NCBI RefSeq assembly: GCF_006345805.1 | Contig: NW_021831752.1 | Span: forward strand, 124,001-188,000 | Reading direction: 5' to 3' | DNA from: Octopus sinensis | Lineage: Eukaryota | Length of the DNA: 64,000 nucleotides | Made by a program: the position numbers and the translations under genes | Notes under the pieces: generated by a model | The model's input: only the letters and a program-made list of their open reading frames with translations | What the model was told of the DNA's origin: nothing | Database searches by the model: none | Part shown: in pieces, positions 1 to 64,000 of the stretch | Layout: every line of letters starts with the position of its first letter | Position numbering within the stretch: position 1 is the stretch's first letter

Positions 1-81
1 TTTTTTTTATTTAAAAACTTTAAAAAATTGTGGCGAATTCAGAATTGGCGAATTTAAGAATGTCGAATTTGGGGGTTTATT

Positions 82-189
82 CAAGAAATTAAAAATACTT
101 AAATCAAAAAGACTTAAGACTTTACTTTTTACTTTAGATTAAACCTATATTGAATTCAAATGAACATTCTTTAATGTTTAAGAAACAAC
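82..189. repeat. ~110-bp dispersed repeat, copy 1 (copy 2 at 9647-9757)
   Basis: Near-identical caagaaatt...ctttagattaaacctatattgaattcaaat...aatgtttaagaaacaac at both sites. Confidence 0.8.
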
Positions 190-219
190 TCGAATGTTTA
201 AGAAACAACTGGATGGCTT

Positions 220-880
220 GAAAAATTTAAAAGAAGACATGGGTTAAAATTGAAGAAACTTTATGGAGAATTTTCTACAGAGAATTTCTCAAATTCTGAA
301 GTTAATGATTTTCTCATTAATATAAGAGCAAAAATAAAATTATATGGTCACGAAAATGTCTATAATGCAGATGAGACAGGATTATTTTATAAAGCTCTTC
401 CATGTAAAAGCATTTGCAAGATCAAGAGATATGGGCATAAATTATTGAAGGATCGAATATCGATAATGTTCTGTTCAAATATGACTGGTACCGATAAACT
501 AACACCATTCATAATTGGAAAATTCAAAAATCCTAGATGCTTTAAAAATTTTAGCTATCGAAGTTTTGTGACCTATCATATTTGCCGGCAAAAGCTACGT
601 GTTTATTACAGCCGATGGACCATGGAGTCATTAAGACATTCAAGACGCTATTCAATAAATTCAAATTTCTTGAAATTATTGAAAAAATTGAACTCGGAAA
701 ATCGTCATCTGAGGCATGTAAAGAAATAAACCTTAAGGATGCTTTAATTTATACCTATCAAGCATGGACAAAGCTAAATAGTACAATAATAATAAATTGT
801 TTTCGACATGCTAAATGGACCGAAGATTTTATACAGAGAATGAAGAGATCCTGGACAATATGGATGAAAATGATGATGAA
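220..880 (+). mobile_element. Tigger/pogo (CENP-B-like DDE_1) transposase remnant, internally deleted and frameshifted
   Basis: GWLEKFKRRHG (HTH_CenpB end), NVYNADETGLFYK, KDRISIMFCSNMTGTDKL, then LPAKATCLLQPMDHGVIKTFK in another frame; the middle DDE segment is missing. Confidence 0.85.
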
Positions 881-1326
881 GGAAATGTAACCATTTCCTC
901 TAAACTTAATTGAAGATTCTATTTCTCCGTTAGTTATTGTGATATTCCCAATTTATTTCTCCGTTACTTATTGTGATATTCTCAATTTCTGATGGTTCAT
1001 TGAGACACTATTGATTTTATTTTGATTTATACTTGTAGTATTAAATCTTCATGTTCTTGGTGATAAAATGGAAGACAGATCCCAATATTAGACTTATATG
1101 ACTCGTCAACGTAATAAATTTTGCATCGTCATAATTCAAATATGTTGGACCAATGATTTCTAAATTAACGGGAATCCTTCTAGCTAAATGTATTTTCTTC
1201 CATTGAAAATTAGTTTTTGACGACATAGATATTGAAATTCATTGTTTAAGAAACTATATTTATAATATAGAATAATATATTTTATTGATTTGCTCACAAT
1301 TAAAAAGAAAATTCTTACTGGTTCTA
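877..1326 (-). pseudogene. Duplicated, intron-retaining fragment of the minus-strand gene at 15158-15574
   Basis: High-identity match to 15158-15574 including the intron gtataaatcaaaataaaatcaatag; has a frameshift and a ~34-bp tandem duplication (926-995) absent from the source copy. Confidence 0.75.
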
Positions 1327-1481
1327 ATTACAATTACAAAAAACCAAAAATTGTCTCAAGAAAAGCTATAACTCTAAATTTAGTATTTATTCTTACTGCA
1401 AAAAACCTAAAATTATTTCAAATTATATTCCTGTAACAAATAACGAAGAACTCAAAATACTTTAATATAGGTTTAGTTTTC

Positions 1482-1958
1482 ATGCCCGCGGAACGCGGCT
1501 CTTAACGACCTTATCAGGAGAGCTCTGGAAGTCGCCGGACTCCCTCCCTGCTTGAACCCACTGTTATCGATCGGGGGGACGGAAAAAGGCCTGAAAGGAT
1601 TACTGTGTTTCCCTACAACAGGGAAAAGCCTCTTACCTGGGATGCCTCGTGTGTGTACTCTCTCTCGCCTCAGAACCTGCTGATGTCCGCATCCGCTCCT
1701 GGATCTATTGTCACAACCGCGGTATGCAAAAAGATGCGGAAGTACTCCTCACTTATAGAAAAGTTCCAATTTCTCCCATTCGTAGTTGAGACTTCCGGTT
1801 CCTTGGGCGGTAAGGCAATCAGCTTCGTTCAGGAGATCGGGTCCCGGATGTCTGCTCGCACAGGTGACGCCCGCGAATCAAGATGGTTTTTCGAGCGGAT
1901 ATCCCTCGCGATAGTACGCTCTAATTCTTTCTCGATCGCGTCGGCTTCCCGTCTTTGA
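1482..1958 (+). mobile_element. CRE-clade non-LTR retrotransposon 3' fragment (restriction-like endonuclease domain)
   Basis: ALNDLIRRALEVAG..LEPTVIDRGDGKRPERITVFPYNREKPLTWDASCV..FLPFVVETSGSLG..RWFFERISLAIVRSN. Confidence 0.8.
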
Positions 1959-2189
1959 AGTTTAGTTTCGGATTACTTTTTTTATGTACAAAATAAAGAA
2001 CCTTTTATTCTCAGGCCAAATTTCTTATGAAAAAAACATTTTCTTATAAATTTTATTTTATCATATCATGCCGAAACGCCATAAGTTTTGAAACAAATAT
2101 TTTTGAAAAAATTATTTTCTACTTTATATCTAAAGATTCAACAAATAGAATATTCTTCTTGCGCTTTTGAATATTTTTTATTTTTTTAG

Positions 2190-2372
2190 CCAGCTGTTTG
2201 ACGGATCTCCAAACTGTTTCCCTTGAGAACTGCGATCGAGAACCGCTGGAAAAGCCAGTCCACCTCCCGAGGATCGTGAGTGCACATGGAGATTTTGACC
2301 CTAAGGTTACAAAGGAAGTTTCCGTCTTCGGACCAAGAGCACCCGACGTCCTCACCTCAATTGGCCGCACGA
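2190..2372 (-). mobile_element. CRE-clade 3'-terminal fragment, second family, frameshifted
   Basis: Minus strand RPIEVRTSGALGP..LGSK then, after a frameshift, ISMCTHDPREVDWLFQRFSIAVLKGNS. Confidence 0.7.
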
Positions 2373-2829
2373 AAAACTTATGTAATAAATTAAAAAGTAA
2401 AATGCAATTTTTAAAGTATAAAGTAATCAAGGGGCAATTTTATATGTGACCATTTGGTTTTTAAGTTTGATTGTATTGTCACACATTTAATCTACTTTCA
2501 CAAGCTGCTACATTAAATAAACATTATTTTTATTATTTGTTGTTGAAAGACTTGAAAAAGTCTAATATTTCCGCATTTTTGTTTTCAAACGAGTTAGAGA
2601 CTAACAAATTACCCAAATTAATTAAAAAATAATTTAGTGAGTCTTACAAATTTATCGTCTATTTCCTTCGTGTTTTGAGCCATCTTTGGGACGTGGAATT
2701 TTAATTAATAACTAGCTCGGCAGCTCGCTTCGCTCACCGCGACCTAGCTCCTGCGGAGGGCCTGTTTCATCAAACAACTATAAGTTTATGTAGATGTATA
2801 AAACTACCTGGTTTAATGTAACCCTATTC

Positions 2830-3010
2830 TTTCGCCTGTTGATAAACGATGTTTGTCGTCCGTCCTTCCTTGGCATATTTTAATAAATTTTCTCTTCTGC
2901 CTACCCTCGAGCATCCCACATACAGCTGTCCATGTGAAAAGCACTCACTCTCTAAAAATAACCCAACTACCTTTAATGACTGTCCCTGGGCCTTGTTTTT
3001 GTCATTGCAA
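2830..3010 (-). pseudogene. Helitron Pif1-type helicase C-terminal remnant
   Basis: NKAQGQSLKVVGLFLESECFSHGQLYVGCSRVG..GRTTNIVY matches the conserved Helitron helicase C-terminus. Confidence 0.9.
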
Positions 3011-3391
3011 ACTTTTTTTTCATTTTTGTGGTTTATTTTTTTTTATATTTAATTTTTTCATTTTTCCTTTGTAATTTCCTTTTTTTCTTTTTTTATTTTT
3101 TTGTTTTTTACTGGCGGAAATGGGGCAGGGGGAGATGCGGCAGGCGGAAATGCGGCAGGCAAGAAAGCGACACACAAAAAAGCGACACACAAAAAAGATT
3201 TAATTAATTACCTTATTAAGCTGACCGTTTTTTCTTCAGCTTCGTTTTTCCTCCTTCGGTTATCTATTTAAAAAATTATTTTTGAATAATAAAAAAGTTT
3301 AGGAAAAGAGGCATACCGAAAATAAATTCTATCTTTACGAAAAACTCAAGTAAATAGTTAATATTTTTACGCAAATTCTTCTGATTGCGCT

Positions 3392-3597
3392 GTCAATTGG
3401 TGGTAAATTGTGTTAATGGTTGTGCTAATGTGGTTTCAACTATCAAAGTGTTTTTCAAAATCTGTTAATTGCACACTCTATTCAAGGTCGTGCGTCAATT
3501 GGTGGTAAATTGTGTTAATGATTGTGCTAATGTGGTTTCAACTATCAAAGTGGTTTTTCAAAATCTGTTAATTGCACACTCTATTCAAAGTCGTGCA
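3392..3597. repeat. Two-copy ~100-bp direct repeat inside the Helitron
   Basis: gtcaattggtggtaaattgtgttaat...gcacactctattcaa occurs twice in tandem. Confidence 0.85.
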
Positions 3598-3804
3598 ATC
3601 TGTGATTGCACATTCTGTCAAAGTCAAATATGATAATAGCTTTAATTTGATTCATGGTCGATAATGATATATGCATTTAATTTTAAAGAGAAAAACATAG
3701 GATGAATTGAATTTCTTTATCGCGAATAATTGGGAGTTCATCATTGTTAATATTCTCGCTGTCGTTTTCATCAAGGATATTCTTAATACGTGAGATTTTT
3801 GCCT

Positions 3805-5076
3805 TGAAGGTTTTAATGGACCTCATCATGAATGTCGAGGACATTCGCGTTGTTCATTTTAATCAAAATGCAGAAAATAATTTTTTGATTTTTGGGGGAA
3901 GGTTTTAAGGACTTCATCATGTAAGTCGAGGACGTTGTAGTTGTTCATTTTAACCAAAATGCAGAAAATTTTTTTTTAATTTTTTTTGGGGGGGAAGATT
4001 TTAAGGACTTCATCATGTAAGTCGAGGACATTGTAGTTGTTCATTTTAACCAAAATGCAGAAAATTTTTTTTAATTTTTTTGGGGGGGAAGGTTTTAAGG
4101 ACTTCATCATGTAAGTTGAGGACATTGTAGTTGTTCATTTTAACCAAAATGCAGAAAATTTTTTTTTAATTTTTTTGGGGGGAAGGTTTTAAGGACTTCA
4201 TCATGTAAGTCGAGGACATTGTAGTTGTTCATTTTAACCAAAATGCAGAAAATTTTTTTTTAATTTTTTTGGGGGGGAAGGTTTTAAGGACTTCATCATG
4301 TAAGTCGAGGACATTGTAGTTGTTCATTTTAACCAAAATGCAGAAAATTTTTTTTTAATTTTTTTTGGGGGGGAAGGTTTTAAGGACTTCATCATGTAAG
4401 TCGAGGACATTGTAGTTGTTCATTTTAACCAAAATGCAGAAAATTTTTTTTTAACTTTTTTGGGGGGGAAGGTTTTAAGGACTTCATCATGTAAGTCGAG
4501 GACATTGTAGTTGTTCATTTTAACCAAAATGCAGAAAATTTTTTTTTAATTTTTTTTGGGGGGAAGGTTTTAAGGACTTCATCATGTAAGTCGAGGACAT
4601 TGTATTTGTTCATTTTAACCAAAATGCAGAAAATTTTTTTTTAATTTTTTTTGGGGGGGAAGGTTTTAAGGACTTCATCATGTAAGTCGAGGACATTGTA
4701 GTTGTTCATTTTAACCAAAATGCAGAAAATTTTTTTTTAATTTTTTTTGGGGGGAAGGTTTTAAGGACTTCATCATGTAAGTCGAGGACATTGTAGTTGT
4801 TCATTTTAACCAAAATGCAGAAAATTTTTTTTTAATTTTTTTGGGGGAAGGTTTTAAGGACTTCATCATGTAAGTCGAGGACATTGTAGTTGTTCATTTT
4901 AACCAAAATGCAGAAAATTTTTTTTTAATTTGTTTGGGGGGGAAGGTTTTAAGGACTTCATCATGTAAGTCGAGGACATTGTAGTTGTTCATTTTAACCA
5001 AAATGCAGAAAATTTTTTTTTAATTTTTTTGGGGGGAAGGTTTTAAGGACCTCATCATGTAAGTCGAGGACATCGT
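3805..5076. repeat. Tandem array of ~14 units of ~95 bp
   Basis: Unit ggttttaaggacttcatcatgtaagtcgaggacattgtagttgttcattttaaccaaaatgcagaaaa(T)n aa(T)n(G)n aa; internal units differ almost only in homopolymer length and the end units are degenerate. Confidence 0.95.
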
Positions 5077-5583
5077 ATTGCCAATTTGAAGTTGGTGTGC
5101 ACACACAGACAGACAGACAGACAGACACACACCATACCATTTTATTATTAAGATTAATAAAATTGAAGAAATGTAGATTTTGAATTCAAGGAATATTAAT
5201 TCTGACAAATACAAAAATCACTATTTGGTAAAGAGCGTTAAAAACTGTATAGTTATGCGTAATAATCATTTTATATTGTTTCGCAAATTTATTCGTAATT
5301 GAATATTCTTGTTCGTTCGTCGGTATGATTTCCAATGAGCAATCAAACACCCAGAAATACATTTGGACGGACGGTGGATTTTTTGGACTTTTAACTGGTA
5401 ACCACTATAAGGCGATGAATGAGATTCTGAACAAAAATTAGATCACTATTTCAAAATGTACCTCTTAGAGATTTTAGAAAGCAAGATTTCGGAATATTCA
5501 TGAAATCATTTTGAATATCTTTAAAAATGGTATGTTTTTATTTGTATAAAACATTTATTTTATTTTTTAAAATAACAATTATT

Positions 5584-5757
5584 ATCCCCCTGGCTGTTGA
5601 GACGTCAGGAATACAGGGGTCTTCTACTCGGACTCTACTTCAGCGGATTGGCTCACTAATCGAAAGGGTTACCGGCGACACGTGTGAGCACCGGTATTTA
5701 ACCGAACGAATATCTATAGCTATAGTCAGAGGCAATACTCTGGCTTTCTGCCAATGA
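5584..5757 (+). mobile_element. CRE-clade 3'-terminal fragment, same family as 63345-64000
   Basis: IPLAVETSGIQGSSTRTLLQRIGSLIERVTGDTCEHRYLTERISIAIVRGN; highly similar to 63841-64000. Confidence 0.85.
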
Positions 5758-7071
5758 CCATTTTTCTCTTGTCCTTTTATTAATAAATAAATTAATTAAA
5801 AACAGAAATTATTATTTTAATAAACTATTGAAAATAATTTTGTGCTGCTGTTCTTGGTTATATAAACAATGTTTACGATTTTTCGTTGATGGAAGTACAG
5901 TCTCGCTGCGGCTGTCGGCTGAGAGAGCAGCCAACATAGGGAAGGAATAGAAACTTGTTTTTTAAGTATTTTTTGTTTTTTGTTTGTATAGGAGTGTGAT
6001 GGAATGTATATATTGGTTGAGTCTGGTTATACAGCTACGTTGGGTTATCTTTGTGATAAGTATCTTCATCCAACGTTCTCAATCCCCTTGTTTTTGGCAG
6101 CCCATACTCTTTACATGTTCGGACTTTCCAAAGATCTTCAGAGCCTGGGATTTTTAACGAATAAATAATTTTTATCAATCAATCTGAATTCATTTATTTT
6201 AATTATTCCTTGATTAGCTACAACGGCGAATTTCTGTAGGCAAGCGGCGTCAATGCTCGTCTTTACACTCAGTATTCTGGAATAAAAAAGAAAGCTTAGA
6301 TTTACGCTTCAGTAAATCAAAATCATTCATTTATGATAATCGAGAGAAATCATCCTGAATATTTATCAAATTATATCATTGCTTTTTCTTCCAAGTTATT
6401 CTTAGTTATTTTAAAAATGAGCATATGACAATAATGTAGATTTGTCGAAAAATCATAAAATATGAAAATGTGTTTACTAAATATTTTCAAAATCATTCTC
6501 GTTAATTTTTTTAGAATTCTCAAATTTTCATTGAATAATCAAAACCACATAATTATTCATCATTGTTTTCAACACACATTAATAATTATCTGGTCCTTTT
6601 ATTTTTGAAAATATTTGATTCTAAAAACTAATCCAAGATTGTGTTAGAAATTAGAAAATAAAAGTTATATAATGCTAGACATCTCCGAGATAATTTCTAT
6701 CGGTAAAGATTTTTTTATTCCCCAAATGGAACACAAGAAACAAATTAAGTGACGTGATCCCGAGCCGCTTCAAAAGGGTCCTTATCTTTTTTGATTTTCC
6801 TAATGCGAAATTGCGTTTTGGGCGTGTTGACATTAAGAAATAAACAATTGGAATTTGAAAAATAATTGTTTCTAATTAATCAGACATTACTCTAAAGCAA
6901 TTAATTTGAGGGTTTCTGGTATAAATATCGCGAAAGTTTTTCTCCAAAGTTATTTGACAAAGTAACGCAATATTTTATCCGACTATTCAAAAGTCGCCGG
7001 TTTTTTACCAGTTGTGAAGCGGAATTAATTAGATAACCAACAAATTACTTTTAGTAACGAAATTAGGGAAA

Positions 7072-8997
7072 ATGGGAAATCAGAATTTAGTCTGGAGCAA
7101 AAAAATTGAATTCATCTTTACATTATTGTCGTTCGCAGTTGGACTTGGTAATGTATGGAGATTTCCTTATCTGTGTTATAGCAACGGAGGAGGTAGCAAA
7201 ATTAATAAATTAAATTAGGCGCTTTTCTTCTTCCCTATTTCTTGAGCCTCTTTTTAATTGGACTCCCTATATTCTTTCTGGAAATATCTTTGGGTCAGTT
7301 TTCTGGGTTAAATTCCATTGCTTGCTGGAATATTGCACCTGCTTTTAGAGGTATTAAAAATTAGAAAATGTTAGGTATTGGATACAGTGTGATTCTTATT
7401 CCTTGTGTACTGGGTTGTTATTACAATGTCATTGTTTCAATTTGTCTTCAATACTTGTACTTTTCTTGGTCAAAAACACTTCCGTGGACGTTGTGCAATC
7501 AAAGTTGGAATGTAAACTGTAATTAAATATTTTGACCAATAAAAATTAGGTACCAAAGGGAACCAAGCAGAAGAATTTTTTATGTATAAACCTCTTTTTA
7601 ATAGACAAATAGGAATCGGGTTTTGGATGTAAGTTCAGGAATTGATCAATTAGGAAAACCTGTTTCTAACATGGTTGGTGCCTATTTTTTCGCATGGTTA
7701 TTGGTCTTCTGTTGTTTATCATTTTCCATTAAATCTTTGGGAAAAGTGAGTCACGTCTAATCAACTATTTCCAGGTCTCATACGTGACTGCGATATTTCC
7801 CTATGTTATGATGACGATTTTGATTATCCGCACTGCACTATTGCCTGGCTCAAGAGAAGGAATTTCTTTTTATTTAAAACCAAACATTAAGAAAATTGCT
7901 AGTGCTGAAGTATTTCATAATTATCCTTATTTTAAGGTTTGGAAAAATGCTGCAACGCAAATATTTTTCTCCCTTTCGACGTGTATAGGCGGAATTATTT
8001 CTTTATCAAGTCACAACAAATTCAAAAATAATGCCGTCCAAGATGCAGTTTTGGTTGCAATTATAAATTGCGCGACATCTTTTTATGTTGGATTTGCAGT
8101 CTTTGGAGCAACCGGATATTTAGCTTATATTCAAAATAAACCTGTTCCGGATGTTGTAGAATCGGGTAAGAACCCTTAATATAAAAATCCAAAAAGGGAT
8201 GGGACTTGCCTTTATTGCATATCCAACTGGTCTTGCTCAACTCCCAGTTCCTCAACTTTGGTCGACACTTTTCTTTATAATGATGGTTCTTCTTGGACTT
8301 GGATCTATGGTTTATTTGTTATATATAACATTTCAGCTGTCAATCGCTGAAGGTGCCCTGACTGCTTTGGAGCATTTTCTTCCAGATCATAGTCGAATAC
8401 AAAACATAATGTTCAGAGGGGCAATGTGCTTTTTAGGCTTTATTATTGGCCTTCCAATGTGTTTTCAGGTATTTCAAAAATAACACTGTTAAGGGTGGAA
8501 ACCATTTGCTTGATGTTGCGGATACTGGAATTAACATTGATTTTATATGGATTGGGATCTTTCAAGCTGTGGCAGTAATGTACGTATATGGTAATAAAAA
8601 ATCATTTTGATTTTTAAAGGTATCAAAAATTATTACCAAGACATGAAATTTATGCTTGGAAAAAACCTGAATTATTATTGGTTAATAACTATTGGTGGAA
8701 CCGCGCCTATTGGACTAATCGTAATAAAAGAAGAAATAATATTTTTAGGTAATTTTAATCAGCATATTTTCAAAATTTGAATATGCTGAGGCAGCTAAGA
8801 CGACACCTGCACGTGTTCTCTATGTTTTCATTGTTGCATCTCCATGCGTGATTACTCTTGGATATTTGATTATCTATTATCTCTTGATATATTTTGTAAT
8901 CATAAAAATATTAATCCAATAGAAAAAGTTCAAGGAGACTTCCGTATGGCAGCCTCAGGCTGACTATACAGAGGGATACAAGTCCGAAATTCTCTGA
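7072..8997 (+). CDS. SLC6 sodium:neurotransmitter/amino-acid symporter, multi-exon with tiny introns
   Basis: [75 protein letters not shown]; GT..AG introns such as gtattaaaaattagaaaatgttag. Confidence 0.95.
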
Positions 8998-9646
8998 TTT
9001 ATTGTTTAACTCTTTTTTTCGGAACTAATAAAACTTTTATTAATCTTTAATTCCAAAAAATTATTTAAAAGATGCAACATATTGTACTGCTTTTAAAAAT
9101 ATTAGTTCAATTAACCACATGCTATTCAACACACCATTAAACAAACCACATTTCAAAAAAATAAATTTTTATTGTTTCAAATATGAAAAATTAACCTGTT
9201 CCTAGGAATGCTAATCGAAAATAACTATAATAACTATTTTAACTTTAATAGCCTCGGATTGTTTAATGAAATAGCCATAAGCTCGTTTATTTCTTAGATT
9301 GTAAAATAAAAGTGCATGTACTTTCTTAATTTTCTTTCTATTAAATCGTAGTTTATTGTTTAATATAGGTGGATAATTGCCAATTTGAGTTAAAAATGCT
9401 TAAAAGTAAAATTTTCATCAAAAACTGCATTATCTTTCCATATAAATTTTGATCAAAATTTATGTACAAAAGATAATTGTACAATTTAAGTTTTAATTAT
9501 GCTTTCCAACTAAAATATTGACATTGTTAAAATATTGACAATGTAACTTTATTAATGAATTAACTTATTCTTATTAAAAACCATCCATAAAACGATACAT
9601 TTCGGGATTCAGGATAAAAGCAAATATTCCAAATCAATATGAATTA

Positions 9647-9757
9647 TCAAGAAATTAACAAATACTTAAATTAAAAACACTTAAGACCTTCAATTTCTAC
9701 TTTAGATTAAACCTATATTGAATTCAAATTAACATTCTTTAATGTTTAAGAAACAAC
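9647..9757. repeat. ~110-bp dispersed repeat, copy 2
   Basis: Matches 82-189. Confidence 0.75.
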
Positions 9758-9949
9758 AAAGAATAGTGGAGAAAAATATTTAAAGTGCAGCCCCTTGTTC
9801 ACTCGGAAGCTTTGATATGCAGGTTTTTTATTAGTTAGTTAATTAGTTTTTTATTAAAGTAATCATTTGAATTAGAGTGATTATTTTTAAAAGTTTTTTA
9901 ATTTTATTTTAAACAATTTCATCTTAATCCCGAAAATTTTTGAAATAAT

Positions 9950-11620
9950 TGTAGACAATGCTGAAATCATAATTACTTTGAAAAGACCAAACAAAATTAA
10001 ATTTCCAAAGTAATTTGAAATTTTAAACGTCTTTTCCGTTTTCTATTGAAAAGTAGTTAAAATAGAAAATTACTTTAATTGAATAATATGTCAAATTTAA
10101 AACTTTACACGTTAGTGAATAAGATTCTTTCTTTTCTGGTTTTTGATCTATTATTTGAAAAAGATTAAACTAGAATTTTTATCCTAAATAAACCTTTTCT
10201 ATTAATAGAATTTTGCAATTTTTTATCGATTTGCACAATTTTGCTTGTACTGATATTATACGACTCGTATAAAATCCAGCAATGAGGATCCATCCAATAA
10301 CATACAAATCAGTAGAGTTTTGGAAAATCTCTTCTCTGATTAAAATGAACTAAATTTATTACAATCGATGAAATATTAACTCGATAAACAATCCACCCCA
10401 AAAAGAATGCTACAATATAAAATGAAATTGAAATAATTAGGTTCATTTTTATCATAGATTCAAAATTCTATGTTTTTATTTATACTTTAAACAAACCTTA
10501 ACGTATGAACGTAATGAAAGCCAAAAATTAATTTTCTTTACAGAGCTTAATCTGAAATGAGGAATTCCCAGTTTTTCAGATTTTTGATTGTCAGAAATTG
10601 AGTTCAAGTACTTCCAACATTGAACTTGCTAAATTTTCTAAAATATTTTAAAAATTACTATGGTGTATGCTCTTTCGGAGCAACTCAATAAAAATATATA
10701 ATATAATGAAATATATATTTTTTGGAAAATAAGGGCCAAATAAAATATAAATTCCCTATCAATAATTAATGACACATTTGAACGTTTTAGTATCTCCCAT
10801 GGTAATACGAACAAAGTCTAACGGACTCAAGTTAAAAGTGATTGTATCTCCTGCGTTGTAAGCATAATATTTGAATAATTGATTGCTGAAACCAATTATA
10901 ACCGATGCGATTATAGCTAATATTAAATTTGCTTTATATTTGTGAGATTTTTTCGCTTTATCCACAATTATAGATGCGATTTCTTCTACAGAGAGAGTAA
11001 CCTTGTATTTAATATTATTCTTGATAAATAGACAGTTGACTAAATTATTTTAAGTATATAACATAACTTTTCTCATGATTCTTAATTTTAATTATTAATA
11101 TAAATACTTTATTTCTGATTTCTCCTAACTTGTCTTTAGATGATTTTTTATGTGAAGTTTGATAATGATTGCTATTTGTTTCGTCCTTAAATTTATCAAA
11201 ATTTTTCATTTTTACACATAATTTATCTTCAAATAAATCATGATTGGTGATTTCCTAATGAAATAATACTTTAGGGAACAAAAACATTTAAAGCGTCCTC
11301 TTTATTTGTTGTAAAACGTTTTCTAAGATTAAGATTTCCGACATTAGCTCTAAAAATAATAGTTTAATAAAAATATTACTTTCTAACAAATGTATCTAAA
11401 TCACTTTCGGTTTCAGTAAACTCGGAAATTTCTCTTAATTTTTATTAAAAAACTATATAACTGCAAATAGTATGTTTTCACGTTTTCCGAAACACAGTTG
11501 ATCATCAAAAGAATTATCACAAACGACATTGAATTGGCTATCATTTGATATATTGGAAAGGTCTAAACAAGAAGAATTAATTAAACTTCTATATTTTCTA
11601 TGTAGAAGTAGATAGCAATA
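9950..11620 (-). CDS. Possible multi-exon membrane-protein gene, unresolved
   Basis: Open minus-strand segments with hydrophobic stretches (ANLILAIIASVIIGFS; DLYVIGWILIAGFYTS); no family recognised. Confidence 0.3.
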
Positions 11621-12337
11621 AATAGGGCGATGTTAAAAAAATAAAAGTATACAAAAGTGAGGTAAATTGTTATCCCGGTTTGTCTAGTCCACCTATAAAA
11701 ATGAGATTTTTAGTTAAAACCATTTATAATAAAATGGCAATAAAATAATTTTTGTGAGTACACTGATGCAAGTAAATGTATTTTTTGATTTCTTGACAGC
11801 ACTAAGATCATTATATTCTTTTTCATGTTCAATTAAACACTCATTCTCTGCTATATTATTTTCAATCGCATCCTGTAAAATTTTTTATATAATTTTACAA
11901 CCGCATCAAAATAAGACATCAAATCGGAAAAGCATTTTAACAGTTATTTAAAGAAAAACAATTAGTTATCAATTTAGATAATAATGTTAGACAATTATCC
12001 GATGAATACAAAATTATTCAATTAAGATACTAACTTATATAGACAAATTGTTTAAAATTGTTACAATCGAACATTTTTGAATTTACGTAAATCATAATTC
12101 AAGAACAGCAAAATTTAAAAACAATTTTGTTAAATTATACTTTAATAGTACATCAAATTGTTTTTTATTAATAGATATCGATTATAAATCAAATAAACGC
12201 AAAAAATAAATTGAAAATTTTTGCTTGGTGACCGATACACTATTTTCCTATGCAGTTTCACAACAGGAAAAATCATTTAAAAATAATAAATTCTGTATTT
12301 AATAAATTAAAATATCAATCTTATTTATAAGGAAAAA

Positions 12338-15300
12338 TCAGTTGGATGACGGCGGATTTGTTTTAGATAATTTAATCCATTTCTCAATTATCATCGAATC
12401 ATTTATAATGAAAGAACTGACTAATTGGAATCCTTTTGTGGATAAAATATCCGCAATCTGAATATATATATAAGCCAGAGGTTTCCAAATGGGGAGGCGC
12501 GCCTCCCTAGGGAGGCGTTGACTCGTGTCAAGGGAGGCGCGAAAAGTATTTCAGAAACATTTTAGAAAATTATATCTATGTAAAAAACGTGACTATATTC
12601 GATAATAAGAGTTATTAATTTAAAAATTATATTTTTCAAAAATTTATTTAATTTATTAGACAATTAAATAATTTTAACACATGAATAAATTCTTGAGTGG
12701 TTGCAAAGAAAATTCACGAATAATAAAGATTTTGACGATGGTTCAAAAAATCAAAATGATTGGAATATAATCAATACCACTCCAAAGACAAGAAAATACG
12801 GTACTTTTTCGAAGTGGTCGCAGTTTTTTAGAAGATAATAAAATTAATTAATTTTTTAGTGAAAAATAGATTATTTAATTTATAACCCTCTATCAATAAT
12901 TTAAATGGTTATTAAATTATTTAAAAATTTATTTAAACCAATTTAGTCATTTTTAGTACGCGGCATCCAAATTCCAGGACTGTAGAAGGAATTTATGTCT
13001 TTTACAATCTGTGCAAAACATTCTTATAGTTCTGTATTGTTTTCGCCACATAAATTCTGAAAAAATAACTAACTAAAAAAACCTGCGAAATAAGATCCAG
13101 ATGATGTCTACAGCTCCTCTTTGAGCTTTATTCTTGCATTTTGCACTTCCCCACATTCGTTCTACTGTCTGGGTGTGCACTCCCGTCGTTGGATCCACAA
13201 AGAATTCTGAATATATTATATTTCCTTACTTATGGTTAACGGTTCGTTGTGTGTAGCCGTTTCAACCAATTGATCAGTTGAATACCCTAAATGTTAATCA
13301 AATAATGCTAACCTTTCCAGCAGTCACTATAAATAATGCTTCCCACCTCGACATATCGAATTACTAGACTGAGCAGTGTTTCTCTGCTCCTATCTTTTAA
13401 CAAGTGCGTCCACACAGACTTCACGTAAAAACATAGCCCAATCGACATATGTATGTTCACCCCAATTGTATTCGTGATGAAGCATTTGAAGGTATGCCTA
13501 TCGGAACTCCATAAGTATATGTAGGCGATGACATCCTCAAATGGCAATCTACAATTCTCTAACCAGGTATCTAGAATTATTGAGAGAAATTATACCTTTT
13601 TAATAGAACATTGGACTCTACAACCACTCTTGAGCATTTCCAATTGAGCTTCGGTCCCAAGACTAATTCCATCTGATGTCCTTCGGACATATACGTGATT
13701 TTGAAAGGATATCCACATTTTGCAGAAAATGCACTGCATCCTCCTTACTTATTGGGAGCTGTCGGAATTTGATGTTGCATAAGTCCACAAAGAATTTCCA
13801 TGTGACCTATAGTGCCAGTTTATATCAATATTAGGTACATGCTCGCCATAATATTAAAAAAAATTAGAAAATAAATTAGTAAAAAATTTAATAATATTTT
13901 AAATTATTGATAGAGCGACTTAAATAAAATATAATATATTCCACCTCAAAAATTATTAGATTTTTTAAAAGGCCTAAAAAAACTGCGACCACTTCGACAT
14001 AAGTACCGAAAATACTTTCCATCTTACTTATTGTTAGGATTCACACGTATCTTTGTTGATTCTATGGAAAAACCCCTCTGTTTGCTTTGCCTCAAAACAC
14101 TTGCAGCAGATAGTATGAGGCCATGCAAATTAAGAAGACATTTGAAACGATGCATTCTGAACATGTCCATAAGTCTGAAGAATTTTTAAAAGAAAATTAG
14201 AAGAGTTTGATAACCAAACGAAATCGTTAAAAAAACTTGATTAGAGGGTGTTTGAACTCAAAGATCAAGTTGCAGATTTTCTTGATGAAAATGATATTGA
14301 AGATGCAAAGTTGTTCAGGGATGATGACTTTATTGTCAAATTGCCTATTTAGTTGACATTTTTGGAAATTGAGTATATTGAATAAATCAATGCAGGGACC
14401 ACAACTACATTTATTCTCTCAAAAGGACAAAATAAAAGCATTTATGAAAAAATTGGTATTATGGAAATCAAATATACAAAAAAATATTCTATGACATGTT
14501 TCCACTTTTAAACACCTTTTGCGCCATAGTGAACATTGAAGCAAACAAAGACATATTTGCTGAACATTTGGATTGTTTGTTGAAGCATTTTGCTCACTAT
14601 TTTAAAGATCTCGACTGTAAAATGTTCGAATGGATACAGAATCCATTTGATGAAGAAGATAATCAATTTGCATTGACAACTTTTGAAAAAGAAAAATTGA
14701 TAGAATTGTCATGCGATACATTATTGAAACAAAAATTTGAGAGAGAACCGCTAATTCTTTTTGGTTGAATGTAAGAACGGAATATGAAATTTTGTCGAAT
14801 AAAGCAATGAAAGTTTTGTTGCCATTTGCTACTTCATATTTATGCGAAACTGGATGTTCTGCACTAGCTGCAATAAATCTAATATCGAACTCGTTAGTAG
14901 TGGACTAATGAGCTAAGAGTAGCACTCTCTGCGATGACACCAAGATTTGAAAAACTTTGCGCCAAGATGGAAAAAAAATTATCTCATTAACTTTTTGTTT
15001 TAAAAAAATTGTTTTGATAAAATAATAATTGTATTATATTATGGAATATAAAGGGAGGCGCAAGATTGTACTTTTTCTTAAGGGAGGCGCGTAAAAAAAA
15101 AGCTTGGAAACCTCTGATATAAGCTAACCTCAATCCTTGTCAAATCATTGTTTAATTTGAAGGAAATGTAACCATTTCCTCTAAACTCAATTGAAGATTC
15201 CATTTCTCCGTTACTTATTGTGATATTCCCAATTTCTGATGGTTCATTGAGACACTATTGATTTTATTTTGATTTATACTTGAAGTATTAAATCTTCATG

Positions 15301-15730
15301 TTCTTGGTGATAAAATGGAAGACAGAGTCCCGATATCAGACTTATGTGACTTGTCAGCGTAATAAATTTTGCATCGTCATAATTCAAATATGTTGGACCC
15401 ATGATTTCTAAATTAACGGGAATCCTTCTAGCTAAGTGTATTTTCTTCCATTGAAAATTAGTTTTTGACGACATAGATATTGAATTTCATTGTTTAAGAA
15501 ACTATATTTATAATATAGAATAACATATTTTATTGATTTGCTCACAATTAAAAAGAAAATTCTTACTGGTTCTAGATTTGAAAACTCTGTTAAATATTGT
15601 AGAATATGGCTGGCAATAATCAAGAAAAAACAAATTTCATTAAAAATCAGATCAGTAAAACCTCTGTTTACACCATCAAAGAAGTCAAAAATGTCAATTC
15701 AAGTAAAATATTGCAATTTTAATTAATTTT
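12338..15730 (-). CDS. Uncharacterised multi-exon gene whose 22-nt intron is interrupted by the hAT element; may extend further upstream
   Basis: After removing GT..AG introns the frame reads RRIPVNLEIMGP..EDLILQ^CLNEPSEIGNITISNGEMESSIEFRGNGYISFKLNNDLTRIE^IADILSTKGFQLVSSF across the hAT site; weak resemblance to a laminin-G domain start. Confidence 0.6.
12476..15116 (+). mobile_element. hAT (Buster/ZBED5-SCAND3-like) element, deletion derivative 1
   Basis: TIRs CAGAGGTTTCCAA..TTGGAAACCTCTG; 8-bp TSD ATATAAGC (12468-12475 and 15117-15124); gggaggcgc subterminal repeats; N-terminal and C-terminal (hATC-like) transposase remnants. Confidence 0.95.
12800..14007 (-). mobile_element. Merlin (IS1595/ISXO2-like) element family A, nested in the hAT, catalytic core deleted
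   Basis: ~30-bp TIRs GGTAC..TCGAAGTGGTCGCAGTTTTT; 8-bp TSD GAAAATAC (12792-12799 and 14008-14015); remnants LPFEDVIAYIYLWS and IIYSDCWKG. Confidence 0.95.
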
Positions 15731-16225
15731 GTTATTAAAAATAACGTTAAAGTATAAAATTCAGAGTTTTTTAGAAGTTCTATTTTTAAATAGAGTAGTG
15801 AAATCAACAAATCATATATTTTTCTATTAAACTAATTAATTGATTTGTTAAAGTCGACTCTGTGCACAATCTTCTTCTCTAAAAGATATCAGAAAAGACA
15901 TAATGGATATTTTTCTATAGTATCCATCTGGAATCCAGATACGGATTCATGCTGCAAGATGACATCAATGTCAGGCTTCTTTTCATATAAATTTTATAGA
16001 ACATTTTAATTTTACAGAATTCTTAATAAAGTAATATTTATTGGTCTGTTTTCTATACGTTTGAAAACCTTAATATGAACTCTATTTATCTTAAACATAT
16101 CTATTAAATGACTCATTTAAATAATCTGAAAATTTTACTACATCCAGTTTTTAGTAAGGGCTCATTAAAGCGTTGACATCTTGAACATTAAATTTATATT
16201 ATTAACAAAAAACATAATAAAAAAT

Positions 16226-19200
16226 TTATTTAGAATATTGTGTTGAAGACAAAGAATCATTGTTGGTAGATTCAAGAACAGCTGAACTAATGAAATGCAA
16301 TCTCTCCGTATACTTAAAGATATAAAAACTATTTTTATCACCTTATCTCCAAGATATTTGTACAGCATACTCAGAATTTCTCTATATCCTTCGATCATCA
16401 CGTTGCGCAAGATATGATTAGAGGGGACATATTGCGTATGTTTCTGAATTAGTAAAGCGGAATATTCCACGAATTTACTAATAGTAATATATTTCCCATT
16501 TTTCTAACCAATATGTCTCTTTTAGCTCGATCAGGAGATTTTTGTCAAATTTATCAACGTATTCATCTGCTAGAAACTCTTTAGCGTACTGCATTGGTCC
16601 GGCATTTACCAAAAAATAAGAATAATTTTAATCAAACTTTTACGAGGACAGATCCCTGAAGAACATTTTCAAGGAAGATTGGATTTGGGTCTTTTGCATT
16701 TGCCAAATCCTTCATTCGTTCCACTTGAATGTTTAAAGCTTCGTTTGCGCATTCCAGTGACGAATAAAATATATTTTCTGATTTTTTAACCAAAATATGT
16801 TTTTTTAAAAACGGAAACGAATATTCAGCTGAAATTAATATAATTTAAAACTTGTTAGTAAAGTTCGAGTTTTTGTTATGAATTGTACCAATAGTCCAGT
16901 TGATTTATTTTCCGAACTAATCGGATGATAAGAGTCGACAAAAAAGGAATTCAAATTAGCTCTTCTATTTTTCCCAGATTTAAGTTTTATTGTGTTGTCT
17001 GGGGTTACCAGCACAACGTGAATAATTGGTTTATTTTCGTTAATATCCTTAAAATGAAAAAAATAAAATACATATGGCACTGAGTTCGAAATTGACCAAT
17101 CAATCTTTTCTTTTTGGAACTGAGTCAAAATACACTCTTCAAATTCTCGAGAATTCAGAGTGCTTTTGTAAACATAATCTTTTTCTACATTTCCTCTTAT
17201 AGAGACCCAATAGTAAAATAGCTGATCCTCAACATTGCGACTACTTTTGGTCAATATCTGATATGCTCTCAAAAGAAGCTCAGTAGACTTGGATGCACTC
17301 TAAACCAACAAATCATTTGATGGTACTTCATAGTCTTCTATCTTTTCATGGACATAAGTCTTTAATTTGATTAAGTCGATAGAAAATTTTGAAATTGTTA
17401 AATTTGACAAAATCTCCAGTGCAGTGTTCAAATAATTTAAATATTCAGACTAATAAGTAAACTTAAAAAATAGCAAACAATTGTCGAGACGTTTTCAGTA
17501 TTGTCTATTGAAAAGGTATCGGAAAATTCTGACATTAAGTTTGGTGTCAAATTCGTCAACTGAGCCATGTCATATTCCATATCCATGCCTATAACATAGT
17601 ACCAAATAAAACCAACCTTGTTTTGAGAGGGAGTTTACAGTTACTGCAGAAGCATGGATATGACATAAGGCGGCCTAAATGTCAAAACTCAATTACTTCA
17701 ATGAAGGCATTATCTTGTAAATAAAGTCTGCCTATTTCGAGAAGATAGAAAGTTCTAAAGTTAGGAATGTTCCTGCATGACTCCGCAAGATCATAAAACA
17801 TGTCGACTAGTCGGATGGAGGGTACGTTATCATCCATTTTGAGCTCTGTTGTTTTTAGCATCAGCACAGTCAAATTGTAAAGGTCTTTTATTTCCTAACA
17901 TTTAAAGACTGTAAATATATACTTTAAAATACTCAGTTCCTTCGACAACTAGAACCAAAAGTTCCAAGAAATAGTAATATGTGGACTTGTTTAGTTCAAA
18001 TGACATTTCTGAAACTAATCTGGACGTGGCGATAAATGTTTGAATCATTATTTTGGAACAAGAATTGAAATGATCAAACGAGGTTGAACAAAGACTGGTG
18101 ATCAACCAAACTGCGCTAAGACAGACCTCATATGAGCAGTATAAAAAAGATCTTACGACCTAAAAACATAAATAACGTTTTATGGATGCCTGGTTGCAAA
18201 TATTAAAGCACAATTCAGACTCTCCTTCATAAATGAACTTTGGATAGCGTTCTGTGATAAGTCCAAGAGAGATAAAAACGTGTTGGTGTACAGAACAATC
18301 AAATACTGGTTTAAGCATCATAATGTGAATATATATAATTTTTTTCAAGTTTTTTTCTGTCATGTTTTCCTTTTTGTTTAACAATACAAATTACTTTATT
18401 ATTACATGATATACTGAGTAGAACGTCGACTATCGTTATGCAAGTGCCAAGGAATGTGGACTGCAATTTAAACATTTCTTTATTGAATGATTCTATTATT
18501 TAAATGAAACGTTCAAAGATACCTGATTGAAATTCGACCAAATTTGAAAATAATTCAACAGAAAATCTAATGGTGTTTATTATAAAAAATACTCAAAAAA
18601 ATAAAATAGGTTTTTACGCTCTCTAAATGATCGAGTGTCAAAATAATTTGAAAGTTTTTCTTAGAGATATAATTAATAATTCTAACCATCGGAAATGTTT
18701 TTTAGTACAAAAAGGCAACACAATGTAATTCCCTGGGCTTCTTCTTCCGTAAAATTAATTCTATAATTAATTGATGTTCCATCACTAACTGAGAAATAGA
18801 AGTCAAACACGTTTCCGAAATTGTGGCGTCAACATTCGAACAGTTCGAGGAAGGATTGCCTTATAAATTAAAATTAAATTAAACTCACCCGATGATGCTG
18901 GTTTGTGTAGAATTATCGGAGACAAATGCGTGTCCGCTACTCCAATTGTCATGTTCACCAAAGGAATATATAAGTCTGATATTATTAATCTCTAAATAAT
19001 AAAGAAAAATTTGAAATATTCAACTAACATGTGATAAGAAAGAATCGGAATTTTCGAGATTTGATAGATGTTCATACAGCATCTTTATGGCAAGTGACCG
19101 ATTTAAATCGGATTCCATTAATAAAATTTTGACTAATTCCACCATCATTGATGAGGGATTTGATTTTTCAGGTTCGCCATGAATATTAGCATATCCGTTC

Positions 19201-22200
19201 GGAGATTCGTATATTCGTATAAATTTCCCATAAAGTCTTATCAAATTAGTAATATTCTACTCAAATTATATATGAACAGTTACATGACTGTCAAAGCACC
19301 AGGATTCGTAAAATATTTTAACGAGATTTAATATAGCTGACGGCTTAATAATCGAGCTTAGCATCTATATTTTATAATTTATAAAATAAAAAAAACTTCA
19401 AAAAATTCGCCAAATGTTTCCGAAATATCAAGATGATTCTGAACATTCATATCTGACATTATTTTGATAAAATTATAAGCCATTTTCTCCAGGAATATCA
19501 TCATATCGGCTATTGTCTTCTCCAGTAAGCTCTGTAACATGTAGATTTAACATAAAACCTCGGAAATTTTGCTACAATTGACAACATTGTAAAGAAATAA
19601 TAAGTCAACTGCAATCATTTTTGTGATAGCTGGAAATGAATCCAAAATAGCGTAAATAAATTCTTGGCAAGTAATTTTAGTGATATCTGCACAAATTTTT
19701 GTAATTATCAGACAGAATTGATTTGGGAATTTCAATCTTTTTGTGGAATCTTGAATAATATAAAACTGTTTCTAACAATATGACAAAATATTGATAACAT
19801 TTAATAGAGTATCTAATAGTTGGAATTTCTCAGCTTTTATTATGCTGCTAAAGAAATAAACAAGAATTCTAAAGACTATCAACTGAGTCTTGACGTTAGA
19901 AGTTAATATCATTAATGTGCACATTCGGTCAATTAAAATTGGCATAAAATTTATAAAGACTTTCAGCTCTACAAATTGAAGATTCTAAACATTTAATTAT
20001 ACATCCTTACTTCCAAAATTTCCAAAAAATTTGGCTTTGTAGATAAAGATGTAAAATTTTCATAAGTTACCTTCTCGATGACTGAGAAAAATTTGGAAAT
20101 ACGTCGGCACTAAATTGTTATTAATATTTAAATTACATGGGTATTCACGCTGGAAAACAGTTTAAGAGTGAGAGTAAATAGTTCTCGATTGGTTTCTAAC
20201 CTCCAGTCATACGTTTCGAATTCGTATGAAAGGTAGCCTTCGACTAGATCGGTGACCAAAGGAATAGAAAATTTTCCACTTTTGAGAGAAGTGAATCCTT
20301 CTGCTAGTATTCTTATAAATGAGTATCCAATGATATCTCTTTCTATTTTTTTGAAAGATTTTTTATTTTCCCCATTTGTCTTGTTCTTATAGGTAGAAAC
20401 GTTATAAAATGTGAAAAGTAAATGGCATTTTTCGTGAATTCGAAGAGGCAAGCTAAATTTAATCTAAAAAATACATATTATAACATTGATATAATATTGG
20501 ATTAAATAATAGCAAGCAGCAATGACAGCTATTAATTTAGGCCATTTTGCAAAAATTAAATAATTTACTTCGTCGTAGAATTCAACAATTTCACTTGTTC
20601 GATCATTTCTAAGAACTGTCGATTTTTGAACAGAAATAAATGTATCATTCCATGGTTGCCCATAAATTAACTACAAAAACAAATAGACAAATAACTGGAA
20701 TATCAGGAGCATTGGGGCTGTCTAATTCTCTAAAAGATACTGCGCATTGAATATTCTGAAACTATAATTACATTAAGTGTTAACCTACTTACTTTTTTGT
20801 TATCAATTTTTATGCTTTGAGGATAAATATATAAATTATTCACATAATCCGTGAATATTCTCGCATTGCTAAACGCCGCATCATTTTCACTGTATTTGAC
20901 GTCCTCAACTTGTATATATTCATATTGACAGTTTCCATCATTACCATTGACGCTTGTTAAAGAGGAAGATAATACTACATATATTTGATTATTTATATAC
21001 TTGGCGTTTTCTCAAATTGAGCCAGAGAGGAAATCATTATTGAAACGGACAAAAAAGAACTACCCAAACGATGAAGATCAGTTCTAAATAATTTAAAATA
21101 AATATATTACTTTGAATTTGTAGAGATTGCGTTGCTGATCACTTCCAGAGAATATCCGTTTGCTTCTAGTTGAAACAAAGGTACATTCTGGGTATTTCTG
21201 GTTTTAAATAATGATCTATGATTAAGAATAATCAAACATCGACGGAACCTAAATCCAAAGGCAAATGGAGTTCGGAAACTAAAATCAAAATTTGAAGTTA
21301 GAAATTTTTTTTCAAGGTAATTGGGTTTTTGAAGTTTGGATGATTGGATTCCCCACATTCTTTCAACAATAAACACAAAGAATAAATTGGCCGAGACAGA
21401 ATGTAAGCGAAATAATCCGTCAAAATCTTGAGTAAAAATCACAATTATTACTTTTCATCGAATCGTCAGTTCTAGGGAAACTGAATGAAATGCTAGCACT
21501 ATCGCGTTTAAGAGGAGACACAATTTTCTTTATCGGTTCAGGAATCCAACTTTGATAGTGATTTTCTGTGATTTTTTCGGCACAAGAAATATCCAAAATA
21601 AAAGTCGTTATGAAATATGCTTCAAGCTGAATAGGTAAACAATTTAATAATACATTCTGTTGACTAAAACCTTGGTGAACAATTGAGAGGGAATCTATCT
21701 TGAGACTGACAAAAATTTCCGGTTTTTCGACGTTAGGCTAATCCTTAAAAATTAATTTTTATTTACAAATTTATTTTTGATATCCTCTGGGGAAAGAAGA
21801 GTGAAGTGTGACTTCCGTGAACAAATCACGTCTTCGGATACCGTTTTTAAGTACTTAAACTTTAATTCAACTAGTTTTACCTTGATTACATCCATGTTCA
21901 TTTGATCTTTATCAATGTCTTGAAATTTGTCTACAAAAATTTAAAACAGCCTTATAAATACTGTTTAATAGAAAAGTCAATTTTGTTTTATTTTGTTTAT
22001 TGAAGGACAAGACAGAACCCAGTTCTGTGTTTTTTGACTCAATATTCTTCTTTAAATAATTAATTTTAATTACTTTTCTTGAATTGCAGTTGAAAAATTC
22101 AGGATTCGAAATTCTTCCCAATTGACAACGACTAATTTTAACAAGACATTAAAGTACTTGTCAATTTTATCAGCATAATGTGAGGTTTTTAACGTTTTTA

Positions 22201-22360
22201 TATTCGCAGAATAATAATGTAGACATATTTTGAAAAAATTATGTGCTTTTCTGAATTCTGAGTTTATAAAAGGCAGAGACGGTTTTTTAAGGGTTTTATC
22301 CTTTTCAAACTGAAAATATTTAAATTTTAAATGTACCTTGTATTTTCGTAATGTAAGCAT
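16226..22360 (-). CDS. DOCK9: DOCK-D (DOCK9/10/11, zizimin-like) Cdc42-type guanine nucleotide exchange factor with many tiny introns
   Basis: DHR-2 signature SLECANEALNIQVERMKDL..LENVLQGSVLVK^VNAGPMQYAKEFL (compare LQGSVSVQVNAGPLAYARAFL); upstream GLFRLHSVSANLFFVFIVERMWG; continuous minus-strand exons over ~6.1 kb. Confidence 0.85.
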
Positions 22361-22559
22361 TAGTTGATACGTTATGTTATAACTAAATATAACTTTCTTT
22401 CACGTTCAATGTATCCTAATTTAAACATTTAAATTTACAATTATGGACACTTCCGCTTTCAACTGTTTTTCCAGAGGTGAGGGACTATATTGTCTACTAC
22501 AAAATATTAATCTGTTTTTCAATGACGATAGCATTATGTAACCATTTTATGAAAAGAAA

Positions 22560-23200
22560 AAACTCTGGTCACTATTTCTATATACAAGCAGGTGATTGAC
22601 AAAGGTCTTCTGAAGTACTGGTTTCGGTCAAAAGCAAATTCCGCAATTGGATTGGCTCAAGACCATTGATGCTACTGGTCGAAAAAAAGGACCCAAGCAC
22701 AACCAAAACGTTCTGTTACTAAATTCTTCGTCGATGAGCCCGAAAGTATTTTGCAACCAGCCCAATGTCGCCAATTTTGATATAGGCGCTGCCAAACCGT
22801 ATGAATCCCGGAATGAAGAGATTTCAAGCAGAAACTCCCCGGAATATGGTGAATACTTTGTAAAACAACAATCGAATCATAGGCTAAGTTAGGGTAATAT
22901 AGTGAAACAAGGCATTGAGAGCACATTCAATTTGCTATTAAGATTGAATTGTTTTTGAAAGATCTCGAAAAGAAATTATTGCTGTGATCTCAAAACGAGT
23001 TCACTGTCAGGTGCATATGTATTGAATTATTTTTAGTCAAAAAAGTTGATGGCAACTAACCCAACAATTACTCCTATTATTGCAAAAGAGCCTAAATATT
23101 GCTATATTCCAGATTTAGTGAAAATAAGAAGGTGTGCTAATCTTAATTGCGATAATGGATAGGTATTTCTTTCTAATACAGTGTAGTTTGTCAATTCTCT
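22560..23200. other. Coding-like region, strand and structure unresolved
   Basis: Long open stretches on both strands and intron-like GT..AG segments; no stop-free model could be built by eye. Confidence 0.25.
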
Positions 23201-23547
23201 CTGCGGGTAGTCCCTGATTGCCTTTTGTTTCGTTTCTTTATAAAAGTTATTAATTGTATTTGTTTGTGGCTATTAACTCATTTTCCAAATTCTGTAAAAC
23301 TTGCCAAACGGAAATCAGATAATAAAAATTCCTAAATTTGTAAGATTTGTTTTGAATGAAAAACCTAAAAAATGTAGAATGTAATAAAATACGTTATTGA
23401 TTGAAAAAATTGGTGATATCGGTTTTGCCGACTCTTGGTAAAATTAATTCAATCAAAAAATTGATAAAAATAGGATAAATCGAGTTAATTTTATTATCAA
23501 GTTATTTTTAAGTAATTTCAAACAAAAATTATTTTAAATCGCCGGCG

Positions 23548-24106
23548 CATAGGTTGCCCTGGCAGTTCCCTCAGACGATCGCCAACGAGACTCTTTGGAA
23601 AAGATGGCTAGTCTCGTTGGGATCTCTGTTTACCCTTGCAAACTTCGTCCCCAGCCGACGAAGAAAAGAAAATGATTCCGCGCCGATGACCCCGCTATTG
23701 GTGCAAATGTGTGGTTTCTTGCCAGGGACGAGTATTTTTCGCGAGTTCCGCGGATCCTGCCGCCTAATTCAGGCTCAGCAACTGCCGAGATCAGATTATG
23801 TGCCGAGAATGTGTCGGAGCATTTCGCGTCCCAAATGAGGCATTTTCAGGGAAATTTTGTCATGCACTGAAAGCCACTCTGGAGAGCATGTTTTTCGAGT
23901 ACAAACATGGCTTCAGTGAAATTCTGGACTCTGCAAATTCCGTTCTCTATGAAGACTGGCGGAAATATAATTTCTCTATGAAGATCAGCAAGTCCCTTAA
24001 GAGACCCAGAGACTGCACGCCCCAGGAGGAGATTGAGGATCATGGCAGGGAAGATCAAAATGGAGTCATGGGGAACTCGGGAAGCAAAAATTTGAGAGTC
24101 GTCTAA
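23548..24106 (+). other. GC-richer, frameshifted ORF remnant, probably of transposon origin
   Basis: Overlapping open frames with no tiny introns and raised GC, next to a CRE fragment; no diagnostic motif recognised. Confidence 0.3.
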
Positions 24107-24154
24107 TTATTAGTTTAGCTCAATTTTGGTCTTTCAAATGTTAATAGGAATTAG

Positions 24155-24330
24155 GATTCGCCAGTTGCCGCACCGCGAATAGCAAACGAGTTACTTTGCA
24201 AGATTGCTATCGATATCCTCTGGTACAGCCAGCTGGTTTCCCGGTGGTCATTGGTCTTCTTTCCAACGAGTTTCCCAATGACCGAAAGAATCCTCTTCCC
24301 CGCGGGCCCGATCACACCGCTTACTTCAAG
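24155..24330 (-). mobile_element. CRE-clade 3'-terminal fragment, another family
   Basis: EVSGVIGPAGKRILSVIGKLVGKKTNDHRETSWLYQRISIAILQSNSFAI. Confidence 0.75.
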
Positions 24331-24802
24331 TTAATCAATGATTAAAATAGTATGATTTGTTTAAGATTAAATTAAGATTTTTCAGGGTAAAATGTAACGG
24401 GTTACCCATGTGTATCCACTCGCCCATGTCACATATTATCCAACCCGGGATTGGCTTTCTGTTCAAAATTTCTAACAAAATGTAAAAAATTTTTTCGGCT
24501 TGCCATTCTTCAATTTGTTTATTATTAAAGAATTTGGAATTACACAAGCAATAAAATAAATCTCCAATTTAAATTTTATAAAAACATAAAAGGTAAACCT
24601 AGTAATAGCGTGTTGTAATCACCGATATTGATAACGGAAAGTTTTTGAATACGAGAAAATTGAAGATAAAGCAATTCATTTAGTGGAAATCAATTTATTT
24701 GAAGCAGAAATTATCATTAGGTAAATATTGTTAGTTTATGGATTTTATTTAGAACGTTTTCTTTTATAAATAGCAATATTGAGAAATATTTGATGGTATA
24801 AA

Positions 24803-27800
24803 ATGTATTTTATTCTTCTTCAGTTATTTTTAATTTCAAGCAATGAATTTAAATTGGCATTCTTGATGCCTTTAAATTGTTCTAATCCAATCGGAAGGGG
24901 CTTTGTCGGGACTATAAATGTTGTATTAGATGATGTCATTGCTGATTTTGGGCAAACAAATATAAGGTTCAAATTTTTATTAAATTCAGTTACAAAATAA
25001 TTGATACTGAGTGCAATGCTGATTTAGCATTACAAAAATTAGGGGATATGATCACTAATAAACAATTTGTACCATCTGCAATAATTATTTCTGGATATGA
25101 ACAAGTCTGCTCGGTATTCTCTTATGTATCTTTATGGTGGCAAATACCTTTGTTAACATCCACATGTAAAAGTATCTCGGTTAATAATGTAATCATTAAA
25201 TAATCACCATTAATTTTTCAGCAAAACAAATTTGTTCTAAACACTGCTATTTTACCAAATTTATATATCAATAACTTTATGATTATAATGCGCCATTTTA
25301 ACTGGAACCAAATTGGTATTATTTATATGGATGATGAAGTTTGGACACAGACATTTGTCAAACTAAAGTATTTTTAGAAATTCACAATGTTCTAGAGATA
25401 AATTATATTTTTCTCAAAAGAACGTTTTAATAGGAATCAAAATTCGTGCAGAAATAGCATATAATTCTTCGGCGATTACTCAAATTGTAAATGATATCAC
25501 TAAAAGCTCCCGAAGTTGTTATTTTTATTATAATTAGTAATCGTTATATTGGCTCCGGAAAAATACGTTTTTAGTATTTGCATCAATGCAAAAAATCTGA
25601 ATAAATTCGACGGGAACTACGCGTACATTGCATTTGGCTTTGATTTTGGTAAGTTATGTTATTTAACAGTAGAAAAATTATCTAATCAAGAAAAGATACA
25701 CTCTCAAACTCTCACTGCTTCGTCTAAAACTCCCCAAGAAGCTATAAAAGGCCTTCTAAACATTGCCACAAGTGTTACCAATATCCAATTATTTGATACT
25801 TTTTTGCAAAAAGTAAAGTCGAAAACAACAAGTCCTCCTTATAATTACAATCAGACTATTGTAATGATATTTTATTCATTGGATATTTAGGTTTCGAAAG
25901 AGGCATTGAGACTGTACGAGGTGGTCTATTTGTTTTTCACCGCTGTAAATTCCTCAAATAACAACATAAGTCGTACTAGTTTATTTAGCAATATAAAGGG
26001 AAAAAAATTCGGTAAAATTGATCAATTATGTCAATAGTTATTCTAAGTAACAATATATATTTCGACTCGTACGGACAGGCAAATAGAACTCTATATTTAA
26101 AAAATTTTAATGGTACTGGCGAAAAAAGTATTTACAAAATTGACCAACTTCAACAAATATTAATCGAGCATTCGGCAACTCAAATTATATTTTCATCTTC
26201 TGGCCACACTCAAATACCTCTAGACGCCCCTACCTGTGGCTTTAACAATGATCAATGTGGCATGGGAATTGGTTTGTACAAATAAGAATTATTTTTTATA
26301 AACACAGGAACAATTGTCGGAATCTCTTTAGGAGTTACATGCTTTGTAGCAATAATTGTCACAGTATCATTGATGGGCAAAAGGTTTAAGGAGCTTTTTA
26401 TTTAAAAAATAGATCAGCGAATTCAAATAAAAAACATTTAGACAAAGACTATATTATATCATATGAAGATATTAATTTTACCTCGAGAGTATAGAGACAT
26501 TTGATATATTTTTAGGAAATGGGTAAATCATATGTAATGAGCACAATGTCATTAAAAAATGAAACCTCTACTAAATCCGAGGTAAAAGAAGCAACGAATA
26601 CTTCACTTGGAATATATAAAGTATTGCTTGTTTTCAATATTGTAGCAAAAATGTGTCCATGTTAAAAAAATAAGGAAATCGTTTTTGGTAGTAACCAAGT
26701 TAATTATTGCCGAATTAAAAAAAGTTAAATATCTGGTCAAATGTTTTTATTAGATGAAAGAAATGCTTGACGACAACGTCACTGCTTTTATTGGAGCATG
26801 CGTTGAATCTCCTAATATTTGCGTCTTGTGGGAATTTTGCAGCAAAGGAAGTTTAGAGGCACCATTTATTCAAACATGTCATAGGATATTATTAAAATGG
26901 AGAACGTGAATCTTAACACAGACATAATTCTTTCCCTTATAACAGATATTTCTAATGTCTGATAAATATTATATTTTTAGGGAATGAAGTATATCACTAG
27001 CAAATTTGGGTCGCATGGAAATCTTATTTCAAAAAACTGCGTCATAAATAGTCGTTGGGTTTGTAAAGTGACCAATTTTGGACTCCTCAACATGAGAGCA
27101 AATGAAGGCATAAAAGAAGACGACGATTCAGAAACATATTACAGATGTAACACTCATCAAAATAATGTCCAGCAATGTTGGGAATTAGTCCTGAACTTTT
27201 GAGAAGCGATACCATACCTTTTTATGGAACAGAAAAGGGGGATGTGTACGGACTTGGAATTATCATTTCCGAACTCGTTACAAGAAAACCTCCATACGGC
27301 ACTAACGATTTATCTGCAAAAGGTCATATCATAAAAATATTTAGAAATCGTTGATAACGTAAAAATCGGGACCTACCCATATTATCGTCCAAAACTGGAA
27401 AAAGGAATGTGCTCAGATTCTCTAAGAGTGTTGATGGGTGACTGCTGGTCAGAATATGCGGGTCTAAGACCGAGTTGGGATAGAATATGTCAGACAGTAA
27501 CTGCCATAAACGGAGGAAAGTTTACTGTCACAAAAATATTTAAAGGACTTTAAATCTAATGGACAGCATGTTAGAAATGATGGAATCATATGCGAGCAAC
27601 TTGGAGGAATCAATCCAAGAACGGACAGTCGAACTTGAAGAAGAAAAAAAGAAAATTGACGACCTTTTGACTCAAATGTTACCAAAGTAAACACTTATAA
27701 ACCATATATAGATCAATCGTCGAATCTTTAAAAAATAACGAGACAATACAGCCACAAATATACGACATGGTCACAATATATTTTTCGGATATTGTCGGAT

Positions 27801-28482
27801 TTACTGCCTTGGCTTCCAAAAGCTCGCCTTTCGCTGTTGTTTACTTACTCAATGATCTCTACGGTACTTTTGATTCAATTATTGGAAACCACGATGTGTA
27901 CAAAGTTATACGAATATCTAACTGGATAGGTTGAAACTATTGGGGATGCATATATGGTGGCGAGTGGATTGCCAGAATTAAATGAAGACAGACATGCTAC
28001 TGCAATCTGCGACATGGCTTTGGACATTATGTCATCATTAGTGTCATTTAAAATAAGACATGAACCAGAAAAACAACTACAATTGAGAATTGGGATTCAT
28101 TCAGGTTAATTACTAATCAAAATTTTGAAAGGTCCATGTGTGGCTGGAATAGTTGGTTCAAAAATGCCAAGATACTGTCTTTTTGGAGATACTGTCAATA
28201 CTGCAAGTCGATATGAATCTACGAGTCACGGTATGCATTTTAATATAATCTTATAGCATTAAGAATACATCTGAGTCCCACGACTAAACAAATTCTGGAC
28301 AAATTTGGAGGTTATCACACACAGGAAAGAGGGGAGGTGACAATGAAGGTTTCAAATAAACAAATAAATTGTAGGGGAAAGGAATAATCAACACTTTTTG
28401 GCTCACAGGAAAAGACAACTACAATAAGGAATTACCAAATTTGTCTAGAGCTGCCAGACTTAGCGAACATGAGTTTAAATAA
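24803..28482 (+). CDS. Receptor-type (NPR-like) transmembrane guanylate cyclase
   Basis: Signal peptide [13 protein letters not shown]; extracellular domain; [23 protein letters not shown]; kinase-homology [21 protein letters not shown]; cyclase [41 protein letters not shown] with the GTP-specifying E and C. Confidence 0.97.
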
Positions 28483-29058
28483 TTTAGAAACCCTTTTAAC
28501 ATTTATTAGTTTTACTAATACTAGTACGACTGTGATCCTACATTTTGGTTTTTGGTACTAAATTTTATAATTAAAGGTCTTTTTCAGGGTTTTGATAATG
28601 GTTTAATAAAGTTATCCTAAAAATTAATTTACGGGAGTCCACATAAAGAGACCTTTAGTAATTGAATCTTCAAATCACAAACAAAAAACACAAGAACCAC
28701 TAAATTTGTGAAATGTTCTGAATAAATCGTAATCAGATCACATATAATAAGACAACACGTAAAGAATAAATATACTGTGCTGCATAAATGACACAATTCT
28801 TATTTCGAACTACCATAAAATACCGACAAAAGCATTCAATCTCCAAAATTAATAAACAACCTCAGTTATTTGCACCCAAGCCTGTCTTTCAAGAGATCTT
28901 TAAATCACCCTGATCGACTAATCTCATAATTACAAGACTGCTTTATCATATCTCCTAACGACAGAAACCTCAACAACCAAATAATAAACAAGCCCATATA
29001 CCGAACTAAAAGTCAATTTAGTGCCCAGAAATATTAAATATCACCAAGACATTAAATA

Positions 29059-29850
29059 CTAAAAAATAGCAAAAAAACCAACCATAAACCCGACAGAAAA
29101 ACATATATGAGCCACAACCACGAATGAAACGACCACAAGTCCCAAAAAATTATTCCGATTCGAGAGGGACCAAAAAGAACAACCCAAAACCAAGCACGTG
29201 ACAAAACAGACAGCAACAAGACTAACCCAGGACAGCCACTGAACGTGAAAAACAAGCACAATCTACAATCCCATCAGAAAACTCTCCAAACCGTCAGTGG
29301 AATAAACAAAAAGAGAGAATACCCATAAAGTGCAAAAATTTCAAAAATATTGAAATCCTGGTAGACCTCCCTGGACCACAAAAATGCGAAAATAACGAGA
29401 GGAATCAGCAGAGGGTAGCCCAGTACTAAGCCAGTGGCAGTGGTCACTGTAATCGAATAAACTGGACTACTTTTATGCATATCATACTCCCATTTCTCCT
29501 CAGGGTAATTACTATGGAAAGTGTAATACGAAGAAAGACTGTCGAAAACACAAACTGAGAATATCAGTGTGATAGAAATCCACAGAAACCCTTTTTTGGG
29601 ATTATTTTCAGGACTATAAACCATAAAGGTCAGGATGGGTATGAATTCGGTCCCTTACTTTTCGGAAAGACGTCGTGGGAAGAAATGATGACCCAATTCG
29701 TTGTATAATAGTCCTCGAGTCAAAATCAAAGTATTGTTGGTAGTATTCCATGCTCAGAATGGACTTGGCCTGTGGTTCGGGCTCTGCTTGCTCAGGCATT
29801 GGCAATTGGATTGACGAAATTCGACCCTCCACTGGGGATTCGACTGATTC
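29059..29850 (-). CDS. YIPF1: Yip1-domain Golgi membrane protein (YIPF1/2-like); start codon uncertain
   Basis: SMEYYQQYFDFDSRTIIQRIGSSFLP..HPDLYG^FLWISITLIF..IFALYGYSLFLFIP..hydrophobic C-terminal helices. Confidence 0.9.
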
Positions 29851-30019
29851 TAATTTTTGTTAACTTTTAATATTTTGTGTGATTAATAAAACGGCTGTTT
29901 AACCATTATTCACTAAAGGAACTTTGTCCATCAGAAACAAGTTGAATATATTATTTGAATTAAATAATATTTTTATAATTAATTATTAAAAATGAAAACA
30001 ACAAATTAAGAACAACAAA

Positions 30020-30390
30020 TTAATTGAATGAGGAATCAGATGTCGTGGTGGTAGTACTCGACTCGTCCGAATCATCTTTTTTGAATTTCTTTTTTTTGCT
30101 AAAATTAAATATTTTGGCATTTTTATGCCTTTTAGTCTTAGACTGGGACCTTGTCCTTGTCCTCTTAGTAGGCGGAGTCATTTTAGTTTGGTTAACACTT
30201 TCTGTAGACTTTCTTTTCGGGGTGATCGAAGTGGTGACCTCATCTGTGGCCTCATTCTCCGTTGATTGTGGTCTCCCAGTGGTTGGAGGGGTCGCCTTCT
30301 TGGCACGTGCTGTTTCTTGTGTTGTTTTTTTTGCTTTCGGTGTCCTGTTGTGATTTAAAAAAATTAGCACTTTGTCTTTTTTTTGACCAT
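30020..30390 (-). CDS. Small Lys/Thr-rich basic disordered protein (~114 aa)
   Basis: MVKKKTK^TPKAKK.. joined in frame by the 26-nt intron gtgctaatttttttaaatcacaacag; several TP/TPKR motifs; acidic-Ser/Thr tail. Confidence 0.55.
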
Positions 30391-30854
30391 TGCACCACTG
30401 GAATTTTTTTAATATTAAGTAATAATTATTTTATGCATTTTTAATAAATAATTTAGTTATATTTAAGACTTTAATTTTTTAATGATATTTTCAGTTAATT
30501 TTCATAATTTTTTTAATGATATTTTCAGTTTAACATGTGCTATTTGACATTGCTGGTTTCCAATAAAACAAAATAGCATCTCTATACCCAAAGAGTCCCT
30601 TAATAAATCAAAATTAACTTAATTAAACACATAATTATATTCTGTGGTTATTCATATTCGACTACATCTATGATAAAATGTGTCAGACTGAACAAAAATG
30701 TCAAAAATAAGAACACACAAGCAATACCACTTATTTTCCCACTTGTCATTTAAATCAATTATTTAAGTATAAAATGTGTCAGAATTAGTCATAAATAACA
30801 AGGAATGCAATTAAATTAATAAAATCAACAAGAAAATTAGCTTAATCAAAGTCC

Positions 30855-31332
30855 TTATTTATCCAAAGAATCGTCGAGAAGTAACTTGTGTTTTCTAAGC
30901 TTCTCCTGCAAAGCCTAGAAGGGACTGCTGACCTTGTGATGCTCAATGGCCTCCTCATGGAACTTGATTTCACTTTCATGTGATTCCTTCAGTTTCTTCA
31001 GCTGTTCGGCTTGCTGATGCCATTATACACACTCAGTACAAGTTTACGGAAATACTGCTCTTCCATTGTGTGTGCTCTCTTGCCCATCGACCCCCCTGCT
31101 TCCCTGCAGTGGTTACTTTGGTTTATTGTACTTGATTGAGCCTCCTCCACCTCCTCCCTACAGGTTTATTGAGGGAATTACTTTGCCTGCTCCTGAACCT
31201 GATTCTGGCACGAAACTTGACATTTTTATAGTTTGTGTGAATAAGTTTTTTGACTTTCTATATTATTATTATTGTTTTATTTACACAACATTTTAACAAA
31301 AAAGTAATATACCTAATTAAACCGCACAACAT
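30855..31332 (-). CDS. ATP5IF1: Mitochondrial ATP synthase inhibitory factor IF1
   Basis: MLCGLIR^KSKNL..GSGAGK^GGGGGGSI^EAGGSMGKRAHTMEEQYFRKL^QAEQLKKLKESHESEIKFHEEAIEHHK.. Confidence 0.92.
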
Positions 31333-31439
31333 GAAACAACACAACAATTAATTTATTATAAATTTATATAAAACTAAAAAATTAAACAAATCTTATAATA
31401 TAACTATTTAATCAAGGAAGAAGAATCATTAGCAATTAA

Positions 31440-32380
31440 TTAAGGGTGTAGATAGGGAGTGACATTAACAGGGACGAATATATACTCCCCCTGCTTCTCA
31501 TTACTCTCTCTCCCAGTCTCCCCAGTCTACTCTCCCACAAACATGCCTACCTGCCCACTCGCCTGCCCCATTTCGAGCCCTTCCCAATACCACAGTGGAT
31601 GTCCCTACAGTGAGAGGACAGCCTTACTGGGGACGTCAGGTATATTCCTGGTGAGTATATGCAGTATACGGGCACACGGTCGTCTGTTTTGGGGGCTGGG
31701 GAATATAGGGGATGACTACTTGTGTTTCGGACTGATCTGAAGGTCTCGTTGGATGTGACCTTAGTCCATTAGGGGGGACATTACCTTTCGATATGCCTTG
31801 TCGATTACTATTCTCTTGTTCTTAAAGGTTAGGCCATCAGGCTAGGCATTATTATATTGGTTAACTGAGTGCTCGTTCAGAATTGAGGATGCCACTTCTG
31901 AAGATTCAAAAGTCACAAAACCAAATCTATTTAAATTAATTATTAATTTTTTATTTATTTTAATATTGATTTTTTAGTGGCGGGAATTAAAATCAGAATA
32001 TATTATGTTGTGTGGGAATTTCCAATTTATAAAATGGCTATTTATATGGTAAAATTAAATAAATTAATTAATTAAAAATGCAAAGAACCCTTTAAAATTC
32101 CCAGCCTGATCACAAACAATATTCACATCCTTCACTTTCCCAAATTTATTAAAGAAATTCTTAAGGTCCCTCTCCAGGAATTCCTGAACAATGTGAGGAC
32201 ACAATTCACCGTCTCAAAAGACCCGAGGCCAGTCACGAATATCCTTCCTTCAACTTCTTTGGAGTTCTCTGGAGCTTCATAAATAATTTTCGGACTGTCT
32301 TTTCCCCATTGCTGACTAAAATTGCGACAGTCATTCCGCCCTCCTTTTATAGGCCAATTGTACGCCGTAACTCGCGCCAT
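31440..32380 (-). CDS. BOLL: Boule/DAZ-family RRM RNA-binding protein; start uncertain
   Basis: GRIFVTGLGSFET^EFLERDLKNFFNKFGKVKDVNIVCDQAGNFKG^FGFVTFESSEVASSIL..LTFKNKRIVIDKAYRK resembles the Boule RRM; Pro/Tyr-rich tail. Confidence 0.75.
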
Positions 32381-33714
32381 TCACGAAACTGTTCCCCTTT
32401 CCCGCCAAAAGTTGATTTCTCTATGACAGGGGTGGCCAGAGTAGACAGTTAGGGGGTTAGCTGGGGTAATCGAGGTGTGTATTATTGGGTATATATTTTG
32501 ATAAATGAATATAAATTTAGTTAAATAATTAATGAAAATGGTATTTATTGATTATAACCATTTGTTATATTACAAAATCATTCAACTGTGAGATTTTGGG
32601 ATATTTTCATTCAATCGAGAATAGTATTAATTTTCGAGATGTCCTAAGTGAGTCAATTGATCATTTTAACATTTTATTACCAATACTTTCATTAAACATG
32701 GCTTTTTTATTACTTTATTCTTATTGAACTAGCATTAGGGAATATTTAAAACTGCACAATATATCACAATGGACTGGTCACCAGATCAAATTAATTACAA
32801 AGTGGATAGTCAGGCTAATATTTAGACAAATGGATATGGGAGAAAATCATAATTAAATAAATAATTTCTAATAAAATATATTTCCACGCTACTAGTTTTT
32901 TAAAAAATCGATTAAGATGGCAAGGGGTATGCAAGACAAAAAAGTTTGAGAATAATTGCTATTGATAGTTCTCTTAATCCTGGACCACAATATCGTGTTT
33001 GTTATACTGGATAACAATCGAAGTCTGTATTGCAGTATAAGACGTTATTGGACACCTTGACGTATACGGATCGACATTGGGAATCACCAAAGCTGAAATG
33101 AACAGTTTGAATTAACTTTTGGCCACATATTAAGACCGGACAGTCTCACTCCGCCGAATATTGCAAGGGAAAGCTGTTTTGTCAGTTTTGAAGAGACATT
33201 TCCCGGAAGGCTCAGAGTCACTCAACCTACTGCATTGCAATAAAAATTACAATGTTGAGAGGATCTCGATGCAATACGAACATTAGCAAACAACACGTAC
33301 ATGTGGAAGAATACTAACTGATGATTTTCCGTCAGTGCAAAATAGTGATATTGAGGTCAATAGTGGCAGGTAGATTGGATTATATGAGACTGATTATTCT
33401 CAATGTCGGGATTTCTTTACTCATTGTAGGCTAATGAGACAAATTTTTAAGCTGAATTCCGACACGAGGAGGAGCACATTCCATAATAATTTAATAAATG
33501 ATTTTTGCAAGGAAATAGTCGCCCCTGCTATTTTTAATATCTAGGAATATGCGGTTGTGTTTTAATTGCAGATAAACGAGAAAGTGCATTAAAAACACCC
33601 GCTTTCTTACTTATTATTTAACTCCATTCCCTTATGAAATTGGCACGAATGTGGCACGAAGAAAACCGACAGACCTCTTAGGGTCACGGAGAAATTTAAT
33701 CATATATGATATTC

Positions 33715-34010
33715 TTATAGAGGTGAGATTTTTGCAATCCAGGACGACGTTTGTTACTATGTTTCGTCCCTCATGGCAGATTTGACAGGACGGATTGACG
33801 TCCTTATTCAGTTTGTTGTGATAGTCAAGAAGTAATGGGTGATGCCCACAGCGAAATCTTACAAGATCAACTCGATCATTGCGGCTGAAATCCTTTTCAG
33901 CTGAGTTTATTTTGGGGGATTGTTGGAAATATTGTTAACGGTTAGTGCTTCCAAGGAGGATTTTGTTATTATTTCTTTTATTTCCGATGGTTTTTTTTGT
34001 TACATACTCG
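33715..34010 (-). mobile_element. Non-LTR retrotransposon (I/jockey/R1-type) C-terminal zinc-knuckle remnant
   Basis: SRNDRVDLVRFRCGHHPLLLDYHNKLNKDVNPSCQICHEGRNIVTNVVLDCKNL. Confidence 0.7.
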
Positions 34011-34069
34011 CTGAAGTGAAGAATAGAGTTCCACAGATGTCGAAATGGTCTGATCATTTACAATTTATA

Positions 34070-34660
34070 TCATGGTAGTACTGGGTTTTCGATAGTGAGG
34101 ATGTAGCAAAGATTTGAGCTGTCAGGCTCAGTTACTTGCTGGGAAGGTTTTTTAGGTTCTATGTGCTTTTGAGGTTCCATAAATTCAGAAAAATGTTTGG
34201 TTTTAACAAGAGCTCTTTTTTGTGCTTGTGTGCTAACTTTAGATGCTGTTTTGAAATCAATATTGTATATACAAACGTCACTGACGTCCTCAGGATAATA
34301 TTCCCCAGTTCTGTGTCCCTCCACCATGTAAATCTCGCCAGACAGGACTGCACAGGCAGTCAGAGGTTTAGGGGAATCTGCTATTGGACTCCACAGGTTG
34401 GTCTCAATCTCATATTCGGCACAGCTTTTGGATACAAAGGAAGGAGTAAACTTGAGACAAATCCGCGGGCAGTCATTCCCCCAAAAATGTAGATAAATTT
34501 ATCATAAAGCACAGATGAAAGTCCGACCGAGCTTCTGGCATGGGGAATAAACTTTCACAAATCGACTGCCCGTCGTCAAAACATCAAAAATATCCAGAAA
34601 ACTTTAAACTTGTATAGGTTTGAAATTGGGAGAGCATTTTTGTGTGTTCTATTATTATTA
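34070..34660 (-). pseudogene. Kelch-repeat protein fragment, probably disrupted
   Basis: SKSCAEYEIETNLWSPIADSPKPLTACAVLSGEIYMVEG..DVSDVCIYN is kelch-like (GG changed to EG); flanked by LINE remnants. Confidence 0.5.
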
Positions 34661-34691
34661 TTAGAACCAAGATCACCGTCCAAAACATAAA

Positions 34692-35030
34692 ACTAATTAA
34701 TCAGGTGATCCCGGCTTCTCTGAGGAGGGTCCTCAACTTTGCCCGGTGCTCCTCCCTTGTCCCGGCACAATTTCTGTGAGGGCGCGGTGGTGGTGTTTTA
34801 GGCCCTGTAGCCCCGAGGTTTCTTCTCAAGATTTTATTAAATTGGGCGATGAGTAGATGTTCGTTCGGTCCTTGTAGTGCTTTTTGGAAGCGATCTTGAG
34901 TTTTCTCGATTTTAACGCGGTTCGTTCCACTGATAAACCCTCCCCACGGCTCACAAGCATAGATAAAGGAGGGTTCAATGAATTGCCGGAGTAGTTTCGA
35001 GTTTATGGGGCAGAATTCATTCTGTTAACT
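34692..35030 (-). mobile_element. Jockey-like LINE post-RT fragment
   Basis: SKLL..FIEPS/LIYACEPWGGFISGTNRVKIEKTQDRFQKAL, frameshifted. Confidence 0.55.
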
Positions 35031-35189
35031 GTTTTATTTAAATTTTTCAAAATTAAGGATTATGGTCAAGTATCCTGGGTTGTGCCGTAGTTAAAATAGA
35101 TCGCGTCGGACTCCTTTCCATATGAAAACAATTGGAACAATTTTCTTTTTTGCGTTATTCAAAATACAGTCGAACCCCGCCCCAACAAA

Positions 35190-35990
35190 AACCCCGCTGC
35201 TGGTAGCAGATTGGAGTGAATGGGTTTTTAATTTTTTCGACTTTTTAATTTCATATTGGTGACATAGATGTAAATGCAAGCATTTGACCACTTCGTTATG
35301 GCGTCTAAGGTTGAGGCTGTTAAGCATTTGCCCACATCTGATAGCAAGGTGATCGACGGTCTTCTTGGATGAGTTGCAGTGGCTGCATTTATTCTCTCCG
35401 TTGCTGAAAAACAAGTTCAGTCTTGCAACAGGCACATATTTGCTTCAGTCCGGGGAAAATTGTTTCAATGAATTAACCACCCGCAAGCCTCATACACGTC
35501 AATTTCAGTATTCTTTAGACATTCGAACAAAATAGAGTTGAAGCTTCTTTCGATTTTTTACATAGATATTCACGTTGAAGTTTTACCAGATCCGATATTT
35601 TCAATTCATTTACGTTTTCATTGTATTTTCGAGACAAGAATTCTGCGATAGTGGCCGTATGCGTTTTCTTTGAATTGATGGCGAGTAGAATTTCTGCTCT
35701 TTTTAGGGAAGTAGCTTGCCTTATATTTCAAATCAGCATAAAATTGAAGAATCATTCTCTCCTCTTTATTACTGACTGACTCCCGGCCTCTCCCAAATTC
35801 CTTTCTTGGAAGATAAAATCTTTCTTTGTTTGCGGGTTTCAAGTGGATATGATTGTCCATAAGAATTCGACGAATAGCCAAAAACACAACTACAGTAAAA
35901 GATTTCCAATAATCTAGTGAAATAATGTGATTACTCATCGATATAATGTGATCAACTAATGAAGAGTAGCCCCATAAAAATATGACCACA
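35190..35990 (-). mobile_element. R4/NeSL-like (RLE-type) non-LTR retrotransposon fragment
   Basis: IRRILMDNHIHLKPANKERFYLPRKEFGRG and KCSHCNSSKKTVDHLAIRCGQML..RRHNEVVKCLHL (CCHC knuckle plus RHN motif). Confidence 0.8.
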
Positions 35991-36059
35991 ATTACAATTC
36001 CTAATATAATCTGTCGAATTATAAAAACTAAAAAAGTGCAAATAAACCATCATTAAAAA

Positions 36060-37013
36060 TCATCCAAAATGAGTATTCGAACACATAGCATCAACCAATT
36101 TATTCTCGACTAATTTGAGAGCAGGCAATGTCATAACCAGTCCCTCATGTTTGAGCACACTATACACATTCAGTCCTACACATCACACTACTGACTACCA
36201 TAATATGGCATAACATTGAACTGGTCTGTCCCCTCCACACACCTCCCCACACTCCCCTCCATCCAATCATTCCTTAAATATCACAAATACTCAACTCTGT
36301 TATAAATAACACAGAATGACCCCATCCCCGTGCTTCCACCAATCTTCTGAGGTACTAAAACTTTATTTTATAGCCAGACCTGAGGATCTTCCGAAGGGAT
36401 ATTCAAATTCTCGACCACATGGAACAATTTCTGACATCCTCAACACAAATACCTGCCTGTGCTTGACCGTCAAGGCAACTCGGAGACCGAGGACCCTTTT
36501 AAAGAAGGGCAGCATATAAAAGTGACTCTTAGGACCCCTGGGACCCACAGCAGCCCCTCCTTTGACCCAGTGGGGGGCTCGGACACTGCCCTGGGCTGCC
36601 CGACCCATCCGCTTTTGGGGCCACGGTTTTCGACCTCCTCCGCGGAGTTCTGCTCGGGAGGGCAAGAAACGGTAATCCTGGGACTGAGGGACAGGAATAC
36701 AATCATGCGGTATTTGGTCTGCCAGACTACATTGTTGTGGAGAATGTCGATCCTGTGGGTCACGTGTGGAGGCTACCGGGGATATGTGGCGAAGATGTCG
36801 GGATTTAGGTCTGTTATGCCTGTGAAGTTTTGGTGGATTGTGTCCACGGATTCGATCCAGGCTTGTTCGTGTGGACGTGGTGTGGCTGAGGGTTGTCTAA
36901 TGTGGGGGTTGCTTACTTTGAGGTGTTGTGAAGTGGGGAAATGTGGTTGAGAGGGCTTTGGTTAGATTTTGGCTAAGATTTGAAACTGATGACCACGTGA
37001 ATAGACATTTCAT
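36060..37013 (-). CDS. MRPL4: Mitochondrial ribosomal protein uL4m
   Basis: [18 protein letters not shown]^[70 protein letters not shown]. Confidence 0.95.
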
Positions 37014-37199
37014 AATGATTTATTTTAAAATTAATTTAAATAATAGAGTTAAGAATAAAACAATTGGAGAGGTTTTTTTAACATAATTTTAATAGCATCT
37101 CCAAAAACTCTACCCAATTAAAACAAAATATATGATATAGAGTGCAGTTTTTGATTTTTTGTTAGTTTATGTCTTAATTCTCTTTTGTGGAACGTATTA

Positions 37200-37720
37200 A
37201 GGGATTTTAGTTCAGACTCAGATCTTCCTCATATTCCTCCGTTCTATAGGCTAAACAAAAGCTTGTTCCAATTTTGAGTTTTGCCATTTTCGCCTGTTCT
37301 GTTATCTTCCTGTTGATTTTGTCACAAGCCCAGAATAAAACCGAGTCGGAAGTGAAACTATGACAGCTGAAATGTCAATTTATTTATTTATGATGCTATG
37401 AATCATACAAAGCAGCACTGAAACAATAAGAATTATTAGTTTGGTCTATTTCTCTCTAACCTGGGCGACATGCCGTAAAACATCTACCCTAACCCCGTCC
37501 TTAAAAATTTTCTCGACACTCCGAAGGTCTCTGTTCAGTATATCTCACATTTCACGTAAGAGGTCTGCCTAGTCTAATATACTATTTTTTGTTTAAAGTT
37601 TTTTTTATAAGTTCTACTTTAAACCTGAAATAGTATAAAAGACTATTCCGACGTTCCACACGTGATAGAAGAGAGGAAGTAAGGACATAAAAATATAAAG
37701 GGACTGCCATTGACAAGATC
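37200..37720 (-). CDS. Possible small multi-exon membrane-protein gene, unresolved
   Basis: Several GT..AG mini-introns and open exons (MSLLPLFYHVWNVGIVFYTIS; SDSVLFWACDKINRK); no complete frame could be built. Confidence 0.3.
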
Positions 37721-37994
37721 TATTGAGTTGACAGTCAGCTTGTCGATTAATTAGTATTTGTCAATAAATGCATTAATTGTTTATATATAAGTTATTATTA
37801 CTATTCTTTGGGTGATTAGAGAAATTGGTCGACATATACGGCGAGAGATATTTAAAAATTTTGGTAAAATATGTTTATGTAGAAAAATTATTTTTATTAT
37901 AAATTATATAATTTTTATAAGTAATATACATTGAGGGAAACACAAATTAATATAAAAGGCATCAATCAATTATATTTTTGTTGTGCGATTCATT

Positions 37995-38997
37995 ATGTGT
38001 GATGATAGTGATGATGGCTGGATATTTGGCTGCGGTATTTAAAAAAATACAAAAAAATAGATTTTTCCGACTTGAAAGGAGACGAGATGGACAATTTCAC
38101 CACCAGATCATCCACCAACATCCCAGACTTCCAAACCTCAATAAAGTAACATTTTTCCCTCCAAAAACCAAGGAAAATTCCAGAAATAACAGTAAAGTAT
38201 AAAATGAACCACAAATCCCGCGGATATGCCTTAATAATCAACAACCGTGACTTTAACTCAGGAACCCACATGTCATCCCGGAAGGGCACTGACCAGGATG
38301 CCCAAAGTCTGTACAACCAACTAGTCGGCCCGATGGGATTCGACAAAACACGTGTAAAAGTATTCAACAACGTCACTGCCTGTAATATGAAAAAATTGTG
38401 CAATCAAGGTGGTTTCCGTTTTTAGAGTGGTTAGCCTCGTTGGTTGACCACAAGGACTGCGACATGTTTTTTTGCGCGGTTTTGTCCCACGGAGATTCGT
38501 CCTATGTTTATGGGGTGGATGGGCCTCTCTCACTCTCCAGTCTACTCGAGCCATTTAAGGCTGACGTATGTCCCACTTTGGGGGGAAAACCGAAGGTTTT
38601 TTTAATTCAGGTGGGTTTATTGGGGTATTTGAGGCATGTCGGGGAGACCGGCTGATGAAGGCCGCGGAGGTTTACGACACAATCGACAGTTCTGCCACGA
38701 CCAGCAGGATTCCGTCCGAAGCTGATTTTCTGACTGTTTATTCGACGGTGGAAGGTTTGTGGGGTGAGAGATTTGGGGTATTTTTCGTGGAGGAATTCGT
38801 CACACGGGTCGTGGTTTATTCAGGCGTTTTGTGCGTGTGTGGCCGAGTTTTGTGGAGAGTTGGATTTGGTGAAAATTGTTTCCCGGGCTTCACATTTGGT
38901 GGCATTTGAGTTTGAATCGAACGCGGAGGGGATTTTTGGTGGTAAGAAACAGGTCCCTCAAATGGTCTCCACCCTGACTAAAGATATTTACTTGTGA
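37995..38997 (+). CDS. Effector caspase (caspase-3/7-like)
   Basis: Short prodomain with DEMD; RGYALIINNRDF; catalytic SHG and Q^ACRG (23-nt intron 38611-38633); GYFSWRNSSHGSWFIQ; KQVPQMVSTLTKDIYL. Confidence 0.95.
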
Positions 38998-39009
38998 ATT
39001 GTCGTCTAA

Positions 39010-39760
39010 CTTTGTCTAATTATATCCCATCATGGACATACATTTAGGCAGATAGGCGAATATAGCTCAAAAAATGGGGAGTAATTAGCTTTGTATTAGG
39101 AAAAAGAGGTGTATGAGTAGGCTTACTATCCGTCCCTGATTAGCCGGGATATAGTTTTGCATATCACATTTGTAATGTCATTCTGGAATACCACATGGGA
39201 TATTTACATTCTCAAAGCACTCAACAGCGACTCAAGATAACTCTGGAGAATATCACTATTCCATCTCATAGTCTGTTTTAATTTATAAGCTACCTATGGA
39301 ATGTTCTGAAAGTGATTTTGTAAAAAAAAGTCCTTGTTTCTAATCACAGCGTGTAAATATACAATCAAGTAATTTCTCCTACTTTCGTGAGATTTGCCTT
39401 TTCCTCTTTTAAAAATCAGATTAACTCTCATCCGAGAAATTCCAACAAAAACCCGATACAGTATTTCTTGACCTTGTTTCCGATAAAGGGGCTTTGAACT
39501 ACAAGCGGAGTTTCCTATCTTTTTTAGGGAGTCAAAAACTCGCTCAGAGATATGGTGATCCAAACAGAGAAATTTAGGTTTGTAATTAAAAGTGCAGTCT
39601 AATTGAATTCCTCTTCGTCGGCACCAAAGAAGAACAGTTAAGTCGCTAGAGGAACATGGGGGAGGATTCAAAGTATATTGAAGGCCGATATTACCTAACC
39701 TAGTTAGTTTGACTTTTTTTCTTGTAGTTAACATTTGCCTGAAATAGATTGTATGTCATA
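39010..39760 (-). CDS. Uncharacterised gene (146-codon exon plus further exons)
   Basis: ORF 39294-39734 followed by open segments (MRWNSDILQSYLESLLSALRM; YKANYSPFFELYSPIC); no family recognised. Confidence 0.4.
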
Positions 39761-42320
39761 TATCAAACATTTGATTACTGACAAGTGTGTAAAGCGAAAG
39801 AAAATGAATAAATAAGAAAAATACAAAAAATACATTCAAATATATAAACGTGTCTTCTTCCGATGTAACACGTTAATAGCCCCGGCCTTCCAACTGAACT
39901 TTATTCATTGATATATACATTGATAATACATTATCAACAAAAAATAAACCTTAAGACGGTCTTCCAGTGTGTAAATTCCTAGTTCCCTTGCACTATATAT
40001 AACCCCGCATGCTAAATAAAAACTTTTTAAAAGCATAATCGTATGCATAAAAACTGAACCTGTTGAAGATACTGTTTGTGAACTCGATGCTATGCCGGCA
40101 CGATCAATTACTGAATGTACACAAAGATCACATTCAAAAGACTGACTTATTTAGTACCAAAATGGCGTTATCTTAAATCTCAAAACTCTAATTATATTGA
40201 CTAAATTAAGACAGTAGCTATGATAAATAGGTTAAAGTGCCACATCTCGCAAATATTCGAGTACCTGTGCTGACAATTACTCCTTCGGCGTATGTTTGTG
40301 TTGAAATTTTCTATAAAATTTACTATGAGGTCGTAAGCATTCAATACATTCGTTAAAATCAAAGGTAAATTCAACTTTATCTAATTTTTCAGACAAGTAA
40401 ATAATTACCAAAATTAGTTTTAAAGTATTAAATAGAACTGTCACCCTCATTTGTTTATATGATTATATGGAAGAGAGTTCGCTGTTTTTAATATTTGATA
40501 CTTTCCTTATAAAAATTCATGTTTTAGTCTTTTTTAGCAGTCGAAAAGGATTTTGATTACGATAATATTAAATAAAATTTACGTAATTTTATTACAAAAT
40601 ATTTTATATAAAAACTCGAATATTTATTTTATAATTATATGTTTTAAAATGGGGCTGATTTAAAATTGATAATTCAAAAATAATATATCTGTCCAGATTA
40701 AAAAACGAGAACTCAAGGAACGTAGAAATTATAAAACATTATTAAAACTTACTTTTCATACAAAATTTATCACGTTACGTTTTCATACAAATTTATCATG
40801 TTGCATTAGAAAATCATTCAACAACAAATTTAAAAAAATGTCAAAATAACATTTTTTCTAAAATATTCCCACATAAACAAGTCGGAGTATGACACTATTG
40901 TTGTCTTCATTTCTGGCTACCCTTCTCATCCTTAGCAAAATAATTAAAGCATTTTGTTATTTGAATGTCAATTTAATTATCCAAAAAGTAGAAAGTCACA
41001 TGGATAATAATCACATGCATTGTAAATTAAATCAACATTCTCTGCGAAGTCGATTTCGTCCAATACATAATGACTTAAACAGAAATGTAATAAAAGAAAC
41101 AATCAAGTTAGAAATGATTATCAATCCGAAATACAGTAACAAAAATAAAAACTGAACAAGCATTTTCTTACGAATTTCTATGAAACAATATCTAAAAAAT
41201 AACTTTTATTGATTGGCAAATGGCCTTGAAAGTAAGTGGAATGAATACTCGGACATACCACTGCCGACCACAGACTCCTTACTCACCACTTGGAAAGTAG
41301 CACTATCGATTGAGTATGTCTGCATGATCCACGTGCCTTGTTTCTGGTCTGACGACGTCCCAGGCATTTGAAGTGACTGCGTTTGCGAAGATGAACTAAG
41401 TTTCTGCTTGATTTTTGGAAATAAAAAGACGTTTATGGTCGGTGCTTGGGCCTTAAAACATTAAATAAAGTATTGTTTATTTTTTTTGTTTTTCTAGAAA
41501 ATATTATATTTATACGATTTTCATTCATTGATAACTCAGAACCCAGAAAAAAACTGAACAAATTTATTTAATATGTTCTCCATTAGCTCTAATTACACGA
41601 CCCCCAACATTCTCTGCGAAGTCAAATTCCCGAAAGATGGTATTCAAAGCATAGTTGATGGGGAAACAGGCACATTAAACCCCTCAATGTCCACTACACA
41701 TCACCCTCAACACCCACATTTATTCATCGATGTCTTAGGGGAAAGTAGTGGCTTGGAGAGTCATCCAGATGTGGAAACTCGGGTGTATGTTCGGTTTTAT
41801 AGGATGAAATGGCGAGAGATCGGTACTGTTTGGTTTATAGTTCATGTTATTGTCAGTATTTCTCATTCTAGAATAATATTAATTATTGTTTATCTTAGCT
41901 AGCATAATATTTAGTCACATTAAACACACCCAAACAACTTTACAAAACCTGCAAATTTATTATTAAAAGCGCATGTACTTGGGTTTAAATAAATAATAAT
42001 GTTCTTTTATATTTATTATAATATAATAAAATGTACTATTTATCAACCTTGAATATTTTTATCACTTTGAACTGGCAGCATTTTCTAATTTTCATTGATA
42101 CTTGTAAACTAAAATGACAACAATGCGACATAAAGTCTACCAAAGGTATGGTTTTTGTTGACAAAAATTTGAAAAGCACATTGTTTATCCGTTTTATTTT
42201 TTAATTATTGTGGGTCTAAACCTTGGCAGTTTTAACCGTACCCCAATCATTCTACTTTGAGTGAGATTTTCTTCTACTTTCCAACCGAATTACTGAAACA
42301 ATATTCTTAGACCGGATCAA

Positions 42321-42617
42321 TCATGTGGCAAAAACAACATCCATATTATCTATAGATAGGCTTCCCATTCCGGGATTTTCCGGGACAAAAAAAATTTCAC
42401 GGAATAACAAGAAAAAAAAAGAAAATATCTTTAGTAAAAAAGAAAATGTCCTCACTCTCCATCTCCCGTCAAATAATTTTTCTATTTGTCTCATAGCTTT
42501 CACCGGCGTGTCACGGCAACTTTTCTTAATTCTGATCAGGTCATTTAGTAAGGATTCGATTCTCGAAAGCTCTCCTTTTTTTGAATTTTTATATCCATAA
42601 CGATATAGAATATCCAT
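42321..42617 (-). CDS. Possible small protein with a hydrophobic segment
   Basis: 98-codon ATG-initiated ORF; the opposite frame is also open, so support is weak. Confidence 0.25.
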   Translation of the reverse strand: MDILYRYGYKNSKKGELSRIESLLNDLIRIKKSCRDTPVKAMRQIEKLFDGRWRVRTFSFLLKIFSFFFLLFREIFFVPENPGMGSLSIDNMDVVFAT

Positions 42618-42949
42618 CGCATTTTATTTTTCACTCTGAGGCACAGCCTGTTTCACGTAACAATTTTAACCCAAAACCGCAAACTTGAATGATTGACGTC
42701 ATGCCATACATGGAATATGCTCTCAAAATATTTTGGGAGCTATGAATAACTTTTGTATGGAGAAATCACAAGGAAAAATATTTAACAAACAATCTGACAA
42801 AAACAGTAAAATTATGGGGTTCCATAAGCATTATTGGATTCACTTTGTAAAGAATATTTTGCAACTTATTTGTTTTTTAATTACATTTCTAATTAAGTCA
42901 TTAATTAAATTGTTGTTATTACATGTTAATATAATTGACTTAATTTAGA

Positions 42950-44369
42950 ATGCGTGGACTGCACGTTTGTTTATCATCCATGTGATTGTGTTATATAAAT
43001 GTGTAGTCGACATTGGTCGAACATCACTCAGGTCCCCCCTGACCCCATTTTGGGACTGAGTGACGCATTCAGACGGGACACAAACCCCAACAAAATAAAT
43101 TTAACGATAGGTGCCTACCGCGATGACAGAGGACAGCCACTAGTTCTCCAATCCGTCAAAAAAGTACTCATTCTATACTACTAAACAAGGCCGAACAAAT
43201 AATGGCCACCCAGTCACTAAACAAGGAGTATCCCCCACTTACCGGAGTCCCTGGATTCCTTCGTTATGCTGCGGAGTTGTCATTTGGCCACAACTCCTCA
43301 CTTATAAAGAATGGACTGGTTATTTGTTTTGAAATAATATTCAAAGAACTGCACTGTTCAGACAGTCTCGGGGACTGGGGGAATCAGATTGGGCGCTGAA
43401 TTTTTAATGAAGAATTGGGCTGGAAAAAAGGAGATTTGGATCCCCAATCCTTCCTGGGCCAACCACAGTGGCATATTTCTGTATTCCACATTTTTCCAAT
43501 CCCAGAAAAGTGGGAATGGAATTAAAGCATTATCGCTACTATGACCCCCAGACAAGAGGATTGGACTTTACTGGCCTGATGACTGATTTTGAGGTTACTT
43601 TTCTATCCTAATGGAAGGCATTGGGGGACAATTCAGTAGTCCTGCTCCACCCATGTGCCCACAACCCGACAGGAGTGGACCCGACAGTTGTGATGGTCTG
43701 TAAATTTAATAGATGGACGAATGGAAGTCAATTTTGGATTTGTTGTGTAAAAAGAAGTGTTGTGTCTTCTTCGATATGGCCTATCAGGGATATGCCTCAG
43801 GGGATGTCGATAGAGATGCCTTCCCTGTCCGATATATGGTGGACTCGGCCACCGACAGTCCAATCCTCCTTGTCCAGTCATTTGCCAAGAACATGGGACT
43901 GTATGGTGAAAGGACGGGGTGTCTTACCGTGGCTTGTCAGTCCCAGGATGAGAAGCAACTTGTCAATTCTAATCTTCAATTTTTGGTTAGACGACTTTGG
44001 TCGTTTTCCCCTATTCATGGAGCACGGATTGCGGAGATAGTCCTGGGGGATCCCGAATTGCGGAAATTGTGGCTAACGGAGGTTAAGGCGATGGCTGAGC
44101 GGATATTTGCTGTCAGGAAGTTGGTTGTCTCCAAACTAGCCAAGGCTGGTTCGACTCTCGATTGGGATCACATTGAGAGGCAGATTGGCATGTTTTGTTT
44201 TACTGGGTTGGGGAAAGATCAGGTTTGGTGTTATTGGGGATTTTAGGTCGATTTGTTGAGGACGGAGTACTCTATTTATATGACCAGTGATGGCCGAATT
44301 TCTGTCACTGGCCTAAATACGGCCAATATTGACTATTTTGTCACTGCTGTTCTCAATGTCACTAAATAA
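42950..44369 (+). CDS. GOT2: Aspartate aminotransferase, mitochondrial type
   Basis: [58 protein letters not shown] (PLP lysine), [18 protein letters not shown]. Confidence 0.97.
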
Positions 44370-44489
44370 CATTTCTCTACTAATCATAATTCTTTATTTG
44401 TTGATATTTTGGTTTGTTAGGAGTATTGGTTGAGAATTAGTTATTTTAGTTAATATTTTAAATTGGCTGTTAAAGTCGATTCACGGAGG

Positions 44490-44940
44490 GCATCACAGAG
44501 ATTCATCTATGGGAATTCCAAATGGATATGAAGCTGCTGTGCATGTAACCTGCAGTGTAGTGACATACTTCAATTGCTCGATACTTCTCTAAAGTTGGCC
44601 GCTGCAAAAATTATAAAAATATACTTTGATGACGCTGGATGGACTTGTTATATGCCTTGGTGGAGTCGGACTAAGTTCGCCGTTGGATATGCCCCTCCCT
44701 GCCTTTCTTTCCTCACGTGCCAGTTACCACGTCCTCATTATCCAAATTGGTAGAGGACCGGCCTTTCTCTGGAAAGCATCCGGATTGCCCATTTCATTAA
44801 ATGGGATATTTACAGCAAAGATAAAATGTAACCAGAGAATTCTTTTCGCAAAAAACTCACCTGATCAGGAAGTTTTAGATATAAAACTGGACATTAAGAA
44901 TGCATTCAACAGCCTGAGAAGAGATGTGATTTTCGAAGCT
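44490..44940 (+). mobile_element. CRE-clade RT and post-RT fragments, non-collinear
   Basis: MGIPNGYEAAVH, then the post-RT segment LGGVGLSSPLDMPLPAFLSS, then the RT motif IKLDIKNAFNSLRRD. Confidence 0.75.
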
Positions 44941-47445
44941 TCCTTTGTGCCGCGTGAACAACAATACTGTCCCACAACCTTCTCCAGGTGCCTCTCCTCT
45001 TTGCCAATTCTCTCAGGTTGTCGAGATCATCAGCAGTTTCGAGTTTCCTCCCAATAATTTTGAGATCCTGATTTAGCACCGATGGAAGTCTTGTCCTTGG
45101 TCTTTTTCGGAATGTGTCTCCGCATTGCATGAAATATGTTTCCATAGCAATGTTAGCAGGAGTGGCGACGTCCATCCGCAGAATGTGGCCAAATAGCCTC
45201 CATCGTGATTTCAGGATTTCGATCGAAAGAATTTCTGAGTTGCATAATTTGTATAGGTTGTGATCTTCTGCGGGTAGCGGATGTTGAGTGCTGCACGTAA
45301 TTGAGATCTATAGAAACTGTCTAGTTCAGAGGTTTCCAAATGGGGAGGCGCGCCTCCCTAGGGAGGCGTTGACTCGTGTCAAGGGAGGCGCGAAAAGTAT
45401 TTCAGAAACATTTTTTAGAAAATTATATCTATGTAAAAAACGTGACTATATTCCGATAATAAGAGTTATTAATTTAAAAATTATATTTTTTCAAAAATTT
45501 ATTTAATTTATTAGACAATTAAATAATTTTAACACAGACAATTAAATAATTTTAACACATGTTTCTGTCTCTTCAAATGCTTTACTAGCATCGTACAAAG
45601 TTTCTTACAGGATTGCAAAATGCAAGAAACCGCACAATATCGGAGAAACTCTAGTTTTGCCAGCAGCTATCGATATGGTTGAAGCAATGTTTGGCGAATC
45701 CTATGCAAAACAATTACAGCAAATACCGCTTGCTGATAACACAGTCGCTAGAAGAATTGATGACATATCTGAAGATCTTTGTGATCAGTTGGTTTCTCGA
45801 CTACGTAACTGTAAATTTGCTATACAAGTTGATGAGGGAGCTGACATAAATAAAAATGCACATTTAATTGCATATGTCAGATATGCTGAAGAAAGTACAA
45901 TAATAGAAGATCTATTATTCTGCAAACCATTTCCTGGAAGGAGCACGGCCAATGAAATTTTTAATATAATTGATACTTTTTTTGAAGAAAATAACATAGA
46001 ATGGATCAATTGTGTTGGACTTTGTACAGACGGAGCACAGTCAATGTCAGGAAATAAATCTGGTCTTCAAGCTCTTGTAAAAACAGAGCACCAGAATTAT
46101 CTGGACGCACTGCATGCTGCACAGATCAGCACTTGTCTCAAAGAATATGAGTCCAGAACTGAACGATATTTTTGCGCAAATTACAAAAGTTATAAACTAC
46201 ATAAAACACAGTCCTTTAAGAGCTAAGCTTTTTGCAAAGCTGTGTGAAGATATGGATTCAAAATATACATCGCTTTTATACTATTGTGAGGTACGCTGGC
46301 TATCTCGTGCAAAAGTGATTAGAAGGGTGTTTGAACTCAAAGATCAAGTTGCAGATTTTCTTGATGAAAATGATATTGAAGATGCAAGTTGTTCAGGGAT
46401 GATGACTTTATTGTCAAATTTGCCTATTTAGTTGACATTTTTGGAAATTGAGTATATTGAATAAATCAATGCGGGACCACAACTACATTTATTCTCTCAA
46501 AAGGACAAAATAAAAGCATTTATGAAAAAATTGGTATTATGGAAATCAAATATACAAAAAAATATCTATGACATGTTTCCACTTTTAAACACCTTTTGCG
46601 CCATAGTGAACATTGAGAGCAAACAAAGACATATTTGCTGAACATTTGTTGTTTGTTGAAGCATTTTGCTCACTATTTTAAAGATCTCGACTGTAAAATG
46701 TTCGAATGGATACAGAATCCATTTATTGATGAAGAAGATAATCAATTTGCATTGACAACTTTTGAAAAAGAAAAATTGATAGAATTGTCATGCGATACAT
46801 TATTGAAACAAAAATTTGAGAGAAGAACCGCTAATTTCTTTTTGGTTGAATGTAAGAACGGAATATGAAATTTTGTCGAATAAAGCAATGAAAGTTTTGT
46901 TGCCATTTGCTACTTCATATTTATGCGAAACTGGATTTTCTGCACTAGCTGCAATTAAATCTAAATATCGAACTCGTTTAGTAGTGACTAATGAGCTAAG
47001 AGTAGCACTCTCTGCGATGACACCAAGATTTGAAAAACTTTGCCCAAGATGGAAAAAAAATTATCTCATTAACTTTTTGTTTTAAAAAATTGTTTTTGAT
47101 AAAATAATAATTGTATTATATTATGGAATATAAAGGGAGGCGCAAGATTGTACTTTTTCTCTAAGGGAGGCGCGTAAAAAAAAGCTTGGAAACCTCTGGT
47201 CTAGTTTCTGATTTTCCAATTTTGTGAGTCCTGAGGTTCCACAGTTGTAGGTAAGGATTGGCAATACAAACGAGTTGTATATCCTTATTTTCGTTTTTCT
47301 AGTTAGCTTCTTTTTAGTTCCCCATAAAGACATAAGCTTTCTAAAGGCTCCATTTGAAAGGATTTTCATTCGGGTAACATCCTTTGTGTCCCTCAGGAGC
47401 GTTCCCAACTTTTTGTGCCTTCTCCATGATTCATCAATGCCGTCT
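44940..47445 (-). mobile_element. RTE-like LINE 3' part, split by hAT copy 2
   Basis: SWRRHKKLGTLL..KTKIRIYNSFVLPILTYNCGT..KLENQKLD | SFYRSQLR.. RPRTRLPSVLNQDLK..LETADDLDNLRELA; the frame continues across the hAT TSD. Confidence 0.85.
45327..47198 (+). mobile_element. hAT element, deletion derivative 2, same family as 12476-15116
   Basis: Same TIRs; 8-bp TSD GTCTAGTT (45319-45326 and 47199-47206); keeps the catalytic middle (FAIQVDE, CTDGAQSM, EVRWLSR) but lacks the N-terminal region. Confidence 0.95.
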
Positions 47446-48311
47446 GGTACTTTTGTCGAAGTGGTCGCAGTTTTTTTAGAAGATAATTAAAATTAATTAA
47501 TTTTTTTAGTGAAAAATAGATTATTTAATTTATAACCCTCTATCAATAATTTAAATGGTTATTAAAATTATTTAAAAATTTATTTAACAATTTAGTCATT
47601 TTTAGTACGCGCATCCAAATTCCAGGACTGTAGAAGGAATTTATGTCTTTTACAATCTGTGCAAAAGATTCCTTATAGTTCTGTATTTGTTTTCGCCACA
47701 TAAATTCTGAAAAAATAACTAACTAAAAAAACCTGCGAAATAAGATCCCAGATGATGTCTTACAGCTCCTCTTTGAGCTTTATTCTTGCATTTTGCACTT
47801 CCCCACATTCGTTCTAACTGTCTGGGTGTGCACTCCCGTCGTTGGATCCACAAAGAATTTTCTGAATATATTATATTTCCTTACTTATGGTTAACGGTTT
47901 CGTGTGTGTAGCCGTTTTCAACCAATTGATCAGTTGAATACCCTAAATGTTAATCAAATAATGCTAACCTTTCCAGCAGTCACTATAAATAATGCTTCCC
48001 ACCTCGACATATCGAATTACTAGACTGAGCAGTGTTTCTCTGCTCCTATCCGCGACTGGTTGCAGAAAACACTGTTTGGTGGCTCGACAAATACCACCGA
48101 AGACCCACTGTTTTGGTAAAACTCTTCCAGAGTTGTTTTTCCGTTTGGAAAACATACTCTCGTCTACCTCCACAATCATACCAGGACCACCTGAAATAAA
48201 CATTATAATACCAATTTTGCCGTCAGATCTTTTAACAAGTGCGTCCACACAGACTTCACGTAAAAACATAGCCCAATCGACATATGTATGTTCACCCCAA
48301 TTGTATTCGTG
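47446..48311 (-). mobile_element. Merlin family A copy 2, one TIR only, keeps the DDE core
   Basis: TIR GGTACTTTTGTCGAAGTGGTCGCAG; KIG^GPGMIVEVDESMFSKRKNNSGR..QWVFGGICR..IIYSDCWKG^Y; truncated at ~48311. Confidence 0.93.
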
Positions 48312-48548
48312 ATTGCGCTTTCCGATCGGCTTAAAGATACACCCATCGATGATGTTCTTTTCTCGGCGCCCAAGGGCCAAAGCCAACTCAAGAAGGCCTT
48401 ATCTGAGAAATCCAAATGGCTCTCTGACTTTATAAATAAACTCATCAACATCTCACGCCAATGGGATGACATTTACAGCAAAGATAAAATTGACACAATC
48501 AGACCTACATTGGATCAACACTGGAGTCACAATTTTTCCGTGGATTAA
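48312..48548 (+). mobile_element. Probable CRE post-RT fragment
   Basis: ISRQWDDIYSKDKIDTIRPTLDQH resembles the CRE Q..WDDI..L.Q..LA segment; shares 20 identical nt (atttacagcaaagataaaat) with the CRE piece at 44808-44827. Confidence 0.55.
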
Positions 48549-48613
48549 TGAGAAATCTATATTGAATAAATTAATGTTGAAATAAACCACAAATAAAATT
48601 AACTTGTGAGCAC

Positions 48614-50079
48614 ATGACTGTGGTGCGTCCTGGGATTATAACATGGATTGTATATATAAAAGTATAAATTAAAGCAGCCATTTTTTACAAAAAACCTACG
48701 AAGGTCACTAAACTTGCAAGAATATAACAGCAAGGACCTGATGAAGAAATACGGCGTTTCTGTCCAAAGATTTCGAGTTGCCTCCACCCCAAAGGAAGCC
48801 ACAGAAGCTGCAAAATATCTGCTCAACACTGACGCCAAAGAACTCGTCATAAAAGCCCAAATTCTGGCAGGCGGACGAGGAAAGGGTCACTTTGACACAG
48901 GCTACAAAGGCGGTGTCAAAATAACAAAAAAGTATCATATTTTGAGACTATTTTAAATAGTTTGGCCGATGTGGAGGACATTGCCACCAACATGTTAGGA
49001 AATAGACTAATCACTAAACAAACCCCTTCCGATGGAGTTTTAGTCCAAAAAGTGAGTCCACTCACCCACAATGCCCTCTCAGATCACAGTAGCGGAAGCT
49101 CTGGATATTCACAAGGAGAAATACGTGGCCATCGTTCTGGACAGATCCACTTGCTGTCCAGTCATTGTGGGCAGTCCTTACGGGGGAATGGACATTGAGC
49201 AGGTCGCTGAACAATTTCCAGAAAAAGTGTTCAAAGTTGGGCTGATTTGTAGTTTTGTAGGAATATATCGACATTTCTGAAGGGATTACGTCGATTCAGG
49301 CCACCAGAATGGCAGAAAACCTTCAATTCAGTCCTTCTCAGATCTCTAGTGTACAGAAAATGTGGTATTGGTAGGCTGCTGATCAAATAAAGCGACTTTA
49401 TGACATGTTTTGGCGAATTGATGCCACACAAGTGGAGGTAAACCCACTCGGAGAGACCCCCGAAGGACGAGTCGTGGCTTTTGATGCCAAAATAAACTTC
49501 GACGACAATGCTTTCTACAGACAGAAGGAGATATTCGAAATGGACGACAAAAGTGAGTCCAGTCTGGCTGAGAGGGAGGCCGAGAAGTTTGGATTCAACT
49601 ATATTCCCACGGAAGGGAACATTGGGTGTCTGGGTAGGGGTGTTTTGTCAGTGGCCAGTCAACGGGGCTGGGTTGGCTATGGCCACAATGGACGCAATCA
49701 AGCTGTATGGCGGAATGCCGGCCAATTTTCTGGATTTGGGGGGTGCGGTCAGACAAGATGTGATCGGAGAGGCGTTTAGGATTATTTTATTCGATAAGAA
49801 TGTTAGTTTTGTGTGATATGTGCAGGTTAAAGTGATATTTGTGAATGTGTTTGGTGGGATTGTGAATTGTGTTGGGGTGGCGAAGGGATTGGTTGAGGCA
49901 ATTGACAAGATGGGAGTGAAAGTGCCCTTGGTGGTTCGTTTGTTGGGTTGTTTGTGCTGTTCAGTGTAGGGACTGGAGCGGATGAAGCAAATGATGTTAT
50001 TAAAAAGTCGGGTTTGAACGTCTACACTGTCCGGGGGTTTGACGAGGCTGCTCAAAAATCTGTCCAATTATTGGACTGA
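48614..50079 (+). CDS. SUCLG2: Succinyl-CoA ligase beta subunit, GDP-forming type, mitochondrial
   Basis: [88 protein letters not shown]. Confidence 0.93.
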
Positions 50080-50711
50080 ATAAACTTTATTTGGTTGTTT
50101 TCATTAATAATTCTGCTTATTAATATTTCATGTTAATATTTGTTTCGATATAAATTGAATGGAGCATTATAGGTTTAATCGACGCCTAATGACTTTTTAG
50201 GTGATTTTTACATTCTAAAAATTGTGTTGATTATTTTTAAATGATATTGTTAGTCGGATTATTTTTTGTCACCTTAAAAATGGCAACAAGAGGGGTTTTA
50301 CTGTAAGTTTTATGTGGCATTGAAACAATATTATTGCGGATTTAAATGTTTTATCATGTGAAAAAAATAAACATGAAAAGAAAAAGTAACTCAAAAAATA
50401 GTTGAGAGCCTGAGAATCAGCTCAACTGCGTATTGAATGGCAGTTTCCGCGAAGCACGGCTGTTTGTTTTTGAAGAGATTCTCCTACCAATGTCAGTGAG
50501 GAGTTAAGTCGCTGCCTTGCCGACGATTCCTGAGATTTTGAAGCCAAGGGGTGGAAGCCGTTCAACTAAATTGTCGATTCGTACCGGCAAGGGTGGGGCT
50601 AGCAGATGTCTAAGCCAAAGCATAAACAAATCCCGATCCGTAAGGATTCATCGTCCAGTATTCTCCAAATACACAGCTCGGCACACAACAATTGTTATGC
50701 CACTACAAGTA

Positions 50712-50860
50712 CACGCTCAACCAGACACAGTTCACGTTACATGAATTGCAAGTTTCATTCAGAATTTTAATGTTCAAATGTATCGCAAATCACATTACTT
50801 ATCGCAATTTGCTACGCCCTTCATCAATGCACGAGTCAAGTGATCCACCGTTTAGGGTAA
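50712..50860 (-). rRNA. 5.8S rRNA, possibly pseudogenic
   Basis: Minus strand AACGGTGGATCACTTGACTCGTGCATTGATGAAGGGCGTAGCAAATTGCGATAAGTAATGTGA..TGTCTGGTTGAGCG. Confidence 0.85.
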
Positions 50861-51024
50861 TTTAAAAGTAGCAACAAGACATGGAAAATTATGCTTGGAT
50901 GAAACAGCTAACAATAATGCTGAAACAAGAAACAGCAACACTCCTTACTTTATAACTATTTCTAGCTGCGAACAATATCAACAACCATCCCACACGGTAT
51001 CCAAGCACACAAATAAAAAGGACT

Positions 51025-51126
51025 AACCTTGTTACGACTTTTACTTTCTTTAAATGAGTAGGCTTGGGTGTCTACTCGCATGCTATAGCACACGATCCAA
51101 CAACCTCACCAAATCATTCATCGGTT

Positions 51127-51159
<33 letters not shown>

Positions 51160-51582
51160 TGTAATCATTGGAGGCTAATGACCTGCAATTACTAGGAATT
51201 CCTTGTGCACGAGGAATAATTACAAGCCTCGATTCCTGCCACGAAGAAATTTTAAGGCTTAGTTCGCTTTTCCAAGCAAAATCCACTCTGTTTTCAAACC
51301 CACTTCGAACGTCTAAGGGCAATCACAGGCCTTTTATTGCTCATTTTCAGATGTTTTTCACACTGATCCTTCTTAGTAGTCGAACAACTAGAATCGAACG
51401 ACTATAGTTAGTAAGTCTGAGTAAGTCTGAGTCTCGTTCGTTATCGGAATAAACCAGACAAATCACTCCACCAACCAACAACGGCCATGCACCACTACCC
51501 ACAGTATCAAGAAAAAGCTATCAGTCTGTCAATCCTCACTGTGTTCGGCCCGGGTGAATTTTTCTGCGTTGAGTCAAATTGA

Positions 51583-51634
<52 letters not shown>

Positions 51635-52585
51635 AACCATACTCCCCCGGAGTCCAAAGACTTTGGTTTCCCGGAAGCCACCCGCTAATGTATTCAAATA
51701 TTATCAGCAGAGTGCTAGTTGGCATCGTTTATAGTTGGAACTACGACAAGATCTAATCGACTTCGATACTCCAACTGTCGTTCTTGATTAATGAAAACAT
51801 TCTTTGCAAATGCTTTCACTGTAGTACGTCCTGCATCGATCTACGAATTTACCTCTAACGGAGCAATACGGATGCCCCCTGGCTGTCTCTGTTAATCATT
51901 ACTTTTGCTATCGTAACCAATAGAAAAGTCTTATTCTATTATTCCATGCTTAAATATTCAAGCAAAATGCTTGCTTTAAGCACTCTATTTTGTTCAAGGT
52001 AAAGCCATAGTCTAACTGTAGCAATGGCCTACTAGCACACCGAGATCCAACTACGAGCTTTTCAACTGCAGCAATTTTAGTATACACTATTGGAACTGGA
52101 ATTGCCACGACTGCTGGCACCAGACTTGCCCTCCAATTGCATTCATTAAAGCTTTTACAGCTATCTCTTTATGCCAAAAGTGGATAATTTACGCACCTGC
52201 TGCAATCCATAGATCTGGCAGCCATTTCTCATTGCCCCTCTCCGGAATCGAACCCTGATTCCCCGTTACCCGTTGTAACCACAGCAAGCCACTACCTCAC
52301 CGTCGAAAATTGATGGGACGGACATCTAATTAATACGTCGCAGCCACTGCCTGTGATCAGCAAGTTTATCCAGAGTCAACTAATTCTAATAATTGCGCTT
52401 TGAGAAGCTATACGCATTATTAGCTCTAGATTTACAACAGTTATCCACCGTCGTGTGAGATTATCAAGTAAGTTATGTCCGATTTAATGAGCCGTTTGCG
52501 GTTCCGCTCATTAGAGAGCATGAACTTACACTTGCATGGCTTAATCTGTAGGATAAGCATGACTATTGGCAGGATCAACCAGCTA
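51025..52585 (-). rRNA. 18S (SSU) rRNA, short and apparently degenerate
   Basis: CTGGTTGATCCTGCCA at the 5' end, GTGCCAGCAG, TTAAAGGAATTGACGGAAGGGCACCACCAGGAGTGGAG, TGCCCTTTGTACACACCGCCCGTC, GTCGTAACAAGGTT at the 3' end; terminal helix 45 absent. Confidence 0.92.
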
Positions 52586-52900
52586 TCTATTATTTCGACT
52601 AGAACGCCAAAAAGGACGTTCAAGTGCAATTCAACAAATACCAGCCTTTAGCTGTTCAAGCCTATATGCAGAACATAGCCACTCGCTCCAACAGTTGCAT
52701 TGGAACAACCCATGAAGCACAATATCGCTTGGGCCAAAATAAAAAGCCATCTGCAATAGGCCCAATAAGAACAACCAGTGCCAACTCTGACTGTAAAAAA
52801 CAACTGTCCATCTCTTGTACTGGTTCAGGCTTATTTTATTAACTACCCGTAACTTACACACGTTCAAACTTTCCACAGATAAAATATAGGTCATATAGAG

Positions 52901-53405
52901 CAGTGGTTCTCAACCTTTATTTTTGTATCGCCCCCTTGGAATTTTTTTCGCCCCTCCAATTTTTATATCGCCCCCTTATTTCATTAGTAAAAATTTTTAT
53001 TTAAAAAATAAGAGTTTTAATGAGATCCTTGTGGTTGATGAAGATTGACAAGTTTTTCAAAATTTGTACTTCTTTTCGTAAGTGTAATTCTAATGTCGCC
53101 TCTTTCTTCTATATTTAGTTTTTTTCTTTTTTTCCGATCATACTATTCAGAGTGCTGAATCCTCTCTCTACGCAGTATGACGTAGGAAAACATAATATTA
53201 TTGGCATCATTTTTTCCCATAATTTCGGGAATTTCATTTTTATAGATTTTTCTCCCCAGAATTGTGTCAGGTTTTCATTTTTAAATTTTATTTTCAGTCC
53301 TTCGTCGTTTTTTAGTTCTATTAATTCTTCTTGACATTCATCATCAGAATCATAATGAATGGGCAACCAAGGATTAATCATCCAATCTATATTATAGAGT
53401 AACAT
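52901..53405 (-). mobile_element. hAT (Charlie/Buster, ZBED8-like) 3' fragment with one TIR
   Basis: TIR CAGTGGTTCTCAACC at 52901; hATC-like WMINPW..QEELIELKNDEGLK..FPKLWEK..FPTSYCVERGFS. Confidence 0.88.
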
Positions 53406-54265
53406 AGTCGGCTGTGGAAAAAAAGAAATGAGAGACTAAATTTTCAAAGCAGTACGTTCAATTCCAATTAACAAAGCAATATTCAAATTTGACAATGAGA
53501 TATTCAATTTTTACACTTTTTCATCGATTTTAACATTTTTATGTTAATTTTGACTTTTGCCGATTAGTCATTTATTTTATATTTTCTGATTCGCCGTTCT
53601 TGTACGAATTTTATGTAAAGAACAAATTTAAGAGTGTCAGAAGCTAAAAGAAGAGCACTTATACATAAGGATGAAGAGGGTGGCGATTATATACAGCTTG
53701 CTCGCGATCTTGGTGTCAAGAGGACAACAGCTATAGCCATTGTAAAAAGGGGAAATCTGTATTTTTGTAAACGTGGAAGTAGAAAGGATTCTATGATTAA
53801 ACATACGGATGAATATATGACTTTGATAATTGAAAAAATTAAGAATAATTCATCGATAACACTGAAGGAATTACGAAAATTGGGAAATAATAAGGTTTGT
53901 ATTGCGACAATATATAACCGACTTGATGGCCGATTGATTACATAAAAAATGCTTCGAAGAGAACCAATTTCCAGAAATAGTCTGGAAATAAAGAAAAATA
54001 TTTTCATTAGATTATCAACTTAGTACAAATAGAAAAATACATTTGAACGAAACAAATTCCAATCTCTTTAAATTAAAAAATTCGGTCGATCCTATATAGG
54101 ATCGCGTGCGATAGTTCGAGTAAAGGAAAACAAAGGATTGAATCCTAACGTCATTTTGGCAATTGATGACAATGGAACAATTGTGAGATTTGAATTACAC
54201 ATTGGATCTATAAAATCTAAATTTAGCAATTTTATGACTGCATTCCTGACAGTTTAGCTTGAAAG
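53406..54265 (+). mobile_element. IS630/Tc1-mariner transposase remnant
   Basis: HTH-like LARDLGVKRTTAIAIVK, ITLKELR..VCIATIYNRLDGRLIT, then degenerate GRSYIGSRAI..KGLNPNVILAI. Confidence 0.7.
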
Positions 54266-54629
54266 GAAATTATTATTTTTTACCGGTTTTTGCCTGGACC
54301 CGGCTTTTGCTCGGACCGCAAGCGTATTTTCAATTTATGTGTGTCCGTTATAAAAATATGCCAAAATATACGCACTAAAATAATTATAATTTTTTGCATT
54401 GTAAATGAGACAAAGTTTCTAATTAATCGAACATCAGACAAAACGGGCTCGCAGGATTGAGAGATAACGAAGGGTGCACAAACGGCCAATTTTGTCAAAA
54501 TTGATCTAAAAAATGTAAATGTTGAATATCATATTGTCAAAATTGATTAAAAAAATGTCAATATTGCTTATCGGGGGTAAGGGAAATATTGGCAAGTTCG
54601 TATTTGCAGCCGTCATGTGACAAATCTCG

Positions 54630-56226
54630 GTAAAGGTCGACGAAAAAATTGTTATTATTGCGATCGCTAATTTTTTTAAACAGAAAAAATTATCAGGAAT
54701 GGAATTCCATACTCTCAGTATTTCGTCTTGTGAGGTCTTTTCATGTGAAACTGATAATTGATCATTTTCAATTATTTCCAAAGTATTTTTTAAATCAACA
54801 AATTTTTGTTTCCAAATATAACTTGAATGTAGATCTATTAGCTGCATTTCCAGATCTTCAAAATTTATCAATTCTAGAATCTTCAGATAAAGTTTATCGA
54901 ATGTAATTAAATCTGGATATATTATAAATTTGGATGTTAGGAAAAATAGTTTTAATTCAACAAATCTCGAAGAAAATTCATGAATTACTGACTGAATTAA
55001 CGATAAAAATTCTAGAATTTGTTTGGATAGATCTATTTTTTCATGGAGAAGTAAATCTAATTTTAGGAATTTTTTAGTATTTTTAAAAAATTTAAAACTG
55101 TTGGAAAGTACTTCAAGGTTAAAAACAACCAATTTGGCCTCAAATGCCTGAATTGAATCAATCGTGTGATATAATAATTCATTACCACCTTGCAAATTCA
55201 AGTTCAATTCATTTAAATGGCACGTAAAATCTGCCAAAAATGTTAATTTAAGGATCCATCCAGGGTCCATTAATTGTGGATACTGATCAATTACTTTTTC
55301 ACTCTGTAAAAATATTTGCACTTCATCCAAACACTGGACAAATCGTTCAAGAACTTTTCCACGGCTCAACCATTTTACGTTGTTATACATCAGTAATCCT
55401 TTTAGCAGATTATAAATATTTATAAAAAACCAATATGTACTGAATTTACTTTACTTTCGTCAACACAAAGGGAAATGAAATTACAAGACTTAATATCTTT
55501 ACTTTGTTGAAGAGAGATATTTTCACTCATTCTTTCCTTTACTGTGTTTCGTGAAAGGGGAAATTTTTTGTATTTTTTCTATAATTTTTGGATTTTCTTT
55601 GAATAAGAATGGTGCACATTTTATCCACTCTTCTTTTATATATTGACCATCAGAAAAAGGCTTCCTATGCTTCGCAATAACATGAGAAATAACGTAACTA
55701 GCACTGATTGAATCAGATTGACTGTTAACGAGTTTTCTGAGTGATTCTGATTGTTGAGAGCTATTTTTAACTAAAATGCAATTGTTTCTCTTTGTTCATC
55801 ATTAGTTTTCTCAGATAATGATTTGTGAATAGTTTGAAAATGGCCTTTTATAAAAGATGTTTGAAAAGCAATCATAACATACATAAAGCTTTGTCTCCTA
55901 AAGATAAAATATTAACCTCTGTTCAGCAATCCATATTCTTTAATTTATGAATTTTGAAATGCTCTGCAATTTGATTTGGCTTGCTTTGATCTTTGACTAA
56001 CAGTATGCTTAAGAACTGACATTTAATAATATAACGTGTAGCGTGTTAAATTATAGGAGGGTTAACCTTATTAAAAATTATTATAATACCATTTTAATAA
56101 AACAAAATGTTAAAATTATTAAAAAGAATTAATAGTTTAAAAAAGAAATTCAAAATTTCAAAATATGCCACTAAAAGTTTCTAAAGTGCCACCCATGCCA
56201 CGCGTGCCAGTGTTTAGCCATCCCTG
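54630..56226 (-). mobile_element. hAT (SPIN/GTF2IRD2-EPM2AIP1-like) element, 3'-truncated
   Basis: 5' TIR CAGGGATGGCTAA at 56226; ORF NVKWLSRGKVLERF..LTFLADFTCHLNELNLNLQG..LEMQLIDLHSS. Confidence 0.88.
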
Positions 56227-56234
56227 ACCTAGAT

Positions 56235-56400
56235 CGACACTCCTGATTTCCTTGAACAAAGACTTAAATCGTTTGAAAAAATTTAAAAACAGCGGACGAC
56301 CTGAACAAATTGATATCACTTCCATTCAACAGTGAAAGATAAAAAAAACTAACTGTAAATATTGCTTCTTCGAGTGTTGCACATGCGGGTCATTATGGCT
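56235..56400 (+). mobile_element. RTE-like LINE tail remnant
   Basis: TLLISLNKDL..LKTADDLNKL parallels the C-terminus of the LINE at ~45.0 kb. Confidence 0.5.
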
Positions 56401-56665
56401 GTTGTGCAATCATATCTCAAGAAAAATCTAAAAAAGTTCAGTAACAAGCTATTCGTAGAGATTTGTGAAATTAATCAATTGAATTAAAACTAATCTATGA
56501 GAGAAAAAAATTAATATCACAAAATAAAGCTTAATATTTTGAAAAAATAGGTTGAAAGACAGACTACCATAACACTTTATTTTCGACCGTTTTAGCAATT
56601 TTAAAGCCATGAAACTCACAAATAATTATTAATCAAATCAAGATAAATAAATTTAAAAGATGAAA

Positions 56666-58072
56666 CTAATTTTCCAAAAAAATAATTTTCGGATCCTCCC
56701 AGGAATATTCATCATAACCAAAATGGCCATAACAAGCAGTACGCTTAAACATGGGACTACGTAAATTCAAACTCCTAGAAAAATAAACCCCAAAAATACT
56801 TGATTATGGCTCCTGGCCTCAAATCAAAGTTTTGCTTGACCAACTGAACCAACCTGGCCTCGGACACCATAGAAGACCCATACGTGAACAAAGAAAGAGA
56901 AGTAGGCTCAGCCACACCAATTGCATAGGAAATCTAATTTGACTAACTCAATCGACCTGCACAAGAACACGTTTACACAGCCCTGACTTAACCAAAGATT
57001 TGGCCACCCAACGAGCAGCATAAGCCCCCGATCTGTCTACTTTGGACGAATCCTTCCCCGACAAAGCACCACCGCCATGTGACCCCCACCCTCCATATGT
57101 GTCCACAATAATCTTCCGACCAGTCAAACCAGCATCAGCCTACAACAATCCAATAACCCTCCCCACCTGAGGACCACCGACCACAAAACTCCCAGAAGGC
57201 TGAAGATACAGCCTGATATTATCAGTGACATATTTTGTAGGAATCACCGACATTATAATATCCCTAAGCTGACTCCGCATAAACTCCAAATCCACTGAGG
57301 GGGCATGTTGGACTGACAACACTACACTATGCACAGAAAGAGGAACCAACCCCCCTCCCCTGCACTCATATTCCACAGTCACCTATAAAATAACACAAAA
57401 AATAAACCTGACTTTTACAGTCTGGACGAATCCAACTATGTTTCCCAGAGCGTCTCCGATTGGCCACTTCTCTTACAAGTTCGTGGGCAATATTACAAGT
57501 AAGTGGCATACAGTTCTCAGTCTCGTCTGTGGCATATCCAAACATGAGTCCCTTTTTTATTGGTTATAAAAAACTTGATCTCCAGCGCCTATTTCTTCTA
57601 ATAAATCATCTTCGGACTCTTCGTGGAACACTCCTTTGTGGATTTCAGGACTTTGGTCCTCAATTGCTAATTGGACGTTGCAGGAGTCAAATCCAATTCC
57701 TTTTTCGGCAGAATCGTATCCAACATCTTTGATTGTCTGGCGAACCACTTTGAAATAGTCAATTTTAGCACTGGACGTGACTTCTCCGAATACCATCACC
57801 ATTCCTGTCTTGACAATACATTCTGTGTGTGAGGAAAGGAGATTACCGCAGGCTACTTGGGAATTGGGGTCTGCAGTGAGGAAGGCGTCGAGGACTGAGT
57901 CGCTGATTATGTCGCATAGTTTGTCTATGGGGGTAAATTGGTTGGAAAGTGACCAGGATGGCCTTCTCCGACTGATTCAGATGTGAAAAGAAAACGAGTA
58001 CCATCAGGACAGGATAATTGCATTATTTTTGTGCACGTGAATTATTTTATTAATTAACTTGAAATTACACAT
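56666..58072 (-). CDS. MAT: S-adenosylmethionine synthase (methionine adenosyltransferase); start uncertain
   Basis: [13 protein letters not shown]^[22 protein letters not shown]^[21 protein letters not shown]^[28 protein letters not shown]-like end. Confidence 0.97.
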
Positions 58073-58272
58073 GTTTAATTTAGTTATATATTATTGTTTA
58101 TTTATATGAATATTAATAATTTTAACGAAATATTAATGTGAAAGTTATCAAAATCCACATCATCAAAAATTCGATTTTTTGGTATTTTTAAAGGCCCTTT
58201 AAAGATGTGGTCATTGAATCCGCAATTAAAACAGACAAAACCGCACAATAATCCCATTTTAATGCAATAAAA

Positions 58273-59426
58273 GGTACATATGTAGTAGTTGGCGGCCACT
58301 TTTTAGCGAATTTTAAAAAAACTATATTTTTTTTGGTGAATAATTACCTTTTTTAAATAATATTACTATAAAAAAATTAATTATTTTTATACAAAATTAT
58401 TAATTATTTTTTTTATTTTAGTTTTGATTCTGGGGGACAATGTAAGGCAATGCACTCCATGATTGTTTCAAATTCTTTCTTTTTGGCTGTCTGTCGCCAA
58501 ATGAACTCCGTAAAATAACTATTAAGGTGTTGTCTGACTGTTCCCCTTTGTTTTCTATTACGCCATTTGGCGCTACTCCACATTCTAAGGAATAATTATA
58601 TAATTGGAAACCTTGAAGATCTTTTGTTGAATAACCCTTCCAGCAGTCTGATATGAGAATGGTGCCTTCTTCTACATTCTCAAGAATAGCCTTCGTAAGG
58701 GTCTTCATTGTTCTGTCAGGTATTGCTTCTAAGAAGCATTGGTTCGTTTCTCTGCAGATTCCGCCGAAAACCCATTGCTCAGGCAACATTCTGCCTCTGT
58801 TGTATTTCCTTTTTGAAAAATGACTTTCGTCAATTTCCACAATCATTCCTTCACCGCCTATTATATTATAAATTTACGCACACCTATTTTGGATCTTTGA
58901 CGAGATGTCAATGATAGCATGCAAATTTCACGCATGTACATTGACCAGTCCACGGTTGTATGTGAAGCCCAACCAAGATTTTCCATGCATATCTCCATAG
59001 AAGATATATTTTTTGCCCACAGGTAGACAAACCGGATTATATCTTCGAATGGTACTTTGGTTCCTGCTAACCACGTTCCTGTTGAGTTTTAATGATATAA
59101 ATACCAGTTTTTAGACTCGATTTACTTCGACAGCCCCTTCTGTAGCAATTCCAAGCCGGAGAGCTGCCAATGTTTAAAGTCATTTGGTGTCCGTTGCGAC
59201 ACACTTTTTTTTGGGATGATTCCTCTGGATTGCATGAAATTGATAGCTTCTGACATATTTGTGGGTAGATTGAATAGATTGACCTCACTTCTCATTAAAT
59301 TAAAGTAGCGTGGGATTTTATTATTTTTATATTGTATTATTTTTAATTATATATTTTTTTAACTAAAAAAAATATAGTTTTTTTAAAATTCGCTAAAAAG
59401 TGGCCGCCAACTACTACATATGTACC
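58273..59426 (-). mobile_element. Merlin element family B, both TIRs present, internal deletion
   Basis: ~60-bp TIRs GGTACATATGTAGTAGTTGGCGGCCACTTTTTAGCGAATT; 8-bp TSD CAATAAAA (58265-58272 and 59427-59434); transposase CRNGH..C..RGC, KIG^GEGMIVEIDESHFSKRKYNRGR..QWVFGG, SDCWKGY. Confidence 0.95.
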
Positions 59427-59539
59427 CAATAAAAATACTTTTGATATTAATATTTAAAGGTACCCTTTTTGTTTTATTCTATTCCATTTAATAATCAACC
59501 TACAAAATCAGATCAAATCAGTTTTTTTGTTTTTAAAAA

Positions 59540-60440
59540 CGTGTGAAAGAGTAATTTTGATTGAAATATGAGTGTCGGTTTTTCGACAGACGCTATGTCT
59601 TTCTTTGTGGGAATTCTAAGAGGGAACGCTTGGCTACTTTCAGCACCCACTCCAGGAATGAATATAAATTGATAATATGAGCTTATAATTACTCATGATT
59701 AAAAAAATTGAGAAAAGGCACTTAAAATATGACATTCGGGCAACTCAGTCAATAAACTCAGTTAAGCCTAACTTGCAAGAGGCTCCTAGCGATTAAGCAT
59801 TAGCTGGAAATTGATATAAATACATAGGACATCCTAGGAAGGTTACTTTAGTAGAGCAAAAGATCCGTATTAATATAGATAATGTAAATCTAATTTGTGA
59901 GACTGAGTGTTCTTTAGAGAACGGCCTTGGAATGATGGAAAGTGTCAATTAAAATGATCAAACATTAATCTGATACTATTATACCAATTCTGACAGTTTT
60001 ATAACTGTTGTCATTGAATAGCTCACTGTCTTAAAAGATCATGTGATCAATAGGTTAATCCTCTCAGTTCCTTTAAACCTTCTCAAAAAATCCTCGACAC
60101 AAAAATCCAGGCAAAAATTGAAATTCATACTTCCAAGATCCGGTTGAGTAGTTTCCCTAACGAAAAATCAAAAACTCATTTTCTTCCTAATGGAGTCCCT
60201 CAGTGATCTCCCTCATCACTTGATCAGTTTAATTAATTCTTCAGTTTAATGTCTAATTCTCTTCTATGTTGATGATATCAGCCATTCTAGCAAGGTTTTC
60301 CACCTTTTGTATAATTTTATGAAAAACATAAAACACTTTGAGTCAGACTTATCATTTTTTGAATAAAATATAAATATCGTCTCAATTACAACATTCCAAG
60401 ACTCACTTTCCATTCTGCCAGCTCTATTAACAGTTTTTAT
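59540..60440 (+). mobile_element. Heavily decayed LINE reverse-transcriptase remnant
   Basis: KIRLSS..FLPNGVPQ resembles the RT GVPQG motif; many stops. Confidence 0.3.
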
Positions 60441-61153
60441 CGTTTTAGAATAGCCGAAAACAGCACAAATACTAAATTAATACTCATTTCAAATGTTTTA
60501 GATAAGAATTATTAACTAAACTTGTTCATTTGTTCAAATTTGGCTGCAAAAACTTTTTTGTGAAATTTTCTGCGTTTTATTGCTAGGAAGAACCAGGGAG
60601 TATCCCCGCTACAATTATTTTGTGTTATTAAAGCCTATTTGTTTTATTTTAATCACAAACTAAAAACTAGATTGACTAAAAATGGGTTGGGTGGTTCTGA
60701 AATAAAAAATGAACATTAATATTTCTGATTGTTGAATCTTTAGGCAAATTATAGTCGATTCCGATAAAAAATTGAAATTATTGACGAAATCAGAATTTGC
60801 ATTAAAATGGAGGTTTATGATAAAATAAAGTTTGGACGACATTTTTATCACTGGAAAGGCTATCGAAATATTAAAGGAGGACAGAAGACTAAAGTTTTTA
60901 TTATTAAATTTATTTAAAATATTAAATTAATTAAAAATTTTAACTATATTAAATTAAGTTATAAAAAAGTTGGAACTATTGTATTTTAACTTGGCCATTG
61001 AGTGTTTTTATTTCCTATTATATTTACGTAAATATAATCTCAATTTCAAATCCAACAATATTATATCTTTTTACATTTAATATAAAAAATATTTAGTAAT
61101 AATACATTTTAATATTAGTATAAATCCTCAATCATTCCCTACTAGCTTGTTCA

Positions 61154-62780
61154 ATGAGTACTGCCAAACCACGGAAAAAAACCCAAGATACACCCACGTG
61201 CGTTGTATGCCACACTGGCGGGCACCTATTAGACTGTACAAAGTGCAGACGACTGACCCACACACAGTGCAGGTTATCCGATTCATCTTACCCTTCTAGG
61301 AGGAACATGAGCAAAAAAATAGCCAACATAAAGAAATGGAATTGTACTGAATGTTTGTCGAATAATCCTGAGGTGATTAAAACCTTCTATTTCTTCTAGA
61401 ACGGAGGATTGTCCTCTAAAAACAACAATTCAGCCACACTAGCACGGATTCTGTCCTCCAGAGCCTCCTTGAATGAGAATTTTAGTCACATTCTCGGCAA
61501 AAAACTCACCTTCCCGATGATGTCTGAGGTCGGTCCTAAAAAAGGCTCAAATAAGTAGATCCTGACCAACAAAATGGCAAATTGGACTACTTCCAACTTC
61601 CAATGCCCAGAACCTCTAATCCGTGAATATATCGACTCTGTCGACATCCGTCCTAAGGAAACACGGTCCCTTAAACGTATATGACTGAATCATGTCAAGG
61701 AAACGGTCATCCGAAACGTGTCATTCGGAGGACTGCCAACTCGGAGGAAACTCGTGATTCAATTTGTCACTTTTGTTGCAAGTCAGTTATTCATAAAATG
61801 GCAAAGGAACTGTCAATTGGGAGAGTTATGTCGATGTGATTACTGCAATTTGTTATTTCATGGAGATTGTCTTGAGTGTGGATATCCTCCACCGCGGAAT
61901 AACGTGCCGTGGATGTGTCCTCTCCACCCTGAACATGTCGTGGTTAGTTGTTGCCCCACAAGTCATAGGATGCCTTATTTCCTACCAGAAGTATCACAAA
62001 GAGGACTAAAAATATGAGGAAATATGCTCGTTGTTCTGTCAATGCTGACCACGTTTGGACAAGATTTAGAACAACAGGCCGTAATCCTGCACCCCAGCCA
62101 GGGAGTGGGTCTCCTTACAAGGTTGGCTGATATGGGGTCATTGTAGGTCCCTCAAGTAGTGAAGGCTATGTATAAAGGCACATCACGTGTTTTTAATGAG
62201 GAAATAAATCAGGAAATGACTGAAAAGAGTAATCAGGGGATTAAATTACTGGCATATGAGAATGGTAGGTTAAAAGGTAAAATGTAGTATTAAAATGCTC
62301 GTCGGGGGCGTATTTGTTATATTATGAACGTCCAGGGAATCTGACTCGATTCTATCCGATCGAATTTGAATTGACGATTGGGACAGGTTAGAATAATGTG
62401 TTTGTAATGATTAGAGGACAGTTGTAGTGTCAGACTGGATAGACTTTATCCAGCATGTCGAAGAATATCCCAAACACATGCCTCAGTGTTTTACGACTCA
62501 TATACAGACACATATGAACTAGTGAACTATAGTCGATTTGGGACTATTGTGGATCAGATTGCTTATTGCAACGGACATTCACGAGTGGTTTGTTGTTGAT
62601 TTATTGTAGGATGACGATGTGGGGTGTATGTGTAGTCCTCAACATGATTTGGGCGTGGAAGGGAACGAGGAAGCTGCCCATATTCTCCATGGATCCTCCA
62701 TCAAAGTATTTTATTCAGAGTTTATTGTTTAGATTGGATGCGCTGAATTTATATTCTCGATTTTGTCTGAGAATGAGTGA
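61154..62780 (+). CDS. PHF12: PHD finger protein 12 (Pf1)-like: two PHD fingers plus a C-terminal FHA-like domain
   Basis: PHD1 [26 protein letters not shown]; PHD2 [25 protein letters not shown]; [42 protein letters not shown]^IGCAEFIFS. Confidence 0.88.
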
Positions 62781-63344
62781 CTTTGATAATTTTTATAATA
62801 ATATTACGTATTAATGACTGTTTGGGTAGGCTATAAGATTATTTTGTTACTTTCCTGGAAGCAATGAGCTACGTAGTGATTGTCAGTTTCCTCTTAATCA
62901 TTTTATTTACGATAACTGAGATGGTTGAATTATTATCATTTAACCAGTTGTTTTATACAAATATTTTAGCAATCAAAGAAAATCGGTCTGTTTAATAATA
63001 ACTACAATTTAATTATATCAAAGATGCGACAAAATTTGTGTCCTAAACTGTTTTACGTAACATTTATTACACATTTGATTTACAATGTGTGATTTAAGGA
63101 TAAAACGAATACGTATTGATTTAGATAAGAAAGGAATCAATAAAAAAATTAAGGAGTTGTCAATTATTTAAAGAAAATATGAAATCAATATTTCCCACTT
63201 GTTGGTCAGTTTTTAATTCTTTACAAAATTTTGTCAAATGACCAAAATTTTTAAAGGAAACGTCAAATAATATATATGATTATTTATAATTCAAGTTTCT
63301 AAAACAATTAGTGAAGATTATTCCGAGCACATAAATAAAAAAAA

Positions 63345-64000
63345 TAAAATTCCGAGCACATGAGAGCTTGCACTGAGGACATCCTCAACGTCATCTTCGA
63401 TATGCAGTCGTGGAGACAGGCGACTCTCTCAATTTCCTTTGGAGGGATCGGCCTGATCACTTCGGCAGACTCAGCGCACGGCGCATATTTTTCTTCAGTA
63501 CTCTCGTCCAGAGATATGATCGACATTGTTATTTCTCAAATAAATGAACAGAGGAATTTATTTTCTGTGGATGATTGCGTCGCCGTATGGGAAAAGCTGG
63601 GACTGCCATTGTTGTCTGATATGACCTGCTAATCGGAGTGGACGTCGAAAGTCCACGCCAATACGTTTTCAAGGCTAAAGGAAAGCATGGACCAGGGAAG
63701 GTTGGCTTGTTTCAAAGCGGTGAACTCCTTTTCCAATCAGAATATCAAGTTGTGTATCAAAAAATCGGGAGCCCCGTCTGAACGGGCTGGAAAGAGGAAG
63801 AGTGAGAAATACGCTGGAATTGGGAATGGCAGAATGTTTGTCCCCCTGGCTGTTGAGACGTCAGGAATACAAGGGCCTTCTACTCGGAGCCTACTCCAGC
63901 AAATTGGCTCACTAATGGAAAGGGTTACCGGCGACTCGTGTGAGCACCGGTATTTAACCGAAAGAATAGCCATAGTCAGAGGCAATACTCTGGCTGTCTG
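63345..64000 (+). mobile_element. CRE-clade non-LTR element, post-RT and endonuclease fragments with an internal deletion; runs off the window
   Basis: ILNVIFDMQSWRQATLSISFGGIGL..AYFSSV, DQGRLACFKA, FVPLAVETSGIQGP..EHRYLTERIAIVRGN. Confidence 0.85.

What the first reader, a model, noticed from the sequence alone, without database searches (positions are those of the whole stretch)
12458..15128. A 2.6-kb hAT (with nested Merlin) inserted inside a 22-nt host intron
Removing the element and one TSD copy regenerates gttagcttatatatatattcag, a 22-nt GT..AG intron on the minus strand. The flanking exons then join in frame (..NDLTRIE^IADILSTKGF..). The intron is now 2671 nt long in a genome whose introns are nearly all below ~40 nt. 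It is a natural test of whether this spliceosome can still remove long introns, or whether such insertions kill genes and so enforce tiny introns.
Basis: seen in the sequence. Interest (0 to 1): 0.75.

Follow-up and report, generated by a model that had tools for sequence, protein, structure and literature searches.

The report
Transposon lodged in a tiny intron
A young hAT DNA transposon, itself carrying a Merlin transposon, sits inside a 22-base intron of a small conserved gene in an animal genome whose introns are about 25 bases long; it most likely derails splicing of that gene copy rather than forming a working 2.7-kb intron, so it is an ordinary insertion that is easy to test.

Summary
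A 2,641-bp non-autonomous hAT element lies at 12476-15116. It has perfect 13-bp terminal inverted repeats and an 8-bp target-site duplication, ATATAAGC. A 1,208-bp Merlin element is nested inside it at 12800-14007.

Removing the element and one duplication copy regenerates a 22-nt GT..AG intron in a 146-aa, three-exon gene on the minus strand. The spliced exon 2/3 junction falls inside the most conserved block shared with distant animal homologues, so the intron and the gene are real.

Seventeen exactly placed introns elsewhere in the window measure 23-31 nt. The genome is a divergent spiralian with ultra-short introns, most likely a dicyemid.

The insertion puts an AG 26 nt downstream of the donor, inside the hAT repeat. 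In all 17 reference introns the acceptor is the first AG at least 19 nt from the donor. I therefore predict splicing to this decoy and a truncated protein lacking exon 3, making this a recent loss-of-function allele.

The locus is a confounded test of long-intron splicing, because the decoy interferes. This is a new member of a known kind, of modest interest.

The parts
15280..15474 (-). Host gene exon 1 (ATG at 15474-15472; 65 codons)
   Evidence: Translation. It aligns to homologues P0001, P0002, P0003 and P0005.
15255..15279 (-). Host intron 1, 25 nt, GTATAAATCAAAATAAAATCAATAG
   Evidence: Its removal restores the frame between exons 1 and 2.
15129..15254 (-). Host gene exon 2 (42 codons, ends ..NDLTRIE)
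   Evidence: It contains the conserved GNGYI motif.
12458..15128 (-). Interval between the donor (GT at 15128-15127) and the authentic acceptor (AG at 12459-12458). It is 2,671 nt now and 22 nt in the empty state.
15103..15128 (-). Predicted decoy intron, 26 nt, GTTAGCTTATATCAGAGGTTTCCAAG. Its AG lies at the inner edge of the hAT terminal repeat.
   Evidence: Its use is inferred, not shown.
12338..12457 (-). Host gene exon 3 (39 codons plus TGA). It encodes most of a helix and the last two strands of the predicted fold.
   Evidence: The conserved D.L..KG[WF].L and EKW motifs are.
12468..12475 (.). hAT target-site duplication, left copy, ATATAAGC
15117..15124 (.). hAT target-site duplication, right copy, ATATAAGC
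12476..15116 (+). Non-autonomous, internally deleted hAT element of Buster type. Transposase remnants are in sense on the + strand, which is antisense to the host gene.
   Evidence: 13-bp perfect repeats. Subterminal AAGGGAGGCGC repeats. 97-98% identity to copy 2. Frameshifted N-terminal and C-terminal transposase remnants.
12800..14007 (-). Nested Merlin element, internally deleted. Transposase remnants lie on the minus strand, the same sense as the host gene.
   Evidence: Repeats and duplication GAAAATAC. DDE_Tnp_IS1595 scores 37.3 bits on this copy's own translation.
45327..47198 (+). Sibling hAT copy with duplication GTCTAGTT, inserted in a LINE-like reverse-transcriptase reading frame.
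   Evidence: Dimer_Tnp_hAT scores 23.2 bits against a cut-off of 21.4.

Best explanation
**Shown.**
- A recently mobile, non-autonomous Buster-type hAT transposon, already or later invaded by a Merlin element, inserted by cut-and-paste into the 22-nt second intron of a small three-exon gene. The insertion duplicated 8 bp of the intron.
- The gene encodes a 146-aa protein of a rare, uncharacterised animal family.
- The host is a divergent spiralian with ultra-short introns, most likely a dicyemid.
- Because of the duplication, the donor keeps 12 nt of original intron. The acceptor keeps 18 nt, enough to hold any branch site.
- The three exons are still open.

**Inferred.**
- This spliceosome appears to take the first AG roughly 19-31 nt downstream of a GT.
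- The donor will therefore most likely pair with the AG that the hAT terminal repeat places 26 nt away, not with the authentic AG 2,671 nt away.
- The mRNA would then run into the transposon and encode ..NDLTRIE-LFFYAPPLRKSTILRLPLYSII*.
- That product loses the 39 residues of exon 3, which form a helix and two core strands.
- This gene copy is then a null or strongly reduced allele. Its exons look intact only because the insertion is young.
- It is probably polymorphic or mildly deleterious, not a functioning long intron.
For: **Structure.**
- Repeats and target-site duplication; sibling copy; nested Merlin.

**The gene is real.**
- phmmer against 1.8 billion representative proteins gives four homologues at E 2e-5 to 5e-4. 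One is from the annelid Owenia fusiformis.
- The alignment has 16 invariant columns. The conserved block GNGYI..L.DD[IL].R.E..D.L..KG[WF].L runs without a gap across the exon 2/3 junction.
- The AlphaFold2 model has pLDDT 77 and pTM 0.71.

**Splicing rule.**
- Seventeen in-window introns measure 23-31 nt. In every one the acceptor is the first AG at least 19 nt from the donor.
- In the filled allele AGs lie at 5, 15, 17 and 26 nt.
- The decoy and the original intron score the same, 1.7, on a splice-site matrix that barely separates real introns from background. This fits the published finding that the signals are reduced to GTa..AG (PMC13644364).
- That paper analysed intron length classes of 20-27 nt. 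The decoy's 26 nt falls inside that range, while 15 and 17 nt fall below it.

**Other obstacles in the insert.**
- There are 10 AATAAA or ATTAAA hexamers on the transcribed strand and 105 internal GT..AG pairs of 20-35 nt.

**Youth of the insertion.**
- The duplication and terminal repeats are perfect, and the sibling copy is 97-98% identical.

**Context.**
- The other native genes I examined are compact with tiny introns: SLC6, DOCK, caspase, AAT, succinyl-CoA ligase beta and MAT.
Against: - There are no transcript data of any kind, so use of the decoy is a prediction.
- The "first AG at least 19 nt away" rule rests on 17 introns. By my own rough estimate, such an absence of earlier AGs would arise by chance about 1-5% of the time.
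- Longer introns do exist. About a third of dicyemid introns are 30 nt or more (PMC6543705), and myxozoans have introns over 100 bp (PMC13644364). Some correct long-range splicing cannot be excluded.
- All three exons are intact, which also fits a still-functional gene.
- The organism was inferred, not identified.
Confidence: 0.58

Rival explanations
1. The 2,671-nt interval is removed as a true long intron and the gene stays functional. In that case the ultra-short-intron spliceosome has no hard upper length limit.
For: The donor and the last 18 nt of the intron, including the acceptor, are untouched because of the duplication. The exons are open. The dicyemid intron length distribution has a tail: mean 38 nt (PMC6736024), median 27 nt with about one third at 30 nt or more (PMC6543705). 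Myxozoan introns over 100 bp show no extra signals (PMC13644364).
Against: A decoy AG lies 26 nt from the donor, in the 20-27 nt range the literature analyses, and scores as well as the original. No true intron in the window exceeds 31 nt. Junction gaps reach 56 nt at most, apart from one 136-nt gap that contains a small exon. The insert carries many poly(A) hexamers and internal GT..AG pairs.
Confidence: 0.2
2. The flanking reading frame is not a functioning gene. It is a decaying or dispensable paralogue, so the insertion is neutral and says nothing about splicing constraints.
For: There is no Pfam or PDB sequence match. No word-index hit and no identical protein are on record. Homologue E-values are only 2e-5 to 5e-4. 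A Trp conserved in all four homologues is Phe here. The family has two paralogues in one other sample.
Against: Three exons are open across 146 codons. Two independent tiny introns each restore the frame. Sixteen invariant columns are retained. The fold prediction is confident and compact.
Confidence: 0.1
3. The element is removed at the DNA level in somatic cells, either by transposase-mediated excision or by the chromatin elimination and circular-DNA formation reported for dicyemids. The tiny intron would be restored before transcription, as with a ciliate internal eliminated sequence.
For: Dicyemid somatic cells are reported to undergo chromatin elimination and to form extrachromosomal circles (Noto et al. 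2003, as cited in PMC6543705). The element has intact ends and a 97-98% identical sibling, so the family moved recently.
Against: There is no evidence at this locus. Neither hAT copy in the window encodes an intact transposase. hAT excision normally leaves footprints (general knowledge). The organism is only inferred to be a dicyemid.
Confidence: 0.05

Closest known systems
Buster family of hAT DNA transposons (for example TcBuster and the Mar MITEs)
   Same: 8-bp duplications that fit the Buster consensus nnnTAnnn in both copies, ATATAAGC and GTCTAGTT (PMC3517528). Short repeats beginning CAGAGG, as against Mar's CAG(G/A)GGTAGGC. A hAT C-terminal dimerisation domain in the sibling copy. Internally deleted non-autonomous copies.
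   Different: No intact transposase is present in the window. The catalytic core was not recognised by Pfam or PDB sequence searches. The host lineage is unusual, and no phylogeny was done.
Merlin / IS1016-like DNA transposons
   Same: A DDE_Tnp_IS1595 domain above the Pfam cut-off, an 8-bp duplication, and roughly 30-bp repeats starting GG.
   Different: The transposase gene carries two ultra-short introns of 26 and 23 nt, in the host's own style. The copy in the finding has an internal deletion and frameshifts.
Maize Ds (hAT) insertions processed through splice sites in the element's ends (Wessler and colleagues, 1987; general knowledge)
   Same: A hAT terminus supplies a splice site that the host machinery can use, which changes the mRNA.
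   Different: In maize, Ds sits in exons and is largely spliced out, giving leaky alleles. Here the element sits in an intron, and its end is predicted to capture the donor and exonise the transposon.
Ultra-short-intron genomes: Dicyema and myxobolid myxozoans (PMC13644364, PMC6736024, PMC6543705)
   Same: In-window introns of 23-31 nt with only GT[ATG]..AG signals. The genome is AT-rich and repeat-rich.
   Different: Those papers describe genome-wide length distributions. None that I found treats transposon insertions inside such introns.
Ciliate internal eliminated sequences
   Same: Transposon-derived DNA interrupts a gene whose introns are tiny.
   Different: Ciliates remove these sequences as DNA before expression. 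The standard genetic code and the animal genes here exclude a ciliate, and no DNA-level removal is shown.

Membership tests
hAT superfamily | 8-bp target-site duplication | tested here: met
   ATATAAGC on both sides of 12476-15116. GTCTAGTT on both sides of 45327-47198.
hAT superfamily | Short terminal inverted repeats of the CAG/YARNG type | tested here: met
   CAGAGGTTTCCAA matches 13/13, in four occurrences that form two elements.
hAT superfamily | Transposase with the hAT C-terminal dimerisation domain (PF05699) | tested here: met
   The sibling copy scores 23.2 bits against a cut-off of 21.4. The decayed translation of the copy in the finding gives no hit at E <= 0.1. Its membership therefore rests on 97% DNA identity to the sibling.
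hAT superfamily | RNase-H-like DDE catalytic core | tested here: inconclusive
   The core region of copy 2 (45546-46428) has no Pfam family and no PDB sequence match, Hermes included. The core is deleted from the copy in the finding.
Buster family of hAT | Duplication consensus nnnTAnnn | tested here: met
   TA lies at positions 4-5 in both duplications. The consensus is from PMC3517528.
Buster family of hAT | Transposase groups with Buster in a phylogeny | not tested
Merlin superfamily | IS1016/IS1595-like DDE transposase | tested here: met
   PF12762 scores 46.3 bits for copy 2 plus copy 1 and 37.3 bits for the nested copy alone, against a cut-off of 27.
Merlin superfamily | 8-9-bp duplication and terminal inverted repeats | tested here: met
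   GAAAATAC at 12792-12799 and 14008-14015, with a 21-bp perfect repeat core.
U2-type ultra-short spliceosomal intron (empty-site state) | GT..AG boundaries and a length within the genome's range | tested here: met
   22 nt with GT..AG ends. In-window introns are 23-31 nt. The literature analyses length classes of 20-27 nt (PMC13644364).
U2-type ultra-short spliceosomal intron (empty-site state) | Removal restores the frame and a conserved protein segment | tested here: met
   The alignment to four homologues crosses the junction without a gap.
U2-type ultra-short spliceosomal intron (empty-site state) | Transcript evidence for the junction | not testable with these tools
   No RNA data are available, and no identical protein is on record.
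GFRP / KCTD12-16 H1-domain fold (host protein) | Structural similarity of the predicted model | tested here: inconclusive
   The best Foldseek hit is the KCTD12 H1 domain, at E 1.4e-3 with TM 0.43 (query) and 0.63 (target). GFRP comes next. There is no sequence-level support.

The most novel reading that the evidence does not exclude
In this presumed dicyemid, whose somatic cells are reported to eliminate chromatin and form DNA circles, the hAT/Merlin insert is cut out of the DNA in somatic nuclei. That would restore the 22-nt intron before transcription. It would be an animal counterpart of ciliate internal eliminated sequences, and would let transposons sit inside genes that cannot tolerate long introns.
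Probability: 0.04. Interest if true: 0.85.

Novelty: new member of a known kind. Interest (0 to 1): 0.32.

Why it matters
What limits intron length in the few animal lineages with introns of about 25 nt is an open question (PMC13644364). A dated, cleanly bounded transposon insertion that keeps the donor, the acceptor and the last 18 nt of a 22-nt intron is a usable natural experiment. Public RNA and DNA reads for the species could show whether the donor still finds the distant acceptor, falls into the 26-nt decoy, or neither.

One locus, confounded by that decoy, cannot settle the question. The useful product is the prediction: first AG at least 19 nt away, with the decoy junction at 15129^15102. 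It also suggests a design for a genome-wide survey of transposons in introns. Otherwise this is an ordinary intronic transposon insertion.

Tried and rejected
1. **Ciliate germline hypothesis (tiny introns, AT-rich, transposon as an eliminated sequence).** Rejected. The host gene and the conserved MAT, AAT, succinyl-CoA ligase, caspase, SLC6 and DOCK genes read with the standard code. The best named MAT hits are all spiralian animals.
2. **Myxobolid cnidarian.** Disfavoured. MAT affinities are spiralian, the host-gene homologue is from an annelid, and a caspase is present, whereas myxozoans are reported to have lost apoptotic genes.
3. **Naming the host protein.** Pfam, PDB phmmer and a PDB profile search found nothing credible. 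Only a weak fold resemblance emerged.
4. **Conservation of the intron position.** The Owenia homologue has one 242-nt intron at a different site (ITG^HC). Two other homologues are intronless. The 22-nt intron is therefore lineage-specific, not ancestral.
5. **Search for an empty-site allele, other copies or the source.** The exact empty-site 47-mer and the 32-nt element end gave no match in metagenome contigs, and the element end gave none in viral contigs. No encoding contig is on record for exon 1 or for a hAT reading frame.
6. **Splice-site weight matrix from 17 introns.** It does not separate real introns from background GT..AG pairs. The leave-one-out median equals the background mean. 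It cannot rank decoy against authentic site beyond showing that they tie.
7. **Second transposon-bearing intron in the window.** None was found in SLC6, DOCK, caspase, AAT, succinyl-CoA ligase beta or MAT.
8. **Coordinate error.** My first script was off by one at the right end. Searches corrected it.

Full report
**1. What is in the sequence**

Reading 12000-15600 and scanning for repeats shows a perfect 13-bp inverted repeat, CAGAGGTTTCCAA, at 12476-12488 and 15104-15116. Identical 8-bp direct repeats ATATAAGC flank it at 12468-12475 and 15117-15124. The element is therefore 12476-15116, or 2,641 bp.

The same terminal sequence occurs once more as a pair at 45327 and 47198. That copy has its own 8-bp duplication, GTCTAGTT. 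It is 97-98% identical to the first copy over both ends. Each end carries three or four copies of AAGGGAGGCGC.

The two copies are complementary deletion derivatives:
- The copy in the finding keeps a frameshifted N-terminal zinc-finger-like segment and the C-terminal region.
- Copy 2 keeps the central region and the C-terminal region.

The C-terminal translation of copy 2 passes Pfam's threshold for the hAT dimerisation domain, at 23.2 bits against 21.4. The more decayed translation of copy 1 does not. Both duplications have TA at positions 4-5, which is the Buster-family consensus nnnTAnnn (PMC3517528).

Inside the hAT, at 12800-14007, lies a 1,208-bp element. It has a 21-bp perfect repeat core within repeats of about 30 bp, and an 8-bp duplication GAAAATAC. 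Its minus-strand translation matches the ISXO2/IS1595-like DDE domain typical of Merlin elements, at 37.3 bits against a cut-off of 27. A 97% identical copy starts at 47446.

**2. The host gene and its intron are real**

On the minus strand the CDS has three exons: 15474-15280, 15254-15129 and 12457-12338. Together they encode 146 residues. Intron 1 is 25 nt. Joining the flanks of the hAT and removing one duplication copy gives GTTAGCTTATATATATATTCAG, a 22-nt sequence with GT..AG ends. Each intron is needed to keep the frame.

The protein has no credible Pfam or PDB sequence match, and no hit in the word-indexed database. An exhaustive phmmer search of 1.8 billion representative proteins found four small proteins at E 2e-5 to 5e-4. 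One is from the annelid Owenia fusiformis.

In the alignment, the best-conserved block is GNGYI..L.DD[IL].R.E..D.L..KG[WF].L. It runs straight across the exon 2/3 junction with no gap. That would not happen unless exactly these 22 nt are removed. An AlphaFold2 model from this shallow alignment is compact, with pLDDT 77 and pTM 0.71. Its best structural matches are the KCTD12/16 H1 domain and GFRP, but only weakly.

Exon 3 encodes most of one helix and the last two strands of the model. The Owenia gene has a single 242-nt intron at a different position, and two other homologues are intronless. The 22-nt intron is therefore lineage-specific.

**3. The genome**

Conserved genes in the window read with the standard code and carry only tiny introns. 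Seventeen introns that I could place exactly measure 23-31 nt, with a median of 25. They come from S-adenosylmethionine synthetase, aspartate aminotransferase, succinyl-CoA ligase beta, host intron 1 and a Merlin transposase intron.

Sixteen of the 22 junction gaps in four conserved genes are tabulated. Fifteen of those are 23-56 nt, and the one 136-nt gap holds a small exon. The MAT gaps I read individually are all 23-30 nt. The SLC6 and DOCK genes are equally compact.

The best named relatives of the MAT protein are all spiralians, at only 59-65% identity. The window also holds a caspase. Among animals, introns this short are reported only for Dicyema and for myxobolid myxozoans (PMC13644364). 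Published figures for dicyemid genomes are:
- D. japonicum: 36.7% GC, 49% repeats, mean intron 38 nt (PMC6736024).
- Dicyema sp.: median intron 27 nt, with about two thirds under 30 nt (PMC6543705).

I conclude that the source is a dicyemid or a close analogue. This is an inference, not an identification.

**4. What the insertion does to splicing**

Because of the 8-bp duplication, the donor keeps 12 nt of original intron and the acceptor keeps 18 nt. That is enough to hold any branch site.

The hAT end, however, reads CAGAGGTTTCCAAG on the transcribed strand. AGs now lie 15, 17 and 26 nt from the donor. In all 17 reference introns the acceptor is the first AG at least 19 nt from the donor, and all skipped AGs lie 18 nt or closer. 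The original 22-nt intron obeys the same rule.

The literature analyses intron length classes of 20-27 nt and finds the signals reduced to GTa..AG. A weight matrix built from the 17 introns does not separate real introns from background, and it scores the decoy and the original identically.

I therefore predict a 26-nt splice, 15128-15103, into the transposon. The predicted product is ..NDLTRIE-LFFYAPPLRKSTILRLPLYSII*. It lacks exon 3.

Other features of the insert point the same way:
- The nearest GT upstream of the true acceptor is 65 nt away.
- The insert holds 10 poly(A)-type hexamers on the transcribed strand.
- It holds 105 internal GT..AG pairs of 20-35 nt.

None of this is shown by RNA data.

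**5. Rival explanations**

- True long-intron splicing cannot be excluded, because longer introns exist in these lineages.
- The gene could be dispensable.
- Dicyemids are reported to eliminate chromatin and to make DNA circles in somatic cells, so removal at the DNA level is conceivable. Nothing at this locus supports it.

**6. Verdict**

The structural interpretation is right. The framing as a clean natural test of long-intron splicing is weakened by the decoy acceptor and by the published tail of longer introns.

This is an ordinary kind of event: a young transposon in an intron, probably a loss-of-function allele, in an unusual genome. It comes with a specific prediction that is cheap to test.

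Noticed in passing
window 47943-47968 and 47862-47884 (copy 2); 13287-13312 and 13207-13229 (nested copy), minus strand: The Merlin transposase gene carries two ultra-short GT..AG introns of 26 and 23 nt. Removing them restores a continuous DDE transposase sequence (..YSDCWKG|YSTDQLV.. and ..TVNHK|KFFVDPTTG..). The transposon's own gene uses the host's tiny-intron style.
   Followed up: partly
window 44800-47500: hAT copy 2 sits inside a LINE-like reverse-transcriptase reading frame on the minus strand. Joining its flanks restores ..LTKLENQKLDSFYRSQLR... Merlin copy 2 begins about 250 bp further on, at 47446. This is a nest of transposons, in contrast to the genic site of copy 1.
   Followed up: partly
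window 12490-12545, 15051-15095, 45341-45391, 47133-47173: Subterminal AAGGGAGGCGC repeats occur three or four times per hAT end, including the palindrome GGGAGGCGCGCCTCCC. There are 9 matches in the window against 0.08 expected. They are probably transposase-binding sites.
   Followed up: no
window 3806-5077: A tandem array of a 95-bp unit, 13.4 copies at 96% identity, lies upstream of the SLC6 transporter gene.
   Followed up: no
window 36000-39000, 43000-44400, 48700-50200, 56700-58000 versus 9000-22000: Composition is strongly heterogeneous. The conserved housekeeping genes (caspase, AAT, succinyl-CoA ligase beta, MAT) lie in stretches of 40-47% GC. The DOCK gene and the host gene of the finding are about 30% GC.
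   Followed up: no
window 53118-55795 (minus) and 58421-59346 (minus): A second, AT-rich hAT family has a 294-aa reading frame and a C-terminal region of the ..TSYCERGFS.. type. A second Merlin-like family has ..IVEIDESHFSKRKYNRGR... Both are distinct from the families in the finding.
   Followed up: no
window 1506-1955, 5515-5754, 23574-23768, 24154-24330, 63633-63998: Five copies of a peptide ending ..VETSG..G......IG......G......ERI..AIVRGN.. are scattered on both strands. It is presumably the C-terminus of a multi-copy retroelement protein.
   Followed up: no
L002 and L003 (ENA sample ERZ24900295): Two intronless paralogues of the host protein family occur on contigs of about 500 kb from an unidentified eukaryote in one assembly. 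Only four homologues (plus one spurious repetitive hit) turned up among 1.8 billion representative proteins, so the family is very sparsely sampled.
   Followed up: no

What the first reader, a model, noticed from the sequence alone, without database searches (positions are those of the whole stretch)
29059..62780. Strand-symmetric C/A-to-G/T skew inversion centred inside a subset of genes
In YIPF1, boule, MRPL4, caspase, GOT2, SUCLG2, MAT and PHF12 the coding strand is C/A-rich in the 5' half and G/T-rich in the 3' half, at wobble positions and in introns alike. Example: GOT2 intron gtactcattctatactactaaacaag versus gtttggtgttattggggattttag. For minus-strand genes the top strand reads the same way: MRPL4 has ccctccacacacctccccac at ~36230 and gtggtgtggctgagggttg at ~36880. 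The rule is therefore orientation-independent, with the top strand C-rich on the left and G-rich on the right. DOCK, SLC6 and the guanylate cyclase are AT-rich and show no such switch. This resembles a bidirectional replication origin, a recurrent break or resection site, or divergent transcription at each gene centre. It could also reflect selection for the transcript ends to pair with each other. Gene-sized amplified or extrachromosomal units are a further possibility. I am not aware of a description of this pattern at single-gene scale.
Basis: partly seen in the sequence, partly recalled or inferred. Interest (0 to 1): 0.85.

Follow-up and report, generated by a model that had tools for sequence, protein, structure and literature searches.

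The report
Strand-bias flip inside small animal genes
In a subset of short, GC-richer genes of this very compact animal genome, the sense strand is C/A-rich near the start and G/T-rich towards the end, even in introns and silent sites; this is a real mutational footprint and an extreme animal version of a pattern already described in yeasts.

Summary
In five homology-modelled genes (MRPL4, caspase, GOT2, SUCLG2, MAT), third-codon, 4-fold and intron sites all go from C/A-rich to G/T-rich along the sense strand. YIPF1-like and PHF12-like genes follow it at third positions. All seven genes exceed 5000 random intervals of the window. AT-rich DOCK, SLC6 and guanylate-cyclase genes and GC-rich transposon pieces show nothing.

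Four corrections apply. "Orientation-independent" is a tautology, because a C-then-G pattern is its own reverse complement. The switch is not central: it lies 250-590 nt after the ATG, at 18-47% of the CDS in 7/7 genes. The skew stops at the ATG and 100-570 nt past the stop. The RRM ("boule") gene shows two cycles split by a long AT-rich intron.

Neutral composition on the two sides is nearly reverse-complementary. That implies one strand-asymmetric, transition-type pressure hitting opposite strands.

The pattern is not undescribed. McLean & Tirosh 2011 reported opposite GC skews at 5' and 3' gene ends in unicellular fungi. New here are the animal host (dicyemid-like, inferred), the co-flipping TA skew and the extreme strength.

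Best explanation: transcription-linked mutation bias in germline-expressed genes. The cause of the sign flip is unresolved. A break at the gene centre has the wrong polarity, and specific 5'-3' RNA pairing is not supported.

The parts
28671..29859 (-). YIPF1-like gene (ORF blocks 29055-29859) plus its 3' flank. The sense strand is C/A-leaning at 29591-29859 and G/T-rich at 28671-29591. The skew switch is near 29591.
Evidence: ORF frames. Keto fraction at third positions is 0.46 -> 0.66 -> 0.75. Cumulative minimum; HMM segment.
31440..32380 (-). RRM ('boule'-like) gene with 8 exons. It shows two skew cycles. Exons 1-2 are G/T-rich. A 162-nt AT-rich intron follows (31927-32088). Exons 3-6 are C/A-rich and exons 7-8 G/T-rich, with the second switch near 31605.
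   Evidence: Manual in-frame model of 210 aa. Pfam RRM_1 E = 1.3e-10. Keto fraction at third positions per exon and intron G/C counts.
35857..36982 (-). Skew domain of MRPL4 (CDS 36060-37013). The top strand is C/A-rich at 35857-36569, which covers the 3' part and about 200 nt of 3' flank. It is G/T-rich at 36570-36982, the 5' part. The switch is at 36569.
   Evidence: PDB uL4m homology; model; statistics; HMM; raw sequence.
38002..39186 (+). Caspase gene (CDS 38002-38997). The C/A-rich zone is 38041-38407 and the G/T-rich zone 38408-39186. The switch is near 38400.
   Evidence: PDB caspase-3/7 homology; model; statistics; extrema and segments.
42999..44471 (+). GOT2 (CDS 42999-44369). It is C/A-rich from the ATG to about 43251 at all sites. 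Neutral sites stay C-leaning to about the middle of the gene. It is G/T-rich to about 100 nt past the stop.
   Evidence: PDB mitochondrial aspartate aminotransferase, E = 1e-104; model; statistics.
48614..50360 (+). SUCLG2 (CDS 48614-50079). The switch lies between the C-rich intron at 49052-49082 and the G/T-rich intron at 49236-49260. The G/T-rich zone runs to about 280 nt past the stop.
   Evidence: PDB succinyl-CoA synthetase beta, E = 4e-91; model and intron sequences; statistics.
56096..58023 (-). Methionine adenosyltransferase (CDS 56666-58023). The top strand is C/A-rich at 56096-57436, which is the sense-G/T-rich 3' part plus 570 nt of 3' flank. The sense-C/A-rich 5' part is 57436-58023.
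   Evidence: PDB MAT, E = 6e-107; model; third-position Fisher p = 3e-13.
61124..62811 (+). PHD-finger (PHF12-like) gene, known only as ORF blocks. Keto fraction at third positions is 0.44, 0.42, 0.39, then 0.53, 0.55, 0.72. The switch is near 61717.
   Evidence: Pfam PHD hits: 2.3e-4 and 8e-3. Third-position values. Cumulative minimum. z = 4.5. The 3' limit of the gene is uncertain.
16838..22399 (-). Control: the AT-rich DOCK gene, which has no skew gradient.
   Evidence: Pfam DOCK-C2, E = 5e-16. GC3 is 0.29 and third-position keto skew +0.01 over 1025 codons, with no trend across 11 exons.
24946..27931 (+). Control: the AT-rich receptor guanylate cyclase gene, which has no skew gradient.
   Evidence: Pfam Guanylate_cyc, PK_Tyr_Ser-Thr and ANF_receptor. 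GC3 is 0.30 and third-position keto skew -0.05.
50711..52585 (-). 5.8S and 18S rRNA genes. They are not part of the phenomenon, but they explain the C-rich top strand at 50611-52886 inside the reported span.
   Evidence: Rfam RF01960, 1128.8 bits, and RF00002, 100.3 bits.

Best explanation
This is a mutational footprint tied to the transcription unit of a subset of genes. The genes are short, GC3-rich and housekeeping or germ-cell in function, so they are probably expressed in the germ line. A transition-type, strand-asymmetric pressure has driven neutral sites close to a skewed equilibrium. Compositionally it looks like loss of C and A and gain of T and G on one strand, as in deamination of single-stranded DNA. 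Over the 3' 55-80% of the gene and its 3' UTR, the depleted strand is the non-template (sense) strand. Over the first 250-590 nt after the ATG, it is the template strand.

This is the same kind of phenomenon as the 'opposite GC skews at the 5' and 3' ends of genes' of unicellular fungi. Here it appears in an animal and in a much stronger, keto/amino form.

Shown: the skew is at silent and intron sites; it is bounded by the gene; it is nearly mirror-symmetric; it is absent from AT-rich genes and from transposons; and it shifts amino-acid usage.

Inferred: that it is transcription-coupled and limited to germline-expressed genes.

Speculative: that the physical cause of the inversion is exposure of opposite strands. 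Promoter-proximal antisense transcription or antisense R-loops would act in the 5' zone, and sense-strand displacement during elongation and termination in the rest.
For: 1. Third-codon, 4-fold and intron sites all carry the gradient in 5/5 modelled genes. Second positions carry it least, which is the order expected for mutation filtered by selection.
2. Introns are the most extreme. In the 5' part they are G 6% / C 27%. In the 3' part they are G 27% / C 6%.
3. The composition of the 3' part is nearly the reverse complement of the 5' part. Chi-square is 10-15 for that comparison, against 64-146 for the same-strand comparison.
4. The skew starts at the ATG, peaks at +100 to +200 nt and again 100-300 nt before the stop, and fades 100-570 nt after the stop. 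Upstream flanks are flat.
5. The switch is always in the 5' half (7/7), so it depends on gene orientation.
6. Skewed genes have GC3 of 0.43-0.52, against 0.29 in the unskewed, probably tissue-specific genes. Their introns are not comparably GC-rich (0.25-0.41), which suggests codon bias of expressed genes.
7. N-terminal parts are enriched in amino acids with A/C-rich codons and C-terminal parts in those with G/T-rich codons, OR 1.86, p = 1e-6.
8. Published precedent exists, with a transcription-linked reading and the note that in animals such skews occur only in germline-expressed genes (PMC3315797).
Against: - No expression, TSS or R-loop data exist for this organism, so the link to transcription rests only on where the skew starts and stops.
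- The sign flip lies inside coding exons, hundreds of nt from any plausible promoter. No known transcription-coupled process predicts a near-mirror inversion there.
- The RRM gene restarts the cycle after a long AT-rich intron. That fits 'units bounded by AT-rich spacers' better than 'one cycle per transcript'.
- Flanks may be too young, being transposon-rich, to record a regional process. Their flatness is therefore weak evidence.
- All skewed genes lie in the right half of the window and all unskewed ones in the left. A regional effect cannot be separated from a gene-class effect.
- The fungal pattern has a uniform AT skew, so the two phenomena may not share a cause.
Confidence: 0.45

Rival explanations
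1. Recurrent DNA breaks, meiotic or otherwise programmed, occur in the AT-rich, presumably nucleosome-free spacers that flank these genes: promoters, 3' ends and the long RRM intron. Resection in the 5'->3' direction runs inwards from both sides and exposes the 3'-ending strands. Their deamination writes C/A-richness on the top strand to the right of a break and G/T-richness to its left. The intragenic switch is simply where the influence of the two flanking break zones balances.
For: - The polarity is correct without extra assumptions. At human hotspots ssDNA lies left of the break on the forward strand, and the flanking 2 kb show strand-asymmetric C>N and A>N mutations peaking off-centre (PMC7615360).
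- The scale of the zones, 250-1400 nt, matches resection tracts.
- Near-mirror composition is expected.
- The model explains the extra cycle in the RRM gene after its 162-nt AT-rich intron.
- It explains a flat 990-nt MRPL4-caspase spacer flanked by opposite skews.
- GC3 is raised in the same genes, as biased gene conversion would produce.
Against: - No mirrored outward skew is seen in upstream flanks. Mean keto skew is -0.09 to 0 from -800 to -1.
- Pooled neutral sites fit a step better than a ramp, AIC 1852 vs 1867.
- Introns are not GC-enriched as biased gene conversion would predict.
- The effect is far larger than any hotspot footprint known.
- From my own knowledge: the analogous fungal pattern is strongest in Candida albicans, which has no regular meiosis, and dicyemids reproduce largely asexually.
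Confidence: 0.2
2. Selection acts on the (pre-)mRNA rather than mutation. A G-poor 5' part and a C-poor 3' part are each nearly three-letter alphabets that fold weakly. Alternatively, C is avoided towards the 3' end to tune RNA polymerase flow, which is the adaptive hypothesis proposed for fungi.
For: - Introns, which are part of the pre-mRNA, share the skew, and it stops at the transcript borders.
- The 5' 250 nt of the CDS fold more weakly than the 3' 250 nt in four of five genes, and equally in SUCLG2.
- The adaptive hypothesis was published for fungi (PMC3315797).
Against: - C avoidance does not explain the co-flipping TA skew or the near-exact reverse-complement symmetry.
- The two halves are compositionally complementary, which favours long-range pairing rather than avoiding structure.
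- No specific complementarity is found.
- The skew costs amino-acid changes.
- The AT-rich genes do without it.
Confidence: 0.12
3. A bidirectional replication origin or initiation zone lies at each switch, with the leading strand becoming G/T-rich on both sides.
For: - The polarity is correct: C/A-rich to the left and G/T-rich to the right on the top strand.
- GC and TA skews flip together, and the change is step-like, as at bacterial origins and at human skew jumps.
Against: - The skew ends at the gene borders instead of persisting along the replicon.
- The spacer between the MRPL4 and caspase switches (36569 and 38395) is flat, where fork-direction skew should continue to a midpoint.
- Switches are only 1.8-8 kb apart. 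They sit in GC-rich coding exons with no AT-rich or shared element.
- The switch is always 5' of centre.
- The old AT-rich genes show no replication-type skew of either sign at silent sites.
- The magnitude far exceeds known nuclear replication skews.
Confidence: 0.08
4. Each gene block exists at some stage of the germ lineage as a gene-sized linear, excised or amplified DNA molecule. Its two 5' ends are recessed, so its 3'-ending strands are exposed from both ends.
For: - The polarity and the confinement to the block are as expected, with no outward skew.
- Dicyemids are reported to undergo chromatin elimination, selective amplification and formation of extrachromosomal circles (PMC6543705).
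Against: - That the window comes from a dicyemid is itself an inference.
- The reported rearrangements are somatic, so they would not be inherited.
- The circles described carry only mitochondrial protein domains.
- The window is a contiguous 64-kb stretch with genes and transposons interleaved.
- I saw no terminal repeats at the block borders in the flank sequences I read, but I did not search for them systematically.
Confidence: 0.05

Closest known systems
[quoted passage not shown]
   Same: - The sense strand is C-biased at the 5' end and G-biased at the 3' end, changing sign inside the gene.
- The bias is present at 4-fold sites.
- It extends into the 3' UTR.
- It shifts amino-acid usage between the N- and C-terminal parts.
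- It affects many but not all genes.
- It was interpreted as transcription-linked mutation pressure, with the mechanism left open.
   Different: - In fungi the AT skew is uniform along genes (A>T) and correlates positively with GC skew, giving a purine-type bias. Here TA and GC skews flip together, giving a keto/amino bias.
- In most fungi the strongest C-bias is in the promoter or 5' UTR. Here the upstream flank is flat.
- The magnitude here is far larger, with intron GC skew of about -0.64 and +0.64.
- Here the pattern is seen in an animal, and it is carried by ultra-short introns.
Transcription-associated strand asymmetry of germline-expressed animal genes (sense strand G+T-rich; from my own knowledge: Green 2003, Touchon 2003, Polak & Arndt 2008; a vertebrate survey is PMC2927911)
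   Same: - The 3' 55-80% of each gene has exactly this sign, T>A and G>C on the sense strand, in introns and at silent sites.
- It is restricted to a subset of genes that are plausibly germline-expressed.
   Different: - The known pattern starts at the TSS and keeps one sign along the gene. Here the first 250-590 nt have the inverted sign.
- The skews here are several-fold stronger.
Strand-asymmetric mutation around meiotic break hotspots (Hinch et al. 2023; PMC7615360)
   Same: - Mirror-image C>N and A>N asymmetry on the two sides of a point.
- A scale of kilobases or less.
- Attribution to damage in resected single-stranded DNA.
   Different: - The polarity around a break is the reverse of what is seen around the intragenic switch. 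It would fit only if the breaks lie in the gene flanks.
- The human signal is a small excess of mutations, not a composition driven to near equilibrium.
Skew jumps at replication origins (bacterial oriC; human N-domain borders) and the ssDNA-exposure gradient of vertebrate mtDNA (from my own knowledge; mtDNA example PMC4182315)
   Same: - Keto/amino type of skew, with G and T together.
- The negative-to-positive flip has the same polarity as at an origin.
- The skew is strongest at 4-fold sites.
   Different: - Those skews persist over the whole replicon. Here they end at the gene borders.
- The flips here recur every few kb, inside coding exons.

Membership tests
Intragenic opposite 5'/3' GC skew (fungal pattern of McLean & Tirosh) | Sense strand C-biased at the 5' end and G-biased at the 3' end of the same gene | tested here: met
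   All-site GC skew by gene sixths runs from -0.09...-0.58 in the first sixth to +0.26...+0.51 in the last, in 5/5 modelled genes. Seven of seven genes lie beyond all random intervals.
Intragenic opposite 5'/3' GC skew (fungal pattern of McLean & Tirosh) | Present at 4-fold degenerate sites, so not explained by protein coding | tested here: met
   The trend at 4-fold sites alone is positive in 5/5 genes: Spearman p 0.026 to 8e-6, change-point permutation p <= 0.008; the cruder half-versus-half Fisher test gives p 0.078 (GOT2) to 4e-6. For introns alone Fisher p is 6e-3 to 6e-4.
Intragenic opposite 5'/3' GC skew (fungal pattern of McLean & Tirosh) | Extends beyond the CDS into promoter/5' UTR and 3' UTR | tested here: inconclusive
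   On the 3' side it does: keto skew is +0.26 and +0.14 in the first 200 nt after the stop. On the 5' side it does not: -0.03 to 0.00 in the 300 nt before the ATG.
Intragenic opposite 5'/3' GC skew (fungal pattern of McLean & Tirosh) | Shifts amino-acid usage between the two gene ends | tested here: met
   Residues with A/C-rich codons against residues with G/T-rich codons, N-terminal 40% against C-terminal 60%: OR 1.86, p = 1.1e-6.
Intragenic opposite 5'/3' GC skew (fungal pattern of McLean & Tirosh) | AT skew uniform along the gene (A>T), not flipping | tested here: not met
   TA skew at neutral sites goes from -0.19/-0.30 in the first deciles to +0.45/+0.64 in the last. It flips in each gene.
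Intragenic opposite 5'/3' GC skew (fungal pattern of McLean & Tirosh) | Association with transcription or expression | not testable with these tools
   No expression data are available. The only indirect pointers are high GC3 and the housekeeping or germ-cell identity of the skewed genes.
Replication-origin skew jump | Negative-to-positive flip of both GC and TA skew on the top strand | tested here: met
Replication-origin skew jump | Skew persists along the replicon beyond the gene, independent of transcript borders | tested here: not met
   The skew returns to zero at the ATG and 100-570 nt after the stop. The MRPL4-caspase spacer is flat.
Replication-origin skew jump | Position independent of gene orientation | tested here: not met
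   The switch lies at 18-47% of the CDS from the 5' end in 7/7 genes, on both strands. The two-sided sign test gives p about 0.016.
Replication-origin skew jump | Initiation of DNA synthesis mapped at the site | not testable with these tools
   This needs Okazaki-fragment or nascent-strand sequencing.
Break-hotspot strand asymmetry (resection ssDNA) | Forward strand loses C and A to the left of the break, and the reverse strand does so to the right (G/T-rich left, C/A-rich right) | tested here: not met
   For a break at the intragenic switch the observed polarity is the opposite. For breaks placed in the gene flanks the polarity fits.
Break-hotspot strand asymmetry (resection ssDNA) | Mirror-image skew on both sides of the break zone | tested here: inconclusive
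   It is met across the shared MRPL4-caspase spacer and across the long RRM intron. It is not seen in the upstream flanks of the other genes, which may be young, transposon-rich DNA.
R-loop-prone GC skew of CpG-island promoters and terminators (Ginno et al.; PMC3787257) | Positive GC skew on the sense strand just downstream of the TSS | tested here: not met
   GC skew is -0.16 and -0.29 in the first 200 nt after the ATG.
R-loop-prone GC skew of CpG-island promoters and terminators (Ginno et al.; PMC3787257) | Positive GC skew at the 3' end of genes | tested here: met
   GC skew is +0.41 and +0.43 in the 300-100 nt before the stop and +0.28 just after it. G3+ runs occur at 15 per kb on the G/T-rich strand and 5 per kb on its complement.

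The most novel reading that the evidence does not exclude
The unit of the pattern may not be the transcript. It may be a block of old DNA bounded by AT-rich spacers that are recurrent break or excision sites in the germ lineage of an animal reported to eliminate chromatin and make extrachromosomal DNA. Inward resection from both ends would then expose the 3'-ending strands. Each gene block would carry the chemical footprint of repeatedly having had free, resected ends. The intragenic switch would be the meeting point of the two resection zones.
Probability: 0.12. Interest if true: 0.9.

Novelty: new variant of a known kind. Interest (0 to 1): 0.6.

Why it matters
The cause of the 5'-C / 3'-G inversion in fungal genes has been open since 2011. 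This genome shows the same kind of inversion in an extreme and cleaner form.
- Introns of 18-31 nt are spread along each gene and act as near-neutral probes. They go from almost G-free to almost C-free within about 150-300 nt.
- The two sides are nearly reverse complements of each other. That narrows the possible mechanisms to a single strand-asymmetric process acting on opposite strands.
- The pressure is strong enough to reshape protein composition along the chain.
- It creates long G-rich or C-rich tracts that will affect R-loop formation, gene prediction, codon-usage statistics and phylogenetic inference for an already long-branched animal group.
- If the pattern is genome-wide and tracks germline expression, it offers a sequence-only readout of germline transcription, or of break sites, in an organism that cannot be cultured.

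Tried and rejected
- Unguided splice-aware ORF chaining gave wrong frames, because skewed sequence keeps several frames open. I replaced it with PDB-homology-guided models.
- A PDB search for the RRM gene found nothing. That gene was modelled by hand and checked with Pfam.
- The organism could not be identified. The best GOT2 relatives are only about 55% identical and no self-hit exists. The assignment to a dicyemid rests on intron size, GC content and repeat content matching PMC6736024 and is not proven.
- Literature searches for nuclear skew in dicyemids found nothing.
- I tried to read the direction of recent substitutions from the 96-98% identical duplication 12476-15116 / 45327-48050. Only 24 mismatches exist, mostly clustered at indels, with 9 versus 7 in the two directions. 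This is uninformative.
- Dinucleotide context on the depleted strand shows no APOBEC-like TC signature (TC o/e 1.07). CpG is only mildly depleted, 0.70 vs 0.89.
- No shared motif or AT-rich element was seen at the switches.
- Rejected explanations:
  - A break at the gene centre, because the polarity is wrong.
  - Specific pairing of transcript ends, because duplexes are no better than shuffles.
  - GC-richness as such, because GC-rich transposon pieces are unskewed.
  - Amino-acid composition as the cause, because introns and 4-fold sites carry the skew. By contrast, the Lys/Thr/Pro-rich ORF at 30023-30430 is A/C-rich with no third-position skew.

Full report
**What the window is.** The window is 64 kb with 34% G+C. 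It carries many transposon fragments: Tc5/DDE_1, IS1595-like and hAT-like. It also carries animal genes whose introns are 18-31 nt long. This matches the published Dicyema japonicum genome, which has 36.7% GC, 49% repeats and the shortest introns known in animals (PMC6736024; PMC6543705). The organism's own proteins are not in the protein collection: the best GOT2 relative is 55% identical. The assignment to a dicyemid is therefore an inference, not a result.

**Gene models.** Skewed sequence keeps several reading frames open, so unguided ORF chaining failed. I translated each gene region in three frames and located the homologous stretches against PDB chains.
- Mitochondrial aspartate aminotransferase, 1e-104.
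- Succinyl-CoA synthetase beta, 4e-91.
- Methionine adenosyltransferase, 6e-107.
- uL4m, 8e-37.
- Caspase-3/7, 8e-36.

These stretches served as frame bonuses in a splice-aware dynamic program. The result is five in-frame models: GOT2 + 42999-44369, SUCLG2 + 48614-50079, MAT - 56666-58023, MRPL4 - 36060-37013 and caspase + 38002-38997. The RRM ('boule'-like) gene was modelled by hand (31440-32380, minus strand, 8 exons, Pfam RRM_1 1.3e-10). The YIPF1-like and PHD-finger genes are known only as ORF blocks.

- Along the sense strand of all five modelled genes, third codon positions, 4-fold sites and introns go from C/A-rich to G/T-rich.
- Comparing halves, third-position Fisher p is 3e-5 to 3e-13. 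For 4-fold plus intron sites p is 4e-3 to 8e-8. Change-point permutation p is <=0.0015 in every gene.
- Second codon positions are least affected, as expected if mutation pressure is filtered by selection on the protein.
- Introns are the most extreme class. In the 5' 40% of the genes they are A .37, C .27, G .06, T .30. In the 3' 55% they are A .20, C .06, G .27, T .48.
- YIPF1-like and PHF12-like genes show the same rise at third positions.
- The 3'-minus-5' keto difference of each of the seven genes exceeds all 5000 random intervals of the same length taken from the rest of the window, z = 3.6-5.8.
DOCK, receptor guanylate cyclase and SLC6 (Pfam-confirmed) have GC3 of 0.29 and no trend.
- GC-rich windows outside host genes are no more skewed than the AT-rich background.

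**What has to be corrected.**
1. A 'C/A then G/T' pattern is its own reverse complement. It must read the same on the top strand for plus and minus genes, so 'orientation-independent' is not evidence for a gene-blind process.
2. The switch is not at the centre. Minima of the cumulative keto skew lie at 29591, 36569, 38395, 43251, 49124, 57436 and 61717. These are 250-590 nt after the ATG, or 18-47% of the CDS, and lie in the 5' half in 7/7 genes on both strands. So the pattern does know the gene's direction.
3. The skew is bounded by the transcription unit. It is about zero upstream of the ATG. It is most negative at +100 to +200 nt and most positive 100-300 nt before the stop. It persists through the first 100-570 nt after the stop and then vanishes.
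4. Pooled neutral sites fit a step better than a linear ramp: keto fraction 0.34 then 0.66, change at 0.41, AIC 1852 vs 1867. In SUCLG2 the flip occurs between two introns 150 nt apart.
5. The RRM gene does not show one switch but two cycles. Exons 1-2 are G/T-rich. After a 162-nt AT-rich intron the sense strand is C/A-rich again in exons 3-6, where third-position keto fraction falls to 0.08. Exons 7-8 are G/T-rich.
6. Part of the reported span is something else. The C-rich top strand at 50611-52886 is an 18S plus 5.8S rRNA unit on the minus strand.

**What the anatomy implies.** GC skew and TA skew flip together, so this is a keto/amino skew. That is the type produced by an excess of C>T and A>G transitions on one strand, as in single-stranded DNA deamination.

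The neutral composition of the 3' part is close to the reverse complement of the 5' part. Intron C/G fractions are exactly mirrored. Chi-square is 10-15 for that comparison, against 64-146 for the same-strand comparison. The residual is a uniform sense-strand T>A offset.

The simplest reading is one strand-asymmetric process that acts on the template strand in the first 250-590 nt, and on the sense strand in the rest of the gene and the 3' UTR. The pressure is strong enough to change the proteins. Residues with A/C-rich codons are enriched N-terminally and residues with G/T-rich codons C-terminally, OR 1.86, p = 1e-6.

At a double-strand break, resection leaves the forward strand single-stranded on the left. 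The flanks of human hotspots show C>N and A>N on that strand (PMC7615360). A break at the switch would therefore make the left side G/T-rich, which is the opposite of what is seen. That idea is rejected.

Three scenarios have the right polarity: an origin at the switch, divergent transcription at the switch, and resection running inwards from breaks in the gene flanks.

Against an origin:
- The skew ends at the gene borders.
- The 990-nt spacer between the MRPL4 and caspase switches is flat.
- The switches are 1.8-8 kb apart and lie in GC-rich coding exons with no AT-rich or shared element.
- They are always 5' of centre.

Pairing between transcript ends is not supported. The best 5'x3' duplexes are not better than composition-matched shuffles, z = -0.2 to -1.9. 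The two halves are, however, complementary in composition by construction.

[quoted passage not shown] The sense strand is C-biased at the 5' end and G-biased at the 3' end. The bias affects 4-fold sites, UTRs and amino-acid usage. It is strong in Candida albicans and weak in the model yeasts. The authors proposed either transcription-phase-specific mutation regimes or adaptive C avoidance. They also recall that in animals, transcription-linked skews are limited to germline-expressed genes.

The present case shares these defining features and differs in four ways.
- The TA skew flips as well, whereas in fungi it is uniform with A>T.
- The upstream flank is flat, whereas most fungi have the strongest C-bias in the promoter.
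- The magnitude is far larger.
- The host is an animal whose tiny introns carry the signal.

I found no description of such a pattern in animal nuclear genes or in dicyemids. Those searches cover open-access text only.

**Best explanation and rivals.** I favour a transcription-linked mutational asymmetry in germline-expressed genes (confidence 0.45), for four reasons.
- The skew starts and stops with the transcription unit.
- It depends on gene direction.
- It affects genes that are housekeeping or germ-cell in function and have raised GC3 but not comparably raised intron GC (0.43-0.52 vs 0.25-0.41). This pattern is typical of expressed, codon-biased genes.
- It matches the established reading of the closest known phenomenon.

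The physical cause of the inversion is not shown. Exposure of the template strand by promoter-proximal antisense transcription or antisense R-loops, and of the sense strand further on, is my inference. The G-rich 3' sense strand (G3+ runs at 15 vs 5 per kb) would itself favour sense R-loops. That could make the state self-reinforcing, which is speculation.

The main rival (0.2) is recurrent breakage in the AT-rich spacers flanking these genes, with inward resection. It has the right polarity and scale. It explains the restart after the long RRM intron and the flat shared spacer. But it predicts an outward mirror skew that the upstream flanks do not show. It also predicts intron GC enrichment, which is absent, and the effect size is unprecedented. 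Other rivals are selection on the pre-mRNA (0.12), replication origins (0.08) and gene-sized DNA molecules (0.05).

**Caveats.**
- There is only one window, with seven or eight genes.
- All skewed genes lie right of 28.6 kb and all unskewed ones left of it, so gene class and region are confounded.
- The flanks are transposon-rich and may be too young to record a regional process.
- The exact 5' and 3' transcript ends are unknown.

**Verdict.** This is a real, strong, gene-associated compositional inversion. The claim of no precedent is wrong. It is a new, extreme, keto/amino variant in an animal of a known but unexplained fungal pattern.

Noticed in passing
50711-52585 (minus strand): A complete 5.8S (50711-50859) and a short but full-length 18S (51017-52585; 1569 nt matching all 1831 model positions) lie only 350-630 nt beyond the SUCLG2 3' end. 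No LSU rRNA is detected anywhere in the window, although it should follow the 5.8S where SUCLG2 sits. This is either an orphan or truncated rDNA unit, or an unlinked LSU.
   Followed up: partly
3806-5077: A 95-bp tandem repeat, 13.4 copies, 96% matches, with a T-run and G-run in each unit. It explains the strong G/T skew of 3376-5044, which lies outside the reported span and is unrelated to genes.
   Followed up: yes
12476-15116 and 45327-48050: A segmental duplication in three collinear blocks, 96.7-100% identical at aligned positions. It carries hAT-like and IS1595-like transposase fragments. It links the AT-rich left half and the gene-dense right half of the window as one genome.
   Followed up: partly
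31927-32088 (minus strand): The RRM gene has one 162-nt AT-rich intron among 23-26-nt introns, containing AATAAA-like strings. The skew cycle restarts exactly there, which suggests an internal promoter, a terminator or a break-prone spacer.
   Followed up: partly
30023-30430 and ~30885-31223 (minus strand): Two further small ORF genes without Pfam hits. One is a Lys/Thr/Pro/Ser-rich ORF whose A/C-rich sense strand is due to amino-acid content, with no third-position skew. The other is a purine-rich coiled-coil-like ORF with three putative short introns.
   Followed up: partly
skewed gene zones vs rest of window: CpG observed/expected is 0.70 inside the skewed genes and 0.89 elsewhere. GpC is also low, at 0.75. 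This could reflect gene-body methylation of expressed genes or the skewing process itself.
   Followed up: no
57800-57830 (MAT, minus strand) and 38700-38760 (caspase): MAT carries an 8-residue in-frame insertion (GNLLSSHT) relative to all PDB homologues. It may be an unrecognised 24-nt intron. The caspase model has an uncertain junction around 'TVCGVRDLGYFSW'. Neither affects the statistics materially.
   Followed up: no
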